Source: Nannocystis bainbridge | Lineage (GTDB): Bacteria; Myxococcota_A; Polyangia; Nannocystales; Nannocystaceae | Length of the DNA: 64,000 nt | Reading direction: 5' to 3' | Assembly (NCBI RefSeq): GCF_028368995.1 | Contig: NZ_JAQNDL010000002.1 | Span: 545,724-609,723 of the forward strand | Shown here: positions 1 through 64,000 of the stretch, piece by piece | How the letters are laid out: every line of letters starts with the position of its first letter | Numbering within the stretch: position 1 is the stretch's first letter | Notes under the pieces: model-generated | What the model was told of the DNA's origin: nothing | Seen by the model: the letters and a program-made list of their open reading frames with translations, nothing else | Databases searched by the model: none | Position numbers and translations under genes: made by a program

Positions 1-806
1 CAGCGCGCACGAGCGAGGCCCAGGCGCTCGCGCAGGTTGCCCCGCTCGCTCCACCACACCAGGCCGAAGTACTGCCAGGCGTGGAAGAAGTTCATGATGA
101 AGAACGCCTCGCCGAAGCTGTTGAAGCCCCAGGTGTAGAGCGAGCAGGCGCCGGTGAACACCAGCAGGGCGACCTTCTGCGGCGAGACCTGGTAGCCGCG
201 GCGGTGCAGTCGCACGTAGGCGAGCACGTAGACGAGCAGGTAGAGCGCGCCGCCGAAGAGCAGCGCGGGCGCCCACGAGGCCTGGTGTGCCTCGGCGAAG
301 ATGGGGATCTCGCGCACGGCCGTGGCGCCGACGTGCTCGAACGCGGCGAACGGCTCGAGGTGATCGAGCAGCGTCGCGCCGGCGAGGATCGGACCGACGT
401 ACAGCAGCAGGTTCAAGCCGAGGTCGAGGCGGCGGCCGGCGTCAGGCGGGTTGCCGCGACGCGCGTCGTAGATGCGTCCGAGCCCGAAGGTCTGCAGGCT
501 CGAATGCACGACATCCCACCAGACCGTCAGCACGATCGCCGTCGCCAGCAGCCAGTCGGACGCGCACAGCAGGAACAACAGTACGAACGGCACGGCGACG
601 AAGCGGCGCGGGTGGCGAGCGAAGATCTGCCGGTTCAGGTGACTGCGCACGAACACGAGCCCCAGGTGCGCGAAGATAAAACTGCCGATGAAGATGCTCG
701 TCACGGTGCCGTGCCGGCCCCACAGCTCGAGCTCTTCGTCGGCGAGCGGCGTGCCGGAGATCGTTATCCCGAGGCCCAGCGCCAGCAGCGGCGCACCGAT
801 GAACAT
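1..806 (-). CDS. multi-pass integral membrane protein, partial (C-terminus beyond window start)
   Basis: Reverse-complement translation from ATG (fwd cat 804-806) reads MFIGAPLLALGLGITISGTPLADEELELWGRHGTVTSIFIGSFIFAHLGLVFV...LLVYVLAYVRLHRRGYQ...FFIMNFFHAWQYFGLVWWSERGNLRERLG with no stop down to position 1. It has several hydrophobic helices. It is absent from the ORF track because it runs off the window. The + ORF 81..1103 is its antisense shadow. Confidence 0.55.
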   Translation of the reverse strand, partial: MFIGAPLLALGLGITISGTPLADEELELWGRHGTVTSIFIGSFIFAHLGLVFVRSHLNRQIFARHPRRFVAVPFVLLFLLCASDWLLATAIVLTVWWDVVHSSLQTFGLGRIYDARRGNPPDAGRRLDLGLNLLLYVGPILAGATLLDHLEPFAAFEHVGATAVREIPIFAEAHQASWAPALLFGGALYLLVYVLAYVRLHRRGYQVSPQKVALLVFTGACSLYTWGFNSFGEAFFIMNFFHAWQYFGLVWWSERGNLRERLGLARAR

Positions 807-1140
807 CACGGCGTCGTAAAACGGCCCGGCGATGAACGGCCCGCGCACCGTCGCAGTGTACCGGGCAACGACTTCGGGATCAGCTTCTCGCGCGTGTTCG
901 GGACCACGAGCATCACCGGCCAGGCCGGAGCGTACCTGCGCGACGTCTTCTGCGGGCCGACGACCGTGCCGTCCAGCAACGCGACGTCGCTCGACAACTA
1001 CGGCGTGCGGCCGATCGAGGCGCCTCCGCCAGGTCAGTGCGAGTTGTTAGCGAGCGAACGCGGCGGTCCTGGCAGCCGCAGGGGTGCCAGCTCGGCAGCT
1101 TGATCGCGGCCGCGGGCGAGCTCGGTGTAGGGGTGAGCTG

Positions 1141-1851
1141 TCACCAGTGCCACTTGCCCTTGCCCTTGTGCTTGTGCTTGCCCTTGTGCTTATGCTTGTG
1201 CTTGTGGATATGCACGGTCGGGACATCGATGACGATGACGCCGACATAGACCGGGCGGACCGCGAACAGCCAGCCGTAGAACGCCGGACCGCCCGTGACC
1301 ACGATCGTGTCGTTCTGGACGACGATCGGGACGTCGTAGTCGTACACGATCGTGTCGTGGCCGATGACGCAGGGCGCGTAGGTCGCCTTGACCACCAGGG
1401 TGTTCGTCGTCTTGTCCGGCGCGAAGTCGATGAAGGCGACGATCAGGGCGTTGTCCTTCTCCTCCTTCGACGACGGGATCACGTGCAGCTCGAACACGAT
1501 CTCGTCGTTCGGCTTCTTGACCTCGACGATCTGGATCTTGTCGAGCTTGCCGTCGCCGTCGATGTCGATGCTGTGCAGCTTCTCCTTGGGATTGTTGAGC
1601 TGCTTCTCCAGCACCTCGGCGTCCTTGACCTTACCCTTCTTGATCAAAAAGTTGATGGTCTCGAGGTCGAGCGCCTCGGGCTTGATCTGGGCCTCGACGT
1701 TCGCCTGCACATCGACGGCCGCGACCGCTGCGGGCTCGTCGGCCTGCTCCGAGACGGGTTCACCCTTGGACTTCGCCGCGATGACGGCGTCGCACGCGAA
1801 AGAGGAGGAGGTGGCGGCGACGATCAGTGCGCACAGGAAGGGCTTTGTCAT
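1141..1851 (-). CDS. lipoprotein with EF-hand-like DxDxDG loop and C-terminal His-Lys dipeptide repeat tail
   Basis: Signal peptide plus Cys (LIVAATSSSFAC), an IDIDGDGKLDKIQ Ca-binding-like loop, and C-terminus HIHKHKHKHKGKHKHKGKGKWHW. Composition is protein-like, unlike the antisense + ORFs. Confidence 0.75.
   Translation of the reverse strand: MTKPFLCALIVAATSSSFACDAVIAAKSKGEPVSEQADEPAAVAAVDVQANVEAQIKPEALDLETINFLIKKGKVKDAEVLEKQLNNPKEKLHSIDIDGDGKLDKIQIVEVKKPNDEIVFELHVIPSSKEEKDNALIVAFIDFAPDKTTNTLVVKATYAPCVIGHDTIVYDYDVPIVVQNDTIVVTGGPAFYGWLFAVRPVYVGVIVIDVPTVHIHKHKHKHKGKHKHKGKGKWHW
1147..1206 (-). repeat. hexanucleotide (CTTGYG)n coding microsatellite encoding the HK tail
   Basis: Forward strand reads cacttgcccttgcccttgtgcttgtgcttgcccttgtgcttatgcttgtgcttgtgg, about 9 units. 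Confidence 0.7.
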
Positions 1852-2282
1852 GGGGGACCTCGAGCGACAGTGCCTTCGACAGGCGCCGCCCTGGTCATTC
1901 TAAACGCAGATGCGGTGGCGAAAGCGCGACGAGCGGGCTCTGCCCGAGAGGGGCGCGGAGGTCGCATCGCCCATGCCCTCGCAGCAGCCGGCTCAATGCT
2001 CGCACACGCCGCCGAGCTGCATGCAATCACCAGGCATGCACGTATTCGAGTTCGGGCCGCGGTCGAGGCCCGCGGAAGTCGGAGGGTGCAGTACATGCGC
2101 CGCACTTCGTCGTTTGCGGGTCTCCATCTTCGAGCGCAGTCGTCGTCATGCATGGCGCCTCGCGGCCCGCTCGGTCTGCTCGCGACTCGCTCGGGGCCCT
2201 CGGTCCGCAATTCCATGCAACGGGCGATTCGCTCGGCGCGATGAAGGCGACGGCACGCGGCTGTCGCCGTCCGGGGGCGCGG

Positions 2283-3257
2283 CTATTGCCGGGTGTGGGC
2301 GACGCCTCGCAGCTCGGCGGTGAGCGGCGGAGTGACGCCGGTCCAGGTGAGGCCGTCGGGGCTGTAGGCGATGTTGCCGCCGACGCCGACGGCGACGTGG
2401 CGCTGGCCGTCGCTGGCGACGTCGTTCAGGTTGGTCAAAAATGGCGAGGGCCGGGCGACCCAGGTGATGGCGTCGGTGGAGGCGAGGATCTGGCCGCCGC
2501 CGCCGACGGAGATCCAGCCGCCGGGGCCGTAGGTGATGCCGCGCGGGTCGGCGGCGAGGTTGAAGAGCGGGGTGTAATTCCAGTTCAGGCCGTCGCCCGA
2601 ATAGGCGGACTTGATCGGGCCGAGCATGGCGAAATTGGGGGCACCGTGGCCGAGCGCGCCGTAGCGATCGCCGGTCGGGCTGCCGTCGATGCGCTGGACC
2701 CAGCCGACGCCGTCCTGCCAGTTGAAGGCGCCGAAGTTCATGGCGTCGGCCTGGTAGTTGCCGATGGCGACGAGGGTGACGCCGTCGCCGGCGAGGTCGA
2801 TGAGCATGTGCTTGGGCGCGGGCAGGTCAGGCCGGGTCCAGGTGATGCCGTCGTCGGACTGGAGCGTCTCGGCGCCGGCGCTGTAGTCGCCGCCGACTGC
2901 GATGAAGCGGGTGCCGTGCCAGCGCACGGCGTAGAGGTCGCGCGAGGAGGGGCTCGAGGAGGCGCTCCACTCGACGCCGTCGTCGGAGTGGAGGATCTTG
3001 CCGGCCTGGCCGACGGCGACGTACATCTCGGCGCCGTAGGCGACGTCGTTGAGGGCGGTGGTGATGCCGGAGGTGGAGATGGTCCACTGGGCGCCGTTGG
3101 CGGAGCGCACGATGGCGCCGGCGTCGCCCACGGCGATGAAGAGGTCGACGCCCACCGGGCCGCCGGTGCCGCTGTCGCTGTCGGTGTCGCCGGCAGGCGG
3201 GAAGAAGATGCAGCCGGAGACGGCGAGGACGAACGACGCGACGACGACGCGGAACAT
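2283..3257 (-). CDS. BNR/Asp-box repeat (sialidase-like beta-propeller, Ycf48-like) lipoprotein
   Basis: Lipoprotein signal VLAVSGC. Repeated SxDxGxTW Asp-boxes: HSDDGVEWSA, QSDDGITWTR, YSGDGLNWNY, YSPDGLTWTG, RSANGAQWTI. Confidence 0.8.
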   Translation of the reverse strand: MFRVVVASFVLAVSGCIFFPPAGDTDSDSGTGGPVGVDLFIAVGDAGAIVRSANGAQWTISTSGITTALNDVAYGAEMYVAVGQAGKILHSDDGVEWSASSSPSSRDLYAVRWHGTRFIAVGGDYSAGAETLQSDDGITWTRPDLPAPKHMLIDLAGDGVTLVAIGNYQADAMNFGAFNWQDGVGWVQRIDGSPTGDRYGALGHGAPNFAMLGPIKSAYSGDGLNWNYTPLFNLAADPRGITYGPGGWISVGGGGQILASTDAITWVARPSPFLTNLNDVASDGQRHVAVGVGGNIAYSPDGLTWTGVTPPLTAELRGVAHTRQ

Positions 3258-3583
3258 GGCCCGGCAAAGCTAGCCGCGCGCGCCACGGGTGTCGAGGCGC
3301 GGCGCGGCGCGGCGCGGCGGCCCGCGGTGACGCGCGCCGACGCGATACCGGCGACGGATGACGTGGGTCGACGTTCGGCGCGGGGAGTGAGCGTGACGAG
3401 GCGGAGCGCGTGGCCGCACCGAGCCGGGTCGAGGACGGATGCCGAGCTCCGCGCGGAGGCTTCACGTCACGCGTCGGAGCCCTGTGCGCGGTGAGGCTTC
3501 GCGCGGACGCTCGGGTCGTGCTCCTCACTCGCGGGCCAGCTGTCCCGAAGGACATGTGGGCCCGGAGCCGCTGCGGCGGCCCT

Positions 3584-4165
3584 CTAGCTGGTCGCCTGCG
3601 GCAGGCGGCGGGGGCGGCGGTAGGGGGTGTTCTCCAGCGGGTTGTCGCCGACCAGCGAGGGGCCGAGGAGGTGCTCCATCAGGTTGAGCAGCTCGATGCG
3701 CTCCTCGTCGGTGCCGCGGGCGCGCGCGAGGTCGTAGAAGAAGGCCGGGATGGTGAGGGCCATGAACATGGCCACGAGGCCCAGCTTGGGGCCGGTGAGG
3801 CCGGTGAGGCCGAGCCAGGCCAGGCTGGTGGCCCACATGATCCAGAAGCTGGCCTGGCGGGCGAACGGGCCGCGGGTGAAGCGACACTGCACGGCGGTCC
3901 CCTGGGGCATCGGCACGAGCTCGGCCTCGAGGGTCATGCGGCGCATGATGGCCGGGCCGGTGTCGACCACGCCGGCGGTGACGTTCTGGCACACGCGGAA
4001 CTTGCGCGCGCCGAGCTCGGCGAGGAACCGGCGGCGGCTGCGGCTGCGGGCCGGGAAGCCCTCGAGCACCTGGATGTTGGCGTCGCCGCGGAGCCGCGCC
4101 AGGACCTCGGGGGGCGCGAGGTCGACGTGGTAGGTCAGCGCTTCGGGCAGGGCGCGCAGGGGCAC
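3584..4165 (-). CDS. hypothetical protein with C-terminal hydrophobic helices
   Basis: 193-aa ORF with natural composition and a WIMWATSLAWLGLTGL...LVAMFMALTIPAFFY segment. It lies 90 bp downstream of the SEDS gene on the same strand. Confidence 0.5.
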   Translation of the reverse strand: MPLRALPEALTYHVDLAPPEVLARLRGDANIQVLEGFPARSRSRRRFLAELGARKFRVCQNVTAGVVDTGPAIMRRMTLEAELVPMPQGTAVQCRFTRGPFARQASFWIMWATSLAWLGLTGLTGPKLGLVAMFMALTIPAFFYDLARARGTDEERIELLNLMEHLLGPSLVGDNPLENTPYRRPRRLPQATS

Positions 4166-4256
4166 GTGCGCGCGAGTATTGGCGATTTCCCCGGCGCTCG
4201 CCAGCGACTCGCGGTTCGGGCGACGCGCAGCGGGCGTGCGCCCGCTCGGCGGCGGC

Positions 4257-5588
4257 TCAGGAGCGCGCGACGCGGGCGTTGCGGCGAGGGCCGGCGGTGA
4301 CGGTGGCGGCGCGCTTCCACGGCCACCAGGCGCGGCGCGGCGGCTCGGCGGAGCGCTGGCGCCGGTCGGTCCGCGCCGGGCGCTCGGCCGCGGGGGCGCG
4401 GCTGCGCTGGTCGCTGATCCGCCACGGGCGCGGGCGGCGGGAGATCGAGAGCAGGATCCCGGTCGCGCCCATGCTGACGAGCAGCGAGGAGCCGCCGTAC
4501 GACAGGAACGGCAGGGTGATGCCCTTGGCCGGGATCACGTCGAGGACGACCGAGATGTTGATCAGGGCCTGGAAGCCGAACAGGGCCGACAGGGCGACGG
4601 CGAGGTAGGTGCCGAAGCGGTCGGGGGCGCCGCGGGCGGCCACGAGCCCGCGCCAGACCAGCAGGCAGAACAGGCCGATCACGGTCCACACGCCGACCAG
4701 GCCGAGCTCCTCGGCGATGCTGGCGAGGATGAAGTCGGTGTGGTTCTCGGGCAAAAACCCGAGCTTCTGCCGGCCGGCGCCGAGCCCGAGGCCCCATGTG
4801 CCGCCCGAGCCGACGGCGATCAGCGACTGCTGGATCTGGTACGACTGCTCGCCCGAGAGGAAGTCGAGCAGGCGGCCCTTGCGGAAGCCGACGCCGACGA
4901 TCTGCGACCAGGCCAGCGGCGCGGCCAGCATCATGGCGGCGACCACGTAGGTGATCCGCGTGCCGGCGACGAACAGCGCGGTGAGCGTCACGGCGCCGAG
5001 GAGGATCGTGGTGCCGAGGTCCTTCTCGAGCAGGACCAGGACCATGGTCAGCGAGGCGATCAGGAGCGGCGGGAGGAAGCCGGCCTTGAAGCGGCGCACG
5101 CGCTCGCCCTGGCGGGCCAGCATGGCCGAGAGGAACATCGCCAGGAACACCTTGGCGAGCTCGCTCGGCTGGATGTTGATGCCGGGGGCGCGGATCCACC
5201 GGCGGGCGCCGTTGACCTCGTCGCCGACGGCGAGCACGAGCAGCAGGCCCATGAGGCCGATGCCCATCAGGTGCGGGGCGAAGCGGCGGAAGATCCGGTA
5301 GTCGAGCCGCGACGTGAGGACCATGACGCCGGTGCCGAGCGCGAACAGCACGCTCTGGCGGCCGAGGAAATACTCCCAGTCGTGGTAGCGCACCCGCGCG
5401 GTGTAGACGCTGGCGCTGTAGACCATGACGAGGCCGAGGCAGGCCAGCGACATGGCGGCGAAGAACAGCCAGGGGTCCATGGCCCGCCGCTCCTCGCCCG
5501 CGTCCGCGACGAGCGACGGCGAACCCTCCTCGGGGTCGGCGACGAGGTCGCATCCCGGGTCGGGGGCCGCGGTCTCGTTGGGGGTCAC
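4257..5588 (-). CDS. SEDS-family peptidoglycan glycosyltransferase (FtsW/RodA/SpoVE)
   Basis: Motifs SELAKVFLAMFL, QSYQIQQSLIAVGSGGTWGLGLGAGRQKLGFLPENHTDFILASIAEELG, and GATGILLSI. About 10 TM helices. An alternative start MDPWLFF lies at about 5480. Confidence 0.88.
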   Translation of the reverse strand: MTPNETAAPDPGCDLVADPEEGSPSLVADAGEERRAMDPWLFFAAMSLACLGLVMVYSASVYTARVRYHDWEYFLGRQSVLFALGTGVMVLTSRLDYRIFRRFAPHLMGIGLMGLLLVLAVGDEVNGARRWIRAPGINIQPSELAKVFLAMFLSAMLARQGERVRRFKAGFLPPLLIASLTMVLVLLEKDLGTTILLGAVTLTALFVAGTRITYVVAAMMLAAPLAWSQIVGVGFRKGRLLDFLSGEQSYQIQQSLIAVGSGGTWGLGLGAGRQKLGFLPENHTDFILASIAEELGLVGVWTVIGLFCLLVWRGLVAARGAPDRFGTYLAVALSALFGFQALINISVVLDVIPAKGITLPFLSYGGSSLLVSMGATGILLSISRRPRPWRISDQRSRAPAAERPARTDRRQRSAEPPRRAWWPWKRAATVTAGPRRNARVARS

Positions 5589-5800
5589 GCCCAGGGCCCT
5601 CGCACAGGTGCGCGCGCGAGGCGAGTTTTCGGCGCAAACCGGGGGGCGCGCGGGCGCGCAGCGCCAGGTTGACAGCCGGGCGTGTCAACTTGACCGGAGG
5701 TCGTGCCCAAATGGCGCCGGAGCGGCCTCGGAGGGGCTTTTTGACGCTGTCGGCGGGGACTTGCGCGAGCCGGGGGGGTCGCGTCATCCTCACGGAGTCC

Positions 5801-6952
5801 ATGCAGTTCTCGCGTCGTCCGCTCCACGGCCTGTGCGTCGTGCTCGCAGCCTCGCTGATGGCGCCGCCCGTGGCCGCCGCGCCAGCGAAGACCCAAGACG
5901 CGCCGGCCGGCACCGCCAGCTCGAGCCGGCCGATCGACGCCGACATGCCGGACGCCGGCGACGAGGCGATCCCCGACGACGCGCTCGAAGAGGGCCAGGT
6001 CGCGGCCGGCGCCCGCGCGACGTCCGGCGCGGGCCCGAAGACCGGCTCGGGCCTCTCGATGTCGCGCAAGCCCAATGTCGGCTCCGACACGCTGGCCCTG
6101 CAATTCGACGCCGAGGCGTCGGCCCGCTTCGACGAGGGCAACTACCGCGAGGCCGCCCGCATGTGGGTCAAGGCGCTCGACGTGCTGTCGGAGAACGAGT
6201 CGAACCACTCGGTCCGCTCGGCGATCCTGCTCAACGCGGTCACCGCCTACGAGCAGCTGTTCGTCGAGTCCGGCGACGTCGACATGCTCAAGCGCGGGCA
6301 GGTCATCATCGCGGACTACCTGCGCGCCTGCAAGAAGCGCTACGGGACCGCCTGCGAGCGCTACCCGGAGACGATGGACGCCCGCAAGCGCCTCGAGGAG
6401 CTGATCAAGCGCATCGAAGAGGTGCAGCCGAAGATCAAGAAGATCCCGCCCGAGATCGACACGGCGCCGGGCGGCCGGCCGTACAACCGGGCGATCACGC
6501 AGCCGTCGGCGCCGGCGTGGATGGGGGCGTCGTTCGCGGTCGGCGTGGCGCTGATCGGCGGCGGCGTGACGCTGGCCTACTGGGCCCGCACCAACCCGAA
6601 GTTCAAGGAGACGGACGCGGACGCGCTCGAGTCGCAGCTCATCCGCTTCCGCGACGAGACCGACACCGGCGGCACCGACGACACGGGGACCGACGGGACC
6701 GACGGGACCGACGGGACCGACGGCGCCCCGACGTCGGGGACGACGCAGATCGAGCTGGCCCCGAAGGTCCGCGGCGACCTGGCGACGGCCGCGGGGGTGT
6801 TCCTGGCCGTGGCCGGCCTCGGCCTCATCGTCATGGCGTCGGTCAAGCTGGCCAAGCACCGCCGGATCAACCGCGAGCGGGCGTCAGTGCTGTCGGTGTT
6901 CCCGGCGTTCACGCCCGGCGGCGGCGGGCTCGGGCTCACCGGGCGGTTCTAG
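5801..6952 (+). CDS. secreted/membrane-anchored hypothetical protein with (GTD)n repeat
   Basis: ATG at 5801. Signal peptide MQFSRRPLHGLCVVLAASLMAPPVAAAP, a TM segment (WMGASFAVGVALIGGGVTLAYW), a TDTGGTDDTGTDGTDGTDGTDG repeat and a second C-terminal TM. Confidence 0.7.
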   Translation: MQFSRRPLHGLCVVLAASLMAPPVAAAPAKTQDAPAGTASSSRPIDADMPDAGDEAIPDDALEEGQVAAGARATSGAGPKTGSGLSMSRKPNVGSDTLALQFDAEASARFDEGNYREAARMWVKALDVLSENESNHSVRSAILLNAVTAYEQLFVESGDVDMLKRGQVIIADYLRACKKRYGTACERYPETMDARKRLEELIKRIEEVQPKIKKIPPEIDTAPGGRPYNRAITQPSAPAWMGASFAVGVALIGGGVTLAYWARTNPKFKETDADALESQLIRFRDETDTGGTDDTGTDGTDGTDGTDGAPTSGTTQIELAPKVRGDLATAAGVFLAVAGLGLIVMASVKLAKHRRINRERASVLSVFPAFTPGGGGLGLTGRF

Positions 6953-7024
6953 GGCCTGTCCCCGCGGACAGGTGCGAGAGGGCATGTCCTGGCGGGCATG
7001 TTCTTGAGGGCAGGTGCCCGAGGG

Positions 7025-7206
7025 CATGTCCTCGGGGGCATGTCCTCGGAGCATGTCCTCGGAGCATGTCCTCGGAGCATGTCCTCGGAGCATGTCCTCG
7101 GAGCATGTCCTCGGAGCATGTCCTCGGAGCATGTCCTCGGAGCATGTCCTCGGAGCATGTCCTCGGAGCATGTCCTCGGAGCATGTCCTCGGAGCATGTC
7201 CTCGGG
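7025..7206 (+). repeat. 13-bp tandem array GCATGTCCTCGGA x ~13 (half-site of the GGACATGTCC palindrome), flanked by inverted-repeat hairpins
   Basis: Perfect units at 7038, 7051 ... 7194, with degenerate units upstream. The left flank has ggcctgtccccgcggacaggtgc and the right flank gacaggtgcgggggcacctctgtc. It is intergenic, between a stop at 6952 and the fghA start at 7319. Confidence 0.9.
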
Positions 7207-7318
7207 GACAGGTGCGGGGGCACCTCTGTCGCGGTGAGCAGGCTCGGCAGCAGCGGGCGGGCCGCGGCGCTCGCGGCGGGCTACCGCGCGGGGCCGCCCG
7301 GTGCTAGGGTCGCGGGTG

Positions 7319-8164
7319 ATGGATCTGCGGACGATCAGCGAGAGCCGCTGCTTCGGCGGCGTACAGGGGACCTACAGCCACGCTTCGACATCGACCGGGA
7401 CGGAGATGCGCCTGTCGGTGTTCGTGCCGGAGCAGGGCCGCTCGCGCGCGCTGCCGGCGGTGATCTTCCTGTCGGGGCTGTCGTGCACCGAGGAGAACTT
7501 CACGGTCAAGGCGGGCGCCCAGCGCTACGCGGCCGAGCTGGGGCTGATCCTGGTGGCGCCCGACACGAGCCCGCGCGGGCCGGGCGTGGCCGACGATCCC
7601 GCGTATGACCTGGGCCAGGGGGCCGGGTTTTACGTCGACGCGACGGAGTCGCCGTGGGAGCCGCATTTCCGCATGTACTCGTACGTGGCGACGGAGCTGC
7701 CGGGCCTGATCGCCGGCAACTTCCCGCTCCGCGCCGGGGCGCTCGGGATCATGGGCCACTCGATGGGCGGGCACGGGGCGCTGGTGGCGGGGCTACGCGA
7801 GCAGGCGACGTTCGGGTCGGTGTCGGCGCTGGCGCCGATCGCCACGCCGTCGCAAGTGCCGTGGGGGATCAAGGCGTTCTCGGCGTATCTGGGGCCGGAG
7901 GCGCAGCGGTGGCGCCCGTACGACGCGACGGCGCTGGTCGAGGACGGGCTCACGCGCAAGGACCCGATCCGCGTCGATCAAGGCGAGGCGGACAAGTTCC
8001 TCGGCGAGCAGCTGCGGCCGGAGGTGTTCGCGGCGGCGTGCGAGCGGGCCGGCCAGCCGGTGACGGTGCACCGGCACGCCGGCTACGACCACGGGTATTT
8101 CTTCGTGGCGACGCTGGTCGGCGAGCACCTGCGCCACCACGCCGAGCTGCTCGCGCGGCGCTGA
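7319..8164 (+). CDS. fghA: S-formylglutathione hydrolase (esterase D family)
   Basis: N-terminal MDLRTISESRCFGGVQGTYSHASTSTGTEMRLSVFVP and the active-site motif GHSMGGHGAL. About 280 aa, typical for this family. Confidence 0.85.
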   Translation: MDLRTISESRCFGGVQGTYSHASTSTGTEMRLSVFVPEQGRSRALPAVIFLSGLSCTEENFTVKAGAQRYAAELGLILVAPDTSPRGPGVADDPAYDLGQGAGFYVDATESPWEPHFRMYSYVATELPGLIAGNFPLRAGALGIMGHSMGGHGALVAGLREQATFGSVSALAPIATPSQVPWGIKAFSAYLGPEAQRWRPYDATALVEDGLTRKDPIRVDQGEADKFLGEQLRPEVFAAACERAGQPVTVHRHAGYDHGYFFVATLVGEHLRHHAELLARR

Positions 8165-8230
8165 GGCTTCGCGGCGGCGACGGGTCGTGAGGCGAGGTAT
8201 CGGGGGCGCGTGCTCCGCTAGTTCGGCTCT

Positions 8231-8336
8231 TGACCCGATGTCGTGAGCAGGACCGCGGGCAGGCAGACTCCCGAGCACGGCTCATGACGCGATGTCGTGA
8301 GCAGGACCGCAGGCAGGCGGACTCTCGAGCACGGCC
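8231..8336 (+). repeat. tandem direct repeat, ~54 bp x2
   Basis: tgacccgatgtcgtgagcaggaccgcgggcaggcagactcccgagcacggc is followed by tgacgcgatgtcgtgagcaggaccgcaggcaggcggactctcgagcacggc. It lies between convergent genes. Confidence 0.8.
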
Positions 8337-8362
8337 CGCGACCTCTCGGATGGCCTGGCAGA

Positions 8363-9103
8363 TCAGGGGAACACGAGCTCGATCGCAGTCGTGCCCGGGA
8401 AATCGAGCATGGCCTCGGCGACCCGCCCCGTGCCGGACAGCGTGCCCGTGAGCTCGCACCAGCCGTCTTCGTTGGCCGCGCAGGAGCAGTCGCCGCACTC
8501 GATCAGGGTGTCGCTGGCGAACGCCTCGAGGCCCAGGAGCCCGGGCGCGACCTGCTGCTCCTCGAGGCAGGACGTGTTGTCGCAGAATTCGCCCGCGCAG
8601 GCGGCGGGGACCGCGAATTCGACGAAGTGATTGCCGGTCCACACGAGGTCGAATCGGCCGCCCGGCTCGAGCCGCACGACCTCGGCGGAGCCGCAGCCGT
8701 CGCTGCAGCCGCACGAGGACTGCATGCCGGCGCAGGTCTCACAGGCCAGGGCATCGACCCGCAAAAGCCCGGCGTCGGCCGCCGCGAGGACCACGAACGG
8801 ACGATTGCCGCAGCCGTCGTCGGGCTGGAAAAACAGCGGGGTCATGCCGCCGTTGCGCAGGGTGAGCGTGACCTCCGGTCCGGCGGGGAGCGTCGAGGCG
8901 CCGCACTCGGCCGGGGTGTCGGTGGTGCCCGCGGTGCTGGTGGGATCGGCGTCGGTCGTGGGCGTGCCGGTATCGCCGGAGGTCGAGGGACCGTCCGTCG
9001 CGGTGATGGAATCCGAGGCGCTCTCGGTCGCCTGCTCTTTTTCACCGCACGCCGCGAACACGAGCCCGAAGAAGGCTGCCAGTCTGTAAAGATCAAGCTT
9101 CAT
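8363..9103 (-). CDS. cysteine-rich secreted lipoprotein
   Basis: Signal MKLDLYRLAAFFGLVFAAC, a Ser/Thr/Asp-rich linker, and a Cys-rich C-terminal domain (CETCAGMQSSCGCSDGCGSAE). Confidence 0.75.
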   Translation of the reverse strand: MKLDLYRLAAFFGLVFAACGEKEQATESASDSITATDGPSTSGDTGTPTTDADPTSTAGTTDTPAECGASTLPAGPEVTLTLRNGGMTPLFFQPDDGCGNRPFVVLAAADAGLLRVDALACETCAGMQSSCGCSDGCGSAEVVRLEPGGRFDLVWTGNHFVEFAVPAACAGEFCDNTSCLEEQQVAPGLLGLEAFASDTLIECGDCSCAANEDGWCELTGTLSGTGRVAEAMLDFPGTTAIELVFP

Positions 9104-9240
9104 GGCGGCATGTTAGGCCGAAGGGACCGCGGTGACGAGCGGCGGGAGTTTCGGCGACGCGTCGGGTGCGGTCGACGGCGCGGAGCTGCAGCGCCTCTCG
9201 GCGGGTGCGGTAAGACGTCTGGCTGCGCCCGCGCCGGCTG

Positions 9241-10329
9241 TCAGAGCGGGACCAGGCAGTGGCCGAAATTTTCGAGGTCGGGCGGGGCCTCGCCGTCGGC
9301 GTAAGGGGAGAGGCACATCAGCTCGGGCGGGCAGGCGGGCTGGGATAGGTCGCAGTACGGGGTGCAGCAGGACGGGTCGGCGGGATTGCAGGTGGGGACG
9401 TATTCGGTGGAGACGCACAGGTGGCCGGGATCGCAGTCGTTCGTGGCGGAGCAGACCTCGGTGTAGGCGCCGCCGTCGCCCGAGATGTCTGGGACGCAGA
9501 CCGGGTCGAGGCCGACACAGACCTGTCCCATAGGACAGGCTGCGGGGCCGGCGAGCGGATCGCAGGTCGGCTCGCACAGGTGGATCTCGAGCTCGTCGTC
9601 GCCCCAGACCTGGCAATGGGTGGCCGGGTCGGCGCATTCGGGCGCGTCGGGGCTGCCGGTGCAGCGCGCGGTGCAGATGCCCTGCGCGGTGTCGGCGTCG
9701 ACGCGGCTGCACACGGCTCCCGGGGCGCAGTCGCCCCACGACCACGAGCCGTCGGAGGTGACGGTGCAGGGCTCGCCGACGGGGACGCCGGGGGCCGGGA
9801 CGGGCACGCACGACCACCGGTCGGCGAAGGGGTCGTCGTCGCGCGAGACCGGCAAGCAGGTGGTGCCCTCGGTGCGGCAGGCGTCGGGATCCCAGGGGTC
9901 GCAGCGGTTGTTCTGGGCGCAGAGCACGGCGTCGCCGAACTCGCAGGGATCGGCGTAGCCGCACTGATAGCCGCCGCAGATCTGGTGGACGCAGTCGAGG
10001 CTGCAGATGGTGTGGCGATCGCAGCCAGGAGGCAGCGGTACGCACTGGACCTCGGGATAGCCGACGCAGGCGTCGTCGGCCCCGACCCACTGGCAGAACT
10101 CGTCAGGGCCACACATGGCGCACGGATGTTCGGCGCCGCCGGTCGACGAATCGTCGGTGGTCGAGTCGTCGCTCGTGCCGGTCGTCGCGTCCGAGCTGCT
10201 GCTGGTGGAGACGGCCTGCGGCTCGGTGGTGTCCGCCGTGTCGCTCTCGGTGGCCGGGGCCTGGGAGCAGGCGACCAGAAGGAGGACCAGTGAGCTCGAT
10301 AACGCGCGGAGCAAAGACGGGCGGTCCAT
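9241..10329 (-). CDS. cysteine-rich repeat lipoprotein (CDPW..C / FEDVGxCxLP family paralog)
   Basis: Signal LVLLLVAC, an acidic S/T linker, many paired Cys, and a C-terminus ENFGHCLVPL resembling the genes at 24182 and 25129. Confidence 0.8.
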   Translation of the reverse strand: MDRPSLLRALSSSLVLLLVACSQAPATESDTADTTEPQAVSTSSSSDATTGTSDDSTTDDSSTGGAEHPCAMCGPDEFCQWVGADDACVGYPEVQCVPLPPGCDRHTICSLDCVHQICGGYQCGYADPCEFGDAVLCAQNNRCDPWDPDACRTEGTTCLPVSRDDDPFADRWSCVPVPAPGVPVGEPCTVTSDGSWSWGDCAPGAVCSRVDADTAQGICTARCTGSPDAPECADPATHCQVWGDDELEIHLCEPTCDPLAGPAACPMGQVCVGLDPVCVPDISGDGGAYTEVCSATNDCDPGHLCVSTEYVPTCNPADPSCCTPYCDLSQPACPPELMCLSPYADGEAPPDLENFGHCLVPL

Positions 10330-10729
10330 CTTTGTCAGTTTCGTTGGCTTTCAAGGCGAGCGCAACTATAAATTCTCGGCGCGGGTTCGCGCTAGCGGAA
10401 CAAGGATTCGCCAGGGGCCCGGCGCAAGAGCTGTCTCAAAGTTCAGGTGTGGTCGGCGGGCGTTCGGCTGGTTTACCTGTCCGAAGAGGCAGGTAATCCG
10501 GATGGTCGGGCTGAGGCTGTCCGAGCGTCGAGATCGTGAGCGGCACAGCCGGCATGACGCCCCGGCGGTTCCTGCTCGAGGCGGACGGGTCGAGCCGGGA
10601 CGACTGACGGCAGGTTTCACGCGCGTCGAGCCCGGTCGCGGGCATGCGACTGCCACTTCGAGTGGAAGGCTCGCTTGCTCGCCAAGCTCGCAACGGATAC
10701 CTTTCTCACTCCAGGTTCAGGACAAAGAG

Positions 10730-11062
10730 ATGTCGAGCTCGAATGTACTCACGTTCACGGAGCAGAATTTCGAGCAGGAGGTCGTCCAGGCGTCCTGGTT
10801 CGTGCCTGTGTTGGTGGTATTCACGGCGACCTGGGCCGGGCGCTGTAGCGAGCTCTTGCCGATCGTCGAGAAGATCGCGGACGACTACCAGGGCAAGGTC
10901 AAGGTGGGCATCCTGGACATCGACGGTGCCCCCGAGACCACTCAGAAGAACGGGGTCAAATCCGTCCCGACCTCCATCGCGTTCAGAGGCGGGAGCAAGG
11001 TGAGCATCGAGCCGGGCCTCACGAGCCGCGAAGTCCTGCTCAGCATGCTGAGCTTGGCATAG
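10730..11062 (+). CDS. thioredoxin-fold protein with degenerate active site (WAGRC instead of WCGPC)
   Basis: MSSSNVLTFTEQNFEQEVVQASWFVPVLVVFTATWAGRCSELLPIVEKIADDYQGKVKVGILDIDG...VPTSIAFRGG has thioredoxin topology. ATG at 10730 is preceded by a lower-GC leader. Confidence 0.7.
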   Translation: MSSSNVLTFTEQNFEQEVVQASWFVPVLVVFTATWAGRCSELLPIVEKIADDYQGKVKVGILDIDGAPETTQKNGVKSVPTSIAFRGGSKVSIEPGLTSREVLLSMLSLA

Positions 11063-11318
11063 CCAGGACGGCGGCGTTGTGGGGTAGTGGATCGATCCCG
11101 CCGCCAACGACGCTCGCCTCGAGCGTGGCTCGCAGCGTGACCGCCGAAGGAAAGGGCCCGCGAAAGCGATGAGCCGCATGGCTGACGAGCGCAGCCTGGG
11201 CATCCTGGACTTTCATCGATGCCCACCCGGGCATCGCTGTGCCATGCGAAGCGTGGTCCCGCCGTCTCTCGTGTACCTGCCTGAAGAGACAGGTGGTACT
11301 GCTGGGCTCACTGACCGA

Positions 11319-11336
11319 AGAGACAGGGCTCTGTCT
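11319..11336 (-). terminator. perfect hairpin GAGACAG-GGCT-CTGTCTC downstream of the minus-strand gene ending at 11391
   Basis: Seen in sequence. There is no U-tract, which is common in high-GC genomes. Confidence 0.25.
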
Positions 11337-11390
11337 CCCCGGCCGTGCGCGGCCGCCCGCGGCTCGAGGGGCGGCCCGCGAGGGCTCCGC

Positions 11391-12260
11391 TCAGACCGGG
11401 CAGCCGGGCTCGCCCATGTCGCAGCAGAGGCAGGCGGACGTGCCCATCTCTTCGCCGCAGAAGCCGTGGTCGTAGAGGGCCATCATGTCGTCGCCGACCT
11501 CGGTGCACTGGATGAAGCAGTCGAACTCGGCCAGCTTGCCGTAGATGCAGGTGTTGAGGTTGACCTCGTCGGCGCAGGAGGCCGGGTCGCTGTTCTCGCA
11601 GGCGGTGCCGGGGCCATCGCCGCAGATGAACTCGACCGACTTGCCGTTGTCGATGCAGCCGTAGGCGAAGTCGTAGCCGTCGAAGTTGCAGCTGTCCTTG
11701 GCGAGGTTGGGCTCGAGGACCCAGGTGTCGCCGTCGCAGCGGTAGATCTGGCTGCCCTCGGGGCCGCAGGCCTCGGTCATCGTGCACCAGAACTGGCCGT
11801 TTTTGCAGCTGTCGGGCGGCGGCTGCTCGCCGCGACACTCCTCGACGCCGGTGGTGGTGCTCTCGCTGGTGTCGCTGGTCTCGGTGGTGCTCGCCGTCTC
11901 GTCCGTGGTGCTCGTGGAGGAGGTGGCCGGGATCGTGGTCGAGTCGGTGTCGGTCGAGTCGGTGGTGGTGGTGGTCGGCTCGCTGGTCGAGGTCGGCTCG
12001 ACGGTGGTGGTGCCGACGCTCGGCGACGAGGTGGTGTCCGCGACGGGACAGCACGACAGGTCGTCGGGGTCGTCGGTGCAGTACTCGAAGCCGTCGTTGC
12101 AGTAGCAGTCCTCGCCGTCGAGGTACGCGTTGGGATCGTCGCACACGAACTGGCCGGTGTCGGAGTCGGTGCTGGTCGTGGTGTTGCCGCTCGTGAAGAC
12201 GCAGGCCGGCGAGAGCGCCAGGAGGGCCAGGAGGGCGATTTTGCGAGGTAAGCGAGCCAT
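11391..12260 (-). CDS. cysteine-rich secreted lipoprotein
   Basis: Signal LLALLALSPAC, a long T/S/D/E-rich linker, and a Cys-rich C-terminal domain. Confidence 0.75.
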   Translation of the reverse strand: MARLPRKIALLALLALSPACVFTSGNTTTSTDSDTGQFVCDDPNAYLDGEDCYCNDGFEYCTDDPDDLSCCPVADTTSSPSVGTTTVEPTSTSEPTTTTTDSTDTDSTTIPATSSTSTTDETASTTETSDTSESTTTGVEECRGEQPPPDSCKNGQFWCTMTEACGPEGSQIYRCDGDTWVLEPNLAKDSCNFDGYDFAYGCIDNGKSVEFICGDGPGTACENSDPASCADEVNLNTCIYGKLAEFDCFIQCTEVGDDMMALYDHGFCGEEMGTSACLCCDMGEPGCPV

Positions 12261-12292
12261 GGCGAAAAAAATGACACAACCCGCCGCGCGCG

Positions 12293-13504
12293 TCAGGGCA
12301 ATTTATCGCCCGTGTCGCACAGGAAGCGGAAGCTGTAGCCGCCAGGCGCGGGCAGGGCCTTGTAGCTCTTCACGCTGCCGTCCTGGTTCCACTGGTAGAG
12401 CATCGAGCAGCCCTCGCACGCGCCGAGCTCGTCGGGCTCGCCGCTGCCGACGGCGACGTCGCTGACGTACCAGGCCTCGTCGTCGCCGGCGCGCCACTCG
12501 GGACAGTCGAGCCCGTTGAGCGGCGCGTCGACGCAGCTCTGCCCCGCGGTGACCGGATAGATCCCCAGAATCTGCAAGTAGTCGGCGCCGCTCTTCACCG
12601 CCCCGCCGCCGACGGGTTCGAGGTCCTCGCCGGTGACGACCTGCCAGGCGGCTTCGAGGTGGGCCGGGCTGCGCGGGGTGAACAGCTGCATGCCCCACTC
12701 GTTGCAGGTGGTCTCGGCCTTGGTGGCGGTGGCGGGGCTGGGGTTCATGCCGGCGGCGACGTCGACCTTGAGGAAGGTGTAGCCGCCGCCGTCGGTGGCC
12801 TCGTCGAGGGCGCACCAGACCTGGATCGAGTCGGCGACGCCCTCGCGGCGCACGCTGAAGATGCCGCTGACGGCCGCGGGGTCGGCCTCCTGCCACTCGC
12901 GGCAGCTGTGGGCGTACTGGCACGAGGGCAGGCAGTCGGGGCCGTCCTCGCAGTCCTCGAGCTCGGGCTCGACCACGCCGTCGCCGCAGCCGGGGCCGGC
13001 GGCGCTGCAGTCGGCGAGGCAGCCGCCGTAGCTGCCGTCGTTGACGCCGTCGTCGCAGACCTCGCCGCCGTTGAGGACACCGTCGCCGCAGGCGGGGACG
13101 CGGCACTCGGTCGTGCAGGCGCCGTCGTCGGCGTTGTCGGGGCCGAGGTCGCACTCCTCGGCGGCCTTGTTGACGAGGCCGTCGCCGCAGGTGGCGTTGA
13201 GGCAGGCGGTGGTGCAGTCGCCGTCGTCGGCGTTGGCGGGCCCGAGGTCGCACTGCTCGCCGGGGTCGACGAAGCCGTCGCCGCAGGCGGGCCCGGCGGT
13301 GGTGGAGGTCGGGCCCGCGGTCGGGTCGTCAGTGGTGGAGCTGGTGGTCTGGGGCGGCGGCTGGGTGGTCCCGATGTCGGTCGTGCCGATGTCCGAGGTC
13401 GCGTTCGACTCGGTCTCGGTGTTGGCGTTGGGGTCGAGGCACGCAGGCAGGGCCGTGACGCTCAACAGGGGCAGCGAGATCCAGAGGCGCGACGCGATGG
13501 GCAT
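12293..13504 (-). CDS. lipoprotein with Cys-rich CGDG...ECD repeats and C-terminal fibrinogen-related-like domain
   Basis: Start MPIASRLWISLPLLSVTALPAC. Repeats ACGDGFVDPGEQCDLG...DCTTAC (x4). C-terminal VWCALDEATDGGGYTFLKVD resembles the FReD core C[DM]xxxxGGGWT. Confidence 0.7.
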   Translation of the reverse strand: MPIASRLWISLPLLSVTALPACLDPNANTETESNATSDIGTTDIGTTQPPPQTTSSTTDDPTAGPTSTTAGPACGDGFVDPGEQCDLGPANADDGDCTTACLNATCGDGLVNKAAEECDLGPDNADDGACTTECRVPACGDGVLNGGEVCDDGVNDGSYGGCLADCSAAGPGCGDGVVEPELEDCEDGPDCLPSCQYAHSCREWQEADPAAVSGIFSVRREGVADSIQVWCALDEATDGGGYTFLKVDVAAGMNPSPATATKAETTCNEWGMQLFTPRSPAHLEAAWQVVTGEDLEPVGGGAVKSGADYLQILGIYPVTAGQSCVDAPLNGLDCPEWRAGDDEAWYVSDVAVGSGEPDELGACEGCSMLYQWNQDGSVKSYKALPAPGGYSFRFLCDTGDKLP

Positions 13505-13724
13505 GGGCGCCAGGATTTGTCCACGATTCAGCCTGGGCCGCAAGAGGCGCCGGCGCGCGCGGGGGCGGCGAGCTGATTCAAAAGACAGGCCGCGGCGATG
13601 ACGTGGGGTGACTGCGACCGGGCCGGGGGTGGGTTCGGGCGAACTCGAAGTCGTGGGCTGCACATACGACGAGGCCGCGGGCCCTGGGGGGGCGCGCGGC
13701 CTCGTCGGCGGCCTCGGAGCCGCG

Positions 13725-16700
13725 TCAGCGCGATTTGACTTCGAAGCCGAGGGCGCGCCGGGCCCCGACGTAGGCCGGGCTGACGGCGAACACCAGCAGG
13801 TCGCGCAGGTCGGCGTCGTGGGCGGCGCGGGCCTTGAGGGCGGCGCTGCGTTCACCTGGCTCTTGGGGCAGGCCGAGGATGTCGAGCGCGGCGCCGAGGT
13901 TGCGCGACAGGCACAGGCCGACGCGGTCGCCGGAGCGCTGGACCCACGCGCGCCAGTCGCGGCTGTCGAAGCCCTCCTGCTCGCGCTCCTTGAACTGGCC
14001 GCTGAGCTGGCGCGCCAGCCGGATCGGCAGCTTGCGCGCGAGGGTCTGGCCGAGCCGCGTGGCCAGGTCGGCCTCGTCGCGGGTGCGCACGCGCCGGGTG
14101 TGGCGCGGGTGGAACGCCTGCAGCGCGGCCGCGAGGACCCCGGCGAACAACGGCCGCGGCAGGCCGGCGACCAGGATCGCGGCCGGGCGGGTGAAGAACA
14201 GCGCGCGGCCGAGGGCGAAGCGCAGGCGCGGCGCGGTGGTCTCGGCGCGGGCGGCCGGGCCGACGAGGATCACCGGCGAGTGCACGCACGAGACGCTGGT
14301 CCAGCCGCCCTCGACGTGCATCTCGGGGAGCAGGCCGACATCGGCGAGGCGCACGCCCTGGGCGGCCATCTGGGTCCCGAGCTCGGTCCAGACCTTCCAC
14401 AGCAGGGTGTCCTTGTCGGTCTCGGCCTCGATCCAGGCGGCCTCGTTGAACTGCGGGCGCGGCAGCTCCTCGGCCAGCAGCTCGGCGGCGCCCTCCCACA
14501 GCGCGGTCATGGCCGGGACCACGCCGGCGTCGGCGGGGGCCGGCTCGACGACGGTGGCCGGGTCGAGCTTGCCGCCGCGGACCGACAGCAGCTCGTGGCT
14601 GGTGAGGAAGGCGCCGGCCTCGGCGTGGCCGGGGCTGACGATGCGCAGCAGCTGATGGATGGCGTGGGCGCGGTGCTCCTCGCCGGCCTCGGCGCAGTGG
14701 CGGGCCAGGGCGGCCAGGCTGGCCTCGTCGAGCGGATCGAGGTGCAGCAGGGCGTCGGAGTTGGTGCGCACCTGCGGGCCCTGGATCTTCTCGTCGGCGT
14801 AGAGCTTGGCGAGCTGGCGCCGCGGGGCCAGGCCGAGGCCGGTCGGGTCGAGCTCGGCGGCCCGCTCGAGCAGCCGGATCGCCTGCGCGGGGCGGCTGTC
14901 CTTCGGGTCAGGCGATGGCTCGGCCTGGACCACGAGATCGGCCAGACGGACCAGCAGGCGCTGGCGATCGCGGGCCTCGCGTGGGTCACCAGGCGGCTTC
15001 TGGACGCTCTCGCGGGCCAGGTAGGCGCGCACCGCCGGCTCGATCTCGTCGACCGCACCGGTGGCCCGCAGGGCGTCGACGAGGCCGTGGATCGGGGCGG
15101 CGGCGTCGGGCAGCAGCGGGGCGGCGGCGCGGGCGTAGGCGAGCGCGCGCGCGGGGTCGCCGGGCTCGCCGCGCTGGAGGGCGATCTTGACGCCCTCGAG
15201 CAGGAAGCCGACGCGCTTGGCGTCGCGCAGGTCGGGGTGGTGGAGCAGGCGGTCGAGGCAGCCGAGGGCGATGCCGGCGTTGCGGGTGACGGCGGTCCAG
15301 AAGGCGGCCTCGAGCTGGCGGCGGTCGAGCACCGGGTGCGGGATGTGCTGGATCAGCGCGAGGCCGGCCTGGACCGCCTCGAAGGCGGCGCCGAGGATCT
15401 TCTGCGCCGAGGCGCTGACGACCGTCTCTTCGCCGGACTCGGCGGCGGCCCCGGCGGCCTCGTGGAACAGCATGCCGGCGGCGAGCAGGGCCCGGCCGCG
15501 GGCCTCGGGGTCCTGCTCGAGGTCGGCGAGCGCGAGGGTGTGGTCGGCGGCGTCGACCAGCCGGCCCGACTCCTGGGCCAGCTGGGCCAGGGCGGCGCGG
15601 GCCTTGCGGTGGCGGGGGGCCAGCTCGAGCGCGCGGGCGTAGCGGGCCGCCAGGCGGTCGGTGGGGGCGTTCTGCTTGGCGTCGCACTCGGCGGCGAGGA
15701 TCAGCAGATCGGCGACCACCGAAGCCCGCTCGGGCGCGACCGGGGTGCCGGCGGCGAGGCGCTGCTCGACCGGCTCGAGGGCGGCCACGGCGTCGCGGTA
15801 ACGACCGGCGGCGGCGCGGTTGTGGGCCATGCCGGCGCGGATCTCGAGGTCGTCGGGGACGTGGCGCAGGGCCATCGAGAGCCGGCGGTAGGCCTCGTTG
15901 GCGCGGTCGGTCTGCTCGAACAGGCGCGCCAGCATCAGCAGGCCCTCGACCAGGCGCGGCTGGTCGCGGGTCAGGCCGAACGCCTCGACCGCGGCCTCGA
16001 GCGTGGCCTCGGCCTCGGCGTGCAGGCCGGCGTCGATGAGGGCGGCGCCGAGGGCCAGGCGCGCGGGCGCGTGGTCGGGGTCGGCGGCGAGGGCCGCCTC
16101 GAAGCGCTGGCGGGCGCGGGCGAACTCCTGGCCGCCGCGCAGGAGGGCGCGGCCGCTCTCGGTGAGGATCCGGGCCCGGATCTCGGGGTCGTCGATCTGG
16201 GCCAGCTGGGCGTCGAGCAGGGCGTCGGCGCCGTCGAGGTCGCCGGCGGCCAGGCGCAGGCCGACCAGGCCCTCGATCGCCTGCGACAGCCGGCGGCTGC
16301 GCTGCGGGGCGCCGGGGGCCAGCTCGGCGAGCACGCGGGTGAACAGCTGGGCGGCCAGCTCGGGCTCGTGAAGGCGGTCGCGGGCGATCGCGGCGGCCTC
16401 GAGGATGCCGTCGGGCTCGCCGACGGCGGCGAGGCTGACGGTGAGGGCCCGGTCGTCGCCGAGGGCCCGCGCGAGCGCGACGCGGCGCTGCTGCAGGCCG
16501 AGGGCGGCCTCCGGCGGGGCGTCGGCGAGGGCCTCGTCGAGGGTCTCGAGCGCGCCGCGGGGGTCACCTGCCTCTTCGGCCAGGGCGGTCGCCAGCGCCT
16601 CGGCGATCCGCACCCGGCGGGCCGCCAGCGCCGGCGAGACCGGCTCGGGGATGTCGAACGGCAGCGGCTCCTCCGCGAGCGGCTCGTTGCGCACCTCCAT

Positions 16701-19700
16701 GTCGCTGACGATCTCGGCCAGGCGCCGGCGCAGCATCTCGATGCCGTCGTCCATGCGCCCGCCCTTGCGGTAGAGGCGGGACAGGCCGAGCACGACGTCG
16801 TCGTTCTCGGGGGCCTCGGCGGCCAGCGTCTCGAGCGTCTCGAGCGCGGCGGTCTCGTCGCCCTGGCCCTCTTGCAGGGCCCGCGCCTTGACGACCAGGA
16901 GGGCGATGCGAGCGTCGCGGTCGCCGGGGCCGACCTGGGCCAGGCGGCGGTCGAGGATCGGCAGCAGCTTGGCGTACTGCTCGCTGCGCAGGTAGAGGCT
17001 CTGCAGGCGCGCCAGCGCGTCGGGGTCGCCGGGGTTGTGGTCGAGGACCTCGGACCAGCCGGCGATCGCGGCGTCGAGCTGGCCGAGGCGCTCCTCGGTG
17101 AGGGTGGCGGCGCGGGCCAGGCAGCGCACGCGCGCGTCGGGGTTGGGCACCACCTCGGCGGCGGTGCGCAGGGCCTCGACCGCGCGGACCCACAGGCCCT
17201 CGCGCTGGAGGATCTCGATCAGCTCGGCGTGGACGTCGGCGGTCTCCGGGGTCTCTTTGACCAGGGCCTCGAGCCGACGGATGGCCTCGAGCGAGCGGTC
17301 GGCCCGGTAGGCGAGGTCGCGCGCGAGCTGGAGGACGCGGGGGATCCGCTCCGCGAGCGGGAGGCCGTCGGCCTCGACGTCGTAGAGCCGCGCCGAGGCC
17401 TCGGCGGCCTCGCGCTCGCGCCCGGTCTTGGCGTGCAGCGCGGCCAGGCTGCGCAGCGCGCCGAGGTGCTTCGGCGAGACCGCGAGCACGCCGCGGTACT
17501 GCTCCTCGGCGCGCTCGGGCTGACCTGTCTGTTCGTACAGGTCGGCGAGGCGCGAGTGATAGGCGACGATGTGCTCGGGCAGGGTGAGGTCGGACAGCAG
17601 GCGCGAGAGCGCGGCGATCAGGCGCTCGGGGTCGGCTGTCCGTTCGGCCATGTGGACGAGGCCGGTGAGCGCGGCCGCGTCGTCGGGCACCAGGGCCAGG
17701 GCCTCTTCGTAGCGCTCGAGCGCGGCGTCGGGCCGGCCGGCGCCCTCGTCCCACAGGCGGGCGAGCAGGCGCTGCAGGCCGGCGCGCTCGGACTTGCTGG
17801 CGGGGACCACCGAGGCGTAGGCGTGGGCGAGCTCGTGCCAGGCGCTGCTGGCGGCGGGGCGGACCGGCACGACCGGGGCCTCGAGCTCGGGCAGGGCCGG
17901 CAGGCCGGCGGTGACGGCGTCGATGAGCTCGCGGCTGGCGACCGGCGGCGGCGGGGGCAAGCTGGCCGCGGGGACAGGTTCGGGCGGGCGCGACGGCGGC
18001 GGCGGGGCGGCGGGCCGGCGGGTCGGCGGCGGGGCCTTGGCGAGCGGCTTGCCGCCCGGCGGGCGCGGCGGGGTCGGCCCCCGCGGCTTGGCGGCGGGCC
18101 GCGGCAGCGAGCGCTTGTGAGACACAGGCCGCGGGGCGTCGTCGTCGAGCTCGAGCATCTCGTCGAGGTCGAGCACGCCGGACACCTCGGCGCTCGGGCG
18201 CTTCGGCGCCGGACCGACCAGGCTGTCCTCGATCGGCTCGAAGTCGGCGAGGTCGAACACGCCGGACTCTTGCCGCGGCAGGCCGGCCGCGCGCACGCTG
18301 ACCGAGCCCGAGGCCTCGAGCGGCTCGAGCTCGGCGATGTCGACGATGTCGGTCTCGCCGCGGCTCGGCCGCGGGGCGCGGACCTTGATCGCGGTGGCCG
18401 ACAGCTCGACGGGCTCGAGGTCGGCGAGGTCGACGATGTTGGTGTGCGTCTCGCTGCGGAAGGTCTTGCCGGGGCGGGCGACGACCTCCTTGCCGCCGCC
18501 GCGCCGCAGCTCCTCGAGCGGCTCGAGCTCGGACAGCTGGATCTCGGCGGTCGGGCGCGACAGCTCCTCGAGGTCGTCGAGCTCCATCACGCTCGACTCC
18601 TCTTTCTTGCGGGCCTTGACGGCCATGCGCGGGGCGAGCGTGTCGGGGTCGAGGCCGAGCTTGCGCCACTGGTCGCGGTCGGCCAGCTCGGGTGGGGCGA
18701 TCTGCGGCCACAGCAGCGGATCGCGGGCCTGCGGCGGGCTGGTGTAGGTGCCGGTCAGGCCGGCGAGGTGCCACATCTTGGCGTGCGCGGGCCCGAGCTC
18801 ACCTGTCTCGGGGGGCAGGTCGCCCTGCAGCTTCCAGGCGGCGATCCGGGCCCGCAGCGCGTACTCGGGCCGGCCGAGGCAGTTCTCGTAGAGCTCGGCG
18901 ATCTGGGTCAGCAGCTTGCCCTGCTGGGCCTTGCCGGTCCCGAAGTGCAGCTCGCTCGCGGGCGCGAGCAGGAGCAGGTGCCACAGGTTGTCGCGCTCGG
19001 CCAGGCGGTCGAGCTCGAAGCGGGCCTCCTCGTGGCCGGGGTGGAGCGCGAGGGCCCGCAGCCACTCGGCGATCGCGCCGGCGGTGTCGCCGAGGCCGGC
19101 GCGCAGCTCGGCGCGGCGCTTGAGCAATTGCAGCTTGAGCGCGGGATCGACGGTCTGGCCGATGATCTGCTGGGTGACCGAGAGCAGGGTCAGGGCGCCG
19201 GTCGGCGGGGTGTCGGGGCTCTTGTTCTCGTCGACCTTGGCGGCCATCGCCTCGATCGCGGGCATCAGCGCGGTGCCGTCGCGATCGTAAGCGACGCCGA
19301 GCCGCAGGGTGCGCAGCGAGGCCAGCGGATCCTGGCGCTTCTCGTAGTCGATGCGGGCCGAGTCCTTGAGCTGATTGAGGCCGCCGCGTTCGTTGCGCTG
19401 CAGCTTGGCGAGCGCGAGGCCGCGGTGATGATCGGCGAGCTCGGGCCACAGTTGATGGCGCTGGGCCAGCTCGGTCATCAGGCCGGCGGCCTCCTCGGCG
19501 AGCGAGGGGTCGGCCGGGCGCAGGTCGGTCTCGGCGCGGCGCAACCACTGGAAGGCGCGCTTCGGATCGTGGAGGTGGCGCTCGTAGATCTTGGCGATCG
19601 CGGCGCAGGCGTCGAAGCGGCCGAGGCCGGTCCGGGCGCGGGCGAGCTTGGCCTCTTGCAGGTCGACCAGCGCCTGCCACATCTGATGCTGTTCGCCGAG

Positions 19701-22700
19701 GGCCTCGATCTGGCGCCCGAGGTCCTCGTCGTCGGGCCGCAGCTTGTAGGCGCGCTGCAGGTAGCCGATCGCGCGCGCGGGGTCGCCGAGGCGCTCGCGG
19801 GCGATCTCGGCGGCCGAGATCAGCAGGGTGATGGTGCCGAAGTCGCCGTAGTTGGGGGTCTTCTCCTGGAAGGCCAGCTCCTGCTCGCTGACGTCGAGCA
19901 TCTGCGGCCACAGGCCGTGGGCCTGGGCCAGACCCTCGAGGCGAGCTTGCACGGCGCCGGCGTCGAGGCCGGCGCGCAGGGCCACGAAGTAGGCCTTGCG
20001 GCCCCAGGCGAAGGCGAGGTCGGGGTCGCCGATCTTCTTCTCGGCGGTGGCGGAGGCGCCGAGGCACAGGTCGATCTGGCCGCGGCTCTCGGCGCGCGCG
20101 CTCATCTCGGTGAAGCGCTCGCCGTAGACGACGAGCAGGTCCTTGTACATGCCGTGGCGCTCGGCGAACGCCTCGATCTTGGTCTTGAGGTCGCGGCTGC
20201 CGGGGGCGATGCCGAGGGCCCGCCCGAGCAGCGCGAGCGCCCGCTTGGCGTGGCCGAGCCCGAACTCGCACACCTCGGCCATCTGCTCGAGGGTGACGAC
20301 CTGCTGGGCGGCGTCGGTGAGGCTCTCGAGCCGCTTGCCGAGAGTGTCGAGGGTGGCCTGGTGATCGCCGGCCAGCGCCTGCAGCTCGCCGAGGACCTTG
20401 AGGCCCTCGCCGTCGTCGGGCTCCTCGCGCATGAACCGCTGGAACGCGGCGGTGGCCTTGTGCGGGGCGCCGAGGTTGACGACGTAGGTGCGGGCGATCA
20501 GCGAGAACAGCTCGCGCCGCTCCTCGGTCTCGAGCGCCGACAGCAGCAGCACCTCGGCGTGGCGGATCAGGCGGTCGAACTGGCCGGCGCGCTCGTACAG
20601 CTCGAGCAGCTTGAGGGCGACGTCGCGGTTGCCGATGGCGGTGGTCGACGCGAGCTGCTCGAGCACGCGGATGGCGGCGGCCGGGTTGTCGAGCCGGTCG
20701 GCCAGCACCTCGGCGCGCTCCCAGCCGATGCCGAGCGCCTCCTCGTCGCTGTCGGCCATCTCCTGCAGGGTGCCGAGCGAGGCGGCCAGACCGTGCCAGC
20801 TGCCGAGGTTGCGGTAGAGGCGGGTCAGCGCCTCGGTCGCGCCGCGGTGGTCGCGGTGGATCCGGAGCGCGCGCTCGAAGGCCGAGCAGGCCAGGTCGGC
20901 GTCGCCGAGCGACGACTCGGCGACGTGGCCCAGGCGCATGAGGTAGTCGAGCTGGCGGATCGGCGGGGTGCGGGCCGAACTGGCGGCCTTGCCGAGCAAG
21001 TTGGCCAGCTCCTCGCGGTTGCCGAGCGCCTCGTAGGCGGCGATCAGCTTGTCGGTGACCTCGAGGTTGTGCGGGTCGCCGGCCTGCAGCTGCGTCCACG
21101 CCTGGGCCGAGCGCTGCGGGTCCTGCAGCTTGCGGTCGGCGACGTCGGCCATGCGGCGGATGATGCGGGTCCGCTGGGCCGGCTCGCCGACCAGGCCGAG
21201 CTCGCGCGACAGGGCTTCGTGCTCGCCGCCGGCGTCACCGAGCTCGGCCGACAGGCCCTGCATGCGGTGCACGGCGTCGATGTCGGAGGGGCTGTAGCCG
21301 AGGATCTGCTCGCAGGCCCACAGCGCTTCGCGCGGGCTGTGCAGCTCGTGCTGCCACAGCTCGGCCATGCGCCGCAGCAGGACCACGCGCTGCGAGATGC
21401 TGCGGGTGACGTCGTGCTGGCGCCGCAGCAGGTCGATGACCTGGTCGTAAGCACCTGTCCTCTCGTACATCTCGGCGAGCGCGCGCAGGGCCCCCTCGTG
21501 GCCGGGCGCGAGCGCCAGCATCTCCTGCAGCAGGACGATGGTGCGCTGCGGGTCGGTCATGCGCTCGCGGTGGGCCTGCGACAGCCGGCGCAGGACCTCG
21601 AAGCGGCGCTGCGGATCGACGGTGCGCTGCAGCTCGGCCTCGAGGGTGGCGAGGTTGGCGTCGAGCATGCGCGCGCGCTTGTCGATGCGCGCGATCTGGT
21701 CGCGCGGGCGCCAGTCGTTGGGGTAGGCGAGAGCGAGCCGGTTCCAGGCGTCGAGGGCCCCGGCGAGGTCGCCGAGGCGGCGCTCGTAGATCTCGGCGAG
21801 CTCGACGAAGTGCTCGGCGAACTCGCTGCGCGCCAGCGGGCTGTCGGCGCCGCCGCCCATCTGCAGCGCTTGATCGACCTGGTAGAGGATGAGGCCGGCC
21901 AGGTGCGACCAGTTGTTCTTGCGCCGCCAGTGCTCCTTGTAGCCCTCGAACGCCTCGTGGTTGAAGGGCTCGCGCTCGAGCACGCGGTAGAAGCTGACGG
22001 CGGCCCGCTCCTCGTCGCCGAGGTCCTCGCGGGCGACGCGGGCGGCCCACAGCAGCTTGTCGGTCGGCAGGCCGCCAGGGTCCTGCTCGGACCAGCGCTC
22101 GTAGAGGCCGACGAGGCCGTGGTTGTCGCCGAGCTCGACGAGCAGCGCCTCGAGCCGCAACCACGCGTCGCCGCCAGGCCGCTCGAGCCGCGAGGCCTGC
22201 TCGTAGCAGGCGCGCGCCTCTTCGCGACGGGCGAGGCGAGTCTCGAGCAGCTCGCCGCGCGAGAGCCACAGGCCGTAGCTGTCGGCCTCGGTGACGTAGC
22301 CGATCCACGCCCCGTAGAGGTCGTCGAGCTCCATCCACTTCTCCTGCGCCATCAGCAGCTCGGCCAGCGCGTTGCCGGCCTCGTGGTGATCGGGGCGCAG
22401 GCTCATGGCCCGACGCAGGAGGCTGTAGGCGATCTTTTCGTCGCCCTGGCTGCGCGCCAGCTTGGCGGCGCGGAAGAACACGTCGGCGGCCTTTTGCAGG
22501 CCCTCGTCGCTGGCCTTGCCGCTGCCGAGGTAGAGGGCGCCGAAGGCCCGCAGGGCGGCGACGTCGTCAGGGTTGGCCTTGAGCGCGGCCTGGAGGTGGA
22601 GGGCCGCGGAGGGGATGTTCTCGAGCTGCTCGGCCTCGATGCGGGCGAGCCGGAGATGGAGGGAGGCGAAGCGGTCGCGCTCGCGGACGCTGTCGGTGCG

Positions 22701-23372
22701 CGCGAGCTCGACGTTGATCAGATCGATGACGCGCAGCCAGGCGCCGGCCTGGAGATGGAGGCGAATGAGCTGGTCGCTGGCGTCGCGCTCGCCATGGTTG
22801 ATCTCGAGCGCGGCTCTGTAGCAAGCGATCGCCTCGTCGACCTGGCACCGCTGCTCGTCGACCTTGCCGAGCTCGACGAGCGCGCCCGGGACGGCGGCGC
22901 GATCGTGCCGCCGCAGATGATCGAGGCGAAACTTGAGGAGGGTGGCGAGCTCGTCGAGGCTGCCGAGCTCGCCGTAGACCTTGCGCAACTGCTCGTAGGC
23001 GCGGTTGTTGTGCGGCTCGGCCTGGAGGGCGCGCACGAGGGCGTAGGCGGCCTGGGCCTTGTCCTTGACGCGGTCGTTCCACAGCTCGAAGGCCTGGACA
23101 CAGAGCTCGGCGACCTTGGGCGGGCCAGTGATGGCGGCGGCGTGGACGACGAGCAGGGTGGCGAGGCCGCTCCAGTTCTCGGCCTCGCGGAAGGCCCGCC
23201 GCAGCTTCAAGAAGGCGTCGTCGCTGGGCTTGGCGCGAAACGCCGTCAGCTCGGGCGGCTCTCCAGGAGCCACCGGCGGCAACGGGCAAGGCAGATCGTG
23301 AGGCGAGGGCTGGCGCTTGGGCGCGACGGCAGTTTCGGGCATGGGCTTGGTGCCGCGAGCGGGGCCGCCCAA
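13725..23372 (-). CDS. giant tetratricopeptide-repeat (TPR) protein, 3215 aa, with central Pro-rich linker
   Basis: One uninterrupted ORF, Leu/Ala/Glu/Arg-rich, with dozens of TPR-like units (LADLYEQTGQPERAEEQYRGVLAVSP and similar) and a PRPAAKPRGPTPPRPPGGKPLAKAPPPTRRPAAPPPPSRPPEP segment. The + ORF 13608..23417 is its antisense shadow. Confidence 0.85.
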   Translation of the reverse strand: MGGPARGTKPMPETAVAPKRQPSPHDLPCPLPPVAPGEPPELTAFRAKPSDDAFLKLRRAFREAENWSGLATLLVVHAAAITGPPKVAELCVQAFELWNDRVKDKAQAAYALVRALQAEPHNNRAYEQLRKVYGELGSLDELATLLKFRLDHLRRHDRAAVPGALVELGKVDEQRCQVDEAIACYRAALEINHGERDASDQLIRLHLQAGAWLRVIDLINVELARTDSVRERDRFASLHLRLARIEAEQLENIPSAALHLQAALKANPDDVAALRAFGALYLGSGKASDEGLQKAADVFFRAAKLARSQGDEKIAYSLLRRAMSLRPDHHEAGNALAELLMAQEKWMELDDLYGAWIGYVTEADSYGLWLSRGELLETRLARREEARACYEQASRLERPGGDAWLRLEALLVELGDNHGLVGLYERWSEQDPGGLPTDKLLWAARVAREDLGDEERAAVSFYRVLEREPFNHEAFEGYKEHWRRKNNWSHLAGLILYQVDQALQMGGGADSPLARSEFAEHFVELAEIYERRLGDLAGALDAWNRLALAYPNDWRPRDQIARIDKRARMLDANLATLEAELQRTVDPQRRFEVLRRLSQAHRERMTDPQRTIVLLQEMLALAPGHEGALRALAEMYERTGAYDQVIDLLRRQHDVTRSISQRVVLLRRMAELWQHELHSPREALWACEQILGYSPSDIDAVHRMQGLSAELGDAGGEHEALSRELGLVGEPAQRTRIIRRMADVADRKLQDPQRSAQAWTQLQAGDPHNLEVTDKLIAAYEALGNREELANLLGKAASSARTPPIRQLDYLMRLGHVAESSLGDADLACSAFERALRIHRDHRGATEALTRLYRNLGSWHGLAASLGTLQEMADSDEEALGIGWERAEVLADRLDNPAAAIRVLEQLASTTAIGNRDVALKLLELYERAGQFDRLIRHAEVLLLSALETEERRELFSLIARTYVVNLGAPHKATAAFQRFMREEPDDGEGLKVLGELQALAGDHQATLDTLGKRLESLTDAAQQVVTLEQMAEVCEFGLGHAKRALALLGRALGIAPGSRDLKTKIEAFAERHGMYKDLLVVYGERFTEMSARAESRGQIDLCLGASATAEKKIGDPDLAFAWGRKAYFVALRAGLDAGAVQARLEGLAQAHGLWPQMLDVSEQELAFQEKTPNYGDFGTITLLISAAEIARERLGDPARAIGYLQRAYKLRPDDEDLGRQIEALGEQHQMWQALVDLQEAKLARARTGLGRFDACAAIAKIYERHLHDPKRAFQWLRRAETDLRPADPSLAEEAAGLMTELAQRHQLWPELADHHRGLALAKLQRNERGGLNQLKDSARIDYEKRQDPLASLRTLRLGVAYDRDGTALMPAIEAMAAKVDENKSPDTPPTGALTLLSVTQQIIGQTVDPALKLQLLKRRAELRAGLGDTAGAIAEWLRALALHPGHEEARFELDRLAERDNLWHLLLLAPASELHFGTGKAQQGKLLTQIAELYENCLGRPEYALRARIAAWKLQGDLPPETGELGPAHAKMWHLAGLTGTYTSPPQARDPLLWPQIAPPELADRDQWRKLGLDPDTLAPRMAVKARKKEESSVMELDDLEELSRPTAEIQLSELEPLEELRRGGGKEVVARPGKTFRSETHTNIVDLADLEPVELSATAIKVRAPRPSRGETDIVDIAELEPLEASGSVSVRAAGLPRQESGVFDLADFEPIEDSLVGPAPKRPSAEVSGVLDLDEMLELDDDAPRPVSHKRSLPRPAAKPRGPTPPRPPGGKPLAKAPPPTRRPAAPPPPSRPPEPVPAASLPPPPPVASRELIDAVTAGLPALPELEAPVVPVRPAASSAWHELAHAYASVVPASKSERAGLQRLLARLWDEGAGRPDAALERYEEALALVPDDAAALTGLVHMAERTADPERLIAALSRLLSDLTLPEHIVAYHSRLADLYEQTGQPERAEEQYRGVLAVSPKHLGALRSLAALHAKTGREREAAEASARLYDVEADGLPLAERIPRVLQLARDLAYRADRSLEAIRRLEALVKETPETADVHAELIEILQREGLWVRAVEALRTAAEVVPNPDARVRCLARAATLTEERLGQLDAAIAGWSEVLDHNPGDPDALARLQSLYLRSEQYAKLLPILDRRLAQVGPGDRDARIALLVVKARALQEGQGDETAALETLETLAAEAPENDDVVLGLSRLYRKGGRMDDGIEMLRRRLAEIVSDMEVRNEPLAEEPLPFDIPEPVSPALAARRVRIAEALATALAEEAGDPRGALETLDEALADAPPEAALGLQQRRVALARALGDDRALTVSLAAVGEPDGILEAAAIARDRLHEPELAAQLFTRVLAELAPGAPQRSRRLSQAIEGLVGLRLAAGDLDGADALLDAQLAQIDDPEIRARILTESGRALLRGGQEFARARQRFEAALAADPDHAPARLALGAALIDAGLHAEAEATLEAAVEAFGLTRDQPRLVEGLLMLARLFEQTDRANEAYRRLSMALRHVPDDLEIRAGMAHNRAAAGRYRDAVAALEPVEQRLAAGTPVAPERASVVADLLILAAECDAKQNAPTDRLAARYARALELAPRHRKARAALAQLAQESGRLVDAADHTLALADLEQDPEARGRALLAAGMLFHEAAGAAAESGEETVVSASAQKILGAAFEAVQAGLALIQHIPHPVLDRRQLEAAFWTAVTRNAGIALGCLDRLLHHPDLRDAKRVGFLLEGVKIALQRGEPGDPARALAYARAAAPLLPDAAAPIHGLVDALRATGAVDEIEPAVRAYLARESVQKPPGDPREARDRQRLLVRLADLVVQAEPSPDPKDSRPAQAIRLLERAAELDPTGLGLAPRRQLAKLYADEKIQGPQVRTNSDALLHLDPLDEASLAALARHCAEAGEEHRAHAIHQLLRIVSPGHAEAGAFLTSHELLSVRGGKLDPATVVEPAPADAGVVPAMTALWEGAAELLAEELPRPQFNEAAWIEAETDKDTLLWKVWTELGTQMAAQGVRLADVGLLPEMHVEGGWTSVSCVHSPVILVGPAARAETTAPRLRFALGRALFFTRPAAILVAGLPRPLFAGVLAAALQAFHPRHTRRVRTRDEADLATRLGQTLARKLPIRLARQLSGQFKEREQEGFDSRDWRAWVQRSGDRVGLCLSRNLGAALDILGLPQEPGERSAALKARAAHDADLRDLLVFAVSPAYVGARRALGFEVKSR

Positions 23373-23819
23373 AATACCACGGCCGCGCAGGCGTGTGGTT
23401 TGCGGGCGGACAGGTGACCGTGAACAGCGCGGGGCGCAGGCGGCGCTCGGAGAGGTCGGTGATGGGGGCGGGGAGCCTCAAGGCCGGGGCGGTTCCGCGC
23501 GAGGAGGGTCGCGGTTGTGGCTTCGCGAATTGCCGGCGGCGCCTCGCTGGGGGTCCGGGGAAGGATCGTCGTCGAGTTCAGCGGCTGGATGGGCGTTCGT
23601 GCCTCACGCCCATCCCGCCTCGTATTCGACGTCGACCCTTCCCCGGACCCCCGGCACGGCTGCAGCCGTGAGAGGCCCGCGCGCCGGTCCCGGCTCCGCT
23701 GGCGATCTCGGAGGGGCGGGGGCCGGAGGGCGGCTGTTCGACGGCCAGGGCTGGCCGCCGAACAGCCGCCATCTGGGAGTCCTCGCCGCGGCGTGCGTTC
23801 GCCGGCGGGGAGACGATCG

Positions 23820-23960
23820 CGGGGAATGTGGAGAGTTGAAGGCGGCGGCGGAACAGGCGGGCCTTGAATGTGAGTAGGGGGTGAACGTGAGGGGCGGCGA
23901 ATGGGGAGGTTGAGAATGTTGGTAGTCGTTCACGGTGGCTGTAGTGATTCGCTGTTTGCC
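23820..23960 (+). other. purine-rich, lower-GC element with repeated GAATGTGAG-like motifs in an 800-bp divergent intergenic region
   Basis: ggggaatgtggagagttgaagg ... gaatgtgagtagggggtgaacgtgagg ... gaatggggaggttgagaatgttgg, with strand-asymmetric G/A content. Confidence 0.5.
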
Positions 23961-24181
23961 GGAGAGAATATTGGCGTGGGTCGCGGGGCGGTGCGTGGTG
24001 TGCAGCGCGTCCGCGGGCGCGGATGTCCGAGCGGTGCGCGAACGGGGCGTGGTGATTTGTTTCGTGCGAAGCAGCGAGCGCGGCGTGAGGGGGCGGCTCG
24101 CGGTCGGTCGTCGAGGAGCGAGCTTCGGGGTCCGCAGGCCAATGATTCCCGAACGTGCCGGACAAGAACGGCGCGACGATC

Positions 24182-25060
24182 ATGCAGCGATATATTCTGT
24201 GGTTCTCTGTGATGTCCGGCGCGCTGGTCGCCGGCTGCTCCGAAGCTTCGAACTCCGCGACGGAGGCGGCGCCGTCGACGACGGATGATGCGACGAGCAC
24301 AGGCGCGCCGACGACGGCGGGCCCGACGGGCGAGTCCACCGAGACGGGCGCGGCGCCGACCAGCAGCGGCGGCGAGGAGCTCGGGCAGTGCGATCCGTGG
24401 CTGCAGGACTGCCCGGAGGGGCACAAGTGCATGGCGTTCGCGCCGGAGGGCGAGGGGGCGTTCACGGGCACGAAGTGCACGCCGGTGGCGGCGAACCCGG
24501 GCTCGCTCGGAGATCCATGCAAGGTCGAGGACGGCTGGTGGAGCGGGGTCGATGATTGTGATCACGGGCTCGCGTGCTGGGACGTCGACCCGGCCGACAA
24601 CTCGGGGCAGTGCGTGGCGCTGTGCCGGGGTAGCGAGGACGATCACGGCTGTCCCGGGTCGGACGATGTATGCGTGTTTTGGGTCCCGGGGGTGGCGCAC
24701 GTGTGTCTGCAAGGCTGCGACCCGCTGCTGCAAGATTGCGCGGAGGGGCAGGGCTGCTTGCCGAACTGGGCCAATGGCGGCCAGGATTTCGTGTGCCAGG
24801 CGGAGTATTCAGCGGAGGAGGGCCAGGTGTTCGACCCCTGCGAATTCACCAACGCGTGCGATCCGGGGCTGCTGTGCTGGGGGCCGGGCAGCGCCCTGGA
24901 ATGTGAACAGGATGCGATCGGGTGCTGCCTGCCGTTCTGCGACTTGAAAGATCCGCAGTGCACGGGCGAGGGGGCGGTGTGCACGTCGTTTTACGAGGCG
25001 GCGGGCAGCGAGCCGTTGCCGCAGTTCGAGGATGTGGGGATCTGCGTGCTGCCGGGCTGA
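24182..25060 (+). CDS. cysteine-rich repeat lipoprotein (CDPW family)
   Basis: MQRYILWFSVMSGALVAGC, then QCDPWLQDCPEGHKC, ending FEDVGICVLPG. Confidence 0.8.
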   Translation: MQRYILWFSVMSGALVAGCSEASNSATEAAPSTTDDATSTGAPTTAGPTGESTETGAAPTSSGGEELGQCDPWLQDCPEGHKCMAFAPEGEGAFTGTKCTPVAANPGSLGDPCKVEDGWWSGVDDCDHGLACWDVDPADNSGQCVALCRGSEDDHGCPGSDDVCVFWVPGVAHVCLQGCDPLLQDCAEGQGCLPNWANGGQDFVCQAEYSAEEGQVFDPCEFTNACDPGLLCWGPGSALECEQDAIGCCLPFCDLKDPQCTGEGAVCTSFYEAAGSEPLPQFEDVGICVLPG

Positions 25061-25128
25061 GGTCCCGACTGTGGAAGGGCGAACTTGCGCGGCGGAACAG
25101 CCTCGCTGTTTTGTGGTATTTCGTCGTC

Positions 25129-26109
25129 ATGGCCTCGCCGTCTCGCCGCCGAATCGTGTGGTTCTCTCTCGCCTTCGCCTGCGCTTGCGGCCCCAAACCG
25201 GCTGCCGAGACGACCGACGCCACTGACTCGGCGAGCACTGCCGAGCCGGGGAGCACCACCGGCGATACCACGGTCGTCGAGACCACCTCGACGACCGGCG
25301 GTACTTCGACGACCGCCGGCTCCACCGCGCCGAACCCTACCACCGCGAGTCCCACCACGAGCGACAGCGGCGATTCGACCGGCGCCACCGGTACTCCCTT
25401 CATCACGCCTCCCGACCTCGGCGGCGGAGGCTGTCCCAGAGCCGCCGCCAGCTCCTGCGACCCATGGACGCAGAATTGCCCCTCTGACGACAAGTGCGCG
25501 CCTTCGGGGGGCGGCTGCGGCGTCTTCACCAGAACAGTCTGCCACGAGCTGCCCGACCAGCCGGTGCCGCTCGGCGGCATCTGCGAATCGGAGGGTCATC
25601 CGCTGAGCGGCCGCAATGATTGCGAGCTCGGCACCACCTGCTGGTTCATCGATCCCGAGACCTTGATCGGCACCTGCGTCAGCCTGTGCCACGGTTCCCC
25701 CGTGGCCCCCGATTGCTCGCATGTCCCCGGCACCGCCTGCGTGCTCGTCCACGACGGCCTCGACGCCCCGCTGTGCCTGCCGACCTGCGACCCCTTCGCG
25801 CTGACCTGTCCCGAAGGACATCACTGCCACCCGAGCGCGCTCACCCCCGCGCTGTTCGCCTGCACCCCCGACGCCTCGCTCGGCGCCGCCTTCGAGGCGT
25901 GCGACAAGGCCGATTGCGCCGCCGGCCTGCTGTGCAGCGAGTCGGAGGCGGCCGCCGTCGAGTGCGCCCCCGACACGAACTGCTGCACCCCGCTGTGCGA
26001 CCTCGATACCCCCGATTGCCCCGGCGTCGGCCAGGTCTGCCTGCCGTACTACGAGATGGGCCAGGCGCCCGCCGGGCTCGAGGACGTCGGACGCTGCGGC
26101 CTGCCGTGA
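25129..26109 (+). CDS. cysteine-rich repeat lipoprotein (CDPW family paralog)
   Basis: MASPSRRRIVWFSLAFACACG, then SCDPWTQNCPSDDKC, ending LEDVGRCGLP. It lies 68 bp after the previous paralog, so the two are probably an operon. Confidence 0.8.
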   Translation: MASPSRRRIVWFSLAFACACGPKPAAETTDATDSASTAEPGSTTGDTTVVETTSTTGGTSTTAGSTAPNPTTASPTTSDSGDSTGATGTPFITPPDLGGGGCPRAAASSCDPWTQNCPSDDKCAPSGGGCGVFTRTVCHELPDQPVPLGGICESEGHPLSGRNDCELGTTCWFIDPETLIGTCVSLCHGSPVAPDCSHVPGTACVLVHDGLDAPLCLPTCDPFALTCPEGHHCHPSALTPALFACTPDASLGAAFEACDKADCAAGLLCSESEAAAVECAPDTNCCTPLCDLDTPDCPGVGQVCLPYYEMGQAPAGLEDVGRCGLP

Positions 26110-26139
26110 TTCGACCAGGGGGATGAGGGGCGGAATGCA

Positions 26140-26215
26140 GTCCGTGTTGCGAGGCGGCGAGCAGCGAGCCGTCGCCGCAGTTCGAGGATGTGGGGAGCTG
26201 CGTGCTGCCGGGCTG
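26140..26215 (+). pseudogene. duplicated 3'-end fragment of the Cys-rich lipoprotein gene (copy of ~24990-25060)
   Basis: gcgagcagcgagccgtcgccgcagttcgaggatgtggggagctgcgtgctgccgggctgagg matches the last ~70 nt of gene 24182..25060 with about 5 mismatches. There is no upstream ORF body. Confidence 0.7.
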
Positions 26216-26432
26216 AGGCTTAAAAAGCGGAGCCAGGGCGCGCCGTCGACCGCAGGCGTGCCGGGGCGGCTCGATGGACGCGGGCGGGGAGACCTGGGAA
26301 GATGCCGGGGAGCGTGTCTCTTCAGGCGGTCATCCTTCGACGATCTGCGGCCTCTCGGGCGCTGCCCTGGCCGGTCGGGAGGTCGGCCGAAGCGAAGAGC
26401 TTGGACGGTGCCGGGCATCGAGAGGTGATCCG

Positions 26433-26996
26433 ATGAGAGCTGCGATGGCGATCCTGGGGATATGCGTGCAGGCCCTGCTGGCGTGCGACAAGGGCGACGG
26501 CAAGACCACGGACACGGCGAGCTCGGCGAGCTCGACGAGCACCACCGGCGACGACGGCCCGACCAGCGGCGGGACCACCGAGGCGAGCGCGAGCTCGACC
26601 GAGGCGGGTTCGAGCACCAGCGGCCCGATGGCCTGCGAGTTGGTCGTCGGGCCGTCGGACGAGTTCGAGGTCGAGGATCCCGACGGGTGCTTCGCAGCGG
26701 CGGACGAGGCGGGCTGTCTCGCTGTCGAGAGCCAGTGCACGGCCCTCTACGGGGTGCCGATGACGTGCACGGACGACACGTGGTGCGCGCCCGATGGCGC
26801 GGCCTCCGTGTATCTCGGGTGCCGCCCGTTCACGATATGCAAGCTGAACGCGAAGGCGGTCTGCCGGAAGGGCCCGAGCGGGGTCGAGGGCTTCTGGACG
26901 ATGACCTGCACCCCCGAGGGCTTCGGTCTCTGCGCCCCGAACCTGCAGGAGACGGAGGCCAGCGCCCCACCCGACGCCCCGCCCACGTGTGAATGA
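26433..26996 (+). CDS. cysteine-rich secreted lipoprotein
   Basis: MRAAMAILGICVQALLAC lipobox, an S/T-rich linker, and a Cys-rich domain. Confidence 0.7.
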   Translation: MRAAMAILGICVQALLACDKGDGKTTDTASSASSTSTTGDDGPTSGGTTEASASSTEAGSSTSGPMACELVVGPSDEFEVEDPDGCFAAADEAGCLAVESQCTALYGVPMTCTDDTWCAPDGAASVYLGCRPFTICKLNAKAVCRKGPSGVEGFWTMTCTPEGFGLCAPNLQETEASAPPDAPPTCE

Positions 26997-27041
26997 ACGA
27001 TGCCGGCGCGGCAGCCTTCGTGCCGCGCAGGCGCGAGAGGT

Positions 27042-27800
27042 TCAGAAGCGGCCGGTGAGGCTGACGAGGGCGCCGCGCGGGGTGGGGTTCATGCCGGCGG
27101 AGAAGCGACGGGCGCGGTCGTTGCGGTGGAGCAGGGGGATGAGGGTGCCGATGGCGGTGCCGGCGAGGGAGCCGAACAGGACGTCGGTCCAGAAGTGTTT
27201 GCCGGCCTCGACGCGCAGGACGGCGGTGGCGGCGGCGAGGCCCATCGCGCCCAGCCACAGGGGGACGGCGGCGCGGGCCCGCGGGTGGCGCAGAGTGAAG
27301 ATGGTGGCCCAGGCGCTCATCATGGCGAAGGCGGTCGAGGTGTGACCTGAATAAAAGGACAGGCGGGCCTCCTCGGCGTTGACGTCGCCGAGCTCGCTCT
27401 CGGGCTCGTAGCTGTAGGGCCGCGGGCGCCGGACGGCGAGCTTGACGAGGTTGTTGAGGCCGACGTTGACGGTGAGGACCTCGAACAGGACGACGACGTC
27501 GCGGGCCCAACCGGCCGCGGCGTGCCGGTAGGAGCCGGGGGCGCGCCGGCCGGTGACGAGGGTGTCGGCGAGGTCGGCGAGCACGGGGATGGCGATGGCG
27601 CCGTAGAGGAGGGCGTCGGAGGCGTGGGCGGCGGCGAGGTTCTGATTGCCGAGGACGCGCCGGTCGAGGGCGTTGATGTGGCTGCGATCGCAGGCGCTGC
27701 AGCCGGGCCAGCGCATGTCGCGAGCGGCGAGATCGATGCCGATGGCGGTGACGAGGCCGAGGGTGATGACGGGGACGTCGACGGCGGGCCGCAGGCGCAT
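27042..27800 (-). CDS. PAP2-family phosphatase (phosphatidic acid phosphatase type 2)
   Basis: Motifs KLAVRRPRPY (KxxxxxxRP), SFYSGHTS (PSGH) and RVEAGKHFWTDV (SRxxxxxHxxxD). Start taken at MRLRPAVDV. An alternative upstream start (28178) adds a signal-peptide-like MPRRLLSALLVVLTASPAAA plus a linker that is the translation of the hairpin repeats. Confidence 0.75.
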   Translation of the reverse strand: MRLRPAVDVPVITLGLVTAIGIDLAARDMRWPGCSACDRSHINALDRRVLGNQNLAAAHASDALLYGAIAIPVLADLADTLVTGRRAPGSYRHAAAGWARDVVVLFEVLTVNVGLNNLVKLAVRRPRPYSYEPESELGDVNAEEARLSFYSGHTSTAFAMMSAWATIFTLRHPRARAAVPLWLGAMGLAAATAVLRVEAGKHFWTDVLFGSLAGTAIGTLIPLLHRNDRARRFSAGMNPTPRGALVSLTGRF

Positions 27801-27902
27801 GAGGTGCGGCGGGAGTGATGGAGGAGGGGGCGGGAGCGGGGGAGCGGCGGCGGGGACGATGCCCGCGGGCGTGTCGGCGGTGGGCGGAGCGTCGGGGGCT
27901 GC

Positions 27903-28060
27903 GCTGTCGGACATGTCTTCGGGGACATGTTCGGAGGGGCCGGTGGGTGTGGTGGTCGTTTCGGACATGTCTTCGGGGACATGTACGGAAGGACCGGTCG
28001 GTGCGGCGGACTTGGCGGACATGTCTGGGGAGACATGTGCGGAGGGACCGGTGGGCTGCC
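27903..28060 (+). repeat. ~54-bp tandem repeat x3, each unit carrying a double hairpin GGACATGTCTTCGGGGACATGTWCGG
   Basis: tcggacatgtcttcggggacatgttcgg... / tcggacatgtcttcggggacatgtacgg... / ggacatgtctggggagacatgtgcgg. It lies between the divergent PAP2 gene (-) and the gene starting near 28370 (+). Confidence 0.85.
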
Positions 28061-28369
28061 AGGCGCCGAGTGACTCGCGAGTCGGGGCCAGCGCGGTCCG
28101 GGCGGGGACGAGCGGGTGGGCGGCGGCCGGCGAGGCGGTCAAGACCACGAGCAGGGCGGAGAGCAGGCGGCGCGGCATCGCGGGTCGGCCGAGTATGCCC
28201 GGTCGCGGCGGGACCGGGCAGCCGCGAGATGGTCTTCGGGACAGGTGAACCCATGCGGTCCGCGGCGAGGAGTGGCGGCTCGGGGGATTCGCGGGCGAAG
28301 CACGATGTTTGCGTCGATCGCGCGCGGCTGGCGGCGGGCGCACGCGTCGCGGTAGATTGCGTCTCTGGC

Positions 28370-29689
28370 ATGCAGACCGAGACGTACGCGGAGCTCGAGG
28401 CACGGTTGACGACGGCGGTTGCGAGCGCGGCGGGCGGGGACGCGGCGGCGGCGGAGCGGCTGGCGGACGAGCTGGAGGCGCTGGCGAAGGCGCCTCCGTG
28501 CCGCGAGGGCTGGCCGCGGCCGGGCAGCGTGGCGTACATGACGTTCGACGCGTTCCTCAAGGTCGAGGGAGCAGGCCGGGCGCCGCTGGAGCGGCTCGCG
28601 GGGCCGTTTTTGCGGGCGATCGCGGCCCACCCGGAGACGCTGGGGGTGCCGCATCGGTTCGCGCCGGCGACGATGCTCGGGCCGTCGGCGATCCCGCTGC
28701 TGCTGGCGCTGCTGGACCGCGGGCTGCGATCGACGTCGCGGGCGACGATCGAGGCGCTCGGCGAGTACAACCCGGGTAACGAGGTGGGGTTCAAGCTGGC
28801 GAGCGAAGCGGTGGCACGATTGCTGGCGTACACCGACGGTGAGGCGGTCGCGGCGGGGTTGCTGGGGCTCGAATGGAACGACGAGCGCATGTGGCTGCTG
28901 TTCCGGGTGCTGACGGAGGCGAACGCGCTGCGGCCGGGCGAGGTCGAGCCGGGGGCCGCGGCGGCGCTGCGGGGGCTGGTGGCAGGGACGGCGACGATCT
29001 CGGGCTCGGGGGCGGACCGGCTGCGGGCGCTGCTGCTGCGGGCGAAGATCATCCCGAAGTCGATGGCGCCGGCGATCCGTCTGGCGACGCTGCCGAAGCA
29101 GCTGCCGCAGACGGTGGCGGAGGCGCTGGCGCTGATGGGCACGTGGGGGCTGTCGGCGGCCGACGTGGAGGCGAAGGGTCCGGCGAGGCCGCGCGAGATC
29201 GAGGCGCTGGCGAAGCAGGTGAAGCCGCGGCTGCCGAAGGCGCTGACGCAATTGCTGGGCACGCACGCGAAGCTCGGCAACCGCGACCTCGGGCCGCCGG
29301 CGCGCATGCGGGCGCTGATCGGGGAATTGGCGGAGATGCTCGAGGAGCACGAGGAAGACGCGGACGAGGCCGAAATGGGCCGCGGGCAATACGACGTGCG
29401 TGGCTTCGATCCGGGGAAGAAGGCGATCCCGCTCGGTACCGATCCGTCCGGCGACCTGTTCTTCCTGGCGACGGGGGCGAAGTCGGCGGCCGGGACGGCG
29501 CCGGTGATCCGCTTTCGCCACGACCAGACGCTGGTGGGGACGATCGCGGCCGACTCGCTCGGCGAGTACGTGGCGCTGATCCTCGCCCGCGCGTACGCCC
29601 GCCGCGAGGGCCTGGAGTCGCAGCTGGACAGGCTCGAGGGGCGCAAGCGGACGATCGTGTCAGGGTACAAGCCGCCGAAGCGGGCGTGA
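28370..29689 (+). CDS. hypothetical protein (possible SMI1/KNR4-like C-terminal region)
   Basis: Natural composition from MQTETYAELEARL onward. The upstream part of ORF 27815.. is translated repeat DNA (TCLRGHV...). Alternative starts lie at 28229 and 28253. C-terminus reads GFDPGKKAIPLGTDPSGDLFFLATG. Confidence 0.55.
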   Translation: MQTETYAELEARLTTAVASAAGGDAAAAERLADELEALAKAPPCREGWPRPGSVAYMTFDAFLKVEGAGRAPLERLAGPFLRAIAAHPETLGVPHRFAPATMLGPSAIPLLLALLDRGLRSTSRATIEALGEYNPGNEVGFKLASEAVARLLAYTDGEAVAAGLLGLEWNDERMWLLFRVLTEANALRPGEVEPGAAAALRGLVAGTATISGSGADRLRALLLRAKIIPKSMAPAIRLATLPKQLPQTVAEALALMGTWGLSAADVEAKGPARPREIEALAKQVKPRLPKALTQLLGTHAKLGNRDLGPPARMRALIGELAEMLEEHEEDADEAEMGRGQYDVRGFDPGKKAIPLGTDPSGDLFFLATGAKSAAGTAPVIRFRHDQTLVGTIAADSLGEYVALILARAYARREGLESQLDRLEGRKRTIVSGYKPPKRA

Positions 29690-29774
29690 GCGGCCGGGTC
29701 GCACGCGAGGCGGAGGTCGGCCCACGGAGGCGACGGAGGGGGCGCGGGCGGCCGTGGGGGGTCGTGGCCGCTCG

Positions 29775-29833
29775 CTGCACAAACATGGCGATGTGTGCAA
29801 TGGCGGCTTGCACAAATGTGCCGCGGTGTGCAA
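29775..29833 (+). promoter_or_regulatory. two operator-like inverted repeats (TGCACA-N12-TGTGCA and TTGCACA-N12-TGTGCAA) directly upstream of the TetR gene
   Basis: ctgcacaaacatggcgatgtgtgcaatggcggcttgcacaaatgtgccgcggtgtgcaacc. Confidence 0.6.
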
Positions 29834-29837
29834 CCGT

Positions 29838-30779
29838 GTGACGGTGGACGGGGCGCGGGGCAACGGCGAGACGCGGGAGGCGATCCTCGACGCGACCGAT
29901 CGGCTGCTGACGAGCCGGGGCTTCCGCGAGGTGACGATGGACGACATCGCGGCCGAGGCGGGGGTCAGCCGGCGCACGATCTACATGTACTTCCCGAGCA
30001 AGATCGAGGTCGGGCTGTCGTCGATCGACCGGGTGGTGGCGCAGACGTTCGCGCGGCTGACGGCGCTGGCGAGCAGGGGCGGCGACCCGGCCGAGGTGCT
30101 GCGCGCGGTGCTGGTCGAGCGGGTGCTGCGGCGGTTCGACAGCGTGAGCGCGTATCGTCAGAGCCTGGACGAGCTGTTCGAGGCGGTGCGGCCGGCATAC
30201 ATGGCCCGAAGGACAGCCCACATGGCGCGCGAGGTGGCGCTGGTGGCGGAGGTGCTGGCGGCCGGGCGGGCGTGCGGGCGGTTCGAGCTCGACGACGCGG
30301 CGGCGACGGCCTCGTCGCTGGTAAAGGCGACGAACGCGTTCCTGCCGTACAGCCTGAGCGTGGTCGAGCTCGGGGAGCGAGCGAAGATCGAGGTGGAGGT
30401 CCGGCGCATGGCGGCGCTGCTGCTGCGGAGCGTGATGACGCCGGCGGGGCTGCACGCGGGGGCAGGGACGAAGAGCGCGGCGCAGACGAAGGGCGCGGCG
30501 CAGACGAAGGGCGCGGCGCAGACGAAGGCAGCGGCGACGACAGCGGCGACGACGAAGGCAGCGGCGAAGACTGCGGTGACGACGAAGGCAGCGGCGACGA
30601 CTGCGGCGACGAAGAAGCCTGCGGCGACGACGAAGGCCGCGGCGACGAAGAAGCCTGCGGCGAAGGGGACGACTTCGACGACGGAACCTGCGGCGACGAG
30701 GAAGCTCGCCGCGACGACGAAGACTGCGGCGAAGGTCGCGGCGCGGGTGAAGGGTCGGGGCCGCGAGCGGGCGGGGTGA
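29838..30779 (+). CDS. TetR-family transcriptional regulator with histone-H1-like Ala/Lys/Thr-rich C-terminal tail
   Basis: HTH TREAILDATDRLLTSRGFREVTMDDIAAEAGVSRRTIYMYFPSK. Tail AAQTKGAAQTKGAAQTKAAATTAATTKAAAKTAVTTKAAATTAATKKPAATTKAAATKKPAAKG. GTG start placed after the operators. Confidence 0.75.
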   Translation: MTVDGARGNGETREAILDATDRLLTSRGFREVTMDDIAAEAGVSRRTIYMYFPSKIEVGLSSIDRVVAQTFARLTALASRGGDPAEVLRAVLVERVLRRFDSVSAYRQSLDELFEAVRPAYMARRTAHMAREVALVAEVLAAGRACGRFELDDAAATASSLVKATNAFLPYSLSVVELGERAKIEVEVRRMAALLLRSVMTPAGLHAGAGTKSAAQTKGAAQTKGAAQTKAAATTAATTKAAAKTAVTTKAAATTAATKKPAATTKAAATKKPAAKGTTSTTEPAATRKLAATTKTAAKVAARVKGRGRERAG

Positions 30780-30794
30780 CGAAAGGCGACGGAG

Positions 30795-31922
30795 GTGAAG
30801 ATGCGATTGTCGACGGTGATTCTCGGGTGGTTGTCCGTGTCCACGTTGCTCGGCTGTGCTTCGGCGGCAGCGGCTGCGCCGGCGCCACCGTCACCTGCGG
30901 GGCCGCAGATGGCGGTGCCGGTGACGCCGCCGCCGCGGGGGCCGGATGGGCCGATCACGGCGGCCGAGCGCGACGAGGCGATCGAGGCGATCGCGCGCGA
31001 GCTGACTGCGAAGTACGTGTTCCCGGCCAAGGCGAACGAGGTGGTGAAGTCGATCCGGGCCCGCCACAAGCGCGGCGAGTACGACAAGCTGACGACGGGG
31101 CACGCGCTGGCGACGACGTTGACCGATCACGTGAACGCGGTGCTGCGCGACGCGCACTTCAACATCCGCTTCAGCAAGGAGACGCTGCCGCCGATGCAGG
31201 GCGGGGACACGCTGTCGCCGGAGGAGCAGGCCCGCTTCGAGGTGTTCAGCCGGCGCATGAACGGCGGGTTCGAGAAGGTCGAGCGGCTGCCGGGCAACCT
31301 CGGCTATCTCGAGGTGCGCGGGTTCGGGTTCCCCGGCCGCGGATTCGAGGCGGCGGCGGCGGCGATGGCGTTCCTGCAGGATACGGACGCGCTCATCATC
31401 GACATCCGTCGCAACGGCGGCGGCGACCCGTCGGTGGTGGCGTACCTCTGCAGCTATCTGTTCGCCGATCGGGTGCACCTGAACGACCTGTACTTTCGGC
31501 CAGCCGACGAGACGCACCAGTTCTGGACGTCACCGGTGCCGGGCAAGGCGTACACGGGCCGCGAGGTCTATGTGCTGACGAGCAAGCAGACGGGCTCGGC
31601 GGCGGAGGAGTTCGCGTACAACCTGCAGAACCTGCGGCGCGCGACGATCGTCGGCGAGGTGACGTGGGGCGGGGCGAACCCGGGCGAGATGGTCCGCCTC
31701 GGCGCGCACTTCTCGGCGTTCGTGCCGACGGGGCGGGCGATAAGCCCGATCACGAAGACGAACTGGGAGGGCGTGGGCGTGCAGCCCGATATCGCGACGC
31801 CGCCGGACGATGCGCTGCGCGTGGCGCAGGTCAAGCTGCTGGAGAAGCAGCTGGCGAAGGTGACCGAGCCGGAGCTGAAGGCGGGCCTGGAGGCGCGACT
31901 GCGCGAGCTGCAGCCGCAATGA
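30795..31922 (+). CDS. S41-family peptidase (C-terminal processing protease-like) lipoprotein
   Basis: Signal LLGCASA, the S41 core ALIIDIRRNGGGDP, and YVLTSKQTGSAAEEFAY. Confidence 0.75.
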   Translation: MKMRLSTVILGWLSVSTLLGCASAAAAAPAPPSPAGPQMAVPVTPPPRGPDGPITAAERDEAIEAIARELTAKYVFPAKANEVVKSIRARHKRGEYDKLTTGHALATTLTDHVNAVLRDAHFNIRFSKETLPPMQGGDTLSPEEQARFEVFSRRMNGGFEKVERLPGNLGYLEVRGFGFPGRGFEAAAAAMAFLQDTDALIIDIRRNGGGDPSVVAYLCSYLFADRVHLNDLYFRPADETHQFWTSPVPGKAYTGREVYVLTSKQTGSAAEEFAYNLQNLRRATIVGEVTWGGANPGEMVRLGAHFSAFVPTGRAISPITKTNWEGVGVQPDIATPPDDALRVAQVKLLEKQLAKVTEPELKAGLEARLRELQPQ

Positions 31923-31959
31923 CGCGGACGCCCGCGGATGACGCGGGCCGAGGTCGAGC

Positions 31960-32240
31960 TGTCGGAGTCACTGGCGAACGTGATGGAGCAGGGCCTCGCG
32001 GCGCGAGGATGACGACGCCCGCGGACGGCCCGTTGCGTGGAGTTCACGGCGAACTGGTGGAGAAACCGGCGAGGGCGTCAGAGTCGTGGCTCGAGCCGCG
32101 GCTGCGATGATGACCACGCCGCAGACGACGGGCGTGGGGCCCAGGGCGAGCTCGGGAGAAACCGGCGAGGGCGACGGATTCGCGGCTCGAGCTGCGGCTG
32201 CGATGACGACGACTCCGCAGACGACGGGCGTGGCCCAGGT
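31960..32240 (+). repeat. ~97-bp tandem direct repeat (about 2.5 copies) in the intergenic region upstream of the LysM gene
   Basis: gagaaaccggcgagggcgtcagagtcgtggctcgagccgcggctgcgatgatgaccacgccgcagacgacgggcgtgg is repeated with minor changes. ORF 32037..32297 is its translation artefact. Confidence 0.8.
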
Positions 32241-32487
32241 CGTGCGAGTCGCGCGGTGCGTGAGTCCGCCCGGGGGCCGCGGAAGCGCCGGTCGTAGCGA
32301 GGTCGATGATTGGTATCGGTGGGCCCGAGTTCGGGGTGGGCCGATTCCCGTGAAGCGGGTGTCGTCATTCGAAAGCGCGCCCGAATGCGCGCACCCACGA
32401 TACGGTCCGCGCAATCACGCGCGAGGCGAGCGGAACGCAGCATTGACGGCGCTCGCCAGAGGGGAGTAACCGTGACGGTCGCCTGTC

Positions 32488-33123
32488 ATGCCGAAGCAGC
32501 GCAAGGTCGAGCCGGGAGATTGCCTGTCCAGCATCGCCTATGAGCACGGCTTCTTCAGCGCGACGGTGTGGAACGCGGGCGCCAACGCGGGGCTGCGGAG
32601 CGCGCGGCGGGAGCCCAACTTGCTGGTGCCCGGCGACGTGGTGGTGATCCCCGATCGGCGTGACAAGGGCGTCGGGTGCCCGACCGATCAGCGGACCCTG
32701 TTTCGGCGCCGCGGCGTGCCGGCCCGGCTCAACCTGGGGTTCGTCGAGGACGAGGAGCCGTGCGCGGACACGCCGTACGTGCTGCTGGTCGACGGGGCGC
32801 GCTTCGAGGGGGTGACCGACGGGGAGGGCCGGCTGTCGGTGCCGATCTCGCCGGCGGCCCGGCAGGCGCGGGTGATCCTCGGCGTCGGGCCGGAGGCCGT
32901 CGAGTACACGTTCAACCTCGGCCGGCTGCTGCCGCCCGATCAGGACGACGGCGTGCGCGCGCGGCTCGAGAACTTCGGCCACTCGTGCGGCGGCGAGACC
33001 GGGCCGCTCGGGCCGCAGACGGCGGCGGCGCTGCGCAACTTCCAGGTCGAGCAGGGGCTGGCGCCGAGCGGGATCGTCGACGACGAGACGCGCGCGCGGC
33101 TGTCGGCGCACCATGGCTCTTAG
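32488..33123 (+). CDS. LysM domain plus peptidoglycan-binding (PGBD_1) domain protein
   Basis: LysM: VEPGDCLSSIAYEHGFFSATVWNAGANAGLRSARREPNLLVPGDVVVIP. PGBD: GPLGPQTAAALRNFQVEQGLAPSGIVDDETRARL. It ends 12 bp before the next gene. Confidence 0.8.
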   Translation: MPKQRKVEPGDCLSSIAYEHGFFSATVWNAGANAGLRSARREPNLLVPGDVVVIPDRRDKGVGCPTDQRTLFRRRGVPARLNLGFVEDEEPCADTPYVLLVDGARFEGVTDGEGRLSVPISPAARQARVILGVGPEAVEYTFNLGRLLPPDQDDGVRARLENFGHSCGGETGPLGPQTAAALRNFQVEQGLAPSGIVDDETRARLSAHHGS

Positions 33124-33135
33124 GACAGGTGACAC

Positions 33136-36100
33136 ATGACGCGGTGGGTCGACACGATCGATAAGCGTGAGGTCCCGCGCCAGACCGCTGGCCGGCTGAC
33201 CTGGAGCGACCTCGACGATCTGCGCACGCCCGGACGGGCGCTGTCGGAGGACCTCGTGGCCTACGCGGTCGAGGATTTCTTGGGGGTCAAGCAGGATCGC
33301 GTGACGTGGGTCCGGCCGATCCTTCCGGTGCCGGACGGCGCGCTCGACGTCGACGATCACGCTGCGCCGCGGCTGACCTGTCGCGTGCTTTGCCACGGTC
33401 ACTACAGCTTGCTGGTGCTCGATCGCCACACGGGCGAATTGCTGCACCTCGATACGGCCAACCGGAATCACAACAACGCCCAGGCCGAGGCGCTGGTCGG
33501 CGGTGGGGGGCGGATCACGCACGCGGCGTGGGTGCCGAAGCAGCAGTCGGGGAGCAACAATTGCGGGCCGATGGTGGCGCTGATGCTGGCGGCGATCGCC
33601 GGGACCGACGGCGCGCCCGCCAACGTCCGCCGGGCGATCACGGGCGGGGTCTCCAACGACGCGGCGGAGCGGCTGCGCCGGGCGCTGCTCGATCACTTCA
33701 AGCCGATGTTCGTCGAGGACGACGAGGACGACGACGGCGCGCTCGAGGATGAGGCGCGGGGCGAGGCGCCGCGCGAGAGCTCCGGTGAGCCGCCGCCGGT
33801 GCTGTTGGACGAGGCGCCGGGCGAGATCGTCGACGACGTCGCGGAGGAGGACGAGCCGGGTGAGCCGCCGCCGGTGCTGTTGGACGATGCGCCGGACGAG
33901 ATCGTCGACGACGTCGCGGAGGAGGACGAGCCGGGTGAGCCGGTCGCCGAGGAGATCGACGTGGTGGTCGCGCGCGCGCCGTGGCTGCCGCCGGCGATCG
34001 ACTACGCGGGGTTCGTCGATCTGCGGCCGGTGCCGCCAGTGCCCGAGTCGTCGAACGTGCACGACGTGCCGCGCAGCGAGCACGCGGCGGAGGTCCGCTC
34101 GACGCACGCGCGCTCGCGCCTGCAGCTGGAGGCGCTCTACCTCGAGGACGCGGACGGGCAGCGCTCGCGGGCGTACCGCTACCCCGCCGACGTCGATCAC
34201 GCCGCGCCGGCGGAGGATCAGCGGTTCGCGTTCCGGGTCGACGATCCGGCGCCGCAGTCGATCCGCTGGCGGATCCGTCACGCGAAGCCGCTGCGGCGCG
34301 GGGTGCTCGAGCTGTTCGTGGCCGGTCGCGCCGAGCCGGTGTGGTCGCGCGCGCTGTCGGCGGAGGAGCTCCGAACCTCGCCCGGGGGCGAGCGCAGCGA
34401 CGGCAGCACGGTCGAGGGCGGGCTCGCGTGGACGGGCAGCTTCGCCGGCGGGGCGCCGGCAGACGGCCGGGTCCGCGCCGGCGAATCGCCGTACAAGCTC
34501 AAGCTGACGATCTTCAGCAAGACCGGCGCGGTGGTGGCGAAGCGGCAGGCGTGGACGTACTTCGACGTCCCGTATCAACACAAGTACGCGCTGCTGAGCT
34601 ACGTGCCGAGCACCGAGTTCGGCTGCTTCGGCGTCCGCTTCGATCCGGCGCGGGCGCGGCTCGACGTGTTCATCGACGCGATGTTCGCGTTCCTGCCGGT
34701 GACGCCGGTCGAGGCGGCGTGGGATCCGGGTCGCAAGGCGGAGATCGTCGCCAATTATCCGCGACGGATCCACGCCGACTGGAGCGGGCACTACGATCTG
34801 AGCTGCGACGGGGTCCGGGCCGCGCCGGTCATCGTCTTGAGCGGGCGGCACGTCCAGGACCTGCCCGCGATGGAGGGCACGGACAACCCGCTCAGCGTCG
34901 AACCGGCGCTGGTGCGCCGCATGGACCGGGACTCGCTCCACTTCTTCGCGTGGTTCCGCGACGGGATCGGGCGCTCGGGGCTGATGCTCCACCCGCTCAG
35001 CGCGAGCGTGAATCTGTTCGCGCCCTCGGCCTTCGACGAGGATCAAGCGAGCATGATGCTCAGCAGTCCGACGATCCGCGAGGACCTGCAACGGGCGCAG
35101 CGGAGCGTGCTCGAAGCGCTGCGCGAGGACGCGGGCTTCGCCGCGACCGGGGCTCGCATCGAGGTGCTCGATGAAGGCAGGCCCGACGCGCGGCCGCGGA
35201 TCGTGCTGCCGTTCGCGTCCAGGGTCGAGGAGCTCGATCCGGCGACGCACCGGGTCGCGCTCGACCGCCTGGTGACGGTGCTCAACGCGATCCGCGGCGA
35301 GCTCAACACCGACGTGCCGGTGTTCGTGACCGGCTGCATGAAGCGGAGCGAGCGCAGCAAGCTGCTGCGGCGACAGCACCACGACCGGGAGCGCGCGGCG
35401 CACGTGTCGGCGTACTTGCGCCGCGAGGGCGGGCTGGCGGCGCCAGCGTACCCCGAGGGGGCGACGGCGCGGCAGATGGTCGCGGGGCGCGGCTACGTGG
35501 TGCAGGCGAAGGACGGTCAGATCCGCGAGCAGGGCGGCGTCGAGATCGAGATCGGTTACACCGACGACGCCGAGTACTCGCAGGTGATGGTCGGGCGGAC
35601 GGCCTACTGCGCGCTCGTCCACGAATTCGGGCACATGCTGGGGATCCCCGACGAGTACATGACGTACGAGTTCGACACGTCGACCTGCAGCATCGCTTCG
35701 AGCCAGCCGCGGCTGCGGGAGATGTGCCTCGACAAGGGGATCGCGGCGCCGGAGTTCCCCCGCGAGGGCGCGAACCTGTTCCACGCGGCGTTGATGTCGG
35801 CGGGGGTGCGGTTCTACGAGCGCTACTACCTGACGATCGCCGAGGCGGTGGAGAAGGCGACGACGCTGGCGATGGGGGCGCCGCGGCGGTGGGACATCGG
35901 CGCGAACGAGACGGTGGCCGAGGCGACCGACGAGGCGTTTCACCAGCGGTACGACCATTTCGGGTTGATCGAGGCGCTGCACAGGGCGCGGCGGGCGGTG
36001 CAGCGGCACGAGGTGGCGCCGGTGCGGCTCCTGGCGTCGATCCGGCGGAAGATCCTGCGGACCGTCGCGGGGGCCAGGATCGCGTATCTGCGGGTGGTCA

Positions 36101-38478
36101 GCCGCGACACGCTGGCGCCGGTCCATCGCGTGGGGCCGGTGCGGGTGCTGATCGGGGTCGGTGTGTTCGACGGCGACGAGGTGCTGCACGCCAGCATCCA
36201 CGCGCGCCAGTGGCCGCTCACCTGCACCATCGCGCTGCCGCTGGGGACGCAGGTCGTGGAGGGGGTACACTTGCCCGCGACGGGCGACGGTCGCGTGCCA
36301 GTGACGCTGCGGTCGCGCTGGGCGTTCGAGGGGACCGGCGTGTTCACCTGCTCGACGCTGCGGGTGCGGTTCTTCGCGACCGCCGACGGCGATGCGCCGC
36401 TCGACGTGTTCGCCGGCCACACGCTGCGCGGGCGCGACCTCGGCAGCGCCGAGGGCGTGGTGCTGTACATGGAGGGCGAGCCCCAGGGGGCGGAGTTGGG
36501 GCTGCAGCTACGCTCCGACACGCACCTCTTGAGCCCCGACGTGGCCCGCGTCGAGCTCGGGAGCACGCGCGCCGCGCTCGACGTGTACGCGCCGGTCCAC
36601 GAGCCGCCGGCGGTGCCGCAGCCGCTGTCGGCCGCCGATCGGCTCGCTCCCGGCGCCGTCGTGCTGCTCGATCACGAGGACGCGCGTCGACCCCGGACCC
36701 TCGTCACCGTGCATCGCCCGCACGGGGCCACGCGGCGGCTGCGGCTGCGGCTGCGGGGCGGCAAGGTCGATCTGTTCGCGGCCGAGCGGGCCACGCCGGG
36801 CGAGGCGAAGCTGGGGGCCGAGCGGCGGCGCGGCGACGATGTCGCGTGGGAGTACGTGATCCCCGACGAGCGCTTCGACGCCAGGGGCCGCGCGTCGTTC
36901 TGGCTGGCCGGCGCGGCGGTCAGCGGGGCCGCCCGCGACGCCAGCGTGGAGCTGCGCTGGGAGGGCAAGCAGCTCGAGCTGGCCAGCGCGAGGCTGACGG
37001 TGGTGGACGTGACGCTGACGGCCACGGTGCCGGCGACGCGGGCCCGCACCGAGCGAACGGTCTCGCTGCGGCCGGTGACGGTGGGCGCGAATCAATTGCT
37101 GATCGCCCGCGACGGTGAGCGGCGGCGGGCGACCACCGACGATCAGGTGTTCGACGCGGCGCGGATGGGCGCGTCGCGGCTGGCGAAGATCCGGGCGACG
37201 CATCCGTACGCCACGACGGACTTCGACAAGAACCCGCCGCTGGTGCTGATCCGCGGGTCGCTCGGGGACTCGCAGGTCCGCGTCGATCTGGCGATCGCGC
37301 CGGCCGAGCTGGCGCCGGCCGTCGCGTGGGACATCGCGCGCGCGGCCGACGACACCATCGACGAGGCGCCGCCGGTGCTCAACCCGGGGGGCCTGCGCTG
37401 TACGTTCGGCGACGGGGCGACCGGTTCGTTCCACGTGCGGGCGCTGCTCGGCGGACGACCGCTGGCGGTCCTCAACCTCGTGATGGTGGCTGCGACGCTG
37501 CAGCCCGACGGCGACGGCGAGGACGAGCGGTCGCGGGCGGGGGTGGAGATAGCCCGACCGCACGAGATCGACGGGGATTCGATCGACAACGCGATGGCCC
37601 GCGAGTTTGGGCAGCCGCAGATCGTGCGGATCAAGAGCGGTGACTTCGGGGCCCAGCCGTGCGTGCGCCTGCGCGGCAAGGTGCGCCTGATCAGCGGCGG
37701 GCCGAGGGGGCGTCGCGGCCTCGATCAGGTGGCGGCAGGGTGGGTGCAGAACTTGACCCACGTGCTGGTGCGCTCGCGCTACGAGGGCGGGCGGCAGATC
37801 GAGCTGGGCCACGTGCACAACAAGGAGGGCGCGTCGATCCTGCGCCCGTTCATGCCCGGCGCCGACGCAGGGGACAGCTACTTCGTCGGCGCCGACGTCG
37901 CTATCGCGCTCGAGCAGGACGTCGGGGTCGACACGCCGATCCTGGACACGGGCCTCATGGGCCAGGGCGGCGCCGACTCGGTGCTGGGGAACAGCAAGTT
38001 CGAGGAGGTCTGGAACGCCCACGGGTTGGAGCTCCGGGTCGAGGCGCTCGACGCCCCGGCGACCGAGTTCTTCGTCCACTACCCGGGCCAGCCAGAGGCG
38101 CTGCTGACCCGGATCCGCTACGAGCACGACTTCCGCGCCTATCTGTGCGTGTGGACCAATTGCATCGGGGCGGCGGCGTCGAACAAGACCGAGTTCCGCG
38201 CGGCCAGCTACGCCGCCGACCGCTGCGTGGCGGTGCTCCGCCGCGTCGACTGGTCGCTGAAAGGACGCTGGCGGGTCCGCTGGGAGGGGCTCGTCGAGGG
38301 CGAGATCGCCGGGCCGGGCTGGGCGACGAAGATCCGGATCGAGCCGCTCGCGCCGGAGGACGAGCTGCGGGCGGTGCTGGACGCCACGATCGATGAAGCG
38401 AGGCCGGCGCGCGACGCGGGGGTCGAGCTGTACTACCCGACCGAGCTGCAGGTGTTCGCCTGGCAGGGCAGCGAGTGA
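33136..38478 (+). CDS. 1780-aa multidomain protein: N-terminal Ulp1/C48-like cysteine protease, acidic 28-aa tandem repeat, internal snapalysin-like HExxHxxGxxD metzincin motif
   Basis: HYSLLVLDRHTGELLHLDTAN aligns to the Ulp1 motif HWxLxvIDxxxxxIxYxDS. VPKQQSGSNNCGPMV aligns to QQxNGxDCG, giving His-Asp-Gln-Cys order. Repeat EDEPGEPPPVLLDEAPGEIVDDVAE x2. ALVHEFGHMLGIPDEY matches HExxHxxGxxD. There is no signal peptide. Confidence 0.8.
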   Translation: MTRWVDTIDKREVPRQTAGRLTWSDLDDLRTPGRALSEDLVAYAVEDFLGVKQDRVTWVRPILPVPDGALDVDDHAAPRLTCRVLCHGHYSLLVLDRHTGELLHLDTANRNHNNAQAEALVGGGGRITHAAWVPKQQSGSNNCGPMVALMLAAIAGTDGAPANVRRAITGGVSNDAAERLRRALLDHFKPMFVEDDEDDDGALEDEARGEAPRESSGEPPPVLLDEAPGEIVDDVAEEDEPGEPPPVLLDDAPDEIVDDVAEEDEPGEPVAEEIDVVVARAPWLPPAIDYAGFVDLRPVPPVPESSNVHDVPRSEHAAEVRSTHARSRLQLEALYLEDADGQRSRAYRYPADVDHAAPAEDQRFAFRVDDPAPQSIRWRIRHAKPLRRGVLELFVAGRAEPVWSRALSAEELRTSPGGERSDGSTVEGGLAWTGSFAGGAPADGRVRAGESPYKLKLTIFSKTGAVVAKRQAWTYFDVPYQHKYALLSYVPSTEFGCFGVRFDPARARLDVFIDAMFAFLPVTPVEAAWDPGRKAEIVANYPRRIHADWSGHYDLSCDGVRAAPVIVLSGRHVQDLPAMEGTDNPLSVEPALVRRMDRDSLHFFAWFRDGIGRSGLMLHPLSASVNLFAPSAFDEDQASMMLSSPTIREDLQRAQRSVLEALREDAGFAATGARIEVLDEGRPDARPRIVLPFASRVEELDPATHRVALDRLVTVLNAIRGELNTDVPVFVTGCMKRSERSKLLRRQHHDRERAAHVSAYLRREGGLAAPAYPEGATARQMVAGRGYVVQAKDGQIREQGGVEIEIGYTDDAEYSQVMVGRTAYCALVHEFGHMLGIPDEYMTYEFDTSTCSIASSQPRLREMCLDKGIAAPEFPREGANLFHAALMSAGVRFYERYYLTIAEAVEKATTLAMGAPRRWDIGANETVAEATDEAFHQRYDHFGLIEALHRARRAVQRHEVAPVRLLASIRRKILRTVAGARIAYLRVVSRDTLAPVHRVGPVRVLIGVGVFDGDEVLHASIHARQWPLTCTIALPLGTQVVEGVHLPATGDGRVPVTLRSRWAFEGTGVFTCSTLRVRFFATADGDAPLDVFAGHTLRGRDLGSAEGVVLYMEGEPQGAELGLQLRSDTHLLSPDVARVELGSTRAALDVYAPVHEPPAVPQPLSAADRLAPGAVVLLDHEDARRPRTLVTVHRPHGATRRLRLRLRGGKVDLFAAERATPGEAKLGAERRRGDDVAWEYVIPDERFDARGRASFWLAGAAVSGAARDASVELRWEGKQLELASARLTVVDVTLTATVPATRARTERTVSLRPVTVGANQLLIARDGERRRATTDDQVFDAARMGASRLAKIRATHPYATTDFDKNPPLVLIRGSLGDSQVRVDLAIAPAELAPAVAWDIARAADDTIDEAPPVLNPGGLRCTFGDGATGSFHVRALLGGRPLAVLNLVMVAATLQPDGDGEDERSRAGVEIARPHEIDGDSIDNAMAREFGQPQIVRIKSGDFGAQPCVRLRGKVRLISGGPRGRRGLDQVAAGWVQNLTHVLVRSRYEGGRQIELGHVHNKEGASILRPFMPGADAGDSYFVGADVAIALEQDVGVDTPILDTGLMGQGGADSVLGNSKFEEVWNAHGLELRVEALDAPATEFFVHYPGQPEALLTRIRYEHDFRAYLCVWTNCIGAAASNKTEFRAASYAADRCVAVLRRVDWSLKGRWRVRWEGLVEGEIAGPGWATKIRIEPLAPEDELRAVLDATIDEARPARDAGVELYYPTELQVFAWQGSE

Positions 38479-38572
38479 ACGACATGTCTCATGGGACATG
38501 CCTACAATGACATATCGTGAATGACATGTCGTGGAGAGCATGTCCACAAGGACATGCTCTTCGGGGCAGCCT
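38478..38572 (+). repeat. cluster of GACATGTC-type hairpin elements between convergent genes
   Basis: gacatgtctcatgggacatgcc ... atgacatatcgtgaatgacatgtcgtggagagcatgtccacaaggacatgctcttcgggg. Confidence 0.8.
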
Positions 38573-38575
38573 CGC

Positions 38576-39340
38576 TCAGGCCGACAGCTGGGCGCCGTCG
38601 AGCGCGAGCGAGTGGCCGGTGATGAACGAGGCGTCGTCGCTGGACAGCCAGGCGATGGCGCGGCCGACCTCGTCGGCGCGGCCGGGGCGGCCCATCGGGA
38701 TGGCGGCGATCACGGGCTCCATCACGGCGGGGAAGTGAGCGAGGGCGCTGTCGACCATCGGCGTGCCGGTGATGGCGGTGGGGGCGACGCAGTTGACGCG
38801 GATGTTCTGCCTGGCGTGGCCGAGGGCGGCCGAGCGGGTGATGCCGAGCACGGCGTGCTTGGTGGCGACGTAGGCGGAGCCGGTGGGGGTGCCGACGTGC
38901 GAGAGGATCGAGGCGACGTTGACGATGCTGCCGCCGCCGCCCTGGGCGACCATCTGCCGCAGCTGGTGCTTCATGCCGAGCAGGGTGCCGCGGACGTTGA
39001 CGGCCATCATGCGATCGAAGGCGTCGCCGTCGACGTCGGTGACGGGGCCGAAGTCCTCGCAGACGCCGGCCGAGTTGACGGCGCAGTCGAGCCGACCATA
39101 GGCGGCGACGGTGGCGGCGACGCCGGCGACGATGTCTTGCTCGACGGTGACGTCGAGGGTGATGAACATCGCGGCCGCGCCGCGGGCCCGCAGCTGCTCG
39201 GCGACCTCCTCGCCCTCGGCCCGGCGCCGGGCGGCGATCACGACTTTGGCCCCGGCGTCGGCGAAGGCGAAGGCGGTCGCCTTGCCGATGCCCGAATTGC
39301 CCCCGATGATCAGCGCGACCCTGTCTCGCAACGATTGCAT
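38576..39340 (-). CDS. short-chain dehydrogenase/reductase (SDR)
   Basis: IIGGNSGIGKA (TGxxxGxG), NSAG, and YVATKHAV (YxxxK). Start at MQSLRDRVALII. Confidence 0.85.
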   Translation of the reverse strand: MQSLRDRVALIIGGNSGIGKATAFAFADAGAKVVIAARRRAEGEEVAEQLRARGAAAMFITLDVTVEQDIVAGVAATVAAYGRLDCAVNSAGVCEDFGPVTDVDGDAFDRMMAVNVRGTLLGMKHQLRQMVAQGGGGSIVNVASILSHVGTPTGSAYVATKHAVLGITRSAALGHARQNIRVNCVAPTAITGTPMVDSALAHFPAVMEPVIAAIPMGRPGRADEVGRAIAWLSSDDASFITGHSLALDGAQLSA

Positions 39341-39469
39341 GCGGCGTTGTCCTCCCGGCCGAGGATAACCGGAGGCGAGCGCGTGGCGGCGGTGCGCGGG
39401 CTGGGCGAGCTCTCGCGGCGGTTCGGTGGACGGCGTCACGCGGGCCGGGGAGGCGCCGCGAGGGCGAGT

Positions 39470-41317
39470 TCACGGCGCGGGCACGGGCTCGGCCCCGAGG
39501 TCGCGGGCGAGGTCGGCGAGCTCGCCGATGGGGACCTGCAGGGCGGGCAGGCGGGTGATGTCGGTCCGCGCGGCCTGGGCGATGGTCTCGCTGGCGCGCA
39601 TGACGAGGCCGCCGTGGGGATCGGCGACCACGGTGTAGCCGGCCTTGCGCAGGCGGGTGAGGCGAGCCTGGGCCGAGGGCGAGAGGTCGGTGGCGGTGAT
39701 GCGCAGGGAGGGCACGCGGCCGGGCCAGATGGCGGCGAGGTAGGCGGTGATCCGCGGGGGGTAGACGACGCCGCCGGCTGTCTTTTCGTTCAGGTGAACG
39801 TCGACCAGAGCGGGGTAGCCGCTGACGTCGCAGCGCACGGCGCCGTGGAGGTGGCTGGTCCACATGGCCTCGGGGCTGACAGGCGCGGGCCACAGGCCGT
39901 CGAACCACGCGGCGATGGCGTCGTAGCTGGGCAGGCGCTGGCCGCCGAGGGCGTCGCCGAGGCGCTGGACCTCGGCGCCGAACCGCTCGCCGCGCTCCTC
40001 ACGACGCAGGCGCAGGAAGATCGCAAGCACGGCGATCGCCGCGGCGAGGTACCACAGGCCGAACAGCAGCAGGCCGCCGCAGACGATGGCGACGAACAGC
40101 AGGCCGAGGCCGCCGCCCTGGACCTGCTGCTGGCGCCGCTCGTCGGCGTGGCGGGCCAGGAGGGCGCGGCGGGCCACGGCGAGGGCGCTGGCGGGGATCC
40201 GCCCCTCGGGCTCGGGTTCGGCGGCGTCGGGCCGGTCGGGGAGGATCGAGCGGACGGCGGCGAAGAGGGCGTGGGTGGCGACGGCGGGCTGGCCGTCGGC
40301 AGGCTCGCGCACGGCGGCGACGAGCAGCGGGGCCTCGGCCAGGCCGCCGGGCGGAGGGGCGAGCGCCGCGGTCTGGGCGGGCGCGCTCTGGCTGGCGCCA
40401 GGGCGGTTGTAGAGGATGGAGAGCAGCGAGGAGTTCGAGGGGTTGATCGCGGCGCCGGGGAGGGTGTCGCTGGCGCTGGTGCGAGCGGTCGGGTCGCGCG
40501 CGAGGCTGGCCCCGAAGACAGGTGCGTCGGCGGGCGCGGGCAGCGGGCCGGACAGGACGGCGGGGTCGAGGCGGGCGGCGGGATCGGGATCGGTGTCGGG
40601 GCCGGAGATGTCCGCAGGGACAGGTGGGGGCGGGAGGCCGGCGGGCAGGGTCTGCGCGGCGATGGGGATGTCCGCGGGGACAGGTTGGATGTCCGCGGGG
40701 ACAGGTGAGATGTCCACGAGGACAGGTGAATACGAGCTGTCTGCGGGGACATGTGAGATGTCCGCGGGGACATGTGAGATGTCCTCGGGGACAGGTGCGT
40801 CGGCGGCAGCACGTTCGCGGACGGCGTGCTCGGCGGCGGCGGGCCGGGGGCCGGGCGGGCGGCCGGGGCGTGAGCCGGGCTGGACGGCGGCGGCCGGGCC
40901 CTGCAGGGTGTCGCCGGGGTGGGGCGGGGCTTCGCCGGCGAGGTCGATGTCCTTGAGGACAGGTCGCACCGGGGCGGGGTCGGCAGGGGCGGGGGCGGGG
41001 CCGATCGAGAGCAGGGTGGTCGGCGGGACGGGCGCGGCGAGCAGGCTGGCGGCGAGCCCGGGCTGGTGGCGCACGCGGACCGGCGCGGCGAACTCGAGGT
41101 CGGGATCAGGGCTGTCTTTGGGGACAGGTGACCCCTGGACCAGGTCGCGCACGGCCTGCTGGATGGCCCGCTCGTAGAGGGCGAGGGCGTCGGCGACGGC
41201 CGGCGGCAGCCCATGCGATCGAGCGCACGCGGGGCAGTCAGCGGCGCCGCGGATGTCGTCGAGCGAGAGCGCGTGCTGACAGTGCGGGCAGCGCAACGCG
41301 AGGGTCGGAGAGAGCAC
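39470..41317 (-). CDS. zinc-ribbon / Pro-rich linker / single-TM / C-terminal domain protein
   Basis: CPHCQHALSLDDIRGAADCPACARSH (CxxC...CxxC), TM LGLLFVAIVCGGLLLFGLWYLAAAIAVLAIF. The linker contains PEDISHVPADISHVPADSSY, encoded by the hairpin repeats at 40600-40810. Confidence 0.65.
   Translation of the reverse strand: MLSPTLALRCPHCQHALSLDDIRGAADCPACARSHGLPPAVADALALYERAIQQAVRDLVQGSPVPKDSPDPDLEFAAPVRVRHQPGLAASLLAAPVPPTTLLSIGPAPAPADPAPVRPVLKDIDLAGEAPPHPGDTLQGPAAAVQPGSRPGRPPGPRPAAAEHAVRERAAADAPVPEDISHVPADISHVPADSSYSPVLVDISPVPADIQPVPADIPIAAQTLPAGLPPPPVPADISGPDTDPDPAARLDPAVLSGPLPAPADAPVFGASLARDPTARTSASDTLPGAAINPSNSSLLSILYNRPGASQSAPAQTAALAPPPGGLAEAPLLVAAVREPADGQPAVATHALFAAVRSILPDRPDAAEPEPEGRIPASALAVARRALLARHADERRQQQVQGGGLGLLFVAIVCGGLLLFGLWYLAAAIAVLAIFLRLRREERGERFGAEVQRLGDALGGQRLPSYDAIAAWFDGLWPAPVSPEAMWTSHLHGAVRCDVSGYPALVDVHLNEKTAGGVVYPPRITAYLAAIWPGRVPSLRITATDLSPSAQARLTRLRKAGYTVVADPHGGLVMRASETIAQAARTDITRLPALQVPIGELADLARDLGAEPVPAP
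40600..40810 (+). repeat. tandem hairpin units GAGATGTCC-NCGGG-GACAKGT (~19 bp, about 8 copies) embedded in frame in a coding linker
   Basis: ggatgtccgcggggacaggtgagatgtccacgaggacaggtgaa...ggggacatgtgagatgtccgcggggacatgtgagatgtcctcggggacaggtg. Confidence 0.85.
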
Positions 41318-41695
41318 GGCGCGACGATACCGCAGAACGCGGGGGCGGGGCCTGTCCGGCGGACGCGAGCGTGGGCGCGCAGACGGGCGCGGCGCGGCCG
41401 ACGAGGCGGCGGGCTGGTCGAGCGCGGCAGATGTCGCGTGCGCGAGGTCCGGGATCGACCACGGCGAGGCAAGGTGACGAGATCGTCAGGATGCAGCGAC
41501 GCGGGGAGATGGCTCGGTGAGGTGCAGTCGCGGTCGGTCGAGTCGCCGGCGCATGATGTCGAGTACGCGAGCACGGGCCAGGCCGAGGCGGTGAACGAGC
41601 AGGGACGAGGGAGTGCATGCGTCCGCGCGACCGGCAGACCCGCATGGGCTTCACGGGCCCCGCTCCCGGGTGCGCGGGCCATCGGGTCGCTGTCG

Positions 41696-41818
41696 CCATG
41701 GGCGAGCGAGAGCGGTCGTTCGGGACGGCGCGGCGAGAGCGATGTTTTGGAAACCTCGACCGGGCGCGGAGGCCATGGGCGAGCGAGGGCGGTCGTTCGG
41801 GACGGCGCGGCGAGAGCG
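41696..41818 (+). repeat. 45-bp direct repeat x2 (77-bp period) in the 700-bp leader of the M16 peptidase gene
   Basis: catgggcgagcgagagcggtcgttcgggacggcgcggcgagagcg and catgggcgagcgagggcggtcgttcgggacggcgcggcgagagcg. Confidence 0.8.
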
Positions 41819-42038
41819 GGGTCAGGTTCAAAAAAACACGACCGGGGGCGGGGGCCGGTGCGGGCGAGATCGGCGGAACGAAGGTCAGGGCCCGGGAATG
41901 CGGGCCGAGGGCGCGGCAGTCGGGGCCCGCGCTCGGGCGCGGAACGGCGGCTCCGGGCCGTTTTGGCGGTGTCTGGGGCGCTTGCGGCTGGGTCCGCCGG
42001 ACGCGCGGGCGAGGATGCGCGCGGCGGCGAGTCGCGGT

Positions 42039-44792
42039 ATGAGGAGGCGCCGCGCGCGACCGCGGGCGGCGAGCTTTACCGTGCCCGATCTGCCCGTCTC
42101 GCCTCCCTCGCCCCGCGGCCTCGCCCTTCCGGGGGCCGCCACTTCCTTCGCGCCGCTCGTCGACGAGCGGCTGGCCAACGGCGCCCGCCTGCTGATCCTG
42201 CCGGGCCGCCCGACCGGCTCCGGGCCGGCGGCGGTGCAGCTATGGGTCGGCTCGGGCACGGCGGCCGAGCGCCCGGACGAGCACGGCTGCGCCCACCTGC
42301 TCGAGCACATGCTCTTCAAGCCATGTGCTTTGGGACATGGCCCAAAGAGCATCCGCGCGCGCCTGGCCGCGGCCGGGCTGCGGCGCGCCGAGGAGGCGCT
42401 CGACCTGGCGGGGGCGATCGAGGCGCTCGGCGGCGACATCAACGCGTTCACCAGCCACGACGAGACGGTGGTGCACGTGACGGCGCCGGCGGCCCGCGCG
42501 GCCGAGGCGGCGGCGATCATCTCGGCGGCGGCGCTGTTCCCGACGCTGGACCCGGCCACGCTGGCGCAGGAGCGCGAGGTGGTGATCGAGGAGATCAAGC
42601 AGTACGACGACGATCCGGGCCAGCGGGTGACGCAGGCGGCGCTGTCGCGGGTGTACGGGGCGCACGCGTACGCGCGGCCGGTGCTGGGGCTCGAGGCGGA
42701 GGTCGCGGGGCACACGGCGGCGCGGCTGCGTGGGTATCACCGGCGGGCTTACGCGGGTGAGCGGCTGACGCTGGTGGCGGTCGGGCCGGTCGACGTGGCG
42801 GCGCTGCGCAAGGTGGCGCGGGCGATCGTCGGGGCGGTGCCGGCAGCCAAGGCGCGCGCGTCGGCGGGCGAGCCGGGGGTCAAGCCGGGGGTGACGCTGC
42901 GCCGGGCCGAGGTCCAGGAGACCTACGCGCTGCTGGCCTGGCCGGCGCCGGAGGCCGGGGCGGCGGAGGCGGCGGCGATCGACGCGGCGTCAGTGGTGCT
43001 CGGCAACGGCGAGTCGTCGCGCCTGGTCGCCGAGACTCGGCGCAAAGACCAGGTCGTCTCGGACATCCAGGCCCACTGCGACTCGCTGCGCCACGGCGGG
43101 ACGGTGATGGTGTCGGCGCGCACGACCGCGAAGCAGACGACGGCGGCGGTGACGGCGGTGCTGGCCCAGGTGCGGCGGCTGGCGGACGCGGCGGTGTCGG
43201 CGGAGGAGCTGGCGCGGGCCAAGGCGATCCTCGAGAGCGACCTGGTCTATCGGCGCGAGACGGTGCAGGGCCAGGCGCACGCGCTCGGGGCCTGCGCGAC
43301 GCTGTTCGGCGATCTGGCCCGCGAGCGCGAGTACTACGCGGCCCTGGCGGCGCTGACCCCCGAGGCGGTCCGCTCGGCCTGCGCGCGCTGGCTCGACCCG
43401 GCGCGCGCGTGCGTCAGCCTCGAGCTGCCGCGCGCGGAGGTGGATGTAGCGACGGCCAAATCCCTGAAGGCCGCCGTGAGCGAGGCGCTGAAGCCGGCGC
43501 CGGCGCGGGCGCGCGGCGGGGTGACGCCGAAGCGGGCCAGCGACGGGATCGAGACGGTGACGCTGTCGAGCGGGCTGCGCCTGCTGGCGCGGGTCGAGCC
43601 GGCGGTGCCGGTGGCGGCGGGCTGGCTGATCTGGCCGGGCGGGCTGCGGCGCGAGCCGGCGGCGCTGGCCGGGGCGAACTCGCAGATCGCGGCGCTGCTG
43701 ACCCGCGGCAACGCGCGCACCAGCGGCGAGGCGCTGAGCCAGGCGATCGACGGCATGGCGGCGGGGCTCGACGGGTTCGCCGGCCGCAACAGTCTGGGCC
43801 TGCATTTCGAGTGCCTGGCGCGCCACTTCCCGGCGGTGCTCGGGCACGCGCTCGATTGCGCGACGACGCCGAAGTTCGCGGCCGAGGAGCTCGAGGAGGA
43901 GCGCCGGGTGGCGCTGCAAGACCTGGCGTCCGAGGTCGACGATCCGGGCCAGGTGGCCAGCCGCGGGCTGGCCGCGATCCTCTACGGCGAGCACCCGTTC
44001 AGCCGCCCGGGCCGCGGGACGCCGGCGGGGCTGCGGGCGCTGACGCCGGCCAAGCTGCGCGGGCTGTGGCGCCGCGACTACCCGATCGGGCAGGCGGTGC
44101 TGGCCCTGGCCGGCGACATCGACGTGGCGGCGGCGGCGGCCCAGGTCGAGGCGGCGCTGCGCGAGGCTGGCCTTCAGGACAGGCTGTCCTCGGGGCCAGG
44201 TGCGCTCAAGAAGTTCGGCGCGCCGACCGGGCCGCGCGAGCGCGAGATCTTCCAGGACCGCGAGCAGGCCCACATCGCCCTCGGGTGGCCGGGGATCGCT
44301 GTCGGCGATCCGCGCGAGCCGACGCTCGACGTGCTCAGCGCGGTGCTCGGCGGGCAGACCGGGCGGCTGTTCACGGCGCTGCGCGAGGTCCAGGGGCTGG
44401 TGTACGAGGTGTCGATGAGCAGCGTCGAGGGCCTCGACGCCGGCCACGTGGCGATCCACGCGTCGACGAGCCAGGACAAGCTGCCGAAGGCGCTGGCCGC
44501 GATCGCGGCGGAGGTCGAGCGCGCGATGCGAGAGCCGCCGACGGCGGCGGAGGTCGAGCGCGCCAAGGCGTGGCTGGTCGGCCAGTTCGAGCTGGGGCAG
44601 CAGCGCCGCAGCCGGATGGCGTCGCTGCTGGCGCTGTCCGAGGTCTACGGGCTGCCGCGCGCGCGGGCGTTCGCGTACCCGCAGCGGGTGGGGGCGGTGA
44701 CGACAGACGGGGTGTGGGCATTGGCCCGGACGCTGTTCCGCCCGCAATGGGCGGCGCGCTGCGTGGTCCGGGCGCGCCGGCGCAAGGGCTGA
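42039..44792 (+). CDS. two-unit M16-family (pitrilysin/insulinase-like) zinc peptidase
   Basis: Inverted zincin motif HGCAHLLEHMLFK (HxxEH), N-terminal FAPLVDERLANGARLLILPG, and a second inactive M16 repeat downstream. Alternative in-frame starts at 42015 and 41613. Confidence 0.8.
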   Translation: MRRRRARPRAASFTVPDLPVSPPSPRGLALPGAATSFAPLVDERLANGARLLILPGRPTGSGPAAVQLWVGSGTAAERPDEHGCAHLLEHMLFKPCALGHGPKSIRARLAAAGLRRAEEALDLAGAIEALGGDINAFTSHDETVVHVTAPAARAAEAAAIISAAALFPTLDPATLAQEREVVIEEIKQYDDDPGQRVTQAALSRVYGAHAYARPVLGLEAEVAGHTAARLRGYHRRAYAGERLTLVAVGPVDVAALRKVARAIVGAVPAAKARASAGEPGVKPGVTLRRAEVQETYALLAWPAPEAGAAEAAAIDAASVVLGNGESSRLVAETRRKDQVVSDIQAHCDSLRHGGTVMVSARTTAKQTTAAVTAVLAQVRRLADAAVSAEELARAKAILESDLVYRRETVQGQAHALGACATLFGDLAREREYYAALAALTPEAVRSACARWLDPARACVSLELPRAEVDVATAKSLKAAVSEALKPAPARARGGVTPKRASDGIETVTLSSGLRLLARVEPAVPVAAGWLIWPGGLRREPAALAGANSQIAALLTRGNARTSGEALSQAIDGMAAGLDGFAGRNSLGLHFECLARHFPAVLGHALDCATTPKFAAEELEEERRVALQDLASEVDDPGQVASRGLAAILYGEHPFSRPGRGTPAGLRALTPAKLRGLWRRDYPIGQAVLALAGDIDVAAAAAQVEAALREAGLQDRLSSGPGALKKFGAPTGPREREIFQDREQAHIALGWPGIAVGDPREPTLDVLSAVLGGQTGRLFTALREVQGLVYEVSMSSVEGLDAGHVAIHASTSQDKLPKALAAIAAEVERAMREPPTAAEVERAKAWLVGQFELGQQRRSRMASLLALSEVYGLPRARAFAYPQRVGAVTTDGVWALARTLFRPQWAARCVVRARRRKG

Positions 44793-44799
44793 GAGGCCA

Positions 44800-45060
44800 G
44801 GGTGAGGGGCCTGTCCTTCGGGACAGGCGGGGCGCGGTGCGGACGGGGGCATGGGATGTCCCGAAGGACATGTCCTTCGGGATGAGACGCGGCGACGCTG
44901 GTGAGAGCGCGGGATGTCCCGGAGGACATGCTCTTGGGGACATTGTCAATAGTCACCGGCGTGGGATGTCCCGGAGGACATGTCCCTCAAGACATGCACG
45001 GGCCGGCGAGTCCGTGGTGGCGCGCGGACAAGCATGTCCCTCAGGACATGTCCTCAGGGC
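44800..45060 (+). repeat. BIME-like cluster of palindromic elements (core GGACATGTCC; 24-bp perfect palindrome TCCCGAAGGACATGTCCTTCGGGA)
   Basis: ggcctgtccttcgggacagg; gggatgtcccgaaggacatgtccttcgggatg; gggatgtcccggaggacatgctcttggggacat; gggatgtcccggaggacatgtccctcaagacatg; gcatgtccctcaggacatgtcctcagg. Confidence 0.9.
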
Positions 45061-45269
45061 CAGTCGTCGAGATCGAGGCCGCGGGACAGCTCGGGGTCGT
45101 CGGCCAGGAGGTCGCGCAGGGTCGCCTCGCGCAGGCCGAGGGCGCGGGCGCCGGCGCTCACGCTGGCCTGGGCGGCGAGCACGGCCCGGACCTCGCGGCG
45201 GAAGGCGAGCGGGTCGGTGCGGCGCAGGGCCAGCAGCAGCGGTTCACGAGGCTCGGCGGGCAAGGTCAC
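45054..45269 (-). CDS. possible small Fis-like HTH protein (71 aa)
   Basis: LAAQASVSAGARALGLREATLRDLLADDPEL resembles a Fis-type HTH. It could be a GC-driven spurious ORF. Confidence 0.25.
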   Translation of the reverse strand: MTLPAEPREPLLLALRRTDPLAFRREVRAVLAAQASVSAGARALGLREATLRDLLADDPELSRGLDLDDWP

Positions 45270-45323
45270 GCGCGAGGACTGTAGCGCTTGTCGTGGCGCG
45301 GGCGGGCGTGTTCAATGGGCGCG

Positions 45324-45950
45324 ATGCCAGGACGACGGGCCGACGCGTGGATCTTGCTGGGGCTGCTGCTGGGCGGGTGCGACCCGAAAGCGCAGAGAGA
45401 GCTGGAGGCGGCGCGGGAAGAGCTGGCGGCGATGTCGACGCGGCTGCGAGACCGCGGGCTCGAGATCGAGGCGCTGACGGTCGAGCTCGACAAGGTCCGG
45501 GCGGCCCGCGCAGCGTGCGAGACGGAGCGGGCCAGGCCGGTGGAGACCGACGGTGCGCCGCCCGCCGAGGCCCCGCCGGCGGGCGAGCCGCCGCCCGCGG
45601 GAGAGGCGACGCTGACGCCGATCTGCACCGACGGGGTGTGCGTGGTGAAGCGGGGCGAGATCGAGGCGTTCCTGGCCAGGCCGGAGGCGGTGGTCCGGAT
45701 GGCGCGCGTGATCCCGGCGATCGAAGCGGGCAATTCGGTCGGCTTCAAGCTGTTCGCGATCCGTCCCGAGTCGCCGCTGGCCCTGGTGGGGTTTAAAAAT
45801 GGGGACCTGGTGCGCACGGTGGGGGGGCAGGAGGTCCATGACATGGAGGCGATGCTGCGCGCCTATACGCAGCTGCGCACGCTCGACCGCTGGACGTTCA
45901 CCGGCACGCGCAAGAGCGGGCCGTTCGAGGTGACGATCGTGGTCCAGTGA
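45324..45950 (+). CDS. lipoprotein with coiled coil and C-terminal PDZ-like domain
   Basis: MPGRRADAWILLGLLLGGC, coiled-coil ELEAAREELAAMSTRLRDRGLEIEALTVELDKVRAAR, and AIEAGNSVGFKLFAIRPESPLALVGFKNGDLVRTVGGQEV. Confidence 0.6.
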   Translation: MPGRRADAWILLGLLLGGCDPKAQRELEAAREELAAMSTRLRDRGLEIEALTVELDKVRAARAACETERARPVETDGAPPAEAPPAGEPPPAGEATLTPICTDGVCVVKRGEIEAFLARPEAVVRMARVIPAIEAGNSVGFKLFAIRPESPLALVGFKNGDLVRTVGGQEVHDMEAMLRAYTQLRTLDRWTFTGTRKSGPFEVTIVVQ

Positions 45951-45986
45951 TGTCCAAAAGGACAGGCTGGCTGTTCGCAGGGACAG

Positions 45987-46214
45987 TCACCGGGCGTCGG
46001 GGTCGAACTGGAACACGGCCTCGAGCGGGACGGCGAACACGAGGGCGATCCGGAACGCGACCTCGAGCGAGGGGGCATACTTGCCGCCCTCGATGGCGTT
46101 GACGGTCTGACGACTGACGCCGATCCGCTCGGCCAGCTCCTGCTGGGTCATCTCGCCGCGCTCGAAGCGGAGCTGGCGGATCCGGTTTTTGACGCTGCCG
46201 CGCGCGGGCTCCAC
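45987..46214 (-). CDS. XRE-family helix-turn-helix transcriptional regulator (~76 aa)
   Basis: IRQLRFERGEMTQQELAERIGVSRQTVNAIEGGKYAPSLEVAFRIALVF. GTG start lies 2 nt after the stop of the upstream membrane-protein gene. Confidence 0.65.
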   Translation of the reverse strand: MEPARGSVKNRIRQLRFERGEMTQQELAERIGVSRQTVNAIEGGKYAPSLEVAFRIALVFAVPLEAVFQFDPDAR

Positions 46215-46216
46215 GG

Positions 46217-46672
46217 CTAGATCCCGCGCCGGTAGTAGACGAGCTGCAAGCCGAGGCGGGCCAGCTCCGAGAGGTACAGCGAGAGCAGCAGCAGGTGCGC
46301 GACCCACACCGGCTCGACGGCGACGACGAGGGCGCCGATGGCCCCGATGACGCCGGTGGCGAGGATCCAGCCGGTGCGGCTCTCGGCGCGCCACTCGATC
46401 TCGTGGTCGCGGACGTCGGCCGGCTCGGGACGACCGACGAGCGCGGCGACGAGGTGGCCGCCGACGAGGATCGCGACCAGGAGGACGACGGCGACGACGA
46501 ACACGCCGGCGAAGGCGGGCAAGATCGTGATGCCGCTGGCGAGCATCCAGCCGGCGACGACGAAGTAGGCACCCAGGGCGAGGGCGACGCCGACGAGCTG
46601 GATCCAGACGCTGCGCTCCTCGAACGAGGCGCCCGGGCGAGGCTCGCGGGTGACAGCTTGGCTTGACATCAT
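46217..46672 (-). CDS. small multi-TM membrane protein co-transcribed with the XRE regulator
   Basis: MMSSQAVTREPRPGASFEERSVWIQLVGVALALGAYFVVAGWMLASGITILPAFAGVFVVAVVLLVAILVGG..., with 3-4 TM helices. Confidence 0.6.
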   Translation of the reverse strand: MMSSQAVTREPRPGASFEERSVWIQLVGVALALGAYFVVAGWMLASGITILPAFAGVFVVAVVLLVAILVGGHLVAALVGRPEPADVRDHEIEWRAESRTGWILATGVIGAIGALVVAVEPVWVAHLLLLSLYLSELARLGLQLVYYRRGI

Positions 46673-46722
46673 GTCAAAGATACGCGACACGCCGGCCGTG
46701 TCAAGCCGGCTTGACATGGATC
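46660..46722 (-). promoter_or_regulatory. two perfect palindromes with TTGACA -35-like arms (TTGACAT-C-ATGTCAA over the start codon; TGTCAAGCCGGCTTGACA upstream)
   Basis: ggcttgacatcatgtcaaagatacgcgacacgccggccgtgtcaagccggcttgacatgg. Confidence 0.6.
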
Positions 46723-47173
46723 GGCAAAGGTCGCGGAACGCCTGGCCTGCAGGCGCTGGCGTCGATGCGGGCGCGAGTGAACACGGAAGTAAAGTTCGCG
46801 GAGATGTGGCACGGGGCACACAGATCTGCTCCAAGCGCGAGCGAGCGCGACGGCGCGCCTGGGCCGTGGCTCATCTCGTACAGGCGAGCGAAGTACGGTG
46901 GCTCTCGAGGGCCGCCGTACCTGACTCTTGGGGCAGGTCACATGCTGGCTCGCGGATGATGATCGGGGCGTTCACGCGGGTTGTGTTGGGTGACGCCACG
47001 CGGTGGGTCGTGGTCGCGCCGAATTGCGAGGTCGAGCCGGATGGCCCATGGGACATGTTCGTGCGGACAGGTAGCGAGCATGCAGCCGTCTCGCTACCCG
47101 TCCTACGAGGCGCAGGCGAGCCGGTGTTGGCATGACCTCGCGCTGCGGGCTCAGGCGGCGCGGGCGCGGGCGT

Positions 47174-48982
47174 TCACGCGGCGGAGGCGACGCCGAGGGT
47201 GCGGGCGAGGGCGCGGGCGACGGCGAGGGGGCGGCCCTTGAACACGCGGACGTAGGGGATCGTGCTGGCCCGGGCGGCGCGGGCGAGGATGCCGTCGATG
47301 TTGTGGGCCTGGAAGCCGGTGGCGATCAGCACGTAGTCGTAGCTGTGGCGCGAGATGCTCTCGCACTGGGCCTGGACCTTGCGGGCGTTGCCGTCGCACC
47401 AGGTGATGTCGAGGCCGAGCGACTCCTCGAGCTTGGACTTGAGGTCCGGGTCCTCGCGGTTGCTGACGAACAGGACCCGCTTGCCCTCGACCTTGGGTCG
47501 GACCTGGGCCACCAGGTGCGCGCCCGGATCGTCGACGTCGTCGTTCTCTTCCTCGGTGTCGTGGTCGCTGTCGGTCGGCAGCACGCCGAGCTCGCCGCGC
47601 TTGAGCACGTCTTGCAGGCCGGTGAGGCGGCGGCGCATGCGGCGGTCCTCGAACAGGTCGGGCCGCAGGGCGTCGATGCGCGGGCGGATCGGCTGGATCA
47701 GCGACGCGACCTCGGGGGTGTTGTGGGCGTCGAAGGCCCGGCCCAGGAAGGCCAGCAAGGTCTCGTCGTCGAAGCCGTCGACGCCGGCGAGGGCGTCGCG
47801 CTCCGCTCGCACGGCGGCCTGTTGCTGGCGCACCTGGTCGGCCGAGGGGCCGGTCTTGGCGCGCTCGGGCGGCGGGATGAAGTCGGGGTCGAGCCAGCGC
47901 CGCAATTGCGGCAGGCGCTCGCCGAGGCGCCCCGCGAGCCAGCGCAGGCGGCCCATCACGGCGCCCCAGGTCTCGGGCTCCTCGGCGGCGATAAAGCGCC
48001 GGATGTCGCGCAGCGCCTGGGCGTGCTTGACGAGCGCGTCGAGCTGGTCGTTGGGGAGCTCCTCGGGCGGCGTGGTGAGGTGCCGCGGCGGCGGGTCGGT
48101 GACGTTGCCGGCGATGGCCTCGACGGCGCGCTGGGCCTCGCGCAGGAGGGTCCGCGGCGGGCCCGGCGGGGCCTTGCGCGGGCGGTCGGCCCAGCCGTAG
48201 TCGTCGACGGGAACCTCGCTGGTCATCGCCCGCTCGCGGTGGTTCTGCACGAACTCGTGGGCCTCGGCCCAGGTCTTGGGCGCGTGCAAGGTCTTGAGCC
48301 CGAGCTCGGCGACCACACACGCGGGCACGGCATTCATCTGCAGCGCCTGGACCGAGCCGGGCCACAAGGTCTTGCTGAGGTTGGTCAGCTCGTGGGCGAT
48401 CCGCCGCACCAGCACGGTGATCTTGTGCTCGCCCTGGAACTGCTCGTCGAAGCTGCGCGCGCGCGAGATCCAGGCCAGCATGTAGACCTTTTGATAGCGC
48501 GGGGACATCAGCGCGAAGTCGGGCCGCATGTCCTGGATGTCCTTGAGGATCTCTTCGAGGGTCTCGCGCGCCTCGGCGACCGCGGCCGCGGGATAGGTCG
48601 GCAGCTGGATCCGTCCGACGATCGGGCTGCGCGGCAGCTCGGGCTCGGGCGCGGGGGCGGGCGTGGGCGTGGGCGTGGGCGTGGGCGGAGGGGGCGGGAT
48701 AACTTCGGCGGATACGGGGGCGCTGACCGGCGCGGGCTGCGGACGGGCTGGCTCCTGGGCGAGGCCGTCGCGGAAGCGATCGAACAGCTGACGCGCGGCG
48801 GCCGAGGGGAACATCTGCGTCAGCGCGTCTTCGAGGGCGCTGTCGCGGTCGGAGCCGCGGCCGAGCCAGCGCTCCGTGTCGCGCCAGATCAGCACCTCGG
48901 TCCACTGATGGGTATACGTCGCGTGGCGGTAGCCGCTGTCCGCGAGAAACTTGGGTAGCCAGCGCGCGCCGTCGTCGTGCAT
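47174..48982 (-). CDS. hypothetical protein (602 aa) with Pro-rich linker
   Basis: Natural composition. PPPPPTPTPTPTPAPAPEP linker. C-terminal KRVLFVSNREDPDLKSKLEESLGLDITWCDG...YDYVLIATGFQAHNIDGILARAARASTIPYVRV looks like a Rossmann-like fold. Confidence 0.65.
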   Translation of the reverse strand: MHDDGARWLPKFLADSGYRHATYTHQWTEVLIWRDTERWLGRGSDRDSALEDALTQMFPSAAARQLFDRFRDGLAQEPARPQPAPVSAPVSAEVIPPPPPTPTPTPTPAPAPEPELPRSPIVGRIQLPTYPAAAVAEARETLEEILKDIQDMRPDFALMSPRYQKVYMLAWISRARSFDEQFQGEHKITVLVRRIAHELTNLSKTLWPGSVQALQMNAVPACVVAELGLKTLHAPKTWAEAHEFVQNHRERAMTSEVPVDDYGWADRPRKAPPGPPRTLLREAQRAVEAIAGNVTDPPPRHLTTPPEELPNDQLDALVKHAQALRDIRRFIAAEEPETWGAVMGRLRWLAGRLGERLPQLRRWLDPDFIPPPERAKTGPSADQVRQQQAAVRAERDALAGVDGFDDETLLAFLGRAFDAHNTPEVASLIQPIRPRIDALRPDLFEDRRMRRRLTGLQDVLKRGELGVLPTDSDHDTEEENDDVDDPGAHLVAQVRPKVEGKRVLFVSNREDPDLKSKLEESLGLDITWCDGNARKVQAQCESISRHSYDYVLIATGFQAHNIDGILARAARASTIPYVRVFKGRPLAVARALARTLGVASAA

Positions 48983-49508
48983 CGCCCGTTACGCTAGTCT
49001 TTTCGCGCTGCTGCTGCAACGAAGGGACAAAATGCCGCGCGCGGCCCGAGGTCCGCGCGGGCAGGGTGAGGGCCTGCCGTGGCGGAGGCTGTTCAGCGCC
49101 GCGCGCGCCGTCGCGGACGCCGTTCGCCGCCAGTGAGGCCCGAGCAAGACGGCGTGCAGCGGTTCGGCTGCCGATGACCGCGCCGACGTCGACGCTCGAG
49201 ATGGCGCCGCGGATGAAAGTCGACTTGTCGTCAGCCAAGAAGCGACAAAGGCGAGCGATGTCGTCAGGCTCCCCCGCGCGGACGACCGGGTGTGATCGAT
49301 CAGCGACTGACAGTCCTTCTCGGGGATGCTCTCGTCCGGTGGCGGATGTGCCAGCGGCGGACGTCCCGGCAGTCACCTGTCCGGACCTCAGTCCGCTCGC
49401 TGGGGCGGGTCAGATCTGCGAGGCGGCCGGCGAGCCCCTCGACGAGGGACGCGACGCCGGCCTCGCCGCCGAGCAATGCTCGTGCACCTGCTTCGAGCGG
49501 CTGCTCGC

Positions 49509-50780
49509 TCAGCGACGGCGCGCCTGGATCGCATCGAGCGCGGCGTGTTCGTACGCGCGACCGGAGGCGGCGGCGGCGGCGTCGCCCTCGGCGAGCACGA
49601 GCGAGCCGTCGGCGAGGGCGCGGAGGATCGTGTGCGCGGGGGCGGCGATGACGTGAGCGTCCTGGGAATCGGTGGGGAGCGCGACGAACCGAACTTCGAG
49701 ATCGAGGGCCTCGCACAGAGTGTTGAGCAGGCCGATCACGGCGGGCACGTCGAGCCAGTCCGACCGGTCGCCGGCGACGATCTCGAATGTGCAGTCGGGC
49801 AGGAACGCTCGCAGGCGATAGGCGTCGCGCAGCTGATCGGGATCCGCGTCGTCGTCGTCGTCGTCGTCGTCCGACTCGACATGGGAGACCTCTTCGAACA
49901 AGACTTCGTCGAGCGCCGGCGCGACGAGGTCGGCGAGCCGGCGCAGCAGGTGATCGTGGCGGTTGGGCCAGGCGTCGGTCTCGGTGTCGAAGACGAGACC
50001 CTGGCCGATGGGCACGCCGGAGTCACTCGGAGGCGGCGCGTCGTAATCGTCGTCGTCCGCGCCGCTCGCGGGCGGCGCGGTGTGTCTCGCCAGCGCGTCG
50101 AGCAGGCACCGGCGGTTGTCGTCGTCACGCACGACCTCGAGCATCGCCTGCAGCTCGGCGGTGACGGCGGGGCGCGCCAGCCGGCCGAGCGCGCGGGCGG
50201 CGGCCGCCAGCGCGGGGTTCCAGTCGCCGGGGAGGGCCGCGTTTGCGACTGCGATCATGCGGGCGAGCGGGAGGCGCTCCAGCGAGCGCTGCGAGCCGCC
50301 GAAGTAAGCGGCGCAGGTCGGGTCGTCGACGAGCCGTGACGCGAACAGGGCGTCGAGGGTGGGTTCCGGCGGGATCCGCGGCTCGCTCGCGATGGCCTTT
50401 GCGAGGCCCGTGCGTACGCCGGGGGGAATTCCGTCGTCCGCGAGGCAGCGCGCGAGCCAGGCGGAGAGCGGGGCGAGCAGAGGCGGCTCGCGCAGGAGCT
50501 CGGCGACGATCGAACCGTACACATACCCGACGTCGCGCGCCTCGTCGGGCGCGACGGTGACGAGGGCGCGCACGAGGTCGTCGAGCGCACCGAGGTCGCC
50601 GCGGCGGATCCGGTGGGCGAGCAGACCGGTCGGTGCGTGCTGCGACGAATACGAGTCGAGCGCGGCGTGAGTGGTGGCGAGTTCCAGGTCGAGCCGCGGG
50701 GCCCGTCCCGGGGTCGGCTGGACTTCGAGGTACAGGAACGGGGAATCGTGCTCGCGGCGGATCGGGGTCGGCTCGTCCAC
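49509..50780 (-). CDS. hypothetical protein (423 aa) with poly-Asp tract
   Basis: Natural composition. The D8 run is encoded by a (GTC)8 repeat on the forward strand near 49845-49870. Confidence 0.6.
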   Translation of the reverse strand: MDEPTPIRREHDSPFLYLEVQPTPGRAPRLDLELATTHAALDSYSSQHAPTGLLAHRIRRGDLGALDDLVRALVTVAPDEARDVGYVYGSIVAELLREPPLLAPLSAWLARCLADDGIPPGVRTGLAKAIASEPRIPPEPTLDALFASRLVDDPTCAAYFGGSQRSLERLPLARMIAVANAALPGDWNPALAAAARALGRLARPAVTAELQAMLEVVRDDDNRRCLLDALARHTAPPASGADDDDYDAPPPSDSGVPIGQGLVFDTETDAWPNRHDHLLRRLADLVAPALDEVLFEEVSHVESDDDDDDDDADPDQLRDAYRLRAFLPDCTFEIVAGDRSDWLDVPAVIGLLNTLCEALDLEVRFVALPTDSQDAHVIAAPAHTILRALADGSLVLAEGDAAAAASGRAYEHAALDAIQARRR

Positions 50781-50894
50781 GGACCGAGGGTACTGCGATC
50801 CGCGGATTGTGCGAAGGCGCCCGGGGTCACGAATCGCGCCGGCATTGCATTGGTGCGCTGACGCGTCCGCCGGCTTGTGGCACCCTCATCGAGG

Positions 50895-51602
50895 ATGCGG
50901 CGGCGATGGGTCCACCTCTCGAGGTGCGCGACGATCCTCGCCGGCTGCGGTGCGTGCACGCGGCCGACCGTGAGCCGTCCGCCCGTGGTCGCGTCGGAGA
51001 GCCGCCCGATCGAGCCGCGCGTCGATGTCGACGACGTGAACGCTGATGGCGCCGCGGCTGCCGAAGCAGAGCCGGAGCGTCACGGCAAGGTCGTGAGGTT
51101 GGACCCACCCGAGCCGCCCGCGCGCGACGAGTACGACGTCTGGGGCGACGTCGAAGGCACGCCGGTCGGCGAGGTCTACGGCGCCGGCGGGCTCGGCTGC
51201 CCTCGCGGAGTCGAGCCGTCGCCTCCCTCTTCGACGCGGCACGGTCGTCGGCCCGTCGCGCGCTTGCGGTCGCTCGAGGCCGAGGGCGCACTGTCCCACG
51301 GCGCGGCCTCGTCGAGCTTCCGCGGGCGCGCCGACAGCCTCCGCGATTGTCAACTCGCGGCCATGGAGGAGCAGCCGGAGCTCGCCGGACGGCTGCGCTT
51401 GCGAATCGACATCGGCGCCGACGGACGCGTGCTCACGGCCGCGAGCGACGGGCTCGATGCGATCGCCGGCTGCGTCCGCGAGGTCGCGCTGCGCTGGCGG
51501 TTCGCACCGGCGGACGCGGGCTCGCGGATCGCCGCAGAGTTCGACCTGCGCACCGAACCCGCCGCGCCCGAGCGTCCGCGACCGCCTTCCTGTCGGAGGT
51601 GA
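50895..51602 (+). CDS. lipoprotein with TonB C-terminal-like domain
   Basis: Lipobox ILAGCGAC. C-terminal LRLRIDIGADGRVLTAASDGLDAIAGCVREVALRWRFAPA fits a TonB-C fold. Confidence 0.6.
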   Translation: MRRRWVHLSRCATILAGCGACTRPTVSRPPVVASESRPIEPRVDVDDVNADGAAAAEAEPERHGKVVRLDPPEPPARDEYDVWGDVEGTPVGEVYGAGGLGCPRGVEPSPPSSTRHGRRPVARLRSLEAEGALSHGAASSSFRGRADSLRDCQLAAMEEQPELAGRLRLRIDIGADGRVLTAASDGLDAIAGCVREVALRWRFAPADAGSRIAAEFDLRTEPAAPERPRPPSCRR

Positions 51603-51832
51603 TGCGCTCCGTCCGCCGCTCGTCGCGCCCCGCCGAGCCGGCCCCGCGCGATCACCAGAGCCCCACGGGGATAGCCCCACCGCGCCCGGGCTGCATGCCC
51701 GCGCCGCGGACGCGAGGTGGGCAGGCGGGCTTTGGGTGGCCGCCTGCGAGCGCAGCCCCGCGCAACCTCACGCTCTCGGGCTGGCCTTTGGTGCAGGCGA
51801 CCCTCGCGGCCTCTCGGTACGCTCGCCGCCCC

Positions 51833-52612
51833 ATGACAAGCACCAATTCACCGCGGATCGCCATCGTCACCGGCGGCGGCAACGGCATCGGCCGGGCCAC
51901 TGCCCTCATGCTCGCCGAGGCCGGCTATGCCGTCGCCGTGTGGGACCTGGCCGAACAGGCAACCGAGGAGGTCGTCTCCGCGATCACGGCCGCGGGCGGC
52001 GTCGCCATCGCGCGCAAGGTCGACGTCAGCAAGCCGGAGGACTGCGCCGCCGGGGCCGCCGCGGTGGTCGAGCGGTTCGGCCGGATCGACGTCCTGATCA
52101 ACAACGCCGGCGTCGTGCGCGACGGCCAGCTGGTCAAGGTCAAGGACGGCCAGGTCGTCGGCCAGATGAGCGCCGAGCAATTCCAGTTCGTCCTCGATGT
52201 CTGCCTCAAGGGCGTGTTCAACTGCACCCAGGCGGTCGTGCCGACGATGATCGCGCAGAAGTACGGCCGGATTGTGAGCACCAGCTCGGTGGTGGCGCTG
52301 TACGGCAACTTCGGCCAGACCAACTACGTCGCGGCCAAGGCCGGCGTGATCGGCATGACGCGCGTGTGGGCGCGCGAGCTCGGCCGCTACGGCATCACCG
52401 CCAACGCGATCGCGCCGGGTTTCATCGCTACGGCGATGGTGCAGAGCATGCCGGAGAAGGTCCTGCAGTCGATGATCGACCACACCCCGGTCGGCCGCGC
52501 GGGTCAGCCGGACGACATCGCCCGGGCCTTCGCCTTCCTCGCCGACGAGAAGTCGAGCTTCATCAACGGCGCGGTCCTCAGCGTCGACGGCGGCTCGGTC
52601 CTCGGGACCTGA
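51833..52612 (+). CDS. SDR-family oxidoreductase, 3-oxoacyl-ACP reductase (FabG)-like
   Basis: IVTGGGNGIGRA, NNAG, YVAAKAG and PGFIATAM. Confidence 0.85.
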   Translation: MTSTNSPRIAIVTGGGNGIGRATALMLAEAGYAVAVWDLAEQATEEVVSAITAAGGVAIARKVDVSKPEDCAAGAAAVVERFGRIDVLINNAGVVRDGQLVKVKDGQVVGQMSAEQFQFVLDVCLKGVFNCTQAVVPTMIAQKYGRIVSTSSVVALYGNFGQTNYVAAKAGVIGMTRVWARELGRYGITANAIAPGFIATAMVQSMPEKVLQSMIDHTPVGRAGQPDDIARAFAFLADEKSSFINGAVLSVDGGSVLGT

Positions 52613-53339
52613 GCGCGCCCGTCGAGGACGCCGGCGCGCCGTCGATGCGATGGCGCGCGGCGCTGCGGGGTGTCGCTCGCCCCGCGCTGAGCCGCACGAG
52701 GGATCGTTCCGGTTCACGCGGGCTGCGAACTCAAGGCGGTGTCGAGGCCGGCCCACAACTGTACGGCGCGCGGCGAGGGCAGGCCGAGCGCGACGAGCTT
52801 TGCCTGCTCCGATGCTTCGGCGGCGGTCCGCCGCACGGTAGCGACCGCGAGCCGGCCGGTGAAGTCGAGCTGTCCGATGAGCCAGGCGTCGAACATTCGC
52901 GGGCGAGCTCGCAGATCAGCGCATTCCGTAAACGACACTGCCGGTGGTGCTGCCGCCGGCAGACACGGAATCACCAGAGTCTGTGGTCGTGGCGCCCATG
53001 ACGGTGGAATCCATGGTGCCCGAATCGGTGGAGGTGCTCGTGTTCGCGGTGGGGGAATCCGTGGTGTCGAATCGGTAGAGGTGCTCGTCCGGGGCAGGCG
53101 TGCGCGCGGAAGCCCGAGGGCACCCGACCTCGATTCGTCGCGCAAGCGAGCTGCCAGGGCAAGTCCGAGCAAAAAATCGTGACGAGCATGGCGAGAGCAT
53201 GGCCGCGCGGAGCGGGCTGTCAGGTTGCCGGGAAGGGTCGGGTAAGGGCGCCGGTGAGCCCTCGCCAGGGTCGCGGAGAATGAGGGCTCGGATCCGCTGC
53301 GCTGGTCTTCGCAGACAAATCGGATTATCGTGCGAGGCG

Positions 53340-53516
53340 ATGGCATTTCCGACCGCAGTCAACGCTCAGATCACCGACGAACTCGTTCAGACGGCCCTCC
53401 GCGCGGGCGTCGAGCAAGACACCGCCCGCAAAGTCGTCGAGTCGATCCTCGATCACCTGGCGAGCCGGGACGTCCTGCTCAGGGAAGGCAGCCCCACGCC
53501 TCAGGCCGCGGATTAG
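53340..53516 (+). CDS. possible small protein (58 aa)
   Basis: MAFPTAVNAQITDELVQTALRAGVEQDTARKVVESILDHLASRDVLL lies 115 bp upstream of the secreted-protein gene. Support is weak. Confidence 0.25.
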   Translation: MAFPTAVNAQITDELVQTALRAGVEQDTARKVVESILDHLASRDVLLREGSPTPQAAD

Positions 53517-53629
53517 CGCATGAAGGCGCCGAGCAGGCGCGAGCGACCGAACGCCCGGCCTGCGGGCCGGGCGGTCCTGAGCGCGGATGGACCAGCCGCG
53601 GCCGACGCGGGCGTGATAGAGGTGAGAAA

Positions 53630-55054
53630 ATGCCTCGACTGTTTGCGCCCGCCCTGGTGATCGCGTCGTGTCTGTTCTCGAGTCCCGCCTGGGCCGTGCA
53701 GACCGACACCGAATTGGTCTGTCTACTGGTCGGAAAGGACTATCACAACGGGACCGATCCGACGTCGGCGCATCAGCCGGACCTGCGGCTGTTCGGCACC
53801 GACCTCGGGTTCTCGTTCCGCCACGACGACAGCGTGGTGATGCTGTTCGGCGACACGTGGATCGAGGAGGACTTCATTTGCGAGCCGCCGAGCTTCACCG
53901 ACGATTCGCTGGCGTTCATCGACCTCGCGGAGGACGACGACCCGGAGGATTGCCTCGACCTGGTGTTCCCGACCGACCTCGCCGACGTGCCGCTGCCGAT
54001 CGAGGTGTGGCAGTCGGGCGTGCTGCAGAACATGGGGCCGCTGCGCACGCCGCTGACGGGCTTCAGCGATGGGCGCCAACTATACGGGATGTTCACCGGC
54101 GACGCGCAGACGTGCCTGGCGGCGCCGGTGTGCCCGGAGGGCCTGACCTGCGTGGGCGGTCTGTGCGGCGACGCGACGAGCTCGCAGGCGGGGTTCGGGA
54201 CGCTGGCGTTTCGCGTCAAGATCGCGTCGGCGACATCGTCGAACCCGACGGTGTTCAACGTCGGCCACGAGTGGCCGACCAACAAGTTCGTCAACCCGAC
54301 CAGCCGCGCGATCGGGGCGCTCGACGAGCGAGATCCGGACAACAACGACTACGAGCCCGGCGAGGAGCCGGACGAGCTGCTGGTGTGGGGGCGACCGGGG
54401 TTCGCGGCCGCGGGCACGGGCACGGCGGATCTTTACCTGCTGCATCACCCGCTGAGCACGCTGAACGGGCCGGGCACGACCATCAATTGGACGCCGCGTT
54501 ACTTCGCGGGGATGAGCGGGTCGGTGCCGACGTGGTCGTCGACGCAGACGGACGCGGTGCCGGTGATCGCGCTGGAGGATGTCGATCCGGTGCTTCACTC
54601 GTCGGTGGCGTATGTGCCGGCGATCCAGAAGTGGGTGCTGCTTTACAGCGGGCGGTGGCCGGGCACGGCGTCGACGCCGACGACGGGGGTGTACATGCGC
54701 ACGGCGCCGCACCCGTGGGGTCCGTGGAGCGAGGCGGACCTGATCTGGCACGCGGTCGACGACGGGGCCTACGATTGCCCGGGCGGGTTCATGTACGACG
54801 AAGAGAGCGTCGGGATGTCCTGCACGCCGACCGATCCGTATCGACCGGGTGCGTTCGAAGCGTGCCCCGCGGAGTCGGCGGATCCGAACGGGGACCTCGG
54901 GGTCGAGTACGGGATCAACATCCTCGACACGTTCACCGCGAGCGGCATGGCCATCGACACGGCGACGATCTACTGGAACCTCTCGACGTGGAACCCGTAC
55001 CGCGTGGTGCTGATGAAGACGGACCTCGACGACAGCGTGATCATCCCGCCGTGA
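53630..55054 (+). CDS. secreted hypothetical protein (475 aa)
   Basis: Signal MPRLFAPALVIASCLFSSPAWA, VMLFGDTWIEEDF, and several Cys pairs. GC is slightly below the window average. Confidence 0.7.
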   Translation: MPRLFAPALVIASCLFSSPAWAVQTDTELVCLLVGKDYHNGTDPTSAHQPDLRLFGTDLGFSFRHDDSVVMLFGDTWIEEDFICEPPSFTDDSLAFIDLAEDDDPEDCLDLVFPTDLADVPLPIEVWQSGVLQNMGPLRTPLTGFSDGRQLYGMFTGDAQTCLAAPVCPEGLTCVGGLCGDATSSQAGFGTLAFRVKIASATSSNPTVFNVGHEWPTNKFVNPTSRAIGALDERDPDNNDYEPGEEPDELLVWGRPGFAAAGTGTADLYLLHHPLSTLNGPGTTINWTPRYFAGMSGSVPTWSSTQTDAVPVIALEDVDPVLHSSVAYVPAIQKWVLLYSGRWPGTASTPTTGVYMRTAPHPWGPWSEADLIWHAVDDGAYDCPGGFMYDEESVGMSCTPTDPYRPGAFEACPAESADPNGDLGVEYGINILDTFTASGMAIDTATIYWNLSTWNPYRVVLMKTDLDDSVIIPP

Positions 55055-55147
55055 GCCGGCGAGCGCGGTGAGCCTTTCGCGGCGACTGCGAAAAAAAATC
55101 GAAGAATTTTGGATCGGGCGGGCGGCCAGCTCACCTATCCCCTTTGC

Positions 55148-55759
55148 ATGAAGACCATCCTGACCGCCTCGCTCTTCGCTGCGTCCCTGGCCTACGGCCA
55201 GCTCCCGGGGCGTGATTCCGACCTGGGCCCGGAGCGCGACGCCGGGTCCGAAGCGCGCCTCCACGCTCCGGAGCCCGCCAGGGCGTCCGCGGAGGCGCCG
55301 CAGGGGAACCAACCCGGCAGCCTCTGCATCATGCCGGGGGTATCCGCGAGCGTGGCGAAGGCCAACCCGGGCACCCAGTACCCTCTGGGCGGAATGAGAC
55401 CGCCCGCCGTGTCATGCCACGACAACAAGGGCAAGCACGCCGTCGGGTACCACTTCAAGCTCTACGTCGGCCCGGGCACCGACTGGCCCGACGCCGTCTG
55501 CAGAGTCGACTACCTCCACAAGCCCGAGGAGCTCACGAGCGCGTGCTGGAACGCCTGCATCGAGCAGAAGAAAGCTTGTTACGCGAAGTTCAGCGGCAAA
55601 AAGGGCAAGCAGCAATGCGATGAGCAACTCATTGCATGCAAGGCCGTCAACGACTCGAAGAAGCACCCGGCCATCCTTCAAGAGCGTTCGAACAGTTTCT
55701 GCAAGCAGCCGGCGCCACCATTCCCGCAGCCGCCGGCGCTCACGGTGACCCCGCCGTAG
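55148..55759 (+). CDS. small secreted Cys/Lys-rich protein in a low-GC segment
   Basis: Signal MKTILTASLFAASLAYGQ, 8 Cys, and a K-rich C-terminal half. A/T-ending codons (aaa, caa, tgt, ttc) are atypical for this genome. An AT-rich leader gcgaaaaaaaatcgaagaattttgg precedes it. Confidence 0.65.
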   Translation: MKTILTASLFAASLAYGQLPGRDSDLGPERDAGSEARLHAPEPARASAEAPQGNQPGSLCIMPGVSASVAKANPGTQYPLGGMRPPAVSCHDNKGKHAVGYHFKLYVGPGTDWPDAVCRVDYLHKPEELTSACWNACIEQKKACYAKFSGKKGKQQCDEQLIACKAVNDSKKHPAILQERSNSFCKQPAPPFPQPPALTVTPP

Positions 55760-56133
55760 AAGCGCGGCCGGGATTTTCGCGCCGCGCTCTGGCCCTGCGG
55801 GTGTGTCGACGCGGCCGACCGCTCGAGCGCGGCCGGCGGCGACGCAGTCCTCGACCTCGCGCGCGATGGCGCTGCCGCCCGCGGCGGTGATCGCGGACAC
55901 GAAGTCCGGGGCTGCCTGTTCGGCCAGGTCTCGTGACGATGGCGATCCGCGGCCGCTCGCTGTCGTCATGGCGAGGCACCGAGAGGCCGCAGGACCCGCC
56001 GCAATACCAAAAGGGGCGAAGATGTGAGCTTGCGCCCTGTCCGTGGCCTGGAGCACGCGGCTCGGGTGGCCACGGAGGACGATGACTGCTGCTTGTCGTC
56101 TCCAGGGCGTTCCCCGTAGGATGCGCCGACCCC

Positions 56134-56421
56134 ATGACAGATGCCGCCCCGCCCGACGCGCTGGTCCGCGAGATCAAGGAGCTCATCATCGAGGCCCTGA
56201 TGCTGCAGGACATGACCCCCGAGGACATCGACCCCGAGGCGCCGCTGCTGGTCGAGGGGCTGGGTCTGGACTCGATCGACGTGCTCGAGCTGGCGATGGC
56301 GATCGGCAAGAAGTACGGCGTCAAGACCCGGGCCGATGACGCGCAGAACCGGCACATCTTCGCCAGCGTGACCAACCTGGCCCGCTTCGTCCAAGAACAG
56401 CGCGCTGCGGCGGCGGGCTGA
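56134..56421 (+). CDS. acyl carrier protein
   Basis: Phosphopantetheine attachment motif LGLDSIDVLEL. 95 aa, acidic. Confidence 0.85.
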   Translation: MTDAAPPDALVREIKELIIEALMLQDMTPEDIDPEAPLLVEGLGLDSIDVLELAMAIGKKYGVKTRADDAQNRHIFASVTNLARFVQEQRAAAAG

Positions 56422-56429
56422 GGCCGGGC

Positions 56430-57080
56430 ATGGCGGACCCTGGTGGCGAGCCGCGGCGAGCCGCGGGGGTCCCGAGGTGGATTCCGGCGGTGCTGCGATC
56501 GATCGTGATCGGCGGCTATCCGCTGGTGGTCTACTTCGGCATGACGCGCTGGAACCCGCGCACGCTGGCGCTGGTGCTCGCGGTCGCGCTGCTGCCGGGG
56601 CTGGTGCTGCGCCTGCGCGAGGCCCGGCGCGAGGACCTGTGGCCGGTGCTGCGGGTGCCGCTGTCGCTGTTCGGGCTGTTCGCCGTGGCGGCGCTGTCGG
56701 GCGAGCAGCGGCTGTTCATGGCCCTGCCGGTGCTGGTCAACCTCGGGCTGCTCGCCAACTTCGCGGCCAGCCTGCGGGGGCCGGTGTCGCTGGTCGAACG
56801 GTTCGCGCGCCTGCAGGAGCCCGAGCTGCCGCCGGGCGGGCCGGCGTACTGCCGCACCTGGACCAAGATCTGGTGCGGGTTCTTCGTCGCCAACGCGGCG
56901 GTCAGCGCCGGCCTGGCGCTGTGGGCCCCGGCGTCGTGGTGGATGCTCTACACCGGGCTTTTGGGGTACCTGCTGATCGGGGTAATGTTCACCGTCGAGT
57001 TCATCGTCCGCAAAGTGACGTTCCGTCGCTTCGGCGACGGGCTGCCCGACCGCCTGCTCCGCCGCTTGCTCCGCGCATGA
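56430..57080 (+). CDS. integral membrane protein (cluster-associated, unknown function)
   Basis: Five to six TM helices. Its stop overlaps the next start (ATGA). Confidence 0.65.
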   Translation: MADPGGEPRRAAGVPRWIPAVLRSIVIGGYPLVVYFGMTRWNPRTLALVLAVALLPGLVLRLREARREDLWPVLRVPLSLFGLFAVAALSGEQRLFMALPVLVNLGLLANFAASLRGPVSLVERFARLQEPELPPGGPAYCRTWTKIWCGFFVANAAVSAGLALWAPASWWMLYTGLLGYLLIGVMFTVEFIVRKVTFRRFGDGLPDRLLRRLLRA

Positions 57081-58999
57081 GGTCCTTCGTCCCGCTCGTC
57101 CACACCGATCCCGCGGCGCCGGTCGCCGTGGGCGAGGCCGTGCGCACGGCGGGCGAGCTGATGCGCGACGCGCGAGCGGTGGCTGCCAGGCTGCCGGCGG
57201 CGACCGCGGGCAGCGAGGTGCTGGTGGTCTGCGGCGATCGCTACCACCTGGCAGTGACGACCCTGGCGGCGTGGCTGCGCGGCCACGCGGTCGCGCTGCC
57301 GCCCAACGCCCAGCCGGCGGCGGTGCGCGCGCTGGCCGGGCGAGCCTCGGTGGTCGCGCTGCTGCACGACTCGGACCTGGCTGACGCGCAGGACGTCCGC
57401 GAGTGGCTCCCGGAGCATGTCCCCGGGGACATGACCGATCCGACATGGCCCGAAGCGCTGGCGGCGGACCGCCGGCTGGCGGTGGTGTACACCTCGGGCA
57501 GCACCGGCGACCACCAGCCGTGCGTCAAGACGGCGGCGCAGCTGCTCGGCGAGGCGCAGACGCTGGCGGCCACGTTCGCGCTGCGGGCCGGCGAGGTGGC
57601 GCTGGCGACGGTGCCGCCGTATCACCTGTACGGGCTGCTGTTCGGGATCCTGGCGCCGCTGGCCGCCGGGGCGGCGTTCGCCCGCGAGACGCCGCTGCAC
57701 GCCGAGACGGTGGCCCACGTGGCGCGTCAGGTGGCGGCGACGGTGCTGGTCAGCACGCCGGCGCACCTGCGCGGGCTGACGGTGCTGCAGCGCGGCGACC
57801 TGCCGCCGCTGTCGCGGGTGTTCTCGTCGGGCGCGCCGCTGCCGCGGGCGACCGCGGACGAGCTGTTGACGGGGCTCGGGCTGCAGGTGACCGAGGTGTA
57901 CGGCTCGTCCGAGACCGGCGGGATCGGCTGGCGTCGGCACGAGGATGTCTCGGGGGACATGTCCCCGGAGACAGCCTGGGCGCCGCTGCCGGGGGTCGCG
58001 GCCGAGGTAGCGAGCGACGGGCGGCTGCTGCTGCGCTCGCCGTTCCTGGCCCCGGACGCGCCGGTGCCGTACCCGTGCGAGGACCGGATCGAGCTCGACG
58101 CGCGCGGCGGGTTCCACCTGCGCGGGCGGCTCGACGGGGTGGTGAAGATCGCCGGCAAGCGGGTGGCGGTCGCCGAGGTCGAGCAGCGGCTGCTGGCGCT
58201 GACGGCGGTGGCCGACGCGGCGGTGGTGGCGGTCGAGTCGCCGGGGGCCCGCGGGCACGAGCTGGTGGCCGCGATCGTGGGCCGCGAGGCCGGGCGCGAC
58301 GCCGGCGAGCTGGTCGCGGAGCTGCGCCGGGCGCTGCTGCCGTGGTTCGACCCGGTGGTGGTGCCGCGGCGGATCAAGGTGGTGCCGGCGCTGCCGCGCG
58401 AGCCGAGCGGGAAGCTGACGCGGCGCAAGCTGCACGCGCTGCTCGGGCTCGACGCGCCAGCGGGCGCGGAGAATGAAGGCACGGCGGCCGGGCGAGGTGG
58501 CGCGAGGGACATGTCCGCGGGGACAGCCAACGAGGCCGCAGGCGGCGTGAAGGACATGTCCTCGGGGACAGCCGCGGCGGGCACGCCGGCGACCGAAGGA
58601 GATGGCGCGAGGGACATGTCCTCCGGGACATCGAGTGAGACCCGCGCGTTCGCGCTGCGCGGGCACGTGCGGCGCGACGACGGCGAGGCTTCGGTGCACG
58701 AGGTCGAGGTCGGGGTGCCGGTCGACCTGGCGTTCTTCCGCGGGCACTTCGAGGGGCGGCCGGTGCTGCCGGGGGTGGCGCAGCTGACGGCGCTGGTGGT
58801 GCCGCAGGTGGCGGCGCTGCGGCCGGAGCTGGGGCGGCTGCGGCGGGCGGCGCGGCTCAAGTTCACCCGGCCGATCGCGCCGGGCGACGCGCTGGTGCTG
58901 CGGCTCGAGGTCCGCGGGACGCAGGTTCGCTTCTCGCTGGCGCGCGCGGGCGAGGTGGTCACGGCGGGCGCGCTCGAGTACGACGCGCGCGGTGGTTGA
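57077..58999 (+). CDS. AMP-dependent synthetase/ligase fused to C-terminal FabZ/FabA-like hotdog dehydratase
   Basis: AMP-binding motif VVYTSGSTGDHQPC and EVYGSSETGG. C-terminal FFRGHFEGRPVLPGVAQLTAL. The interdomain linker carries RDMSAGT/KDMSSGT/RDMSSGT copies of the palindromic element. Confidence 0.8.
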   Translation: MRSFVPLVHTDPAAPVAVGEAVRTAGELMRDARAVAARLPAATAGSEVLVVCGDRYHLAVTTLAAWLRGHAVALPPNAQPAAVRALAGRASVVALLHDSDLADAQDVREWLPEHVPGDMTDPTWPEALAADRRLAVVYTSGSTGDHQPCVKTAAQLLGEAQTLAATFALRAGEVALATVPPYHLYGLLFGILAPLAAGAAFARETPLHAETVAHVARQVAATVLVSTPAHLRGLTVLQRGDLPPLSRVFSSGAPLPRATADELLTGLGLQVTEVYGSSETGGIGWRRHEDVSGDMSPETAWAPLPGVAAEVASDGRLLLRSPFLAPDAPVPYPCEDRIELDARGGFHLRGRLDGVVKIAGKRVAVAEVEQRLLALTAVADAAVVAVESPGARGHELVAAIVGREAGRDAGELVAELRRALLPWFDPVVVPRRIKVVPALPREPSGKLTRRKLHALLGLDAPAGAENEGTAAGRGGARDMSAGTANEAAGGVKDMSSGTAAAGTPATEGDGARDMSSGTSSETRAFALRGHVRRDDGEASVHEVEVGVPVDLAFFRGHFEGRPVLPGVAQLTALVVPQVAALRPELGRLRRAARLKFTRPIAPGDALVLRLEVRGTQVRFSLARAGEVVTAGALEYDARGG

Positions 59000-59027
59000 T
59001 ATGGTCGGAGGGACGGACGAGCGCGAG

Positions 59028-59825
59028 ATGGCCCGAGGGCCAGGTGACGTGTCCGCCGGGACAGCCGCGTTCCGGCCGTGCGCGCTGATCCCGACCTACG
59101 ACAACCCGCGGACGGTGCGCGACGTGGTGCTGCGGGTCAAGGCGCACCTGCCCGCCGTGGTGGTGATCGACGACGGCTCGGGCCCGGAGGGGCGGGCGGC
59201 GGTCGAGGCGATCGGGGCCGAGGGGCTGGCGCACGTGCGCCGGCGGACGCAAAACGGCGGCAAGGGGGCGGCGGTCAAGACCGGGTTCCAGTTCGCCCAC
59301 GAGCTCGGCTACACCCACGCGCTGCAGGTCGACGCCGACGGGCAACATGACCTCGGGGACATCCCGCGCTTCCTCGCGACCGCGCAGGCGCGGCCGGACG
59401 CGCTGGTGCTGGGGGCCCCGGTGTACGACGCCTCGGCGCCGAAGGGCCGGCTCATCGCCCGCAAGATCACCCTGTTCTGGACCGACTTCGAGGCCGGGCG
59501 CGGCGTCATCACCGACCCGATGTGCGGCTTCCGGGTCTACCCGCTGACGCCGGCGCTGGCGCTCGGGCGCACCGGCGACCGCATGGACTTCGACATCGAG
59601 ATCGCGGTGCGGCTGGTGTGGGCCGGGGTGCCGGTGATCAACCTGCCGACGAAGGTCCGCTATATCGGCCGCGACGAGGGCGGGGTGTCGCACTTCCGGG
59701 TGTTCGGCGACAACGTCAAGATCTCGTGGCTGCACACCCGGCTGTCGTTCCAGCGGGTGATGGTGCGCCCGTGGCTCGACCTCTACCGCCGCCTGCGCCG
59801 CCCGGCGCTGCCAGCCGGCCGCTGA
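59028..59825 (+). CDS. family-2 glycosyltransferase
   Basis: CALIPTYDNPRTVRDVVLRV...VVVIDDGSGPEG...QVDADGQHD has the GT2 DxD architecture. Confidence 0.75.
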   Translation: MARGPGDVSAGTAAFRPCALIPTYDNPRTVRDVVLRVKAHLPAVVVIDDGSGPEGRAAVEAIGAEGLAHVRRRTQNGGKGAAVKTGFQFAHELGYTHALQVDADGQHDLGDIPRFLATAQARPDALVLGAPVYDASAPKGRLIARKITLFWTDFEAGRGVITDPMCGFRVYPLTPALALGRTGDRMDFDIEIAVRLVWAGVPVINLPTKVRYIGRDEGGVSHFRVFGDNVKISWLHTRLSFQRVMVRPWLDLYRRLRRPALPAGR

Positions 59826-60083
59826 CCGAGAGGACAGGTTCGATCGGCCATGGCGCAGCAGGCAGGTTTGAAAGGACATGTCCCGGGGGACAGCCGCGAC
59901 GAGGCCGCGAGCGGCGGAGCGGCGGCCGGCGCGGGCGGAGCGAACGGGCGCGGGGCGATGGTCGGCGCGGGCGGCGGGGCAGCGGCCGGTGATGCGAGCG
60001 AGCGCGGGCCGATGGTCGTGGCGAGCGGCGGTGGGGAGAGCCAGGCGGCGGTCGTCGCGGGCGCGGGCGGCGATCGGGCGTGG

Positions 60084-60962
60084 ATGACCCGGCCCGAGCG
60101 CGGGACGGTGCTGGGGATCCGGGCGACGCTGCTGTTCTGCCGGGTGTTCGGGCGCCGCGGGGCGGGGGCGCTGCTGGCGGTGATCACGTTCTACTACGCG
60201 CTGTTCGCCGGGGCCGCGCGCCGGGCCTCGCAGGACTACCTGCGGCGGATCGGCCAGCCGCATGGCTTTTGGGCCAGCTGGCGCCACATCTACACGTTCG
60301 CCCGCTGCGCGCTCGACCGCGTGTTCCTGGTCCGCGGCGAGACCTCGCGGTTCCGCGTGACGCACACGGGCATCGAGCACCTGCGGGCGCTGCAGCAGCA
60401 GGGCAAGGGGGCGCTGCTGCTCGGGGCGCACCTCGGCTCGTTCGAGGCGATGCGGGCCAGCAGCGTCGACAAGCGGCTGCCGATCCACATCCTCGCGTAC
60501 TGGCAGAACGCGAAGATGATCAACGATTTCTTGCGCACCGTCGGGGCCGACTTCGACGTGCGCGTGATCCCGATCGACCCGCGTGACACCAGCTACATCC
60601 TGGCGGCGAAGGAGGCGATCGAGCGGGGCGAGCTGGTGGCCGTGCTCGGCGACCGGGTCGGGGTCAACGACAAGACCTGCACGGCCGACTTCCTGGGCGC
60701 TCCGGCGCGCTTCCCGACCGGGCCGTACACCCTCGCGGCGCTGCTAAAGTGCCCGATTTACTTGACTTTCGGGCTTTACCACGGGCCCGACCGCTACGAT
60801 CTTTATTGCGAGCCCTTCGCCGAACAATTAGAACTGCCCAGAGGCCGCCGCGAGGCCGCCACCGCCGCCCATGTCCAGCGCTACGCCGAACGCCTCGAGC
60901 ACTACTGCCGCCTCGCGCCGCTCAACTGGTTCAACTTCTACGAGTTCTGGAGGGCGGAGTGA
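60084..60962 (+). CDS. LpxL/HtrB-like lipid A biosynthesis (lauroyl) acyltransferase family protein
   Basis: TVLGIRATLLFCRVFGRRGAGALLAVITFYYALF...GALLLGAHLGSFEAM...IHILAYWQNAKMIN. An N-terminal Gly/Ala-rich extension (59850-60083) is probably untranslated. Confidence 0.7.
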   Translation: MTRPERGTVLGIRATLLFCRVFGRRGAGALLAVITFYYALFAGAARRASQDYLRRIGQPHGFWASWRHIYTFARCALDRVFLVRGETSRFRVTHTGIEHLRALQQQGKGALLLGAHLGSFEAMRASSVDKRLPIHILAYWQNAKMINDFLRTVGADFDVRVIPIDPRDTSYILAAKEAIERGELVAVLGDRVGVNDKTCTADFLGAPARFPTGPYTLAALLKCPIYLTFGLYHGPDRYDLYCEPFAEQLELPRGRREAATAAHVQRYAERLEHYCRLAPLNWFNFYEFWRAE

Positions 60963-62488
60963 GTAACGCGCGCGTGCTGCTGGTGGGGCCCGCCGGGCTC
61001 GGCCTCGACGACGTGATCCAGCTGGCCGAAGGGACAGCCTTCCCGGCGCTCGACGACGCGCCGGAGTACCGGGCGCTGTTGGCCCGCGGCGCCGATCACC
61101 TGGCGCGGCGGCTGGCCGCGGGCGAGGTCGTGTACGGGGTCACGACCGGGTTCGGCGACTCGTGCGAGACGGCGGTGCCGGCCGAGCACGTGCCGTCGAT
61201 GCCGGTCAACCTGATGCGCTTCCACGGCTGCGGCACCGGGCGGATCCTCGACGAGGTCGAGGCGGCCGCGGTGGTCGCGGTGCGGCTGGTGGCGCTGGCG
61301 CGCGGCTGGTCGGGCGTGCGGGTCGAGGTGCTCGAGCGGCTGTGCGACTTGCTGAGGCACCGCCTGTTGCCGCGGATCCCCGCCGAGGGCTCGGTCGGGG
61401 CCAGCGGCGACCTGACGCCGCTGTCGTACGTGGTCGCGGCGCTGGTCGGCGAGCGCGAGGTCTGGTTCAAGGGACAGGTGGCGCCGGCGGCCGAGGCCCT
61501 GCGCGCGGCCGGCATCCCGCAGCTGACGCTGCAGCCCAAGGAGAGCCTGGCGCTGATGAACGGGACCAGCGTCATGGTCGGGCTCGGTTGCCTGGCGGTC
61601 GCCCGCGCGCAGCGGCTGGCGCGCCTGTGCGCGGCGCTGACGGCGATGGGCAGCGACGTGCTCGGCGGCAACCCCGCTCACTTCGACGACCGCATCTTCG
61701 CCGCCAAGCCGCACCCGGGCCAGAGAGCCGTGGCGGGGTGGATCCGCGAGGATATCGAGTTCCCGCGGCCCGCAGCCCCCGCGCGCATCCAGGACCGTTA
61801 TTCGATCCGCTGCGCCCCGCACGTGATCGGGGTCCTCGTCGACGCGCTACCCTGGGTCCGGCAGTGGCTCGAGGTCGAGATCGTCGGCGCCAACGACAAC
61901 CCGCTGGTCGACCCGGAGACCGGCGAGGTGCTGCACGGCGGCAACTTCTACGGCGGGCACGCCTGCTTCGCGCTCGACGCCCTGAAGACGGCGGTGGCCA
62001 ACCTCGCCGACCTCGTCGATCGCCAGGTCGCGCTGGTCTGCAACCCCGACACGAACGCGGGCCTGCCGGCCAACCTGGTCGCGCGCACCGGCCCCGATCG
62101 CGCGGCGCATCACGGCTTCAAGGCGATGCAGATCTCGACCTCGGCGCTGGCGGCCGAGGCGTTGAAGCTGACGATGCCGGCCAGCGTCTTCAGCCGCAGC
62201 ACCGAATGCCACAACCAGGACAAGGTGAGCATGGGCACGATCGCGGCGCGCGACTGCCTGCGGATCGTCGAGCTGACCGAGACGGTCGCCGCGATCGGGC
62301 TGCTCACCATGTGCCAGGCGGTCGACCTGCGCTCGGGTCACAACGTGCACGCGCGGGCGCGCACGCTCCACGAGGCGGTCCGCAGGGTGGTGCCGATGGT
62401 CGACGCCGACCGCCGCCAGGACCACGACATCGCCGCGGTGTTGACGCTGATGCGCGCGGGCGCGTTGCCGATCGGAGCGCTGCCGTGA
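60959..62488 (+). CDS. MIO-dependent aromatic amino-acid ammonia-lyase (HAL/PAL/TAL family)
   Basis: MIO motif GSVGASGDLTPLSYVVAALVG, NGTSVMVGLG, and GGNFYGGHACFALD. GTG start overlaps the preceding stop (GTGA). Confidence 0.88.
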   Translation: MSNARVLLVGPAGLGLDDVIQLAEGTAFPALDDAPEYRALLARGADHLARRLAAGEVVYGVTTGFGDSCETAVPAEHVPSMPVNLMRFHGCGTGRILDEVEAAAVVAVRLVALARGWSGVRVEVLERLCDLLRHRLLPRIPAEGSVGASGDLTPLSYVVAALVGEREVWFKGQVAPAAEALRAAGIPQLTLQPKESLALMNGTSVMVGLGCLAVARAQRLARLCAALTAMGSDVLGGNPAHFDDRIFAAKPHPGQRAVAGWIREDIEFPRPAAPARIQDRYSIRCAPHVIGVLVDALPWVRQWLEVEIVGANDNPLVDPETGEVLHGGNFYGGHACFALDALKTAVANLADLVDRQVALVCNPDTNAGLPANLVARTGPDRAAHHGFKAMQISTSALAAEALKLTMPASVFSRSTECHNQDKVSMGTIAARDCLRIVELTETVAAIGLLTMCQAVDLRSGHNVHARARTLHEAVRRVVPMVDADRRQDHDIAAVLTLMRAGALPIGALP

Positions 62489-62889
62489 GCCGCCTTCACG
62501 AGGTCTCGGTCGAGTTCGAGGTCCCGTTCCACGATGTCGACATCCTCAACATCGTCTGGCACGGGCACTACTACAAGTACATGGAGATCGGCCGGACCGC
62601 GCTGATGCGCTCGCGCGGGCTCGACGTCGCCGACATCCGCGGCGCGGGTTACGCCCTGCTGCTGGTCGACAGCCACTGCCGCTACACCTACCCGCTGCGC
62701 TACGCCGACCGCGCCCGCGTCGACGCGTGGTTCGTCGCGGTTGCGCCGCGCCTGGTCGTGGCCTATCGCATCCGCAACCTCAAGGACGACCGCTGCTCGG
62801 CTCGCGGGCAGACGATCCTCGTCACCACCGACCAGGATGGTCGCCTCTTGCAGGAGACGCCCGATGCTCTGCTCCAGCGGCTGGTATAG
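62485..62889 (+). CDS. 4-hydroxybenzoyl-CoA thioesterase-like hotdog thioesterase
   Basis: VSRLHEVSVEFEVPFHDVDILNIVWHGHYYKYMEIGRTALM has the YbgC/4HBT fold signature. GTG start overlaps the ammonia-lyase stop. Confidence 0.7.
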   Translation: MSRLHEVSVEFEVPFHDVDILNIVWHGHYYKYMEIGRTALMRSRGLDVADIRGAGYALLLVDSHCRYTYPLRYADRARVDAWFVAVAPRLVVAYRIRNLKDDRCSARGQTILVTTDQDGRLLQETPDALLQRLV

Positions 62890-62944
62890 CCCACGCTCCC
62901 GTCTGTCCTTCCGGACAGGTCTTTTCAGACATGTCCTCACGGTC

Positions 62945-63637
62945 ATGGCGGTCACGATCGCCGCGGTCGCGCCGCTCGGCCAGGCCCAGGCGGTCGAGCC
63001 GCTGCCGGTGACGGTCGCGGCGCCGCTGGTCACCAGCATCACGCTCGACCAACTGCTGGGCCAGTTCGCCGGCATGAGCGGGCTGCAGGCGACGTTCCGC
63101 GAGGAGAAGCGGATGGCGCTGCTGGCGGCGCCGCTGGTCAACGAGGGCACCATCTATTTCGTGCCGAACGGCAAGAAGCCGCGCCTGGCCCGCCACACGG
63201 CCAAGCCGGCGCGCTCGGTGGTGGTGATCGACGGCTCGGCGCTCAAGCTGGCCGACGACGCCGGCCGCGAGGAGATCGCGCTCGACAAGAGCCCGATGGT
63301 GCGGCTGTTCATCGACTCGTTCATCAAGATCTTCGCCGGCGACCGCGAGGCGCTGACGAACATGTACGCGATGGACCTGCAGGCCGAGGGCCAGCGCTGG
63401 ACGCTGAAGCTGAAGCCGAAGCTGACGCCGCTCGACAAGCTGATCGAGCGGGTCGAGATCGCCGGCGACGGGGTCGTGATCGCGTCGATGCGGGTGGTCG
63501 AGGTCGGCGGCGACGAGGCCGTGACCACGTTCTCGGCCGTCGACGCGACCCGCAAGTTCTCCACCGAGGAGCTGACGGCGCTGTTCAGCCTGCCGCCGAA
63601 GCCGGCCCCGGTCGCGGCCGCGCCGGCGAGCCGCTGA
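62945..63637 (+). CDS. LolA-like outer-membrane lipoprotein carrier family protein
   Basis: MAVTIAAVAPLGQAQA then TFREEKRMALLAAPLVNEGTIYFVPNGKKPRLA...RWTLKLKPK. A hairpin CTGTCC-TTCC-GGACAG sits immediately upstream. Confidence 0.65.
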   Translation: MAVTIAAVAPLGQAQAVEPLPVTVAAPLVTSITLDQLLGQFAGMSGLQATFREEKRMALLAAPLVNEGTIYFVPNGKKPRLARHTAKPARSVVVIDGSALKLADDAGREEIALDKSPMVRLFIDSFIKIFAGDREALTNMYAMDLQAEGQRWTLKLKPKLTPLDKLIERVEIAGDGVVIASMRVVEVGGDEAVTTFSAVDATRKFSTEELTALFSLPPKPAPVAAAPASR

Positions 63638-63658
63638 GGCGGCCTTCCGCACCTGCTC

Positions 63659-64000
63659 CATGGAACCTGCCCGATCAGACAGGCCGAGCGCATGGCGGGC
63701 GGGGATCGGCGCGGCGATCGTCGCCGGGCTGGCGGCGTTCTGCGCCCTGCGCCTGCAGGTGGTCACCGACATCACCGCGTTCATGGCCGACGTCGCCGAC
63801 CCCAAGCTGGCGGCGCTGTCGCGCGGGATGGCCAGCTCGGAGCTGACGCGCACGCTGGTGCTGTCGGTCTCGGACGAGCGCGGCGAGCCGGACGTGGCGA
63901 TCGCCGGGGCGCGGGCGCTGGCCGATCGGCTGCAGAACCGGCCCGAGGTGGCGTGGCTGCGCACGGGGCCGGGCGAGCTGCACGCCGAGGCGATCCACAA
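63659..64000 (+). CDS. MMPL/RND-type exporter, partial (continues beyond window end)
   Basis: MEPARSDRPSAWRAGIGAAIVAGLAAFCALRLQVVTDITAFMADVADPKLAALSRGMASSELTRTLVLSV matches the N-terminus of aryl-polyene-cluster exporters. Confidence 0.65.

Follow-up and report, generated by a model that had tools for sequence, protein, structure and literature searches.

The 64,000 nucleotides of DNA from the myxobacterium Nannocystis bainbridge analyzed here (the window) carry a previously undescribed REP/HIP-like palindrome family, whose iteration is real and far above chance. The unit TGTCC-N4-GGACA occurs in 26 perfect copies, compared with about 0.04 expected (0.02–0.18 in Markov models of order 1, 3, and 4), and 52 copies with at most one mismatch compare with 1.65 expected. 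Among the 5-mer/N4 inverted repeats of the window, it ranks top. The family has expanded within the Nannocystis lineage. Our leading interpretation, held at slightly less than even confidence, is that of genus-specific REP-like miniature palindromic repeats whose arms are maintained by a trans-acting reader that is symmetric and sequence-specific.

The spacing of the unit is strict. The first-pass annotation had described hairpins with loops of 4–7 nt; the hairpin pattern was recovered, but the loop measures 4 nt in 26 of 27 hits in the window. In a pooled set of 568 kb (the window plus 66 Nannocystis loci), 219 copies have N4 spacing, N3, N5, and N6 account for at most two each, and the opposite orientation, GGACA-TGTCC, is found 133 times with N0 spacing. 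Single arms stay at background (202 vs. ~170–207 expected). The eight exact decamers GGACATGTCC claimed earlier were found within 6 bp of the positions given (44866, 44976, 45044, 57955, 58507, 58552, 58612, and 59874; 0.09 expected, maximum 1 in 100 dinucleotide shuffles). The decamer is free of stops in every frame, as noted before, but it is the junction of two abutting units (GGACA joined to TGTCC, in arrays with a 14-bp period) and not the core of the element. The palindrome ranges from 14 to 24 bp, and its full form is the 24-bp GGACATGTCC-N4-GGACATGTCC. The proposed arms CACCTGTCCC/GGGACAGGTG represent one flavor of a weak, degenerate palindromic extension (RCM...KGY) in the flanks. The strict pattern CCTGTC.{4,8}GACAGG matched only three sites in the window, because the arm-adjacent position is A or C on one side and G or T on the other. 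Outer spacer positions show independent Y...R preferences without covariation (45 complementary pairs vs. 46.3 expected), and paired flanking positions are in modest excess. Neither asymmetry of any kind nor a GTAG/CGTC tag was found in the copies. Most near-copies listed previously hold (3541, 6957, 7197, 25807, 40609–40793, 40948, 41113, 44812, 45951, 47056, 59823, and 62904); those at 10474, 11269, 17519, and 18793 are degenerate with at least two mismatches, and those at 23405, 28215, 33123, 49363, and 61475 are single arms only.

A search of 185,579 species genomes returned 99 exact matches, about two thirds of them (66) from Nannocystis. The window shares its density of 0.41 copies per kb with the syntenic N. 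exedens and N. pusilla loci, which were picked regardless of motif content; by extrapolation, a Nannocystis genome holds about 5,000 copies. The motif extends beyond this locus, its frequency far exceeds compositional expectation in at least eight Nannocystis genomes, and the dispersed, highly iterated family suggested by the first-pass annotation is thereby borne out genus-wide. A distant Nannocystaceae MAG contains two perfect copies in 22 kb; the outgroup locus compared contains none. The stretch 47057–56207 of the window (~9.15 kb), which includes 6.6 kb specific to the N. bainbridge lineage, is free of copies, with about seven expected at window density.

The copies are strongly biased toward the 3′ ends of genes, which could stem from tolerance and not from function. 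A position 0–50 nt past a stop codon is occupied by 55 of the 219 copies. The motif is present in 61% of convergent, 31% of tandem, and 10% of divergent gaps, corresponding to 5.7, 2.7, and 0.59 copies per kb, and coding sequence has 0.5 per kb. Because gene calling was crude and cut genes short at motifs, the coding/intergenic split is approximate: roughly half of the copies are intergenic, and about 14% lie firmly within ORFs. Canonical T-tailed terminators are essentially absent from 36–50 kb of the window. The intergenic sites are as follows:

3541..3554: perfect TGTCC-CGAA-GGACA, 29 nt past the stop codon of minus-strand ORF 3584–4174
6957..6970: perfect copy, 8-bp stem (CCTGTCC CCGC GGACAGG), 4 nt after the TAG of a plus-strand ORF ending at 6952; RNA fold −16.2 kcal/mol
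6980..7210: field of motif-derived repeats, from degenerate GGGCATGTCC units to a perfect copy at 7197–7210
7024–7205: tandem array of GCATGTCCTCGGA (13 bp x 13.9, 98% identical), the 14-bp unit minus 1 nt
38485..38554: convergent gap between ORFs 33136–38478 (plus) and 38576–39439 (minus), GACATGTC-like decamers with a 14-bp period; RNA folds −48.8 kcal/mol (z −5.9) and −26 kcal/mol
38541–38554: perfect copy in this gap, complementarity reaching a 14-bp stem
44810..45062: cluster downstream of the M16 peptidase gene (stop 44792), five perfect copies (44812, 44857, 44915, 44967, 45035) and three exact decamers (44866, 44976, 45044); RNA fold z −5.4
45049: 1-mismatch copy that overlaps what looks like the stop codon of a small minus-strand ORF
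45951..45985: perfect copy directly adjoining the TGA of plus-strand PDZ-domain ORF 45288–45950, with a second copy (one mismatch) at 45972
47042..47069: pair of 1-mismatch copies that overlap each other, TGGCC-CATG-GGACATGTTC-GTGC-GGACA, ~105 nt past the stop codon of minus-strand ORF 47174–48982
59874..59892: GGACATGTCC-CGGG-GGACA in the spacer that separates the GT2 gene (stop 59825) from the acyltransferase gene
62904..62945: two hairpins in the interval from the 4HBT thioesterase stop (62889) to the LolA-like start codon, perfect at 62904–62917 and with one mismatch at 62932–62945, the final base of the latter being the A of the LolA-like ATG

As the first-pass annotation had supposed, the element is tolerated inside genes. 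Copies within ORFs occupy all three frames (13:13:5, giving MSxGT, VPxD, or CPxGH), which indicates action at the DNA and not the peptide level. They lie in linkers or loops missing from outgroup proteins and use rare A/T-ending codons in a genome with ~93% GC3. These coding sites are:

9524..9537: perfect copy in a minus-strand ORF, translated C-P-M-G-Q (frame TGT CCN NNN GGA CAx)
25807..25820: perfect copy in a plus-strand coding frame, translated C-P-E-G-H
27905..28055: tandem array (54 bp x 2.8) of GGACATGTCT-TCGG-GGACATGT units (1-mismatch copies: 27914, 27968), encoding the repeated HVPEDMS/HVSPDMS linker that follows a signal-peptide-like N-terminus in minus-strand ORF 27042–28178
40604..40797: six perfect copies (40609, 40669, 40690, 40711, 40759, 40780) and one 1-mismatch copy in a low-complexity linker of minus-strand ORF 39470–41317, heptads PVPADI/HVPADIS
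40667–40797: tandem array of GATGTCCGCGGGGACAGGTGA (21 bp x 6), made up of the 1-mismatch copy and the five perfect copies from 40669 onward
40948..41126: further copies in the same minus-strand ORF, 40948–40961 perfect, 41113–41126 with one mismatch
57418..57431: perfect copy in AMP-binding domain ORF 57077–58999, translated H-V-P-G-D-M
57946..57973: compound unit TGTCT-CGGG-GGACATGTCC-CCGG-AGACA, which contains the exact 57955 decamer, encoding six residues, EDVSGD (EDVSGDMSPE with flanking codons), in an AMP-binding domain loop
58507..58630: linker joining the AMP-ligase domain to the ApeI/FabA dehydratase domain, with three GGACATGTCC-N4-GGACA units that read (R/K)DMSxGT
59050..59063: GT2 glycosyltransferase gene, perfect copy at its 5′ end

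Comparison with relatives points to motif units having been gained and not inherited from an ancestral state. Operon junctions that overlap by 4–44 nt in outgroups (4 nt for GT2/acyltransferase, 44 nt for 4HBT thioesterase/LolA-like) are replaced by hairpin-bearing spacers of ~55–290 nt in several Nannocystis species; in N. exedens, the AMP-FabA/GT2 overlap is kept as called, with a hairpin within the GT2 5′ end. The EDVSGD loop is an extra insertion in Nannocystis proteins relative to outgroup homologues, and the AMP-ligase–ApeI/FabA linker is missing in outgroups and holds 0 to 5 units across Nannocystis species. Upstream of its equivalent of 59050..59063, where ACATGTCC stands in the place of ACGTGTCC, N. 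punicea has an additional ~170-bp block with three hairpins. Tandem arrays have units of 13, 14, 21, 54, and ~70 bp; the gap orthologous to 45951..45985 contains four hairpins in ~70-bp units in N. pusilla and three perfect plus two 1-mismatch copies in N. exedens.

Arms were more conserved than their surroundings (identity 0.826 vs. 0.673 in flanks and 0.551 in loops, three species, n = 34; 0.83 vs. 0.68 in a first sample), in keeping with selection on the arms, although these values may be too high where the motif itself serves as the alignment anchor in DNA that otherwise aligns poorly. N. radixulma keeps both copies of 40948..41126 at orthologous positions with diverged flanks, the site 59874..59892 is kept in N. 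punicea, N. exedens, and N. pusilla, and the hairpins of 62904..62945 have the same arms and different loops in the latter two species. The copy at 57418..57431 has decayed in all three. None of ~3,700 distant within-genome pairs shared loop and flanks; recent copy-and-paste of anything beyond the bare arms is therefore not taking place, which distinguishes the family from REPIN populations.

Action as an RNA hairpin, which the first-pass annotation had wished to see tested, gained no direct support. Predicted folds are stable for intergenic copies (−13.7 to −26 kcal/mol; z-scores of −5.4 and −5.9 for two arrays) and reach −5.8 to −9.4 kcal/mol for coding copies, which have 5-bp stems only. 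On the other hand, a sense-strand G·U bias is absent (compatible vs. incompatible transitions 11:17 and 22:25), a T-tract was looked for after the hairpins and not found, and compensatory double changes are rare except for TGCCC/GGGCA.

The invariant arms, the spacing of exactly 4 bp, and the free center would also suit operator-like duplex sites bound by a dimeric protein of high abundance, which might, for instance, be nucleoid-associated, act as a topological or insulator factor, or terminate transcription as a road block. It would punctuate transcription-unit ends, with each site individually selected; CRP/FNR-type dimers bind 5-N4-5 sites of the same geometry. The independent outer-spacer preferences, the unenriched single arms, the near lack of compensatory evolution and of G·U bias, and orthologous sites that keep arms and change loops all fit this proposal, as do distant copies without common loops or flanks, which is expected of sites evolving in place. 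Nevertheless, we consider it unlikely. Unlike the sites of known regulators, the copies are scarce in divergent gaps, where promoters lie, and accumulate behind stop codons, their number extrapolates to thousands per genome, and a 14-bp period would put neighboring dimers on different helix faces. Insertions into ORFs and operon junctions and the tandem expansion are not obviously explained by binding selection, and no candidate protein was seen in the window. Somewhat less probable again is molecular drive as in HIP1 or the neisserial/Pasteurellaceae uptake sequences, by which the palindrome would accumulate wherever tolerated, favored by uptake, recombination, mismatch repair, or a methylation-linked process and not by effects on neighboring genes. 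Uptake sequences can also pair into terminator-like inverted repeats (see PMC2397512). Hyper-abundance confined to a single genus, alongside a sparse "dialect" in a distant relative, ORF copies in all frames with rare A/T-ending codons, the missing copy-and-paste signature, and the empty, partly N. bainbridge-specific stretch 47057–56207 speak for such a drive, as does conservation above background, which has also been reported for HIP1 (PMC5861425). However, in uptake sequences it is the single asymmetric word that is enriched; with single arms at background, the recognized unit would need to be the whole palindrome. Moreover, the 10-fold 3′-gap bias and the stop-codon proximity are stronger than those of HIP1, and drive by point mutation leaves new spacer DNA and in-frame insertions unexplained.

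Structure-only RNA elements, that is, tail-less intrinsic terminators or 3′ stabilizing hairpins with a stem common by descent and no sequence-specific reader, would account for locations 0–30 nt past stop codons, the convergent-gap enrichment, the stable predicted hairpins, the lack of canonical terminators nearby, and the modest excess of paired flank positions and TGCCC/GGGCA double variants. We regard them as improbable: such elements would permit loops of 3–6 nt and compensatory stem changes, whereas the spacing is exactly 4 nt and the arms are unchanged in what extrapolates to thousands of copies with loops saturated with change, and neither the missing G·U bias and U-tract nor the short coding stems are in agreement with them. 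Hardly any weight is left for a short linear peptide motif (e.g., DMSxGT) or a by-product of extreme base composition. The AMP-ligase linker units are in frame and keep DMSxG(T/A) between species, but other genes read the same DNA as PVPxDI, HVPEDMS, MSxGT, or CPxGH; frame analysis and the intergenic half of the copies refute a protein-level repeat. Composition predicts fewer than 0.2 copies (Markov models of order 1–4, dinucleotide shuffles).

The reading as REP-like repeats with a trans-acting reader agrees with REPs in the 3′ and convergent-gap distribution and in the occurrence inside genes (PMC3733652). The REP part of the "REP/HIP-like" label of the first-pass annotation is apt for distribution, but the family does not formally belong to the REPs because it lacks the GTAG or CGTC tag that classical REPs carry by definition (PMC3733652); it is also shorter. 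The family is strongly biased to 3′ intergenic DNA, unlike HIP1, which is mainly intragenic. No RAYT or other candidate reader was seen within the 64-kb window. The reader would most likely be a dimeric protein recognizing the duplex or an extruded hairpin; a Y1 nuclease/transposase of the REP type and other DNA-binding proteins with genes elsewhere in the genome are possible. New copies may originate rarely and then be multiplied locally by slippage into tandem arrays, persisting where a stable hairpin is harmless or helpful. When transcribed, intergenic stems of 8–14 bp could form tail-less 3′ hairpins that stabilize or end transcripts, and ORF copies would retain the minimal 5-bp core only.

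The perfect decameric palindrome GGACATGTCC, reported in the first-pass annotation as iterated at least eight times, was recovered at eight exact positions of the window (44866, 44976, 45044, 57955, 58507, 58552, 58612, and 59874), compared with 0.09 expected occurrences and a maximum of one in 100 dinucleotide-preserving shuffles (about 90-fold excess). The bipartite inverted repeat TGTCC-N4-GGACA was enriched more than 100-fold, with 26 perfect copies (both arms exact) versus 0.02–0.18 in sequences simulated with Markov models of order 1, 3, and 4. It is the top-ranking inverted repeat of two 5-mers separated by four nucleotides and stands above the GC-only background words of the window, the G+C content of which is 66–78%. 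With up to one mismatch, 52 units (1.65 expected) and 22 decamers (3.2 expected) were counted. The hairpin had been described with a spacer of 4–7 nucleotides, a range that was not upheld: the loop comprised 4 nt in 26 of 27 matches. Most of the near-copies named in the annotation were recovered as such, except that those at 10474, 11269, 17519, and 18793 are degenerate and those at 23405, 28215, 33123, 49363, and 61475 are lone arms.

To analyze the anatomy of the unit, the window was pooled with 66 Nannocystis loci, none longer than 8 kb, giving 568 kb in total. As these loci came from a motif scan, the ascertained copies were left out of the statistics where relevant. The spacer is rigid, TGTCC-N(k)-GGACA occurring 219 times at k = 4 and at most twice at k = 3, 5, or 6. 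In the reverse arrangement, GGACA-N(k)-TGTCC, 133 cases were found at k = 0. Secondary spacing peaks (direct repeats at N9 and GGACA...TGTCC at N14) are predicted by the chain GGACA|TGTCC-N4-GGACA|TGTCC. The decamer, previously regarded as the core of the element, is thus the junction between two adjoining units; written out, the full form is a palindrome of 24 bp, GGACATGTCC-N4-GGACATGTCC, and arrays repeat every 14 bp. The simple two-arm form is the commonest by far. The minimal unit covers 14 bp (243 of about 440 non-ascertained arrays), the unit with flanks 20 bp, and the full form 24 bp. On the flanks, a symmetric and degenerate extension (R-C-M before TGTCC, K-G-Y after GGACA) is the only feature, and the position frequency matrix, built from 139 non-ascertained copies, shows no conservation past ±3. 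Loops are very diverse; their outer positions favor Y...R without covarying (45 complementary pairs, 46.3 expected). Lone arms (GGACAKG without a partner) are not enriched (202 versus about 170–207 expected). Compensatory double variants are scarce relative to single variants, with the exception of TGCCC/GGGCA (9 versus about 1 expected).

The family had been proposed to be dispersed, and both the scan and the syntenic loci extend the motif well past the window and through the genus Nannocystis. An exact scan for GGACATGTCCNNNGGGACA in 185,579 species genomes returned at least 99 stretches. Among the matches listed, 66 belonged to Nannocystis (N. exedens, N. pusilla, N. punicea, N. radixulma, strain RBIL2, and several MAGs); the others were single chance hits in unrelated phyla. 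Copies in addition to the matched one were present in the Nannocystis stretches and lacking in the others. The AMP-ligase/dehydratase protein of the window, 100% identical to an NCBI protein of N. bainbridge, was used to obtain the syntenic loci, which are therefore unbiased with respect to the motif.

Perfect copies in syntenic loci of about 22 kb each
L100, N. exedens: 9 perfect copies, 0.41 per kb
L101, N. pusilla: 9 perfect copies, 0.41 per kb
L125, distant Nannocystaceae MAG: 2 perfect copies; 6 with up to one mismatch
L126, outgroup with 62% G+C: 0 perfect copies

The density in the window equals that of the N. exedens and N. pusilla loci (0.41 per kb), and extrapolation to genomes of 11–13 Mb gives about 5,000 perfect copies per genome. 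Of the 23 matches on viral contigs, the multi-copy ones represent other repeat systems (GGGGACA or GAGGACA fields) and the rest are single matches. The viral or mobile locus L109 (IMGVR_UViG_3300010045_000008, 6800–8300) contains a dense field of GAGGACA/TGTCCTC in both orientations over about 1.5 kb, which is a separate repeat system, perhaps iteron- or clt-like, matching the search pattern by chance. GGGGACA/TGTCCCC repeats were seen in three further matched loci (L111, L123, and L124).

Relative to genes, the copies are strongly biased toward 3′ ends. Genes were called with a crude GC3-based caller that is exact for stop codons; the A/T-ending codons of the motif tend to make it cut genes short at motif copies. 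A predicted stop lies 0–50 nt before 55 of the 219 perfect copies and 50–100 nt before another 16.

Occurrence of the motif by gene context
Convergent gaps: 61% with motif, 5.7 copies per kb
Same-direction (tandem) gaps: 31% with motif, 2.7 copies per kb
Divergent gaps: 10% with motif, 0.59 copies per kb
Coding sequence: 0.5 copies per kb

Of the 37 genes in the window, 10 are followed by a copy no more than 100 nt past the stop, and independent gene calls on the N. exedens locus gave the same placement picture. Intergenic copies usually form stems of 8–14 bp (−13.7 to −26 kcal/mol), and coding copies form the 5-bp core only (−5.8 to −9.4 kcal/mol). Two intergenic arrays folded far more stably than their shuffles (z −5.4 and −5.9). 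Pairing is also better in intergenic copies up to 5 positions away; this wider pairing is largely due to neighboring half-sites of the 24-bp form and hence provides no independent evidence for structure.

About 14% of the perfect copies (31 of 219) are firmly coding, with strong GC3 periodicity in the same frame on both sides, compared with 46% of random positions. They occupy all three frames, in agreement with the earlier proposal that the element is tolerated within genes.

Reading frames of the 31 coding copies
xTG TCC NNN NGG ACA: 13 copies, M/L-S-x-G/R-T
GTC CNN NNG GAC: 13 copies, V-P/L-x-D
TGT CCN NNN GGA CAx: 5 copies, C-P-x-G-H/Q

In the window, the linker between the AMP-ligase and dehydratase domains contains the motif three times, translated as (R/K)DMSxGT. 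The motif is read as PVPADI or HVPADIS in the ORF at 39470–41317, which harbors a 21-bp × 6 array, and as HVPEDMS in the ORF at 27042–28178, where a 54-bp × 2.8 array follows the signal peptide. Since the same DNA is read differently in different genes and frames, the constraint acts on the nucleotide sequence and not on the peptide. According to the protein alignment, the ligase–dehydratase fusion is ancestral and the outgroups are essentially without a linker; the core Nannocystis species have 45–110 additional residues made of 3–5 motif units, and N. radixulma has a short linker from which motif units are absent. Motif units likewise make up a 6-residue insertion in an AMP-binding domain loop. 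These motif-built protein segments are lineage-specific additions. The linker is translated, as indicated by the indels between N. bainbridge and N. punicea, all of which are multiples of three (6, 15, 9, and 6).

The end of the window holds a gene cluster:

Window 56134–64000: conserved aryl-polyene-like lipid cluster, gene order kept from outgroups to Nannocystis, with genes for ACP, an AMP-ligase fused to an ApeI/FabA dehydratase, a GT2 glycosyltransferase, a lipid-A-type acyltransferase, and a 4HBT thioesterase
60749–62488: aromatic amino-acid ammonia-lyase of the same cluster
62945–63637: LolA-like protein of the same cluster
Next after the cluster genes in the syntenic loci: MMPL transporter

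State of three gene junctions in outgroups and Nannocystis
AMP-FabA/GT2: outgroups, 8-nt overlap; some Nannocystis, spacers with motif hairpins
GT2/acyltransferase: outgroups, 4-nt overlap; Nannocystis, hairpin-bearing spacers
4HBT/LolA: outgroups, 44-nt overlap; Nannocystis, hairpin-bearing spacers

Where present, the Nannocystis spacers measure about 55–290 nt. In N. exedens, the AMP-FabA/GT2 overlap is retained as called, and the hairpin lies within the 5′ end of GT2. At this junction, N. punicea has a further block of about 170 bp that contains three hairpins. The gap after the PDZ-domain gene contains two hairpins in N. bainbridge, four in units of about 70 bp in N. pusilla, and three perfect plus two one-mismatch copies in N. 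exedens. Motif-derived tandem arrays are common both in the window and in the N. pusilla locus L101.

Motif-derived tandem arrays
Window 7024–7205: 13 bp × 13.9, 98% identical
Window 27905–28055: 54 bp × 2.8
Window 40667–40797: 21 bp × 6
L101 (N. pusilla) 5848–6128: 14 bp × 20.6 (GCGAGGACATGCGC), just 3′ of a gene stop

The last of these is a micro- or minisatellite derived from one motif arm. Taken together, the junction gains and the arrays indicate that the elements were acquired within the lineage and then grew locally by duplication or slippage.

Conservation was assessed with 34 query copies in alignable DNA of N. bainbridge, N. exedens, and N. pusilla, where the identity of the arms may be inflated because the aligner can anchor on the motif in poorly alignable DNA.

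Identity at orthologous copies (arm value possibly inflated by anchoring)
Arms: 0.826 (281/340)
±3 extension: 0.706 (144/204)
Flanks: 0.673 (1007/1496)
Loops: 0.551 (75/136)

In an earlier sample, the values were 0.83 (arms) and 0.68 (flanks). The 4HBT/LolA junction illustrates this well: two hairpins occur in each of the three species, their arms are identical, the loops read ttcc, gcca, and gcct, and the flanks have diverged. Decay of a copy in one species was seen in some cases, for instance at 57418. A signature of recent copy-and-paste was not found: about 3,700 pairs of distant copies within eight genomes included no match with up to one mismatch over arms, loop, and 6-nt flanks. Recent transposition was rejected, as only 2 of 15 orthologue indels of at least 8 bp (loci with at least 80% identity) contained the motif, both in repeat-rich, poorly aligned DNA. 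The window also includes a stretch of about 9.15 kb (47057–56207) with zero copies, about 7 being expected at window density. Within it, the following was observed:

49332–55933 (6.6 kb): rearranged or inserted in N. bainbridge only, compared with N. exedens, N. pusilla, and N. punicea
51760–52612: KR (adh_short) gene, inverted, between two pieces of extra DNA (2.4 kb and 3.3 kb)
53330–55054: DUF4185 protein in the extra DNA, the other ORFs of which have no Pfam match
51944–52030/55844–55930: 87-nt inverted repeat with 85% complementarity, derived by duplication of a segment close to the KR 5′ end

Several functions at the RNA level were considered. The stems are followed by a mean of 1.3–1.7 T per 10 nt (1.45 by composition), at least four T were present in only 4–9% of cases, and a terminator scan of 36–50 kb yielded one site (1.8 expected). 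With the T-tract absent, a canonical intrinsic terminator was ruled out. A known RNA family or a tRNA-linked element was also dismissed, since there was no Rfam match at the gathering threshold and no tRNA in the window. Selection on an RNA hairpin should raise sense-strand transitions that keep a G·U pair above those leading to C·A/A·C. Such an excess was not observed (11:17 in same-direction gaps, 22:25 in coding sequence), a comparison that says nothing if one-mismatch copies are dead. RNA-level selection was not adopted; the wobble test was unsupportive, and a compensatory excess occurred for TGCCC/GGGCA alone. The placement after stops and the longer intergenic stems fit a role as an RNA 3′-hairpin or mere tolerance.

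In its class, the motif belongs to the REP/HIP-like short palindromes, and the kind of phenomenon is familiar. REPs are located downstream of coding regions, between convergent or same-direction genes, often touching stop codons and occasionally in ORFs; they are clustered in alternating orientation, span 20–40 bp, and carry a GTAG or CGTC tag at one palindrome end (PMC3733652). The Nannocystis motif is likewise a short, high-copy palindrome capable of forming hairpins (−6 to −26 kcal/mol predicted), mostly extragenic, 3′ of ORFs, and in convergent and unidirectional gaps; it shares with REPs the frequent contact with stop codons, the clustering in alternating orientation, and the occasional location in ORFs. 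Compared with the 20–40 bp of REPs, its specified part is 10 nt plus a fixed 4-nt gap and its extent 14–24 bp; its loops are wholly free. Neither a GTAG/CGTC tag nor an asymmetric head was found in 139 non-ascertained copies (T at −2, needed for CGTC, in 9%). Unlike REPINs, it has no identical or near-identical full-length copies at distant sites among the pairs compared. The motif works most like REP/BIME elements, the distribution of which it shares, while the tag and a REPIN-style population of identical copies are absent. Rickettsia palindromic elements (RPE) are about 100–150 bp long, exist as recognizable full-length copies, and insert in frame, adding surface peptide segments. The motif also inserts in frame into coding genes, but its insertions are a tenth of that size (14–24 bp) and its copy number is lineage-specific. 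REPs of rickettsiae are also covered in PMC3733652. In the literature, no description of the motif in bacteria was found; among the matches listed, GGACATGTCC appears as a p53 half-site and not in a bacterial context. Further resemblances are leads only, because spacing, copy number, or location do not fit: the resolvase res half-sites (TGTCYNNTA), LexA (CTGT-N8-ACAG), MrpC (GTGTC-N8-GACAC), and the TG...CA termini of transposons.

The reading that we tentatively prefer, with confidence somewhat short of even, is a REP-like miniature palindromic family of Nannocystis and near relatives, gained in the lineage, amplified by slippage, kept by a reader, and retained at 3′ ends. What points to such a putative sequence-specific reader is that the arms are invariant and exactly spaced, the loops free, orthologous sites conserved, and the copies placed behind stop codons. 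The reader would be a symmetric trans-acting factor encoded outside the window that maintains the arms, and copies would multiply locally by slippage. Retention would occur mainly at 3′ ends, where transcripts may form hairpins without a tail, and disordered protein regions would tolerate in-frame copies. Anatomy, abundance, taxonomic range, placement, gain, frame independence, and conservation of the arms are documented by the analysis, whereas the reader and its nature, the origin of new copies, and an RNA function are inferences. REP/RAYT systems (REPtrons) include a cognate Y1 (HUH) transposase gene flanked by the repeats; the Pfam matches of the ORFs scanned in the window comprised no transposase-like family. 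The exact spacing, the free loop, the independence of the half-sites, and the rarity of compensatory change fit a reader of this kind better than RNA terminators or stabilizers acting through structure only, which we consider improbable despite the strong predicted stems behind stop codons. Recognition as DNA and formation of an RNA hairpin would nevertheless be compatible; REPs, too, are recognized as DNA by their nuclease but act as RNA hairpins in transcripts.

The copies could instead be duplex binding sites of an abundant dimeric protein at gene ends, each site being selected. The FNR box, TTGAT-N4-ATCAA, is a dimer operator of the CRP/FNR family, and the motif shares its 5-N4-5 geometry with inverted 5-bp half-sites, a free 4-bp center, and independent half-site preferences. 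It differs in sequence, has thousands of sites instead of tens, and avoids promoter regions, and we judge this explanation rather unlikely. Slightly less probable still is a HIP1- or uptake-like molecular drive. HIP1 (GCGATCGC, cyanobacteria) is a contiguous octamer, mostly intragenic and linked to orphan methyltransferases. The motif resembles it as a taxon-specific, hyper-abundant, conserved palindrome found in genes in several frames and giving no peptide or RNA signal, but it consists of two arms around a spacer, is enriched about 10-fold in intergenic DNA at gene 3′ ends, and occurs in tandem arrays and inserted DNA. The DUS and USS of Neisseriaceae and Pasteurellaceae are asymmetric 9–12-mers that act singly and pair into terminator-like inverted repeats past genes. 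Both have dialects by genus or family, densities of similar magnitude (about 0.4–0.8 per kb for the motif), inverted pairs behind genes, and tolerated ORF copies; uptake words, however, are enriched singly and the Nannocystis motif in paired form only. A classical uptake sequence was ruled out by lone arms at background level. HIP1 is conserved above its surroundings between genomes, with no peptide or RNA role evident (PMC5861425). A peptide motif or a compositional artefact has a negligible probability: one DNA motif is read in three frames and half of the copies are intergenic, which rules out a peptide repeat, and chance or base composition was excluded as a cause by the dinucleotide shuffles and the Markov models of order 1–4. 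A bolder and rather unlikely interpretation holds that a dedicated dimeric DNA- or hairpin-binding reader at about 5,000 post-stop sites provides genome-wide punctuation of gene ends (factor-dependent termination or insulation, supercoil management), or that the palindrome is a drive signal for uptake or repair. In either case, it would be a selected cis-code and not a selfish repeat; such a code would be new for Myxococcota, and the copies within ORFs would represent a code imposed on coding sequence.

The repeat family itself is real, strongly non-random, genus-wide, and apparently previously undescribed. Nannocystis genomes are among the largest of bacteria (11–13 Mb) and are mined for natural products. 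For annotation, a palindrome about every 2.5 kb that brings ATG/GTG and rare codons disturbs gene calling. The motif also bears on operon boundaries, the evolution of protein linkers, and the stability of cloned or engineered clusters, the latter because tandem arrays of 13–70-bp units look prone to recombination and slippage. In these very large genomes, the element visibly remodels both proteins and operons. Beside cyanobacterial HIP1 and enterobacterial REPs, it offers a second independent system for asking what maintains hyper-abundant palindromes, and several sequenced Nannocystis species are at a useful divergence for this question. The putative reader should be easily fished with a 24-bp oligonucleotide in a simple pull-down.

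Some further features of the window were recorded:

45986–46833: small Xre-type HTH gene and a membrane-protein gene between the motif clusters at 45951–45985 and 47042–47069
13725–23477, minus strand: giant ORF of 3,215 aa (as scanned from 23372), largely TPR repeats, with one-mismatch motif copies only
30467–30735, 13052–13291, 33784–33942, and 32059–32233: coding or near-coding tandem repeats (18/30/36-bp units, 99 bp × 2.5, 75 bp × 2.1, and 96 bp × 1.8)

The Xre/membrane-protein pair is present in N. bainbridge and N. pusilla (L101, 4875–5524), and none was called in the equivalent gap of N. exedens. The giant ORF has a mirror-image ORF on the opposite strand, as is usual in high-GC DNA. 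The tandem repeats in the last line are unrelated to the motif.

Follow-up and report, generated by a model that had tools for sequence, protein, structure and literature searches.

We found that the 13-bp tandem array upstream of fghA in Nannocystis bainbridge lies in a cluster of hairpin arms belonging to a dispersed palindrome family, that this family is concentrated behind stop codons, and that the gap holding the array has grown in a lineage-specific manner. The array is likely to be a young expansion, by slipped-strand events or unequal exchange, within a cluster of a REP/BIME-like palindrome of the Nannocystis lineage. It was the top-scoring tandem array detected by Tandem Repeats Finder (TRF) in the window, i.e. 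the whole stretch of 64,000 nucleotides analysed (7024-7205, period 13, 13.9 copies, 98% matches, score 348), with GCATGTCCTCGGA as the consensus. A pattern search resolved it into 12 perfect units, all identical, at 7038-7193, and two edge units of the form GCATGTCCTCGGG, each with one mismatch and ending in G, at 7024-7036 and 7194-7206; the first unit is a 14-mer, giving a 1-nt phase shift at 7037. Every unit is on the + strand, in agreement with the original prediction of a head-to-tail 13-bp repeat in a single orientation. Sites matching GCATGTCCTCGGA with two mismatches or fewer numbered 21 in the window, against 2.3 expected, a count reached by none of 100 shuffles. Within the window the 13-bp unit was restricted to the array locus by pattern search, and a 34-nt exact piece of the array had no match in the metagenome contig collection. 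The features of the gap and of the two genes flanking it are as follows.

5801-6952, + strand: gene of a TPR-like conserved Nannocystis protein with a signal peptide and a C-terminal membrane anchor (GC3 about 1.0; orthologues)
6952-7049, + strand: degenerate, older part of the cluster, with five to seven units of 14-bp period, of the types GGGCATGTCC+N4 and GGGCAGGTGC+N4
6954-6973, + strand: stop-proximal family hairpin (G)CCTGTCC-ccgc-GGACAGG(T), with ggcctgtccccgcggacagg at 6953-6972 (from folding)
7024-7206, + strand: 13-bp tandem array, 14 units of GCATGTCCTCGGA (from TRF, exact unit positions and GC3)
7195-7216, + strand: terminal canonical family hairpin CATGTCC-tcgg-GGACAGGTGCG
7207-7230, + strand: imperfect, bulged hairpin GACAGGTGC-ggg-GCACCTcTGTC (gacaggtgcgggggcacctctgtc), read from the sequence
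7278-7318, + strand: promoter-like conserved block GGCTaCCGCGCGG...GGTGCTAGGGT, with the ATG 8 nt further on (conserved in five Nannocystis loci)
7319-8164, + strand: fghA, S-formylglutathione hydrolase / esterase D family, 281 aa (Pfam Esterase, 9.8e-52; syntenic 281-aa orthologues)

Both borders of the gap were located correctly in the original prediction, the TAG being present at 6950-6952 and the ATG of fghA at 7319. GC3 was 0.95-1.0 in both flanking genes and flat, at 0.60-0.70 in all three frames, over 6960-7260, indicating that the array is intergenic and non-coding, as predicted, despite the open reading frames (ORFs) that run mechanically through it. On the same ground a coding array, consisting of ORF 7014-7307 and three antisense ORFs, was ruled out. 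The TPR-like protein has orthologues with 71-78% identity in N. exedens, N. pusilla and N. radixulma, and fghA is always the next gene. FghA itself is highly conserved; a search of genome contigs returned 528 relatives, the best of them 62% identical and none from Nannocystis. Five Nannocystis loci share a conserved block upstream of fghA, which has the pattern GGCTnC...GGTGCTAnnnT and stands 7-9 nt before the ATG, and we regard it as the putative fghA promoter on grounds of sequence conservation. A sigma-70 promoter scan of 6800-7400 gave no match, and the local GC content is 0.69-0.73, without any AT-rich stretch.

The array is only one part, and the youngest, of a 265-bp block of reiterated hairpin arms (6952-7216). 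The block includes the stop-proximal hairpin, which begins a few nucleotides past the TAG and has an 8-bp stem (-16.2 kcal/mol, z = -3.2; none of 200 shuffles folded as well). The units at 6952-7049 are spaced at 14 bp, share 62-76% identity, form overlapping hairpins with G.T wobble pairs and merge into the 13-bp units, and segment 6978-7037 folds at -37.6 kcal/mol (z = -4.6). The amplified unit consists of the 5' arm and loop of the hairpin and is one base short of the local 14-mer GGGCATGTCCTCGG, so that its derivation from one half of a palindrome, already proposed in the original prediction, holds. A piece of three array units showed no significant local fold (z = -0.34), indicating that the canonical hairpin has been lost in the 13-bp unit, since the piece folds no better than shuffles. 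The gap as a whole can form long imperfect self-pairings (z = -8), without a dominant structure.

At the downstream end, the 21 nt from ATGTCC on (ATGTCCTCGGGGACAGGTGCG, 7196-7216) have an exact second copy at 40779-40799. Two hairpins had been predicted to bracket the array, and both exist. The left one, however, lies 52 nt upstream of the array instead of adjoining it; the right one adjoins it directly, although it is imperfect and bulged, and at 7207-7230 it folds no better than shuffles (z = -0.44). In addition, GGACAGGTGCG occurs as an 11-bp direct repeat at 6966 (6966-6976) and at 7206, bracketing an expanded block of about 240 bp without which the gap would measure about 126 bp. The 12 identical central units, the variant edges and this bracketing direct repeat make slippage the best explanation, which supports the earlier description of the array as a slippage-expanded minisatellite.

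The order of the FtsW/RodA gene, the TPR-protein gene and fghA is conserved in the relatives, with gaps between the last two genes as follows.

L212, a metagenome relative: gap of 13 bp, containing only a Shine-Dalgarno-like GGAGGG
L211, a distant relative: gap of 43 bp, containing the GGTGCTAGGGT box and no hairpin
N. pusilla, N. radixulma and L083: gaps of 99-112 bp, with one hairpin near the stop codon
N. bainbridge (window): gap of 366 bp, with the hairpin cluster and the 13-bp array
N. exedens: gap of 584 bp, with an unrelated 65-bp repeat in 2.9 copies that bears the hairpin, and gCTGTCTgcgaGGACAGGTG in each unit

The stop-proximal hairpin has the position of the single hairpin of the closer relatives; N. 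exedens likewise carries a hairpin there, and the related CCTGACC-gatc-GGCCAGG occurs in N. pusilla and N. radixulma. Because the most distant relatives carry no hairpin and closer ones carry one, the hairpin is a lineage-specific acquisition. Comparison of these sequences indicates independent expansions of the gap between the TPR-protein gene and fghA in N. bainbridge and in N. exedens.

The family hairpin has the form [C/A]TGTCC-N4-GGACA[G/T]. A search of the window for TGTC[CT]-N(2-6)-[GA]GACA yielded 36 matches against 0.46 expected, 35 of them with a loop of exactly 4 nt, for a density of about 0.55 hairpins per kb. Among perfect 6-bp stems with a 4-nt loop, only ATGTCC (8 copies) and CTGTCC (4 copies) were over-represented. 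Adjacent hairpins overlap through CATG, which accounts for the 10-bp palindrome GGACATGTCC (22 matches with at most one mismatch in the window, 1.8 expected) and for the natural 14-bp period. In N. exedens and N. pusilla the motif has a density of 0.4-0.5 per kb, and it also occurs in metagenome contigs; unrelated bacterial loci totalling 614 kb yielded only two matches. The majority of the conspicuous short repeats in the window can be traced to one 14-bp hairpin core. That the bracketing hairpins and the array unit are all members of this one dispersed family had been missed in the original prediction. No Rfam family was detected anywhere in the window at gathering thresholds, and the searchable literature contained no description of the motif, nor of REP-like repeats or palindromes in Nannocystis or other myxobacteria.

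The family shows a preference for gene ends, another feature that had escaped notice, together with the presence of no hairpin or a single one in the relatives' gaps. Seven gene ends in the window have a cluster whose first hairpin is 0-29 nt away from the stop codon, and several first hairpins are only 0-6 nt past a stop codon. The positions of the seven are given below, with two of the sites in more detail.

3541, 6957, 38485, 38541, 44812, 45951 and 62904: first hairpins at gene ends
38482-38557, + strand: convergent gap filled by two hairpins, with 6 nt and 21 nt to the respective stop codons
44809-45053, + strand: intergenic cluster of six hairpins, 19 nt past the stop of an M16 peptidase gene

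The first hairpin of the six-membered cluster, CCTGTCC-ttcg-GGACAGG, folds at -16.7 kcal/mol (z = -4.9); the orthologous site holds two hairpins in N. pusilla and a different structure in N. exedens. In a census pooled from the window, the Nannocystis loci and the hairpin-bearing metagenome contigs, with genes called by a GC3-based caller, there were 3.54 hairpins per kb of convergent gap, 1.44 per kb of tandem gap and 0.41 per kb of divergent gap, the densities but not the gap type being inflated by the choice of metagenome loci for their arrays; 12 of the 25 convergent gaps were occupied. The few hairpins of the window that were counted as divergent actually lie inside the ORF of a PAP2 phosphatase.

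A scan of metagenomes for three CATGTCC at 13-14-bp spacing uncovered sister arrays of GGGCATGTCC+N4, with a 14-bp period and 3-8 copies, in about 20 high-GC contigs (for example, 8.3 copies in L155, 7.6 in L171 and 6.1 in L192). Nearly all of them stand directly behind stop codons or exactly fill convergent gaps; the array at 1917-2001 of L192, for instance, occupies the space between a TGA at 1914-1916 and an antisense stop at 2000-2002. A 13-bp array of GCATGTCCTCGAT in L177 (GC 0.65, without hairpins or callable genes) resembles a minisatellite of unrelated origin and was set aside. Hairpins next to stop codons are stable (about -16 kcal/mol); a scan of 6800-7400 for U-tract terminators gave no site, and no T run follows the hairpins. 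By analogy with REPs, they may act as U-less terminators or as stabilisers of 3' ends.

About 20 of the 35 hairpins in the window lie inside ORFs, always in low-complexity linkers. Three ORFs with such copies are listed here.

27905-28055, - strand: hairpins in the PAP2 phosphatase ORF (27042-28403), with a 54-bp period, read as ...HVPEDMS...
40605-40797, - strand: hairpins in the ORF of a 615-aa protein, with a 21-bp period, read as PVPADIS
58504-58633, + strand: three hairpins in the linker of an AMP-ligase/ApeI-dehydratase fusion, read as RDMSAGT, KDMSSGT and RDMSSGT

In the PAP2 protein the repeats sit between the signal peptide and the PAP2 domain (residues 304-428), and the domains joined by the linker of the fusion protein are at residues 22-446 and 546-616. 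The number of PVPAD[SI] repeats varies among Nannocystis orthologues, whose DNA carries the same hairpins. All intragenic spacings, both in the window and in L088, L090, L099 and L106, are multiples of 3 (for example, 21, 27, 42, 45, 54, 60 and 66 bp), whereas the periods of intergenic arrays are 13 or 14. One and the same DNA sequence is translated in more than one frame and from either strand, as DMSxGT, HVPxDMS or PVPADIS, showing that the common denominator is the DNA and not the peptide; an origin of these repeats at the protein level was ruled out accordingly. Their composition resembles that of non-coding sequence, which is consistent with a recent origin.

The elements are asymmetric with respect to the DNA strand. 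In the window, GGACAGGTG occurs 11 times on the + strand and twice on the - strand, and GGGGACA 20 times and 4 times, respectively. With a GC skew of +0.03 to +0.19 the + strand is rich in G, and gene direction makes no difference to the bias of the elements; stem variants compatible with G.T wobble pairing likewise favour the + strand by 8 to 2, whatever the strand of the gene. In L088 and L090, which are in the opposite orientation and have negative skew, all copies read CACCTGTCC. Loop G/C asymmetry agreed with the local skew in 34 clusters and disagreed in 15 (p about 0.009 against 50:50), a weak signal whose p-value is weaker still once mutational skew is allowed for. Either a single-strand mechanism coupled to replication or plain mutational skew could underlie the asymmetry. 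Since it tracks the G-rich DNA strand and not transcription, a process at the DNA level, involving replication or single-stranded DNA, fits better than an RNA function.

Among described repeats, the closest counterparts are the REP/BIME elements (REPIN/RAYT systems) of Enterobacteria such as E. coli, of Pseudomonas and of Stenotrophomonas. REPs are found mostly downstream of ORFs, in unidirectional and convergent gaps, and are rare in divergent gaps, while intragenic copies are known but form a minority in the described families (PMC3733652). The Nannocystis family shares this distribution and resembles REP/BIME elements also in being short (about 20 bp), imperfectly palindromic and present in very high copy number, in forming clusters and tandem arrays, in the G.T pairs of its stems, in its occasional copies in ORFs and in the variation of its copy number or presence among close relatives. 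It differs from them as follows. The GTAG or CGTC tag of REPs is absent from the flank logo, whose 5' part reads G-(A/G)-(C/G)-(A/C) and whose 3' part reads (G/T)-G-(T/C), and only 5 of 35 hairpins had GTAG, CTAC, CGTC or GACG within 10 nt. The arrays consist of head-to-tail overlapping hairpins that share CATG at a period of 14 bp (13 bp here), whereas BIMEs are alternating REPs with linker motifs. Finally, the family is not strictly extragenic, about half of the copies in the window being translated in protein linkers. RAYTs are Y1 transposases of the IS200/IS605 type that are flanked by REPs. No RAYT or other transposase was found among 31 scanned proteins of the window, and the Pfam listings of the relatives' loci likewise showed no Y1_Tnp match, the sequence covered being less than 2% of the genome of about 12 Mb; nothing relevant was found in the literature on RAYTs in myxobacteria. 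Membership of the family in the REP/RAYT system is not established, given the absent tag, the many intragenic copies and the lack of a RAYT among the 31 proteins.

Other systems are similar in part. Like the MIRU VNTRs of mycobacteria, the array is intergenic and head-to-tail, lies between co-oriented genes, has a homogeneous centre with variant edges and is attributed to slippage, but its unit is 13 bp instead of 40-100 bp and stems from a dispersed hairpin family. The spread of the orthologous gap, from 13 to 584 bp, and the varying number of in-ORF hairpin arrays among species lend indirect support to a copy number that would differ between strains. Rickettsia palindromic elements also occur in frame in unrelated proteins, in regions that tolerate them; they are 100-150 bp long and CGTC-tagged, whereas the Nannocystis unit measures 14-21 bp and builds tandem arrays in frame, with numbers that differ from species to species. 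The uptake sequences DUS of Neisseria and USS of Haemophilus have similar densities, about 0.5-1 per kb; like the family, they are found downstream of genes in inverted pairs, often terminator-like in their own case, and within coding segments that tolerate them. Here, however, the half-site is only 5-7 nt long and its excess is explained by the hairpin form.

For the array, the likely course of events is that one family hairpin was acquired just past the stop codon of the TPR-protein gene and, in N. bainbridge, reiterated as 14-bp units that are now degenerate; one of these units then lost a base to give GCATGTCCTCGGA, retaining the 5' arm and the loop, and this shortened unit was amplified to 12 identical copies. 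The family itself may have spread, by analogy with REPs, through a process dependent on hairpins in single-stranded DNA. Transcribed as stem-loops in 3' UTRs, its members might, in the manner of REPs, stop read-through or protect the 3' end of the upstream mRNA. The 13-bp units probably have no function of their own, except that they would widen the gap to fghA and make it hypervariable. What appears to be new is a REP-like family in Nannocystis that is apparently undescribed, with the array as its most extreme local product.

A bolder reading is that the TGTCC-N4-GGACA hairpin represents an undescribed class of mobile or self-amplifying palindromes in Nannocystaceae, lacking a tag, moved by an unknown and possibly non-RAYT enzyme acting on single-stranded hairpins, oriented by the replication strand, and colonising gene 3' ends and protein linkers (DMSxGT, HVPxDMS, PVPADS). 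We consider this rather unlikely at present; if true, it would mean that the length of protein linkers varies in a species-specific way, and the 13-bp array would be an amplification hot spot.

Perfect tandem repeats with a non-triplet unit are intrinsically hypermutable, and the array ends about 70 bp upstream of the conserved promoter-like block. It might therefore be a contingency locus, at which changes in copy number alter the distance or topology to the fghA promoter and switch or tune the gene in a phase-variable manner. The block at 7278-7318, however, is intact and lies entirely on the downstream side of the array, and no conserved regulatory sequence precedes the array, because what stands there is the end of a gene. 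Relatives manage with gaps of 13-112 bp, and equivalent arrays are present in convergent gaps that have no promoter, making phase variation an improbable explanation.

We also considered that the array binds a protein, in the manner of iterons or of an operator, each unit offering a CATGTCC half-site to a reader of TGTCC-N4-GGACA, so that the protein would be titrated or polymerised and fghA or the local chromosome structure regulated. The stem sequence is itself conserved beyond its ability to pair, as a sequence-specific reader would bring about, and the 14 direct half-sites are perfectly regular. Nevertheless, with a 13-bp period successive sites are about 86 degrees apart and unphased, loss of the 3' arm from the unit destroys the dimer site, a density of about 0.55 hairpins per kb is much higher than a regulon would have, and the sister arrays are at unrelated gene 3' ends, not at promoters. 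Iterons, which the original prediction had offered as an option, are direct repeats of about 17-22 bp, helically phased and located near rep/dnaA and an AT-rich unwinding element. The array has none of this context: its period is 13 bp, its neighbours encode the TPR membrane protein, FghA and FtsW/RodA, no replication or partition gene is near, an unwinding region is lacking at a GC content of 0.69-0.73, and arrays of its type recur at many gene ends. The iteron interpretation was abandoned for these reasons, and a protein-binding role in general is improbable.

It could also be supposed that the 265-bp block is an inserted MITE, with the two flanking hairpins as terminal inverted repeats and the array as an internal repeat. 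MITEs occur as dispersed full-length copies of a single element, bounded by terminal inverted repeats and target-site duplications. The arms at 6955-6970 and 7197-7212 are 94% complementary, and the block is absent from the relatives. Each arm, however, is itself palindromic and an independent member of the family, so that the two are equally direct repeats, and the left hairpin occupies a position already taken in the relatives. Neither the block nor the 13-bp unit has a second copy in the window, the 34-nt piece is likewise unmatched in the metagenomes, and the interior is a graded series of one unit, as is typical of expansion in situ. Such an insertion is very improbable.

An assembly or consensus artefact that created or inflated the array is hardly credible: although low-complexity repeats are prone to mis-sizing, the short-read N. 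exedens assembly (L082) breaks 107 bp past the orthologous stop codon and the metagenome contig L155 ends within an array, the N. bainbridge genome was assembled with HGAP from PacBio Sequel long reads (PMC10435759), which span the 182 bp many times over, the units are exact, and like arrays appear in many independent assemblies. The 615-aa protein encoded in the window is 100% identical to an N. bainbridge protein, and the PacBio assembly of that species in effect supplies the long-read check that had been proposed against an artefact.

The family marks gene ends and has become part of the linkers in at least three unrelated proteins, with a copy number that depends on the species. If it extends genome-wide in Nannocystis, with genomes of 11-12.7 Mb, it would constitute a REP-like system in Myxococcota, for which we found no description in the searchable literature, and would offer a tractable case of selfish or structural repeats that shape 3' UTRs and linkers in very large, high-GC genomes. 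The array itself is a local curiosity, one that warns about short-read assemblies, which break at such loci, and that could serve as a VNTR for strain typing of N. bainbridge.

In N. exedens, the gap orthologous to that holding the 13-bp array upstream of the S-formylglutathione hydrolase gene fghA contains a tandem repeat of independent origin.

L081 (N. exedens fghA locus) 5180-5372: 65-bp tandem repeat, 2.9 copies, in the orthologous gap

Every 65-bp unit bears a gCTGTCTgcgaGGACAGGTG hairpin, and there are additional, degenerate hairpins. In L082, the short-read assembly of this organism, a break falls 107 bp past the stop codon. Immediately before fghA, a GGTGCTA(C/G)nnT box, located 7-9 nt from the ATG, was conserved in the window (7278-7318) and in L081, L083, L086, L087 and L211, and no obvious Shine-Dalgarno sequence was found before the gene in these regions. 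Because the box contains TAnnnT, which resembles a -10 element, and lies so close to a start codon with no obvious Shine-Dalgarno sequence, the fghA mRNA is suggested to be leaderless or near-leaderless. In L212, the most distant relative, the gap is instead 13 bp long and contains GGAGGG, which looks like an operon arrangement. In the gap directly downstream of fghA there is a 54-bp tandem repeat (window 8224-8335; 2.1 copies, 91% matches), whose membership in the hairpin family is not obvious.

DNA of the family hairpin, the dispersed REP-like palindrome, was also found within ORFs, both in the window and in two other loci.

Window 27905-28055: family hairpin DNA within ORF
Window 40605-40797: the same
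Window 57415-57436: the same
Window 57943-57976: the same
Window 58504-58633: the same
L099 4434-4735: the same
L106 10151-10332: the same

When translated, these hairpins read as HVPEDMS, PVPADIS or RDMSxGT, and their spacing is a multiple of 3 in every case. The hosts are disordered linkers of unrelated proteins (a PAP2 phosphatase, a 615-aa protein and an AMP-ligase/ApeI fusion), and the number of repeats varies from one Nannocystis species to another. In one gene cluster, several members carry hairpins of the family, either at the 5' end or within a linker.

Window 56086-63998: aryl-polyene-like biosynthetic cluster

This cluster encodes an AMP-ligase fused to an ApeI/FabA-like dehydratase, a family-2 glycosyltransferase, a lipid-A-type acyltransferase and an aromatic amino-acid lyase (Pfam 1e-156).

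Past the stop codon of the orthologous M16 peptidase gene (window 44793-44830, L088 6840-6925 and L090 6840-6890), N. bainbridge and N. pusilla have CCTGTCC-ttcg-GG(A/G)CAGG, whereas in N. exedens (L088) the stem-loop differs and is duplicated, with CTTCGGACATGGGCGAAG preceding GGACAGG; this comparison suggests that the 5' arm of the hairpin turns over while the 3' arm is retained. In the window, L088 and L090, the G-rich strand nearly always carries the hairpin's asymmetric side (GGGGACAGGTG), independent of gene direction, and the window has a strong, uniform GC skew (+0.03 to +0.19 per 4 kb). Such a bias could reflect propagation oriented by the replication strand, or else mutational skew.

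Other long repeats were present in the window.

Window 13052-13291: 99 bp, 2.5 copies, within a DUF4215 Cys-rich protein
Window 32059-32233: 96 bp, 1.8 copies
Window 33784-33942: 75 bp, 2.1 copies

In addition, 18-, 30- and 36-bp coding repeats (30467-30735) give a TetR-family regulator a Lys/Thr/Ala-rich tail (KGAAQT / KAAATT...), and a giant minus-strand ORF (13725-23477; about 3,200 codons) shows a clean GC3 signal.

Follow-up and report, generated by a model that had tools for sequence, protein, structure and literature searches.

Three ancient paralogs among seven cysteine-rich lipoprotein genes of Nannocystis bainbridge, and the remnant of a gene end in a variable slot

Within a 64-kb window of the Nannocystis bainbridge genome (the whole stretch of DNA analyzed here), seven genes encode Cys-rich products behind a lipoprotein leader, and a second copy of the end of one of them, g5, lies beyond its neighbor g6. 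Did the seven arise from one another by local expansion, and is the extra gene end the footprint of a recent unequal homologous recombination between g5 and g6, as a preliminary description had proposed?

Layout and relationships of the seven genes

All seven open reading frames that had been proposed exist (Table 1), and their GC3 values of 0.86 to 0.97 are typical of coding sequence (genome GC, 72%). For g1 to g4 they are identical to the NCBI gene calls, and for g5 the NCBI start is a GTG at 24155, 27 nt upstream of the start used here, giving 301 aa. The common layout was also borne out: every product begins with a signal peptide and a lipobox Cys, and a Ser/Thr-rich linker and a Cys-rich part come next, with a Ser/Thr/Asp/Gly-rich stretch and 14 to 39 Cys after the leader. 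The PROSITE pattern PS51257 (a hydrophobic leader and the lipobox [LIVMFWSTAG](2)-[LIVMFYSTAGCQ]-[AGS]-C within about the first 35 residues) fits five of the seven (g1, g2, g5, g6 and g7), and g3 (SPAC) and g4 (LPAC) miss it solely through a Pro at -2. The products of all seven genes are predicted to be lipidated. A scan of the whole window found this layout in no other gene, the remaining lipobox candidates having 1 to 11 Cys and no Ser/Thr linker. The local concentration of Cys-rich lipoprotein genes is supported.

Table 1. Features of the window and their coordinates
Feature	Coordinates	Strand	Description
g1	8363-9103	-	246-aa predicted lipoprotein; lipobox FAAC, 47-aa Ser/Thr linker, 15 Cys
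g2	9241-10329	-	362-aa g5-type family member; lipobox LVAC, linker
g3	11391-12260	-	289-aa putative lipoprotein (SPAC); Thr/Ser linker divides two Cys-rich parts
g4	12293-13504	-	403-aa putative lipoprotein; 3 TIGR02232/DUF4215 cysteine-rich acidic repeats, C-terminal fibrinogen-like GGGWT region
Giant TPR gene	13725-23372	-	Conserved
Hypervariable slot	23820-27027		Bounded by the giant TPR gene and the PAP2 gene, both conserved
g5	24182-25060	+	292-aa g5-type family member
g6	25129-26109	+	326-aa g5-type family member
Remnant	26127-26218	+	Non-coding second copy of the final 29 codons of g5, its stop (26214-26216) and 2 nt
g7	26433-26996	+	187-aa predicted lipoprotein (LLAC); linker, 12-Cys domain
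PAP2 gene	27042-28403	-	Conserved

The preliminary description had taken all seven for paralogs. An all-against-all BLASTP comparison was significant only among g2, g5 and g6 (E values of 1e-23 to 2e-36; g2 versus g5, 1.4e-23; g2 versus g6, 2.8e-23), which supports three true paralogs, with 35 to 39% amino acid identity; the one further match, between g1 and g5, fell in low-complexity leader and linker sequence. A CDPWxxxC start and an (F/L)E(D/N)(V/F)GxCxLP end, which had been noticed in three of the genes, are common to exactly these three. The profile of their family, called g5-type here, was aligned to the others with hhalign; it matched g1, g3 and g7 in the signal peptide and nowhere else, and its match to the g4 repeat region was weak (probability, 13%). 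g1 had no match in Pfam, NCBIfam or PDB searches, g3 matched nothing and is unrelated to the other six genes by BLASTP and the family profile, and g7 belongs to a small family of 12 homologs, found in Nannocystis only, that is unrelated to g5. The proposed check for the TIGR02232 repeat was positive for g4 (34.3 bits for TIGR02232 and 37.3 bits for DUF4215, over 3 repeats; curated cut-offs, 20.8 bits for TIGR02232 and 27 bits for PF13948) and gave no match at E <= 1 for g1, g2, g3, g5, g6 or g7. g4 also contains a 99-nt repeat at 13052 to 13291, and its match to the fibrinogen-like YCDxxxxGGGW domain (NF040941) reached 29.4 bits (E value = 5.8e-7; cut-off, 30 bits).

As judged by sequence comparison, the seven genes belong to at least five unrelated families and appear to have only the leader, the lipobox and the Ser/Thr-rich tether in common. 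Other Nannocystis species carry the same architecture on lipoproteins that are unrelated to these; a leader, a Ser/Thr tether and "many Cys" make up a generic Nannocystis lipoprotein architecture and are not grounds for paralogy.

A deeper kinship, in which all seven Cys-rich domains would belong to one ancient disulfide-rich superfamily beyond the reach of sequence methods, we consider improbable. All seven are extracytoplasmic, disulfide-rich and built of small modules, the g5-type protein P0229 carries 7 DUF4215 repeats downstream of its family domain, and the weak hhalign match to the g4 repeats points the same way. The Cys spacing patterns, however, are unlike one another, the profile matches to g1, g3 and g7 end with the signal peptide, and the AlphaFold2 model of g7, made with its 12 homologs, has a pLDDT of 40.5 and gives no structural support. 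A PDB sequence search with the family profile and with the C-terminal parts of g1, g3 and g4 returned nothing below an E value of 0.18.

The two-repeat domain of g2, g5 and g6

About 3,160 clusters at 50% identity make up the g5-type family, which occurs in Nannocystis and in Myxococcales MAGs and has neither a Pfam model nor a PDB relative. Its domain consists of a ~110-residue module that has been duplicated internally (repeat A versus repeat B, hhalign, 97.6%, E value = 4e-12), with 24 invariant Cys, and up to 26. The family is marked by CDPxxQDC at the module starts and by a C-terminal ExVGxCxLP, and both motifs are present in g2, g5 and g6. In g5 repeat A spans about 24389 to 24715 and repeat B about 24716 to 25057; in g2 an extra 12-Cys module (aa 69 to 140) precedes the two-repeat domain (aa 141 to 361). 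An AlphaFold2 model of the domain (pLDDT, 95) is all-beta and disulfide-rich, with a single 5-residue helix.

The N. bainbridge entry at NCBI with 100% identity to g5 is named "ribulose phosphate epimerase," and many g5 homologs bear the same name. Ribulose-phosphate 3-epimerase (PF00834) is a TIM barrel with a (beta/alpha)8 fold. The g5-type domain has no Pfam or NCBIfam epimerase match at E <= 1, and its model is all-beta, not a TIM barrel. The name is wrong for this family, and it propagates across the family's clusters; our alignment, together with the high-confidence model, would be enough to define the domain family and to correct the annotation. Literature searches on Nannocystis cysteine-rich lipoproteins and on "ribulose phosphate epimerase" in Nannocystis found nothing on the g5-type family, and for N. 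bainbridge itself they turned up its species description and an ecology preprint, nothing more.

We compared the family with known disulfide-rich proteins. The nearest comparison is with the TIGR02232/DUF4215 proteins, of which g4 is a bona fide member, and the resemblance lies in being myxobacterial, secreted or lipid-anchored, disulfide-rich and acidic. In contrast to them, g2, g5 and g6 lack the HMM match, and their unit is a module of ~110 residues and 12 to 14 Cys with a CDPxxQDC start, where that of TIGR02232/DUF4215 is a ~33-residue CGDGxxxxxExCDDGN repeat. The only PDB matches to the g5-type model were small binding modules rich in disulfides, namely knottin toxins, Dickkopf/colipase-type domains, Draxin and TNFR-type cysteine-rich domains, with which it appears to share beta-hairpin sub-modules pinned by several disulfides.

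Members of the family also occur as fusions, to PT-HINT, to Receptor-L and, in P0229, to the DUF4215 repeats. In the homolog P0211 the PT-HINT domain lies immediately N-terminal to the family domain, and P0211 has no small same-strand gene downstream. A polymorphic toxin has an N-terminal trafficking part, a pre-toxin (PT-HINT) domain, a C-terminal toxin and a neighboring immunity gene; a HINT domain is absent from g2, g5 and g6, which do not fit that plan.

The gene-end remnant and the slot that holds it

The duplicated gene end that had been reported is real, and it is longer than the copy of about 70 nt at 26140 to 26215 first given: positions 26127 to 26218 match 24971 to 25062 with 89% identity across 92 nt. 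The copy is a direct repeat derived from g5, lies 1,156 nt downstream and was also found by tblastn (E value = 2.9e-6). It begins 17 nt past the g6 stop, not 30 nt. Its placement outside any intact reading frame was confirmed, with an in-frame TGA at 26124 to 26126; the overlapping 101-codon frame is not an annotated protein, is missing from the protein collection and has a flat GC content by codon position (0.72/0.69/0.71). An extension of the copy upstream into the g6 end (26095 to 26126 versus 24923 to 24970, about 60 to 70% identity with a 16-nt gap; CCLP versus CGLP) was indistinguishable from chance and was discarded.

The remnant retains QFEDVGxCVLPG and the stop at its end and is nearer to g5 than to the relatives from N. 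pusilla or N. punicea. When the 10 differences between remnant and g5 were polarized against those relatives, 7 fell on the remnant and 2 on g5, with 1 unpolarized; the changed codons were non-synonymous in 8 of 8 cases, F->C, Y->C and I->S among them. By this pattern of substitution, the remnant is a decaying pseudogene fragment. That the 92 nt were instead retained for a function, as a small peptide, a terminator or a regulatory RNA, is extremely improbable. Identity to g5 reaches 95% over its last 62 nt, and the first 30 nt hold 7 of the 10 differences, as retention might predict, but the in-frame stop lies directly upstream, the sole in-frame start-type codon (a GTG) leaves 8 codons, and both the non-synonymous changes and their excess on the remnant side speak against it. 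Furthermore, the RNA folds no better than shuffled sequences (z = -0.34; g5 end, +0.09), and neither a terminator-like site nor an Rfam match was found at the remnant.

Could homologous recombination between g5 and g6 have produced it? Judged by their divergence, g2, g5 and g6 are ancient paralogs, with a nucleotide identity of 52 to 55% and a saturated third-position identity of 44 to 53%. Several observations would suit the model of the preliminary description, with seven paralogs by local expansion and a recent unequal crossover: the leader, linker and Cys-rich layout is common to all seven, g5 adjoins g6 and both are homologous, the g5-type family forms tandem arrays elsewhere (contig L019), and the remnant is a direct repeat derived from g5. 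We nonetheless regard this model as very unlikely. g1, g3, g4 and g7 show no detectable homology, and a homologous unequal crossover between g5 and g6 is itself unlikely because these ancient paralogs are 55% identical in nucleotides and nowhere match for more than 11 nt in a row, which is not enough for homologous recombination. Both genes are intact, each with its own family-type end; a complete gene plus an extra gene end is not the product of a crossover, which would give a chimera. Neither a junction in high identity nor a chimeric or copy-changed gene was found.

Comparison across the genus likewise goes against a recent local expansion. g3 and g4 are syntenic across Nannocystis, g4 having a syntenic ortholog in 4 other genomes and the g3 N terminus being kept beside g4. 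Species-level orthologs of g6 and g7 occupy different, conserved surroundings in other Nannocystis species, those of g6 in a UDG/FIST/STAS ... IgGFc_binding context that includes a 739-aa gene (dS, 0.32 to 0.40, matching the species-level dS of 0.26 to 0.36) and those of g7 beside an aminotransferase and a Redoxin-VKOR operon (dS, 0.34 to 0.37). For g5, no species-level ortholog was seen among the loci compared; its best homologs, L001 and L002, were rejected as orthologs at a dS of 0.82 to 0.89, far above species level.

The slot carries another set of secreted-protein genes in each Nannocystis species sampled, and the arrangement g5-g6-remnant-g7 occurs in N. bainbridge only. Since g6 and g7 have orthologs in other conserved neighborhoods, they appear to have reached the slot within the N. 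bainbridge lineage, either by relocating or as duplicates whose originals were later lost. That they moved, and are not extra copies, is inferred from searches that returned no second close N. bainbridge protein. Homology between g6 and its orthologs extends from about 25108 to about 26115 only (about -21 to +6 of the gene), and the AT-rich upstream element of the orthologs is absent from the window. A mobile element or integron found no support as the explanation of the slot: no integrase or transposase was found among its neighbors, no repeats bound it beyond short ones at chance level and no attC-like core was seen by eye.

A non-homologous rearrangement in this hypervariable slot fits the remnant better. 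The remnant would be a duplicate of the g5 3' end that is linked to the arrival of the tight, gene-only g6 segment: a second g5-like copy lost most of its length by deletion, or the insertion itself duplicated the g5 end. The g5-g6-remnant-g7 arrangement reflects ordinary turnover, in which surface-protein genes are born, die and relocate; nothing here overturns current understanding.

A proposed role for the tethered domain

A g5-type protein would be processed by signal peptidase II and lipidated at its lipobox Cys, and a disordered Ser/Thr/Asp/Gly tether of 50 to 80 residues would carry a compact, non-catalytic, disulfide-locked domain made of two homologous ~110-residue all-beta modules. 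Held outside the cytoplasm, this domain may serve in binding or recognition, as a displayed module whose Cys scaffold is invariant and whose loops change fast, a combination typical of binding scaffolds. An extracytoplasmic, modular use is suggested because the domain occurs fused to PT-HINT, Receptor-L and DUF4215 repeats; from this architecture we infer a binding or display role. Fast evolution of the proteins is suggested by the NG86 dN/dS of g6 (0.37 to 0.45, versus 0.08 to 0.10 for the neighboring giant gene) and by the values inside the tandem array of at least 7 family genes with 30-nt spacers on the metagenome contig L019 (0.54 to 1.12). These ratios are probably inflated because synonymous sites are constrained at a genome GC3 near 0.9.

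Borrelia Vsp/Vlp and Mycoplasma Vsp/Vsa are tandemly arrayed, variable surface lipoprotein families. By analogy, the g5-type family resembles them in having many copies of a lipoprotein gene in which the leader is conserved and the mature domains diverge, and in its tandem arrays (L019), pseudogene fragments and fast non-synonymous change. It has no sequence or fold relation to these families, however. Its three copies in the window (g2, g5 and g6) are old and for the most part lie apart from one another, and neither programmed switching nor silent cassettes nor phase-variable repeats were in evidence here.

Taken as a whole, the explanation that we favor, and hold to be probable, combines several lipoprotein families, the ancient paralogs g2, g5 and g6, a variable slot, a remnant of non-homologous origin and a tethered binding domain. 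A g5-type domain that acts as a released effector or toxin-like payload for predation or competition, similar to a knottin or a Dickkopf ligand and not an anchored binding module, is unlikely. More speculatively, and with considerable doubt, the two-repeat 24- to 26-Cys domain of g2, g5 and g6 may be an undescribed extracellular fold family (about 3,000 clusters) that Nannocystis-type myxobacteria diversified through tandem arrays and variable slots. The module would be displayed or released and would act in recognition or as an effector, perhaps in prey or kin interaction, and in some members HINT would free it like a toxin payload. The slot itself is a natural example of how large genomes shuffle surface-protein genes without recognizable mobile elements.

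Layout and relatedness of the seven lipoprotein genes

All seven open reading frames that the preliminary description had read as an expansion of Cys-rich secreted lipoprotein paralogs were present (see the table), with third-position GC (GC3) of 0.86 to 0.97, the range expected for genuine genes in a window whose GC content is 66 to 78%. The ends of g1 to g4 in the NCBI annotation were exactly the same, while g5, whose product is 100% identical to an N. bainbridge protein entry, was annotated from a GTG at 24155, 27 nt further upstream. Their common layout was borne out as well: a hydrophobic leader with a lipobox Cys is followed by a Ser/Thr-rich stretch and then by cysteines. The leaders of g1, g2, g5, g6, and g7 satisfied PROSITE PS51257, and those of g3 (SPAC) and g4 (LPAC) failed it due solely to a Pro at position -2. 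The linkers span 19 to 81 residues rich in Ser, Thr, Asp, Gly, and Pro, and each protein has 14 to 39 Cys in total. A lipobox-ORF scan of all 64 kb returned several further candidates, none with a Ser/Thr linker and none with more than 11 Cys. The local concentration is thus genuine, because the full layout occurs seven times in 8.3 to 27.0 kb and nowhere in the rest of the window.

Positions of the lipoprotein genes and neighboring features in the window
Feature	Position	Strand	Remark
g1	8363-9103	-	
g2	9241-10329	-	additional 12-Cys module N-terminal to family domain
Thioredoxin-fold gene	10715-11062	+	between g2 and g3; WAGRC replaces canonical WCGPC active site; single Cys
g3	11391-12260	-	
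g4	12293-13504	-	
Giant TPR gene	13725-23372	-	3,215 residues, TPR-rich
87-nt tandem repeat	18227-18443		inside giant TPR gene
Inverted repeats	23541-23660, 23723-23776		two, both strong, upstream of giant gene; 35-nt arms, 86% complementarity; 26-nt near-perfect palindrome
Slot	23820-27027		giant-gene start to PAP2 gene
g5	24182-25060	+	internal repeat detectable in DNA at 24389 and 24716
Terminator-like hairpin, T-rich tail	25089-25114		in 68-nt g5-g6 spacer
g6	25129-26109	+	
Remnant of g5 3' end	26127-26218	+	matches 24971-25062
ORF overlapping remnant	26123-26428		GC by codon position 0.72/0.69/0.71
g7	26433-26996	+	
PAP2 gene	27042-28403	-	
CATGTCCYC array	7024-7205		13-nt unit, x14
CATGTCCYC array	27905-28055		54-nt units
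CATGTCCYC array	40667-40797		21-nt unit, x6
Further CATGTCCYC sites	44922-45055, 57416-57966, 58555-58623		

Paralogy held for g2, g5, and g6 only. In an all-against-all BLASTP, pairs of these three were 35 to 39% identical over ~230 to 270 residues (E value = 1e-23 to 2e-36), and the motifs reported as shared among three genes do hold up. The single BLASTP match outside the trio, g1 to g5, was confined to the low-complexity leader and linker, and tblastn of g1 to g7 against the window gave cross-matches limited to g2, g5, g6, and the remnant. When we used hhalign with a profile of the g2/g5/g6 family (alignment A1, 81 sequences), the signal peptide alone aligned with g1, g3, and g7, and g4 matched at 13% probability. 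The suggested TIGR02232 repeat was found in g4 (34.3 bits, three repeats) and in none of the remaining six genes; g4 also matched Pfam DUF4215 (37.3 bits), and its fibrinogen-like GGGWT region scored 29.4 bits against a cutoff of 30 bits. g7 belongs to a family of 12 members, seen in Nannocystis only, with its own 12-Cys pattern, and g1 and g3 had no match among Pfam, NCBIfam, or PDB entries. On these comparisons, the seven genes represent at least five unrelated families, alike only in having a lipoprotein leader with a tether. Very different proteins in the equivalent slot of other Nannocystis genomes carry this layout too, for example, a ferritin-like protein and one combining a TIGR02232-type CGDG...CEDGN repeat with a C-terminal domain of no assigned family. 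It is a habit across the genus and no evidence of common descent.

The g2/g5/g6 family and its predicted fold

A word-indexed search found 537 homologs of the g2/g5/g6 family in Nannocystis spp. and in Myxococcales or "Deltaproteobacteria" MAGs. No homolog had a Pfam domain, and NCBI names many of them "ribulose phosphate epimerase." An exhaustive profile search covering 1.84 billion representatives retrieved 3,161 clusters at an E value of ≤1e-3 and 1,566 at ≤1e-30, most members having 290 to 350 residues. At least five members lie on this N. bainbridge contig (g2, g5, g6, P0060, and P0159). In A1, 24 Cys are invariant and 2 more are nearly so, and Asp, Gly, and Pro are conserved near CDPxxQDCPxGxKC, CDxG..CW, GCCxPxCDL, and the C-terminal ExVGxCxLP. 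The domain of the g5 family is an internal duplication, its first ~110 residues aligning with its second ~115 (hhalign probability 97.6%, E value = 4e-12). AlphaFold2 with the family alignment predicted a structure made almost entirely of beta-hairpins (pLDDT 95.3, pTM 0.87), and this two-repeat model is a confident and novel-looking prediction. Given that model and the lack of a Pfam domain, the epimerase name is a misnomer.

The gene-end remnant and the variable slot

The duplicated gene end was confirmed (92 nt, 89% identity). It comprises the final 29 g5 codons with their stop (26214-26216) plus two more bases, where the 3' similarity ends. With an in-frame TGA at 26124-26126, it lies outside any intact ORF; the sole ORF overlapping it is in a different frame and is absent from a 15-billion-protein collection. 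Nothing in its RNA folding (z = -0.34) pointed to a functional element in the remnant, and neither did a terminator scan or Rfam. The remnant resembles g5 more closely than it does the N. pusilla or N. punicea g5-like genes. When polarized by these two species, the 10 differences between remnant and g5 fell to the remnant (7), to g5 (2), or to neither (1 undecided). Amino acids are changed in all eight altered codons, family-conserved positions included (F->C, Y->C, I->S), a pattern that marks the fragment as decaying. Change on the remnant branch is ~8%, versus ~13 to 18% for synonymous sites on each branch separating N. bainbridge from other Nannocystis species (dS 0.26 to 0.36); the duplication is therefore younger than speciation yet not very recent, with a wide error from 92 nt.

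The fragment had been taken as a footprint of recent unequal recombination between tandem paralogs within the seven-gene expansion. It stands as a duplication footprint but not as a piece of a seven-gene expansion. Nor is a recent homologous origin upheld: g2, g5, and g6 are old paralogs with 52 to 55% nucleotide identity in the domain (44 to 53% at third positions), and a homologous crossover between g5 and g6 is implausible because these two have no identical run longer than 11 nt and each gene is complete. Such a crossover would yield a chimera instead of an additional gene end. The best g5 relatives, L001 and L002, are out-paralogs, given their dS of 0.82 to 0.89.

Both downstream genes have orthologs in other contexts. 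Those of g6 in N. exedens and N. punicea, at species-level dS (0.32 to 0.40), occupy a conserved order of UDG-FIST-STAS, a 739-aa gene, g6, and IgGFc_binding. The ortholog in one N. pusilla strain (L016, 5410-6422) is a frameshifted pseudogene split over three reading frames, and the annotated P0143 (186 aa) is a mere piece of it. Homology of these loci to the window is limited to ~25108-26115 (~-21 to +6 of the gene), and the window lacks the AT-rich element that precedes the orthologs. The hairpin in the g5-g6 spacer overlaps a short leader, TTTTGTGGTATTTCG, conserved upstream of g6 orthologs. In three species, g7 orthologs (dS 0.34 to 0.37) have an aminotransferase gene on one side and, on the other, a Redoxin-hypothetical-VKOR operon for disulfide-forming machinery. 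They stand tail to tail with this operon in L003, L004, and L005 (~10000-13400), a link lost in N. bainbridge. Since the searches run found no second close N. bainbridge copy of either gene, we infer that g6 and g7 entered the slot within the N. bainbridge lineage, either by moving or by being copied with loss of the original. The 92 nt from g5 that lie just beyond the tight g6 segment would have been left by this nonhomologous rearrangement.

A synteny comparison anchored on the giant TPR gene found it conserved, together with g3, g4, and the PAP2 gene, in N. punicea, N. radixulma, N. pusilla, N. exedens, and strain RBIL2. The slot (~5000-9900 in L006 to L011) holds differing sets of secreted or lipoprotein genes in six Nannocystis genomes; other species have a TIGR02232-type repeat lipoprotein, a ferritin-like lipoprotein, a beta-lactamase-like protein, or a protein with four Cys repeats, and no homologs of g5, g6, or g7 lie within the slot intervals compared. 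In N. pusilla (L010, ~7700-8531), the slot is taken up by a secreted protein composed of four ~45-residue Cys-rich repeats (CxCPGGKDYLGNTV..CGHQVCGEDFxYYVCGQxGWV). We found no integrase, transposase, or bounding repeats at the slot, and no mobile-element genes were visible in those of L006 to L011. The giant gene is 92 to 94% identical in DNA across Nannocystis species, and the inverted-repeat region upstream of it is kept in some species only. Compared with L007 and L011, g4 is syntenic across the genus, with a dN/dS of 0.77 to 0.93 (C-terminal domain alone, 0.64) next to about 0.09 for the adjacent giant gene.

Clues to the function of the family

The family domain is in every case preceded by a lipoprotein or secretion leader, and longer homologs pair it with further extracellular modules: seven DUF4215 repeats (P0229), a Receptor-L domain (P0294), other Cys-rich repeats (P0267), or a PT-HINT/Hint self-cleaving domain (P0211). 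In P0211, a fusion type that occurs in two metagenomes, the HINT domain is placed exactly between tether and family domain. On a JGI metagenome contig with 72.5% GC (L019, 7001-13681), at least seven g5-family lipoprotein genes stand head to tail with conserved 30-nt spacers, 54 to 73% pairwise identity, and 26 to 27 Cys per protein. Genes for an ECF sigma factor and a Ser/Thr kinase lie upstream of this array. Nonsynonymous change in the family appears fast: dN/dS (NG86, probably inflated throughout by GC3 constraint) was 0.54 to 1.12 in this array and 0.37 to 0.45 between g6 and its orthologs, versus 0.08 to 0.10 for the giant TPR gene in the same genomes. No conserved operon partner was found at any locus examined.

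The motif CATGTCCYC occurs 29 times in the window against 0.9 expected, mostly in tandem arrays, and the L019 spacers likewise start with CCATGTCC. This motif is perhaps an interspersed repeat particular to the genus, or else a binding site.

The clues to function are all indirect. They would best fit a noncatalytic module for binding or recognition, attached to a lipid anchor by a tether, locked by disulfides, and variable in its loops. The main alternative is that the domain acts as a released effector. The most useful by-product of the analysis is the g2/g5/g6 family itself, which is misnamed and has neither a Pfam model nor a PDB relative. Overall, the locus shows the ordinary gain, loss, and movement of genes for surface proteins.
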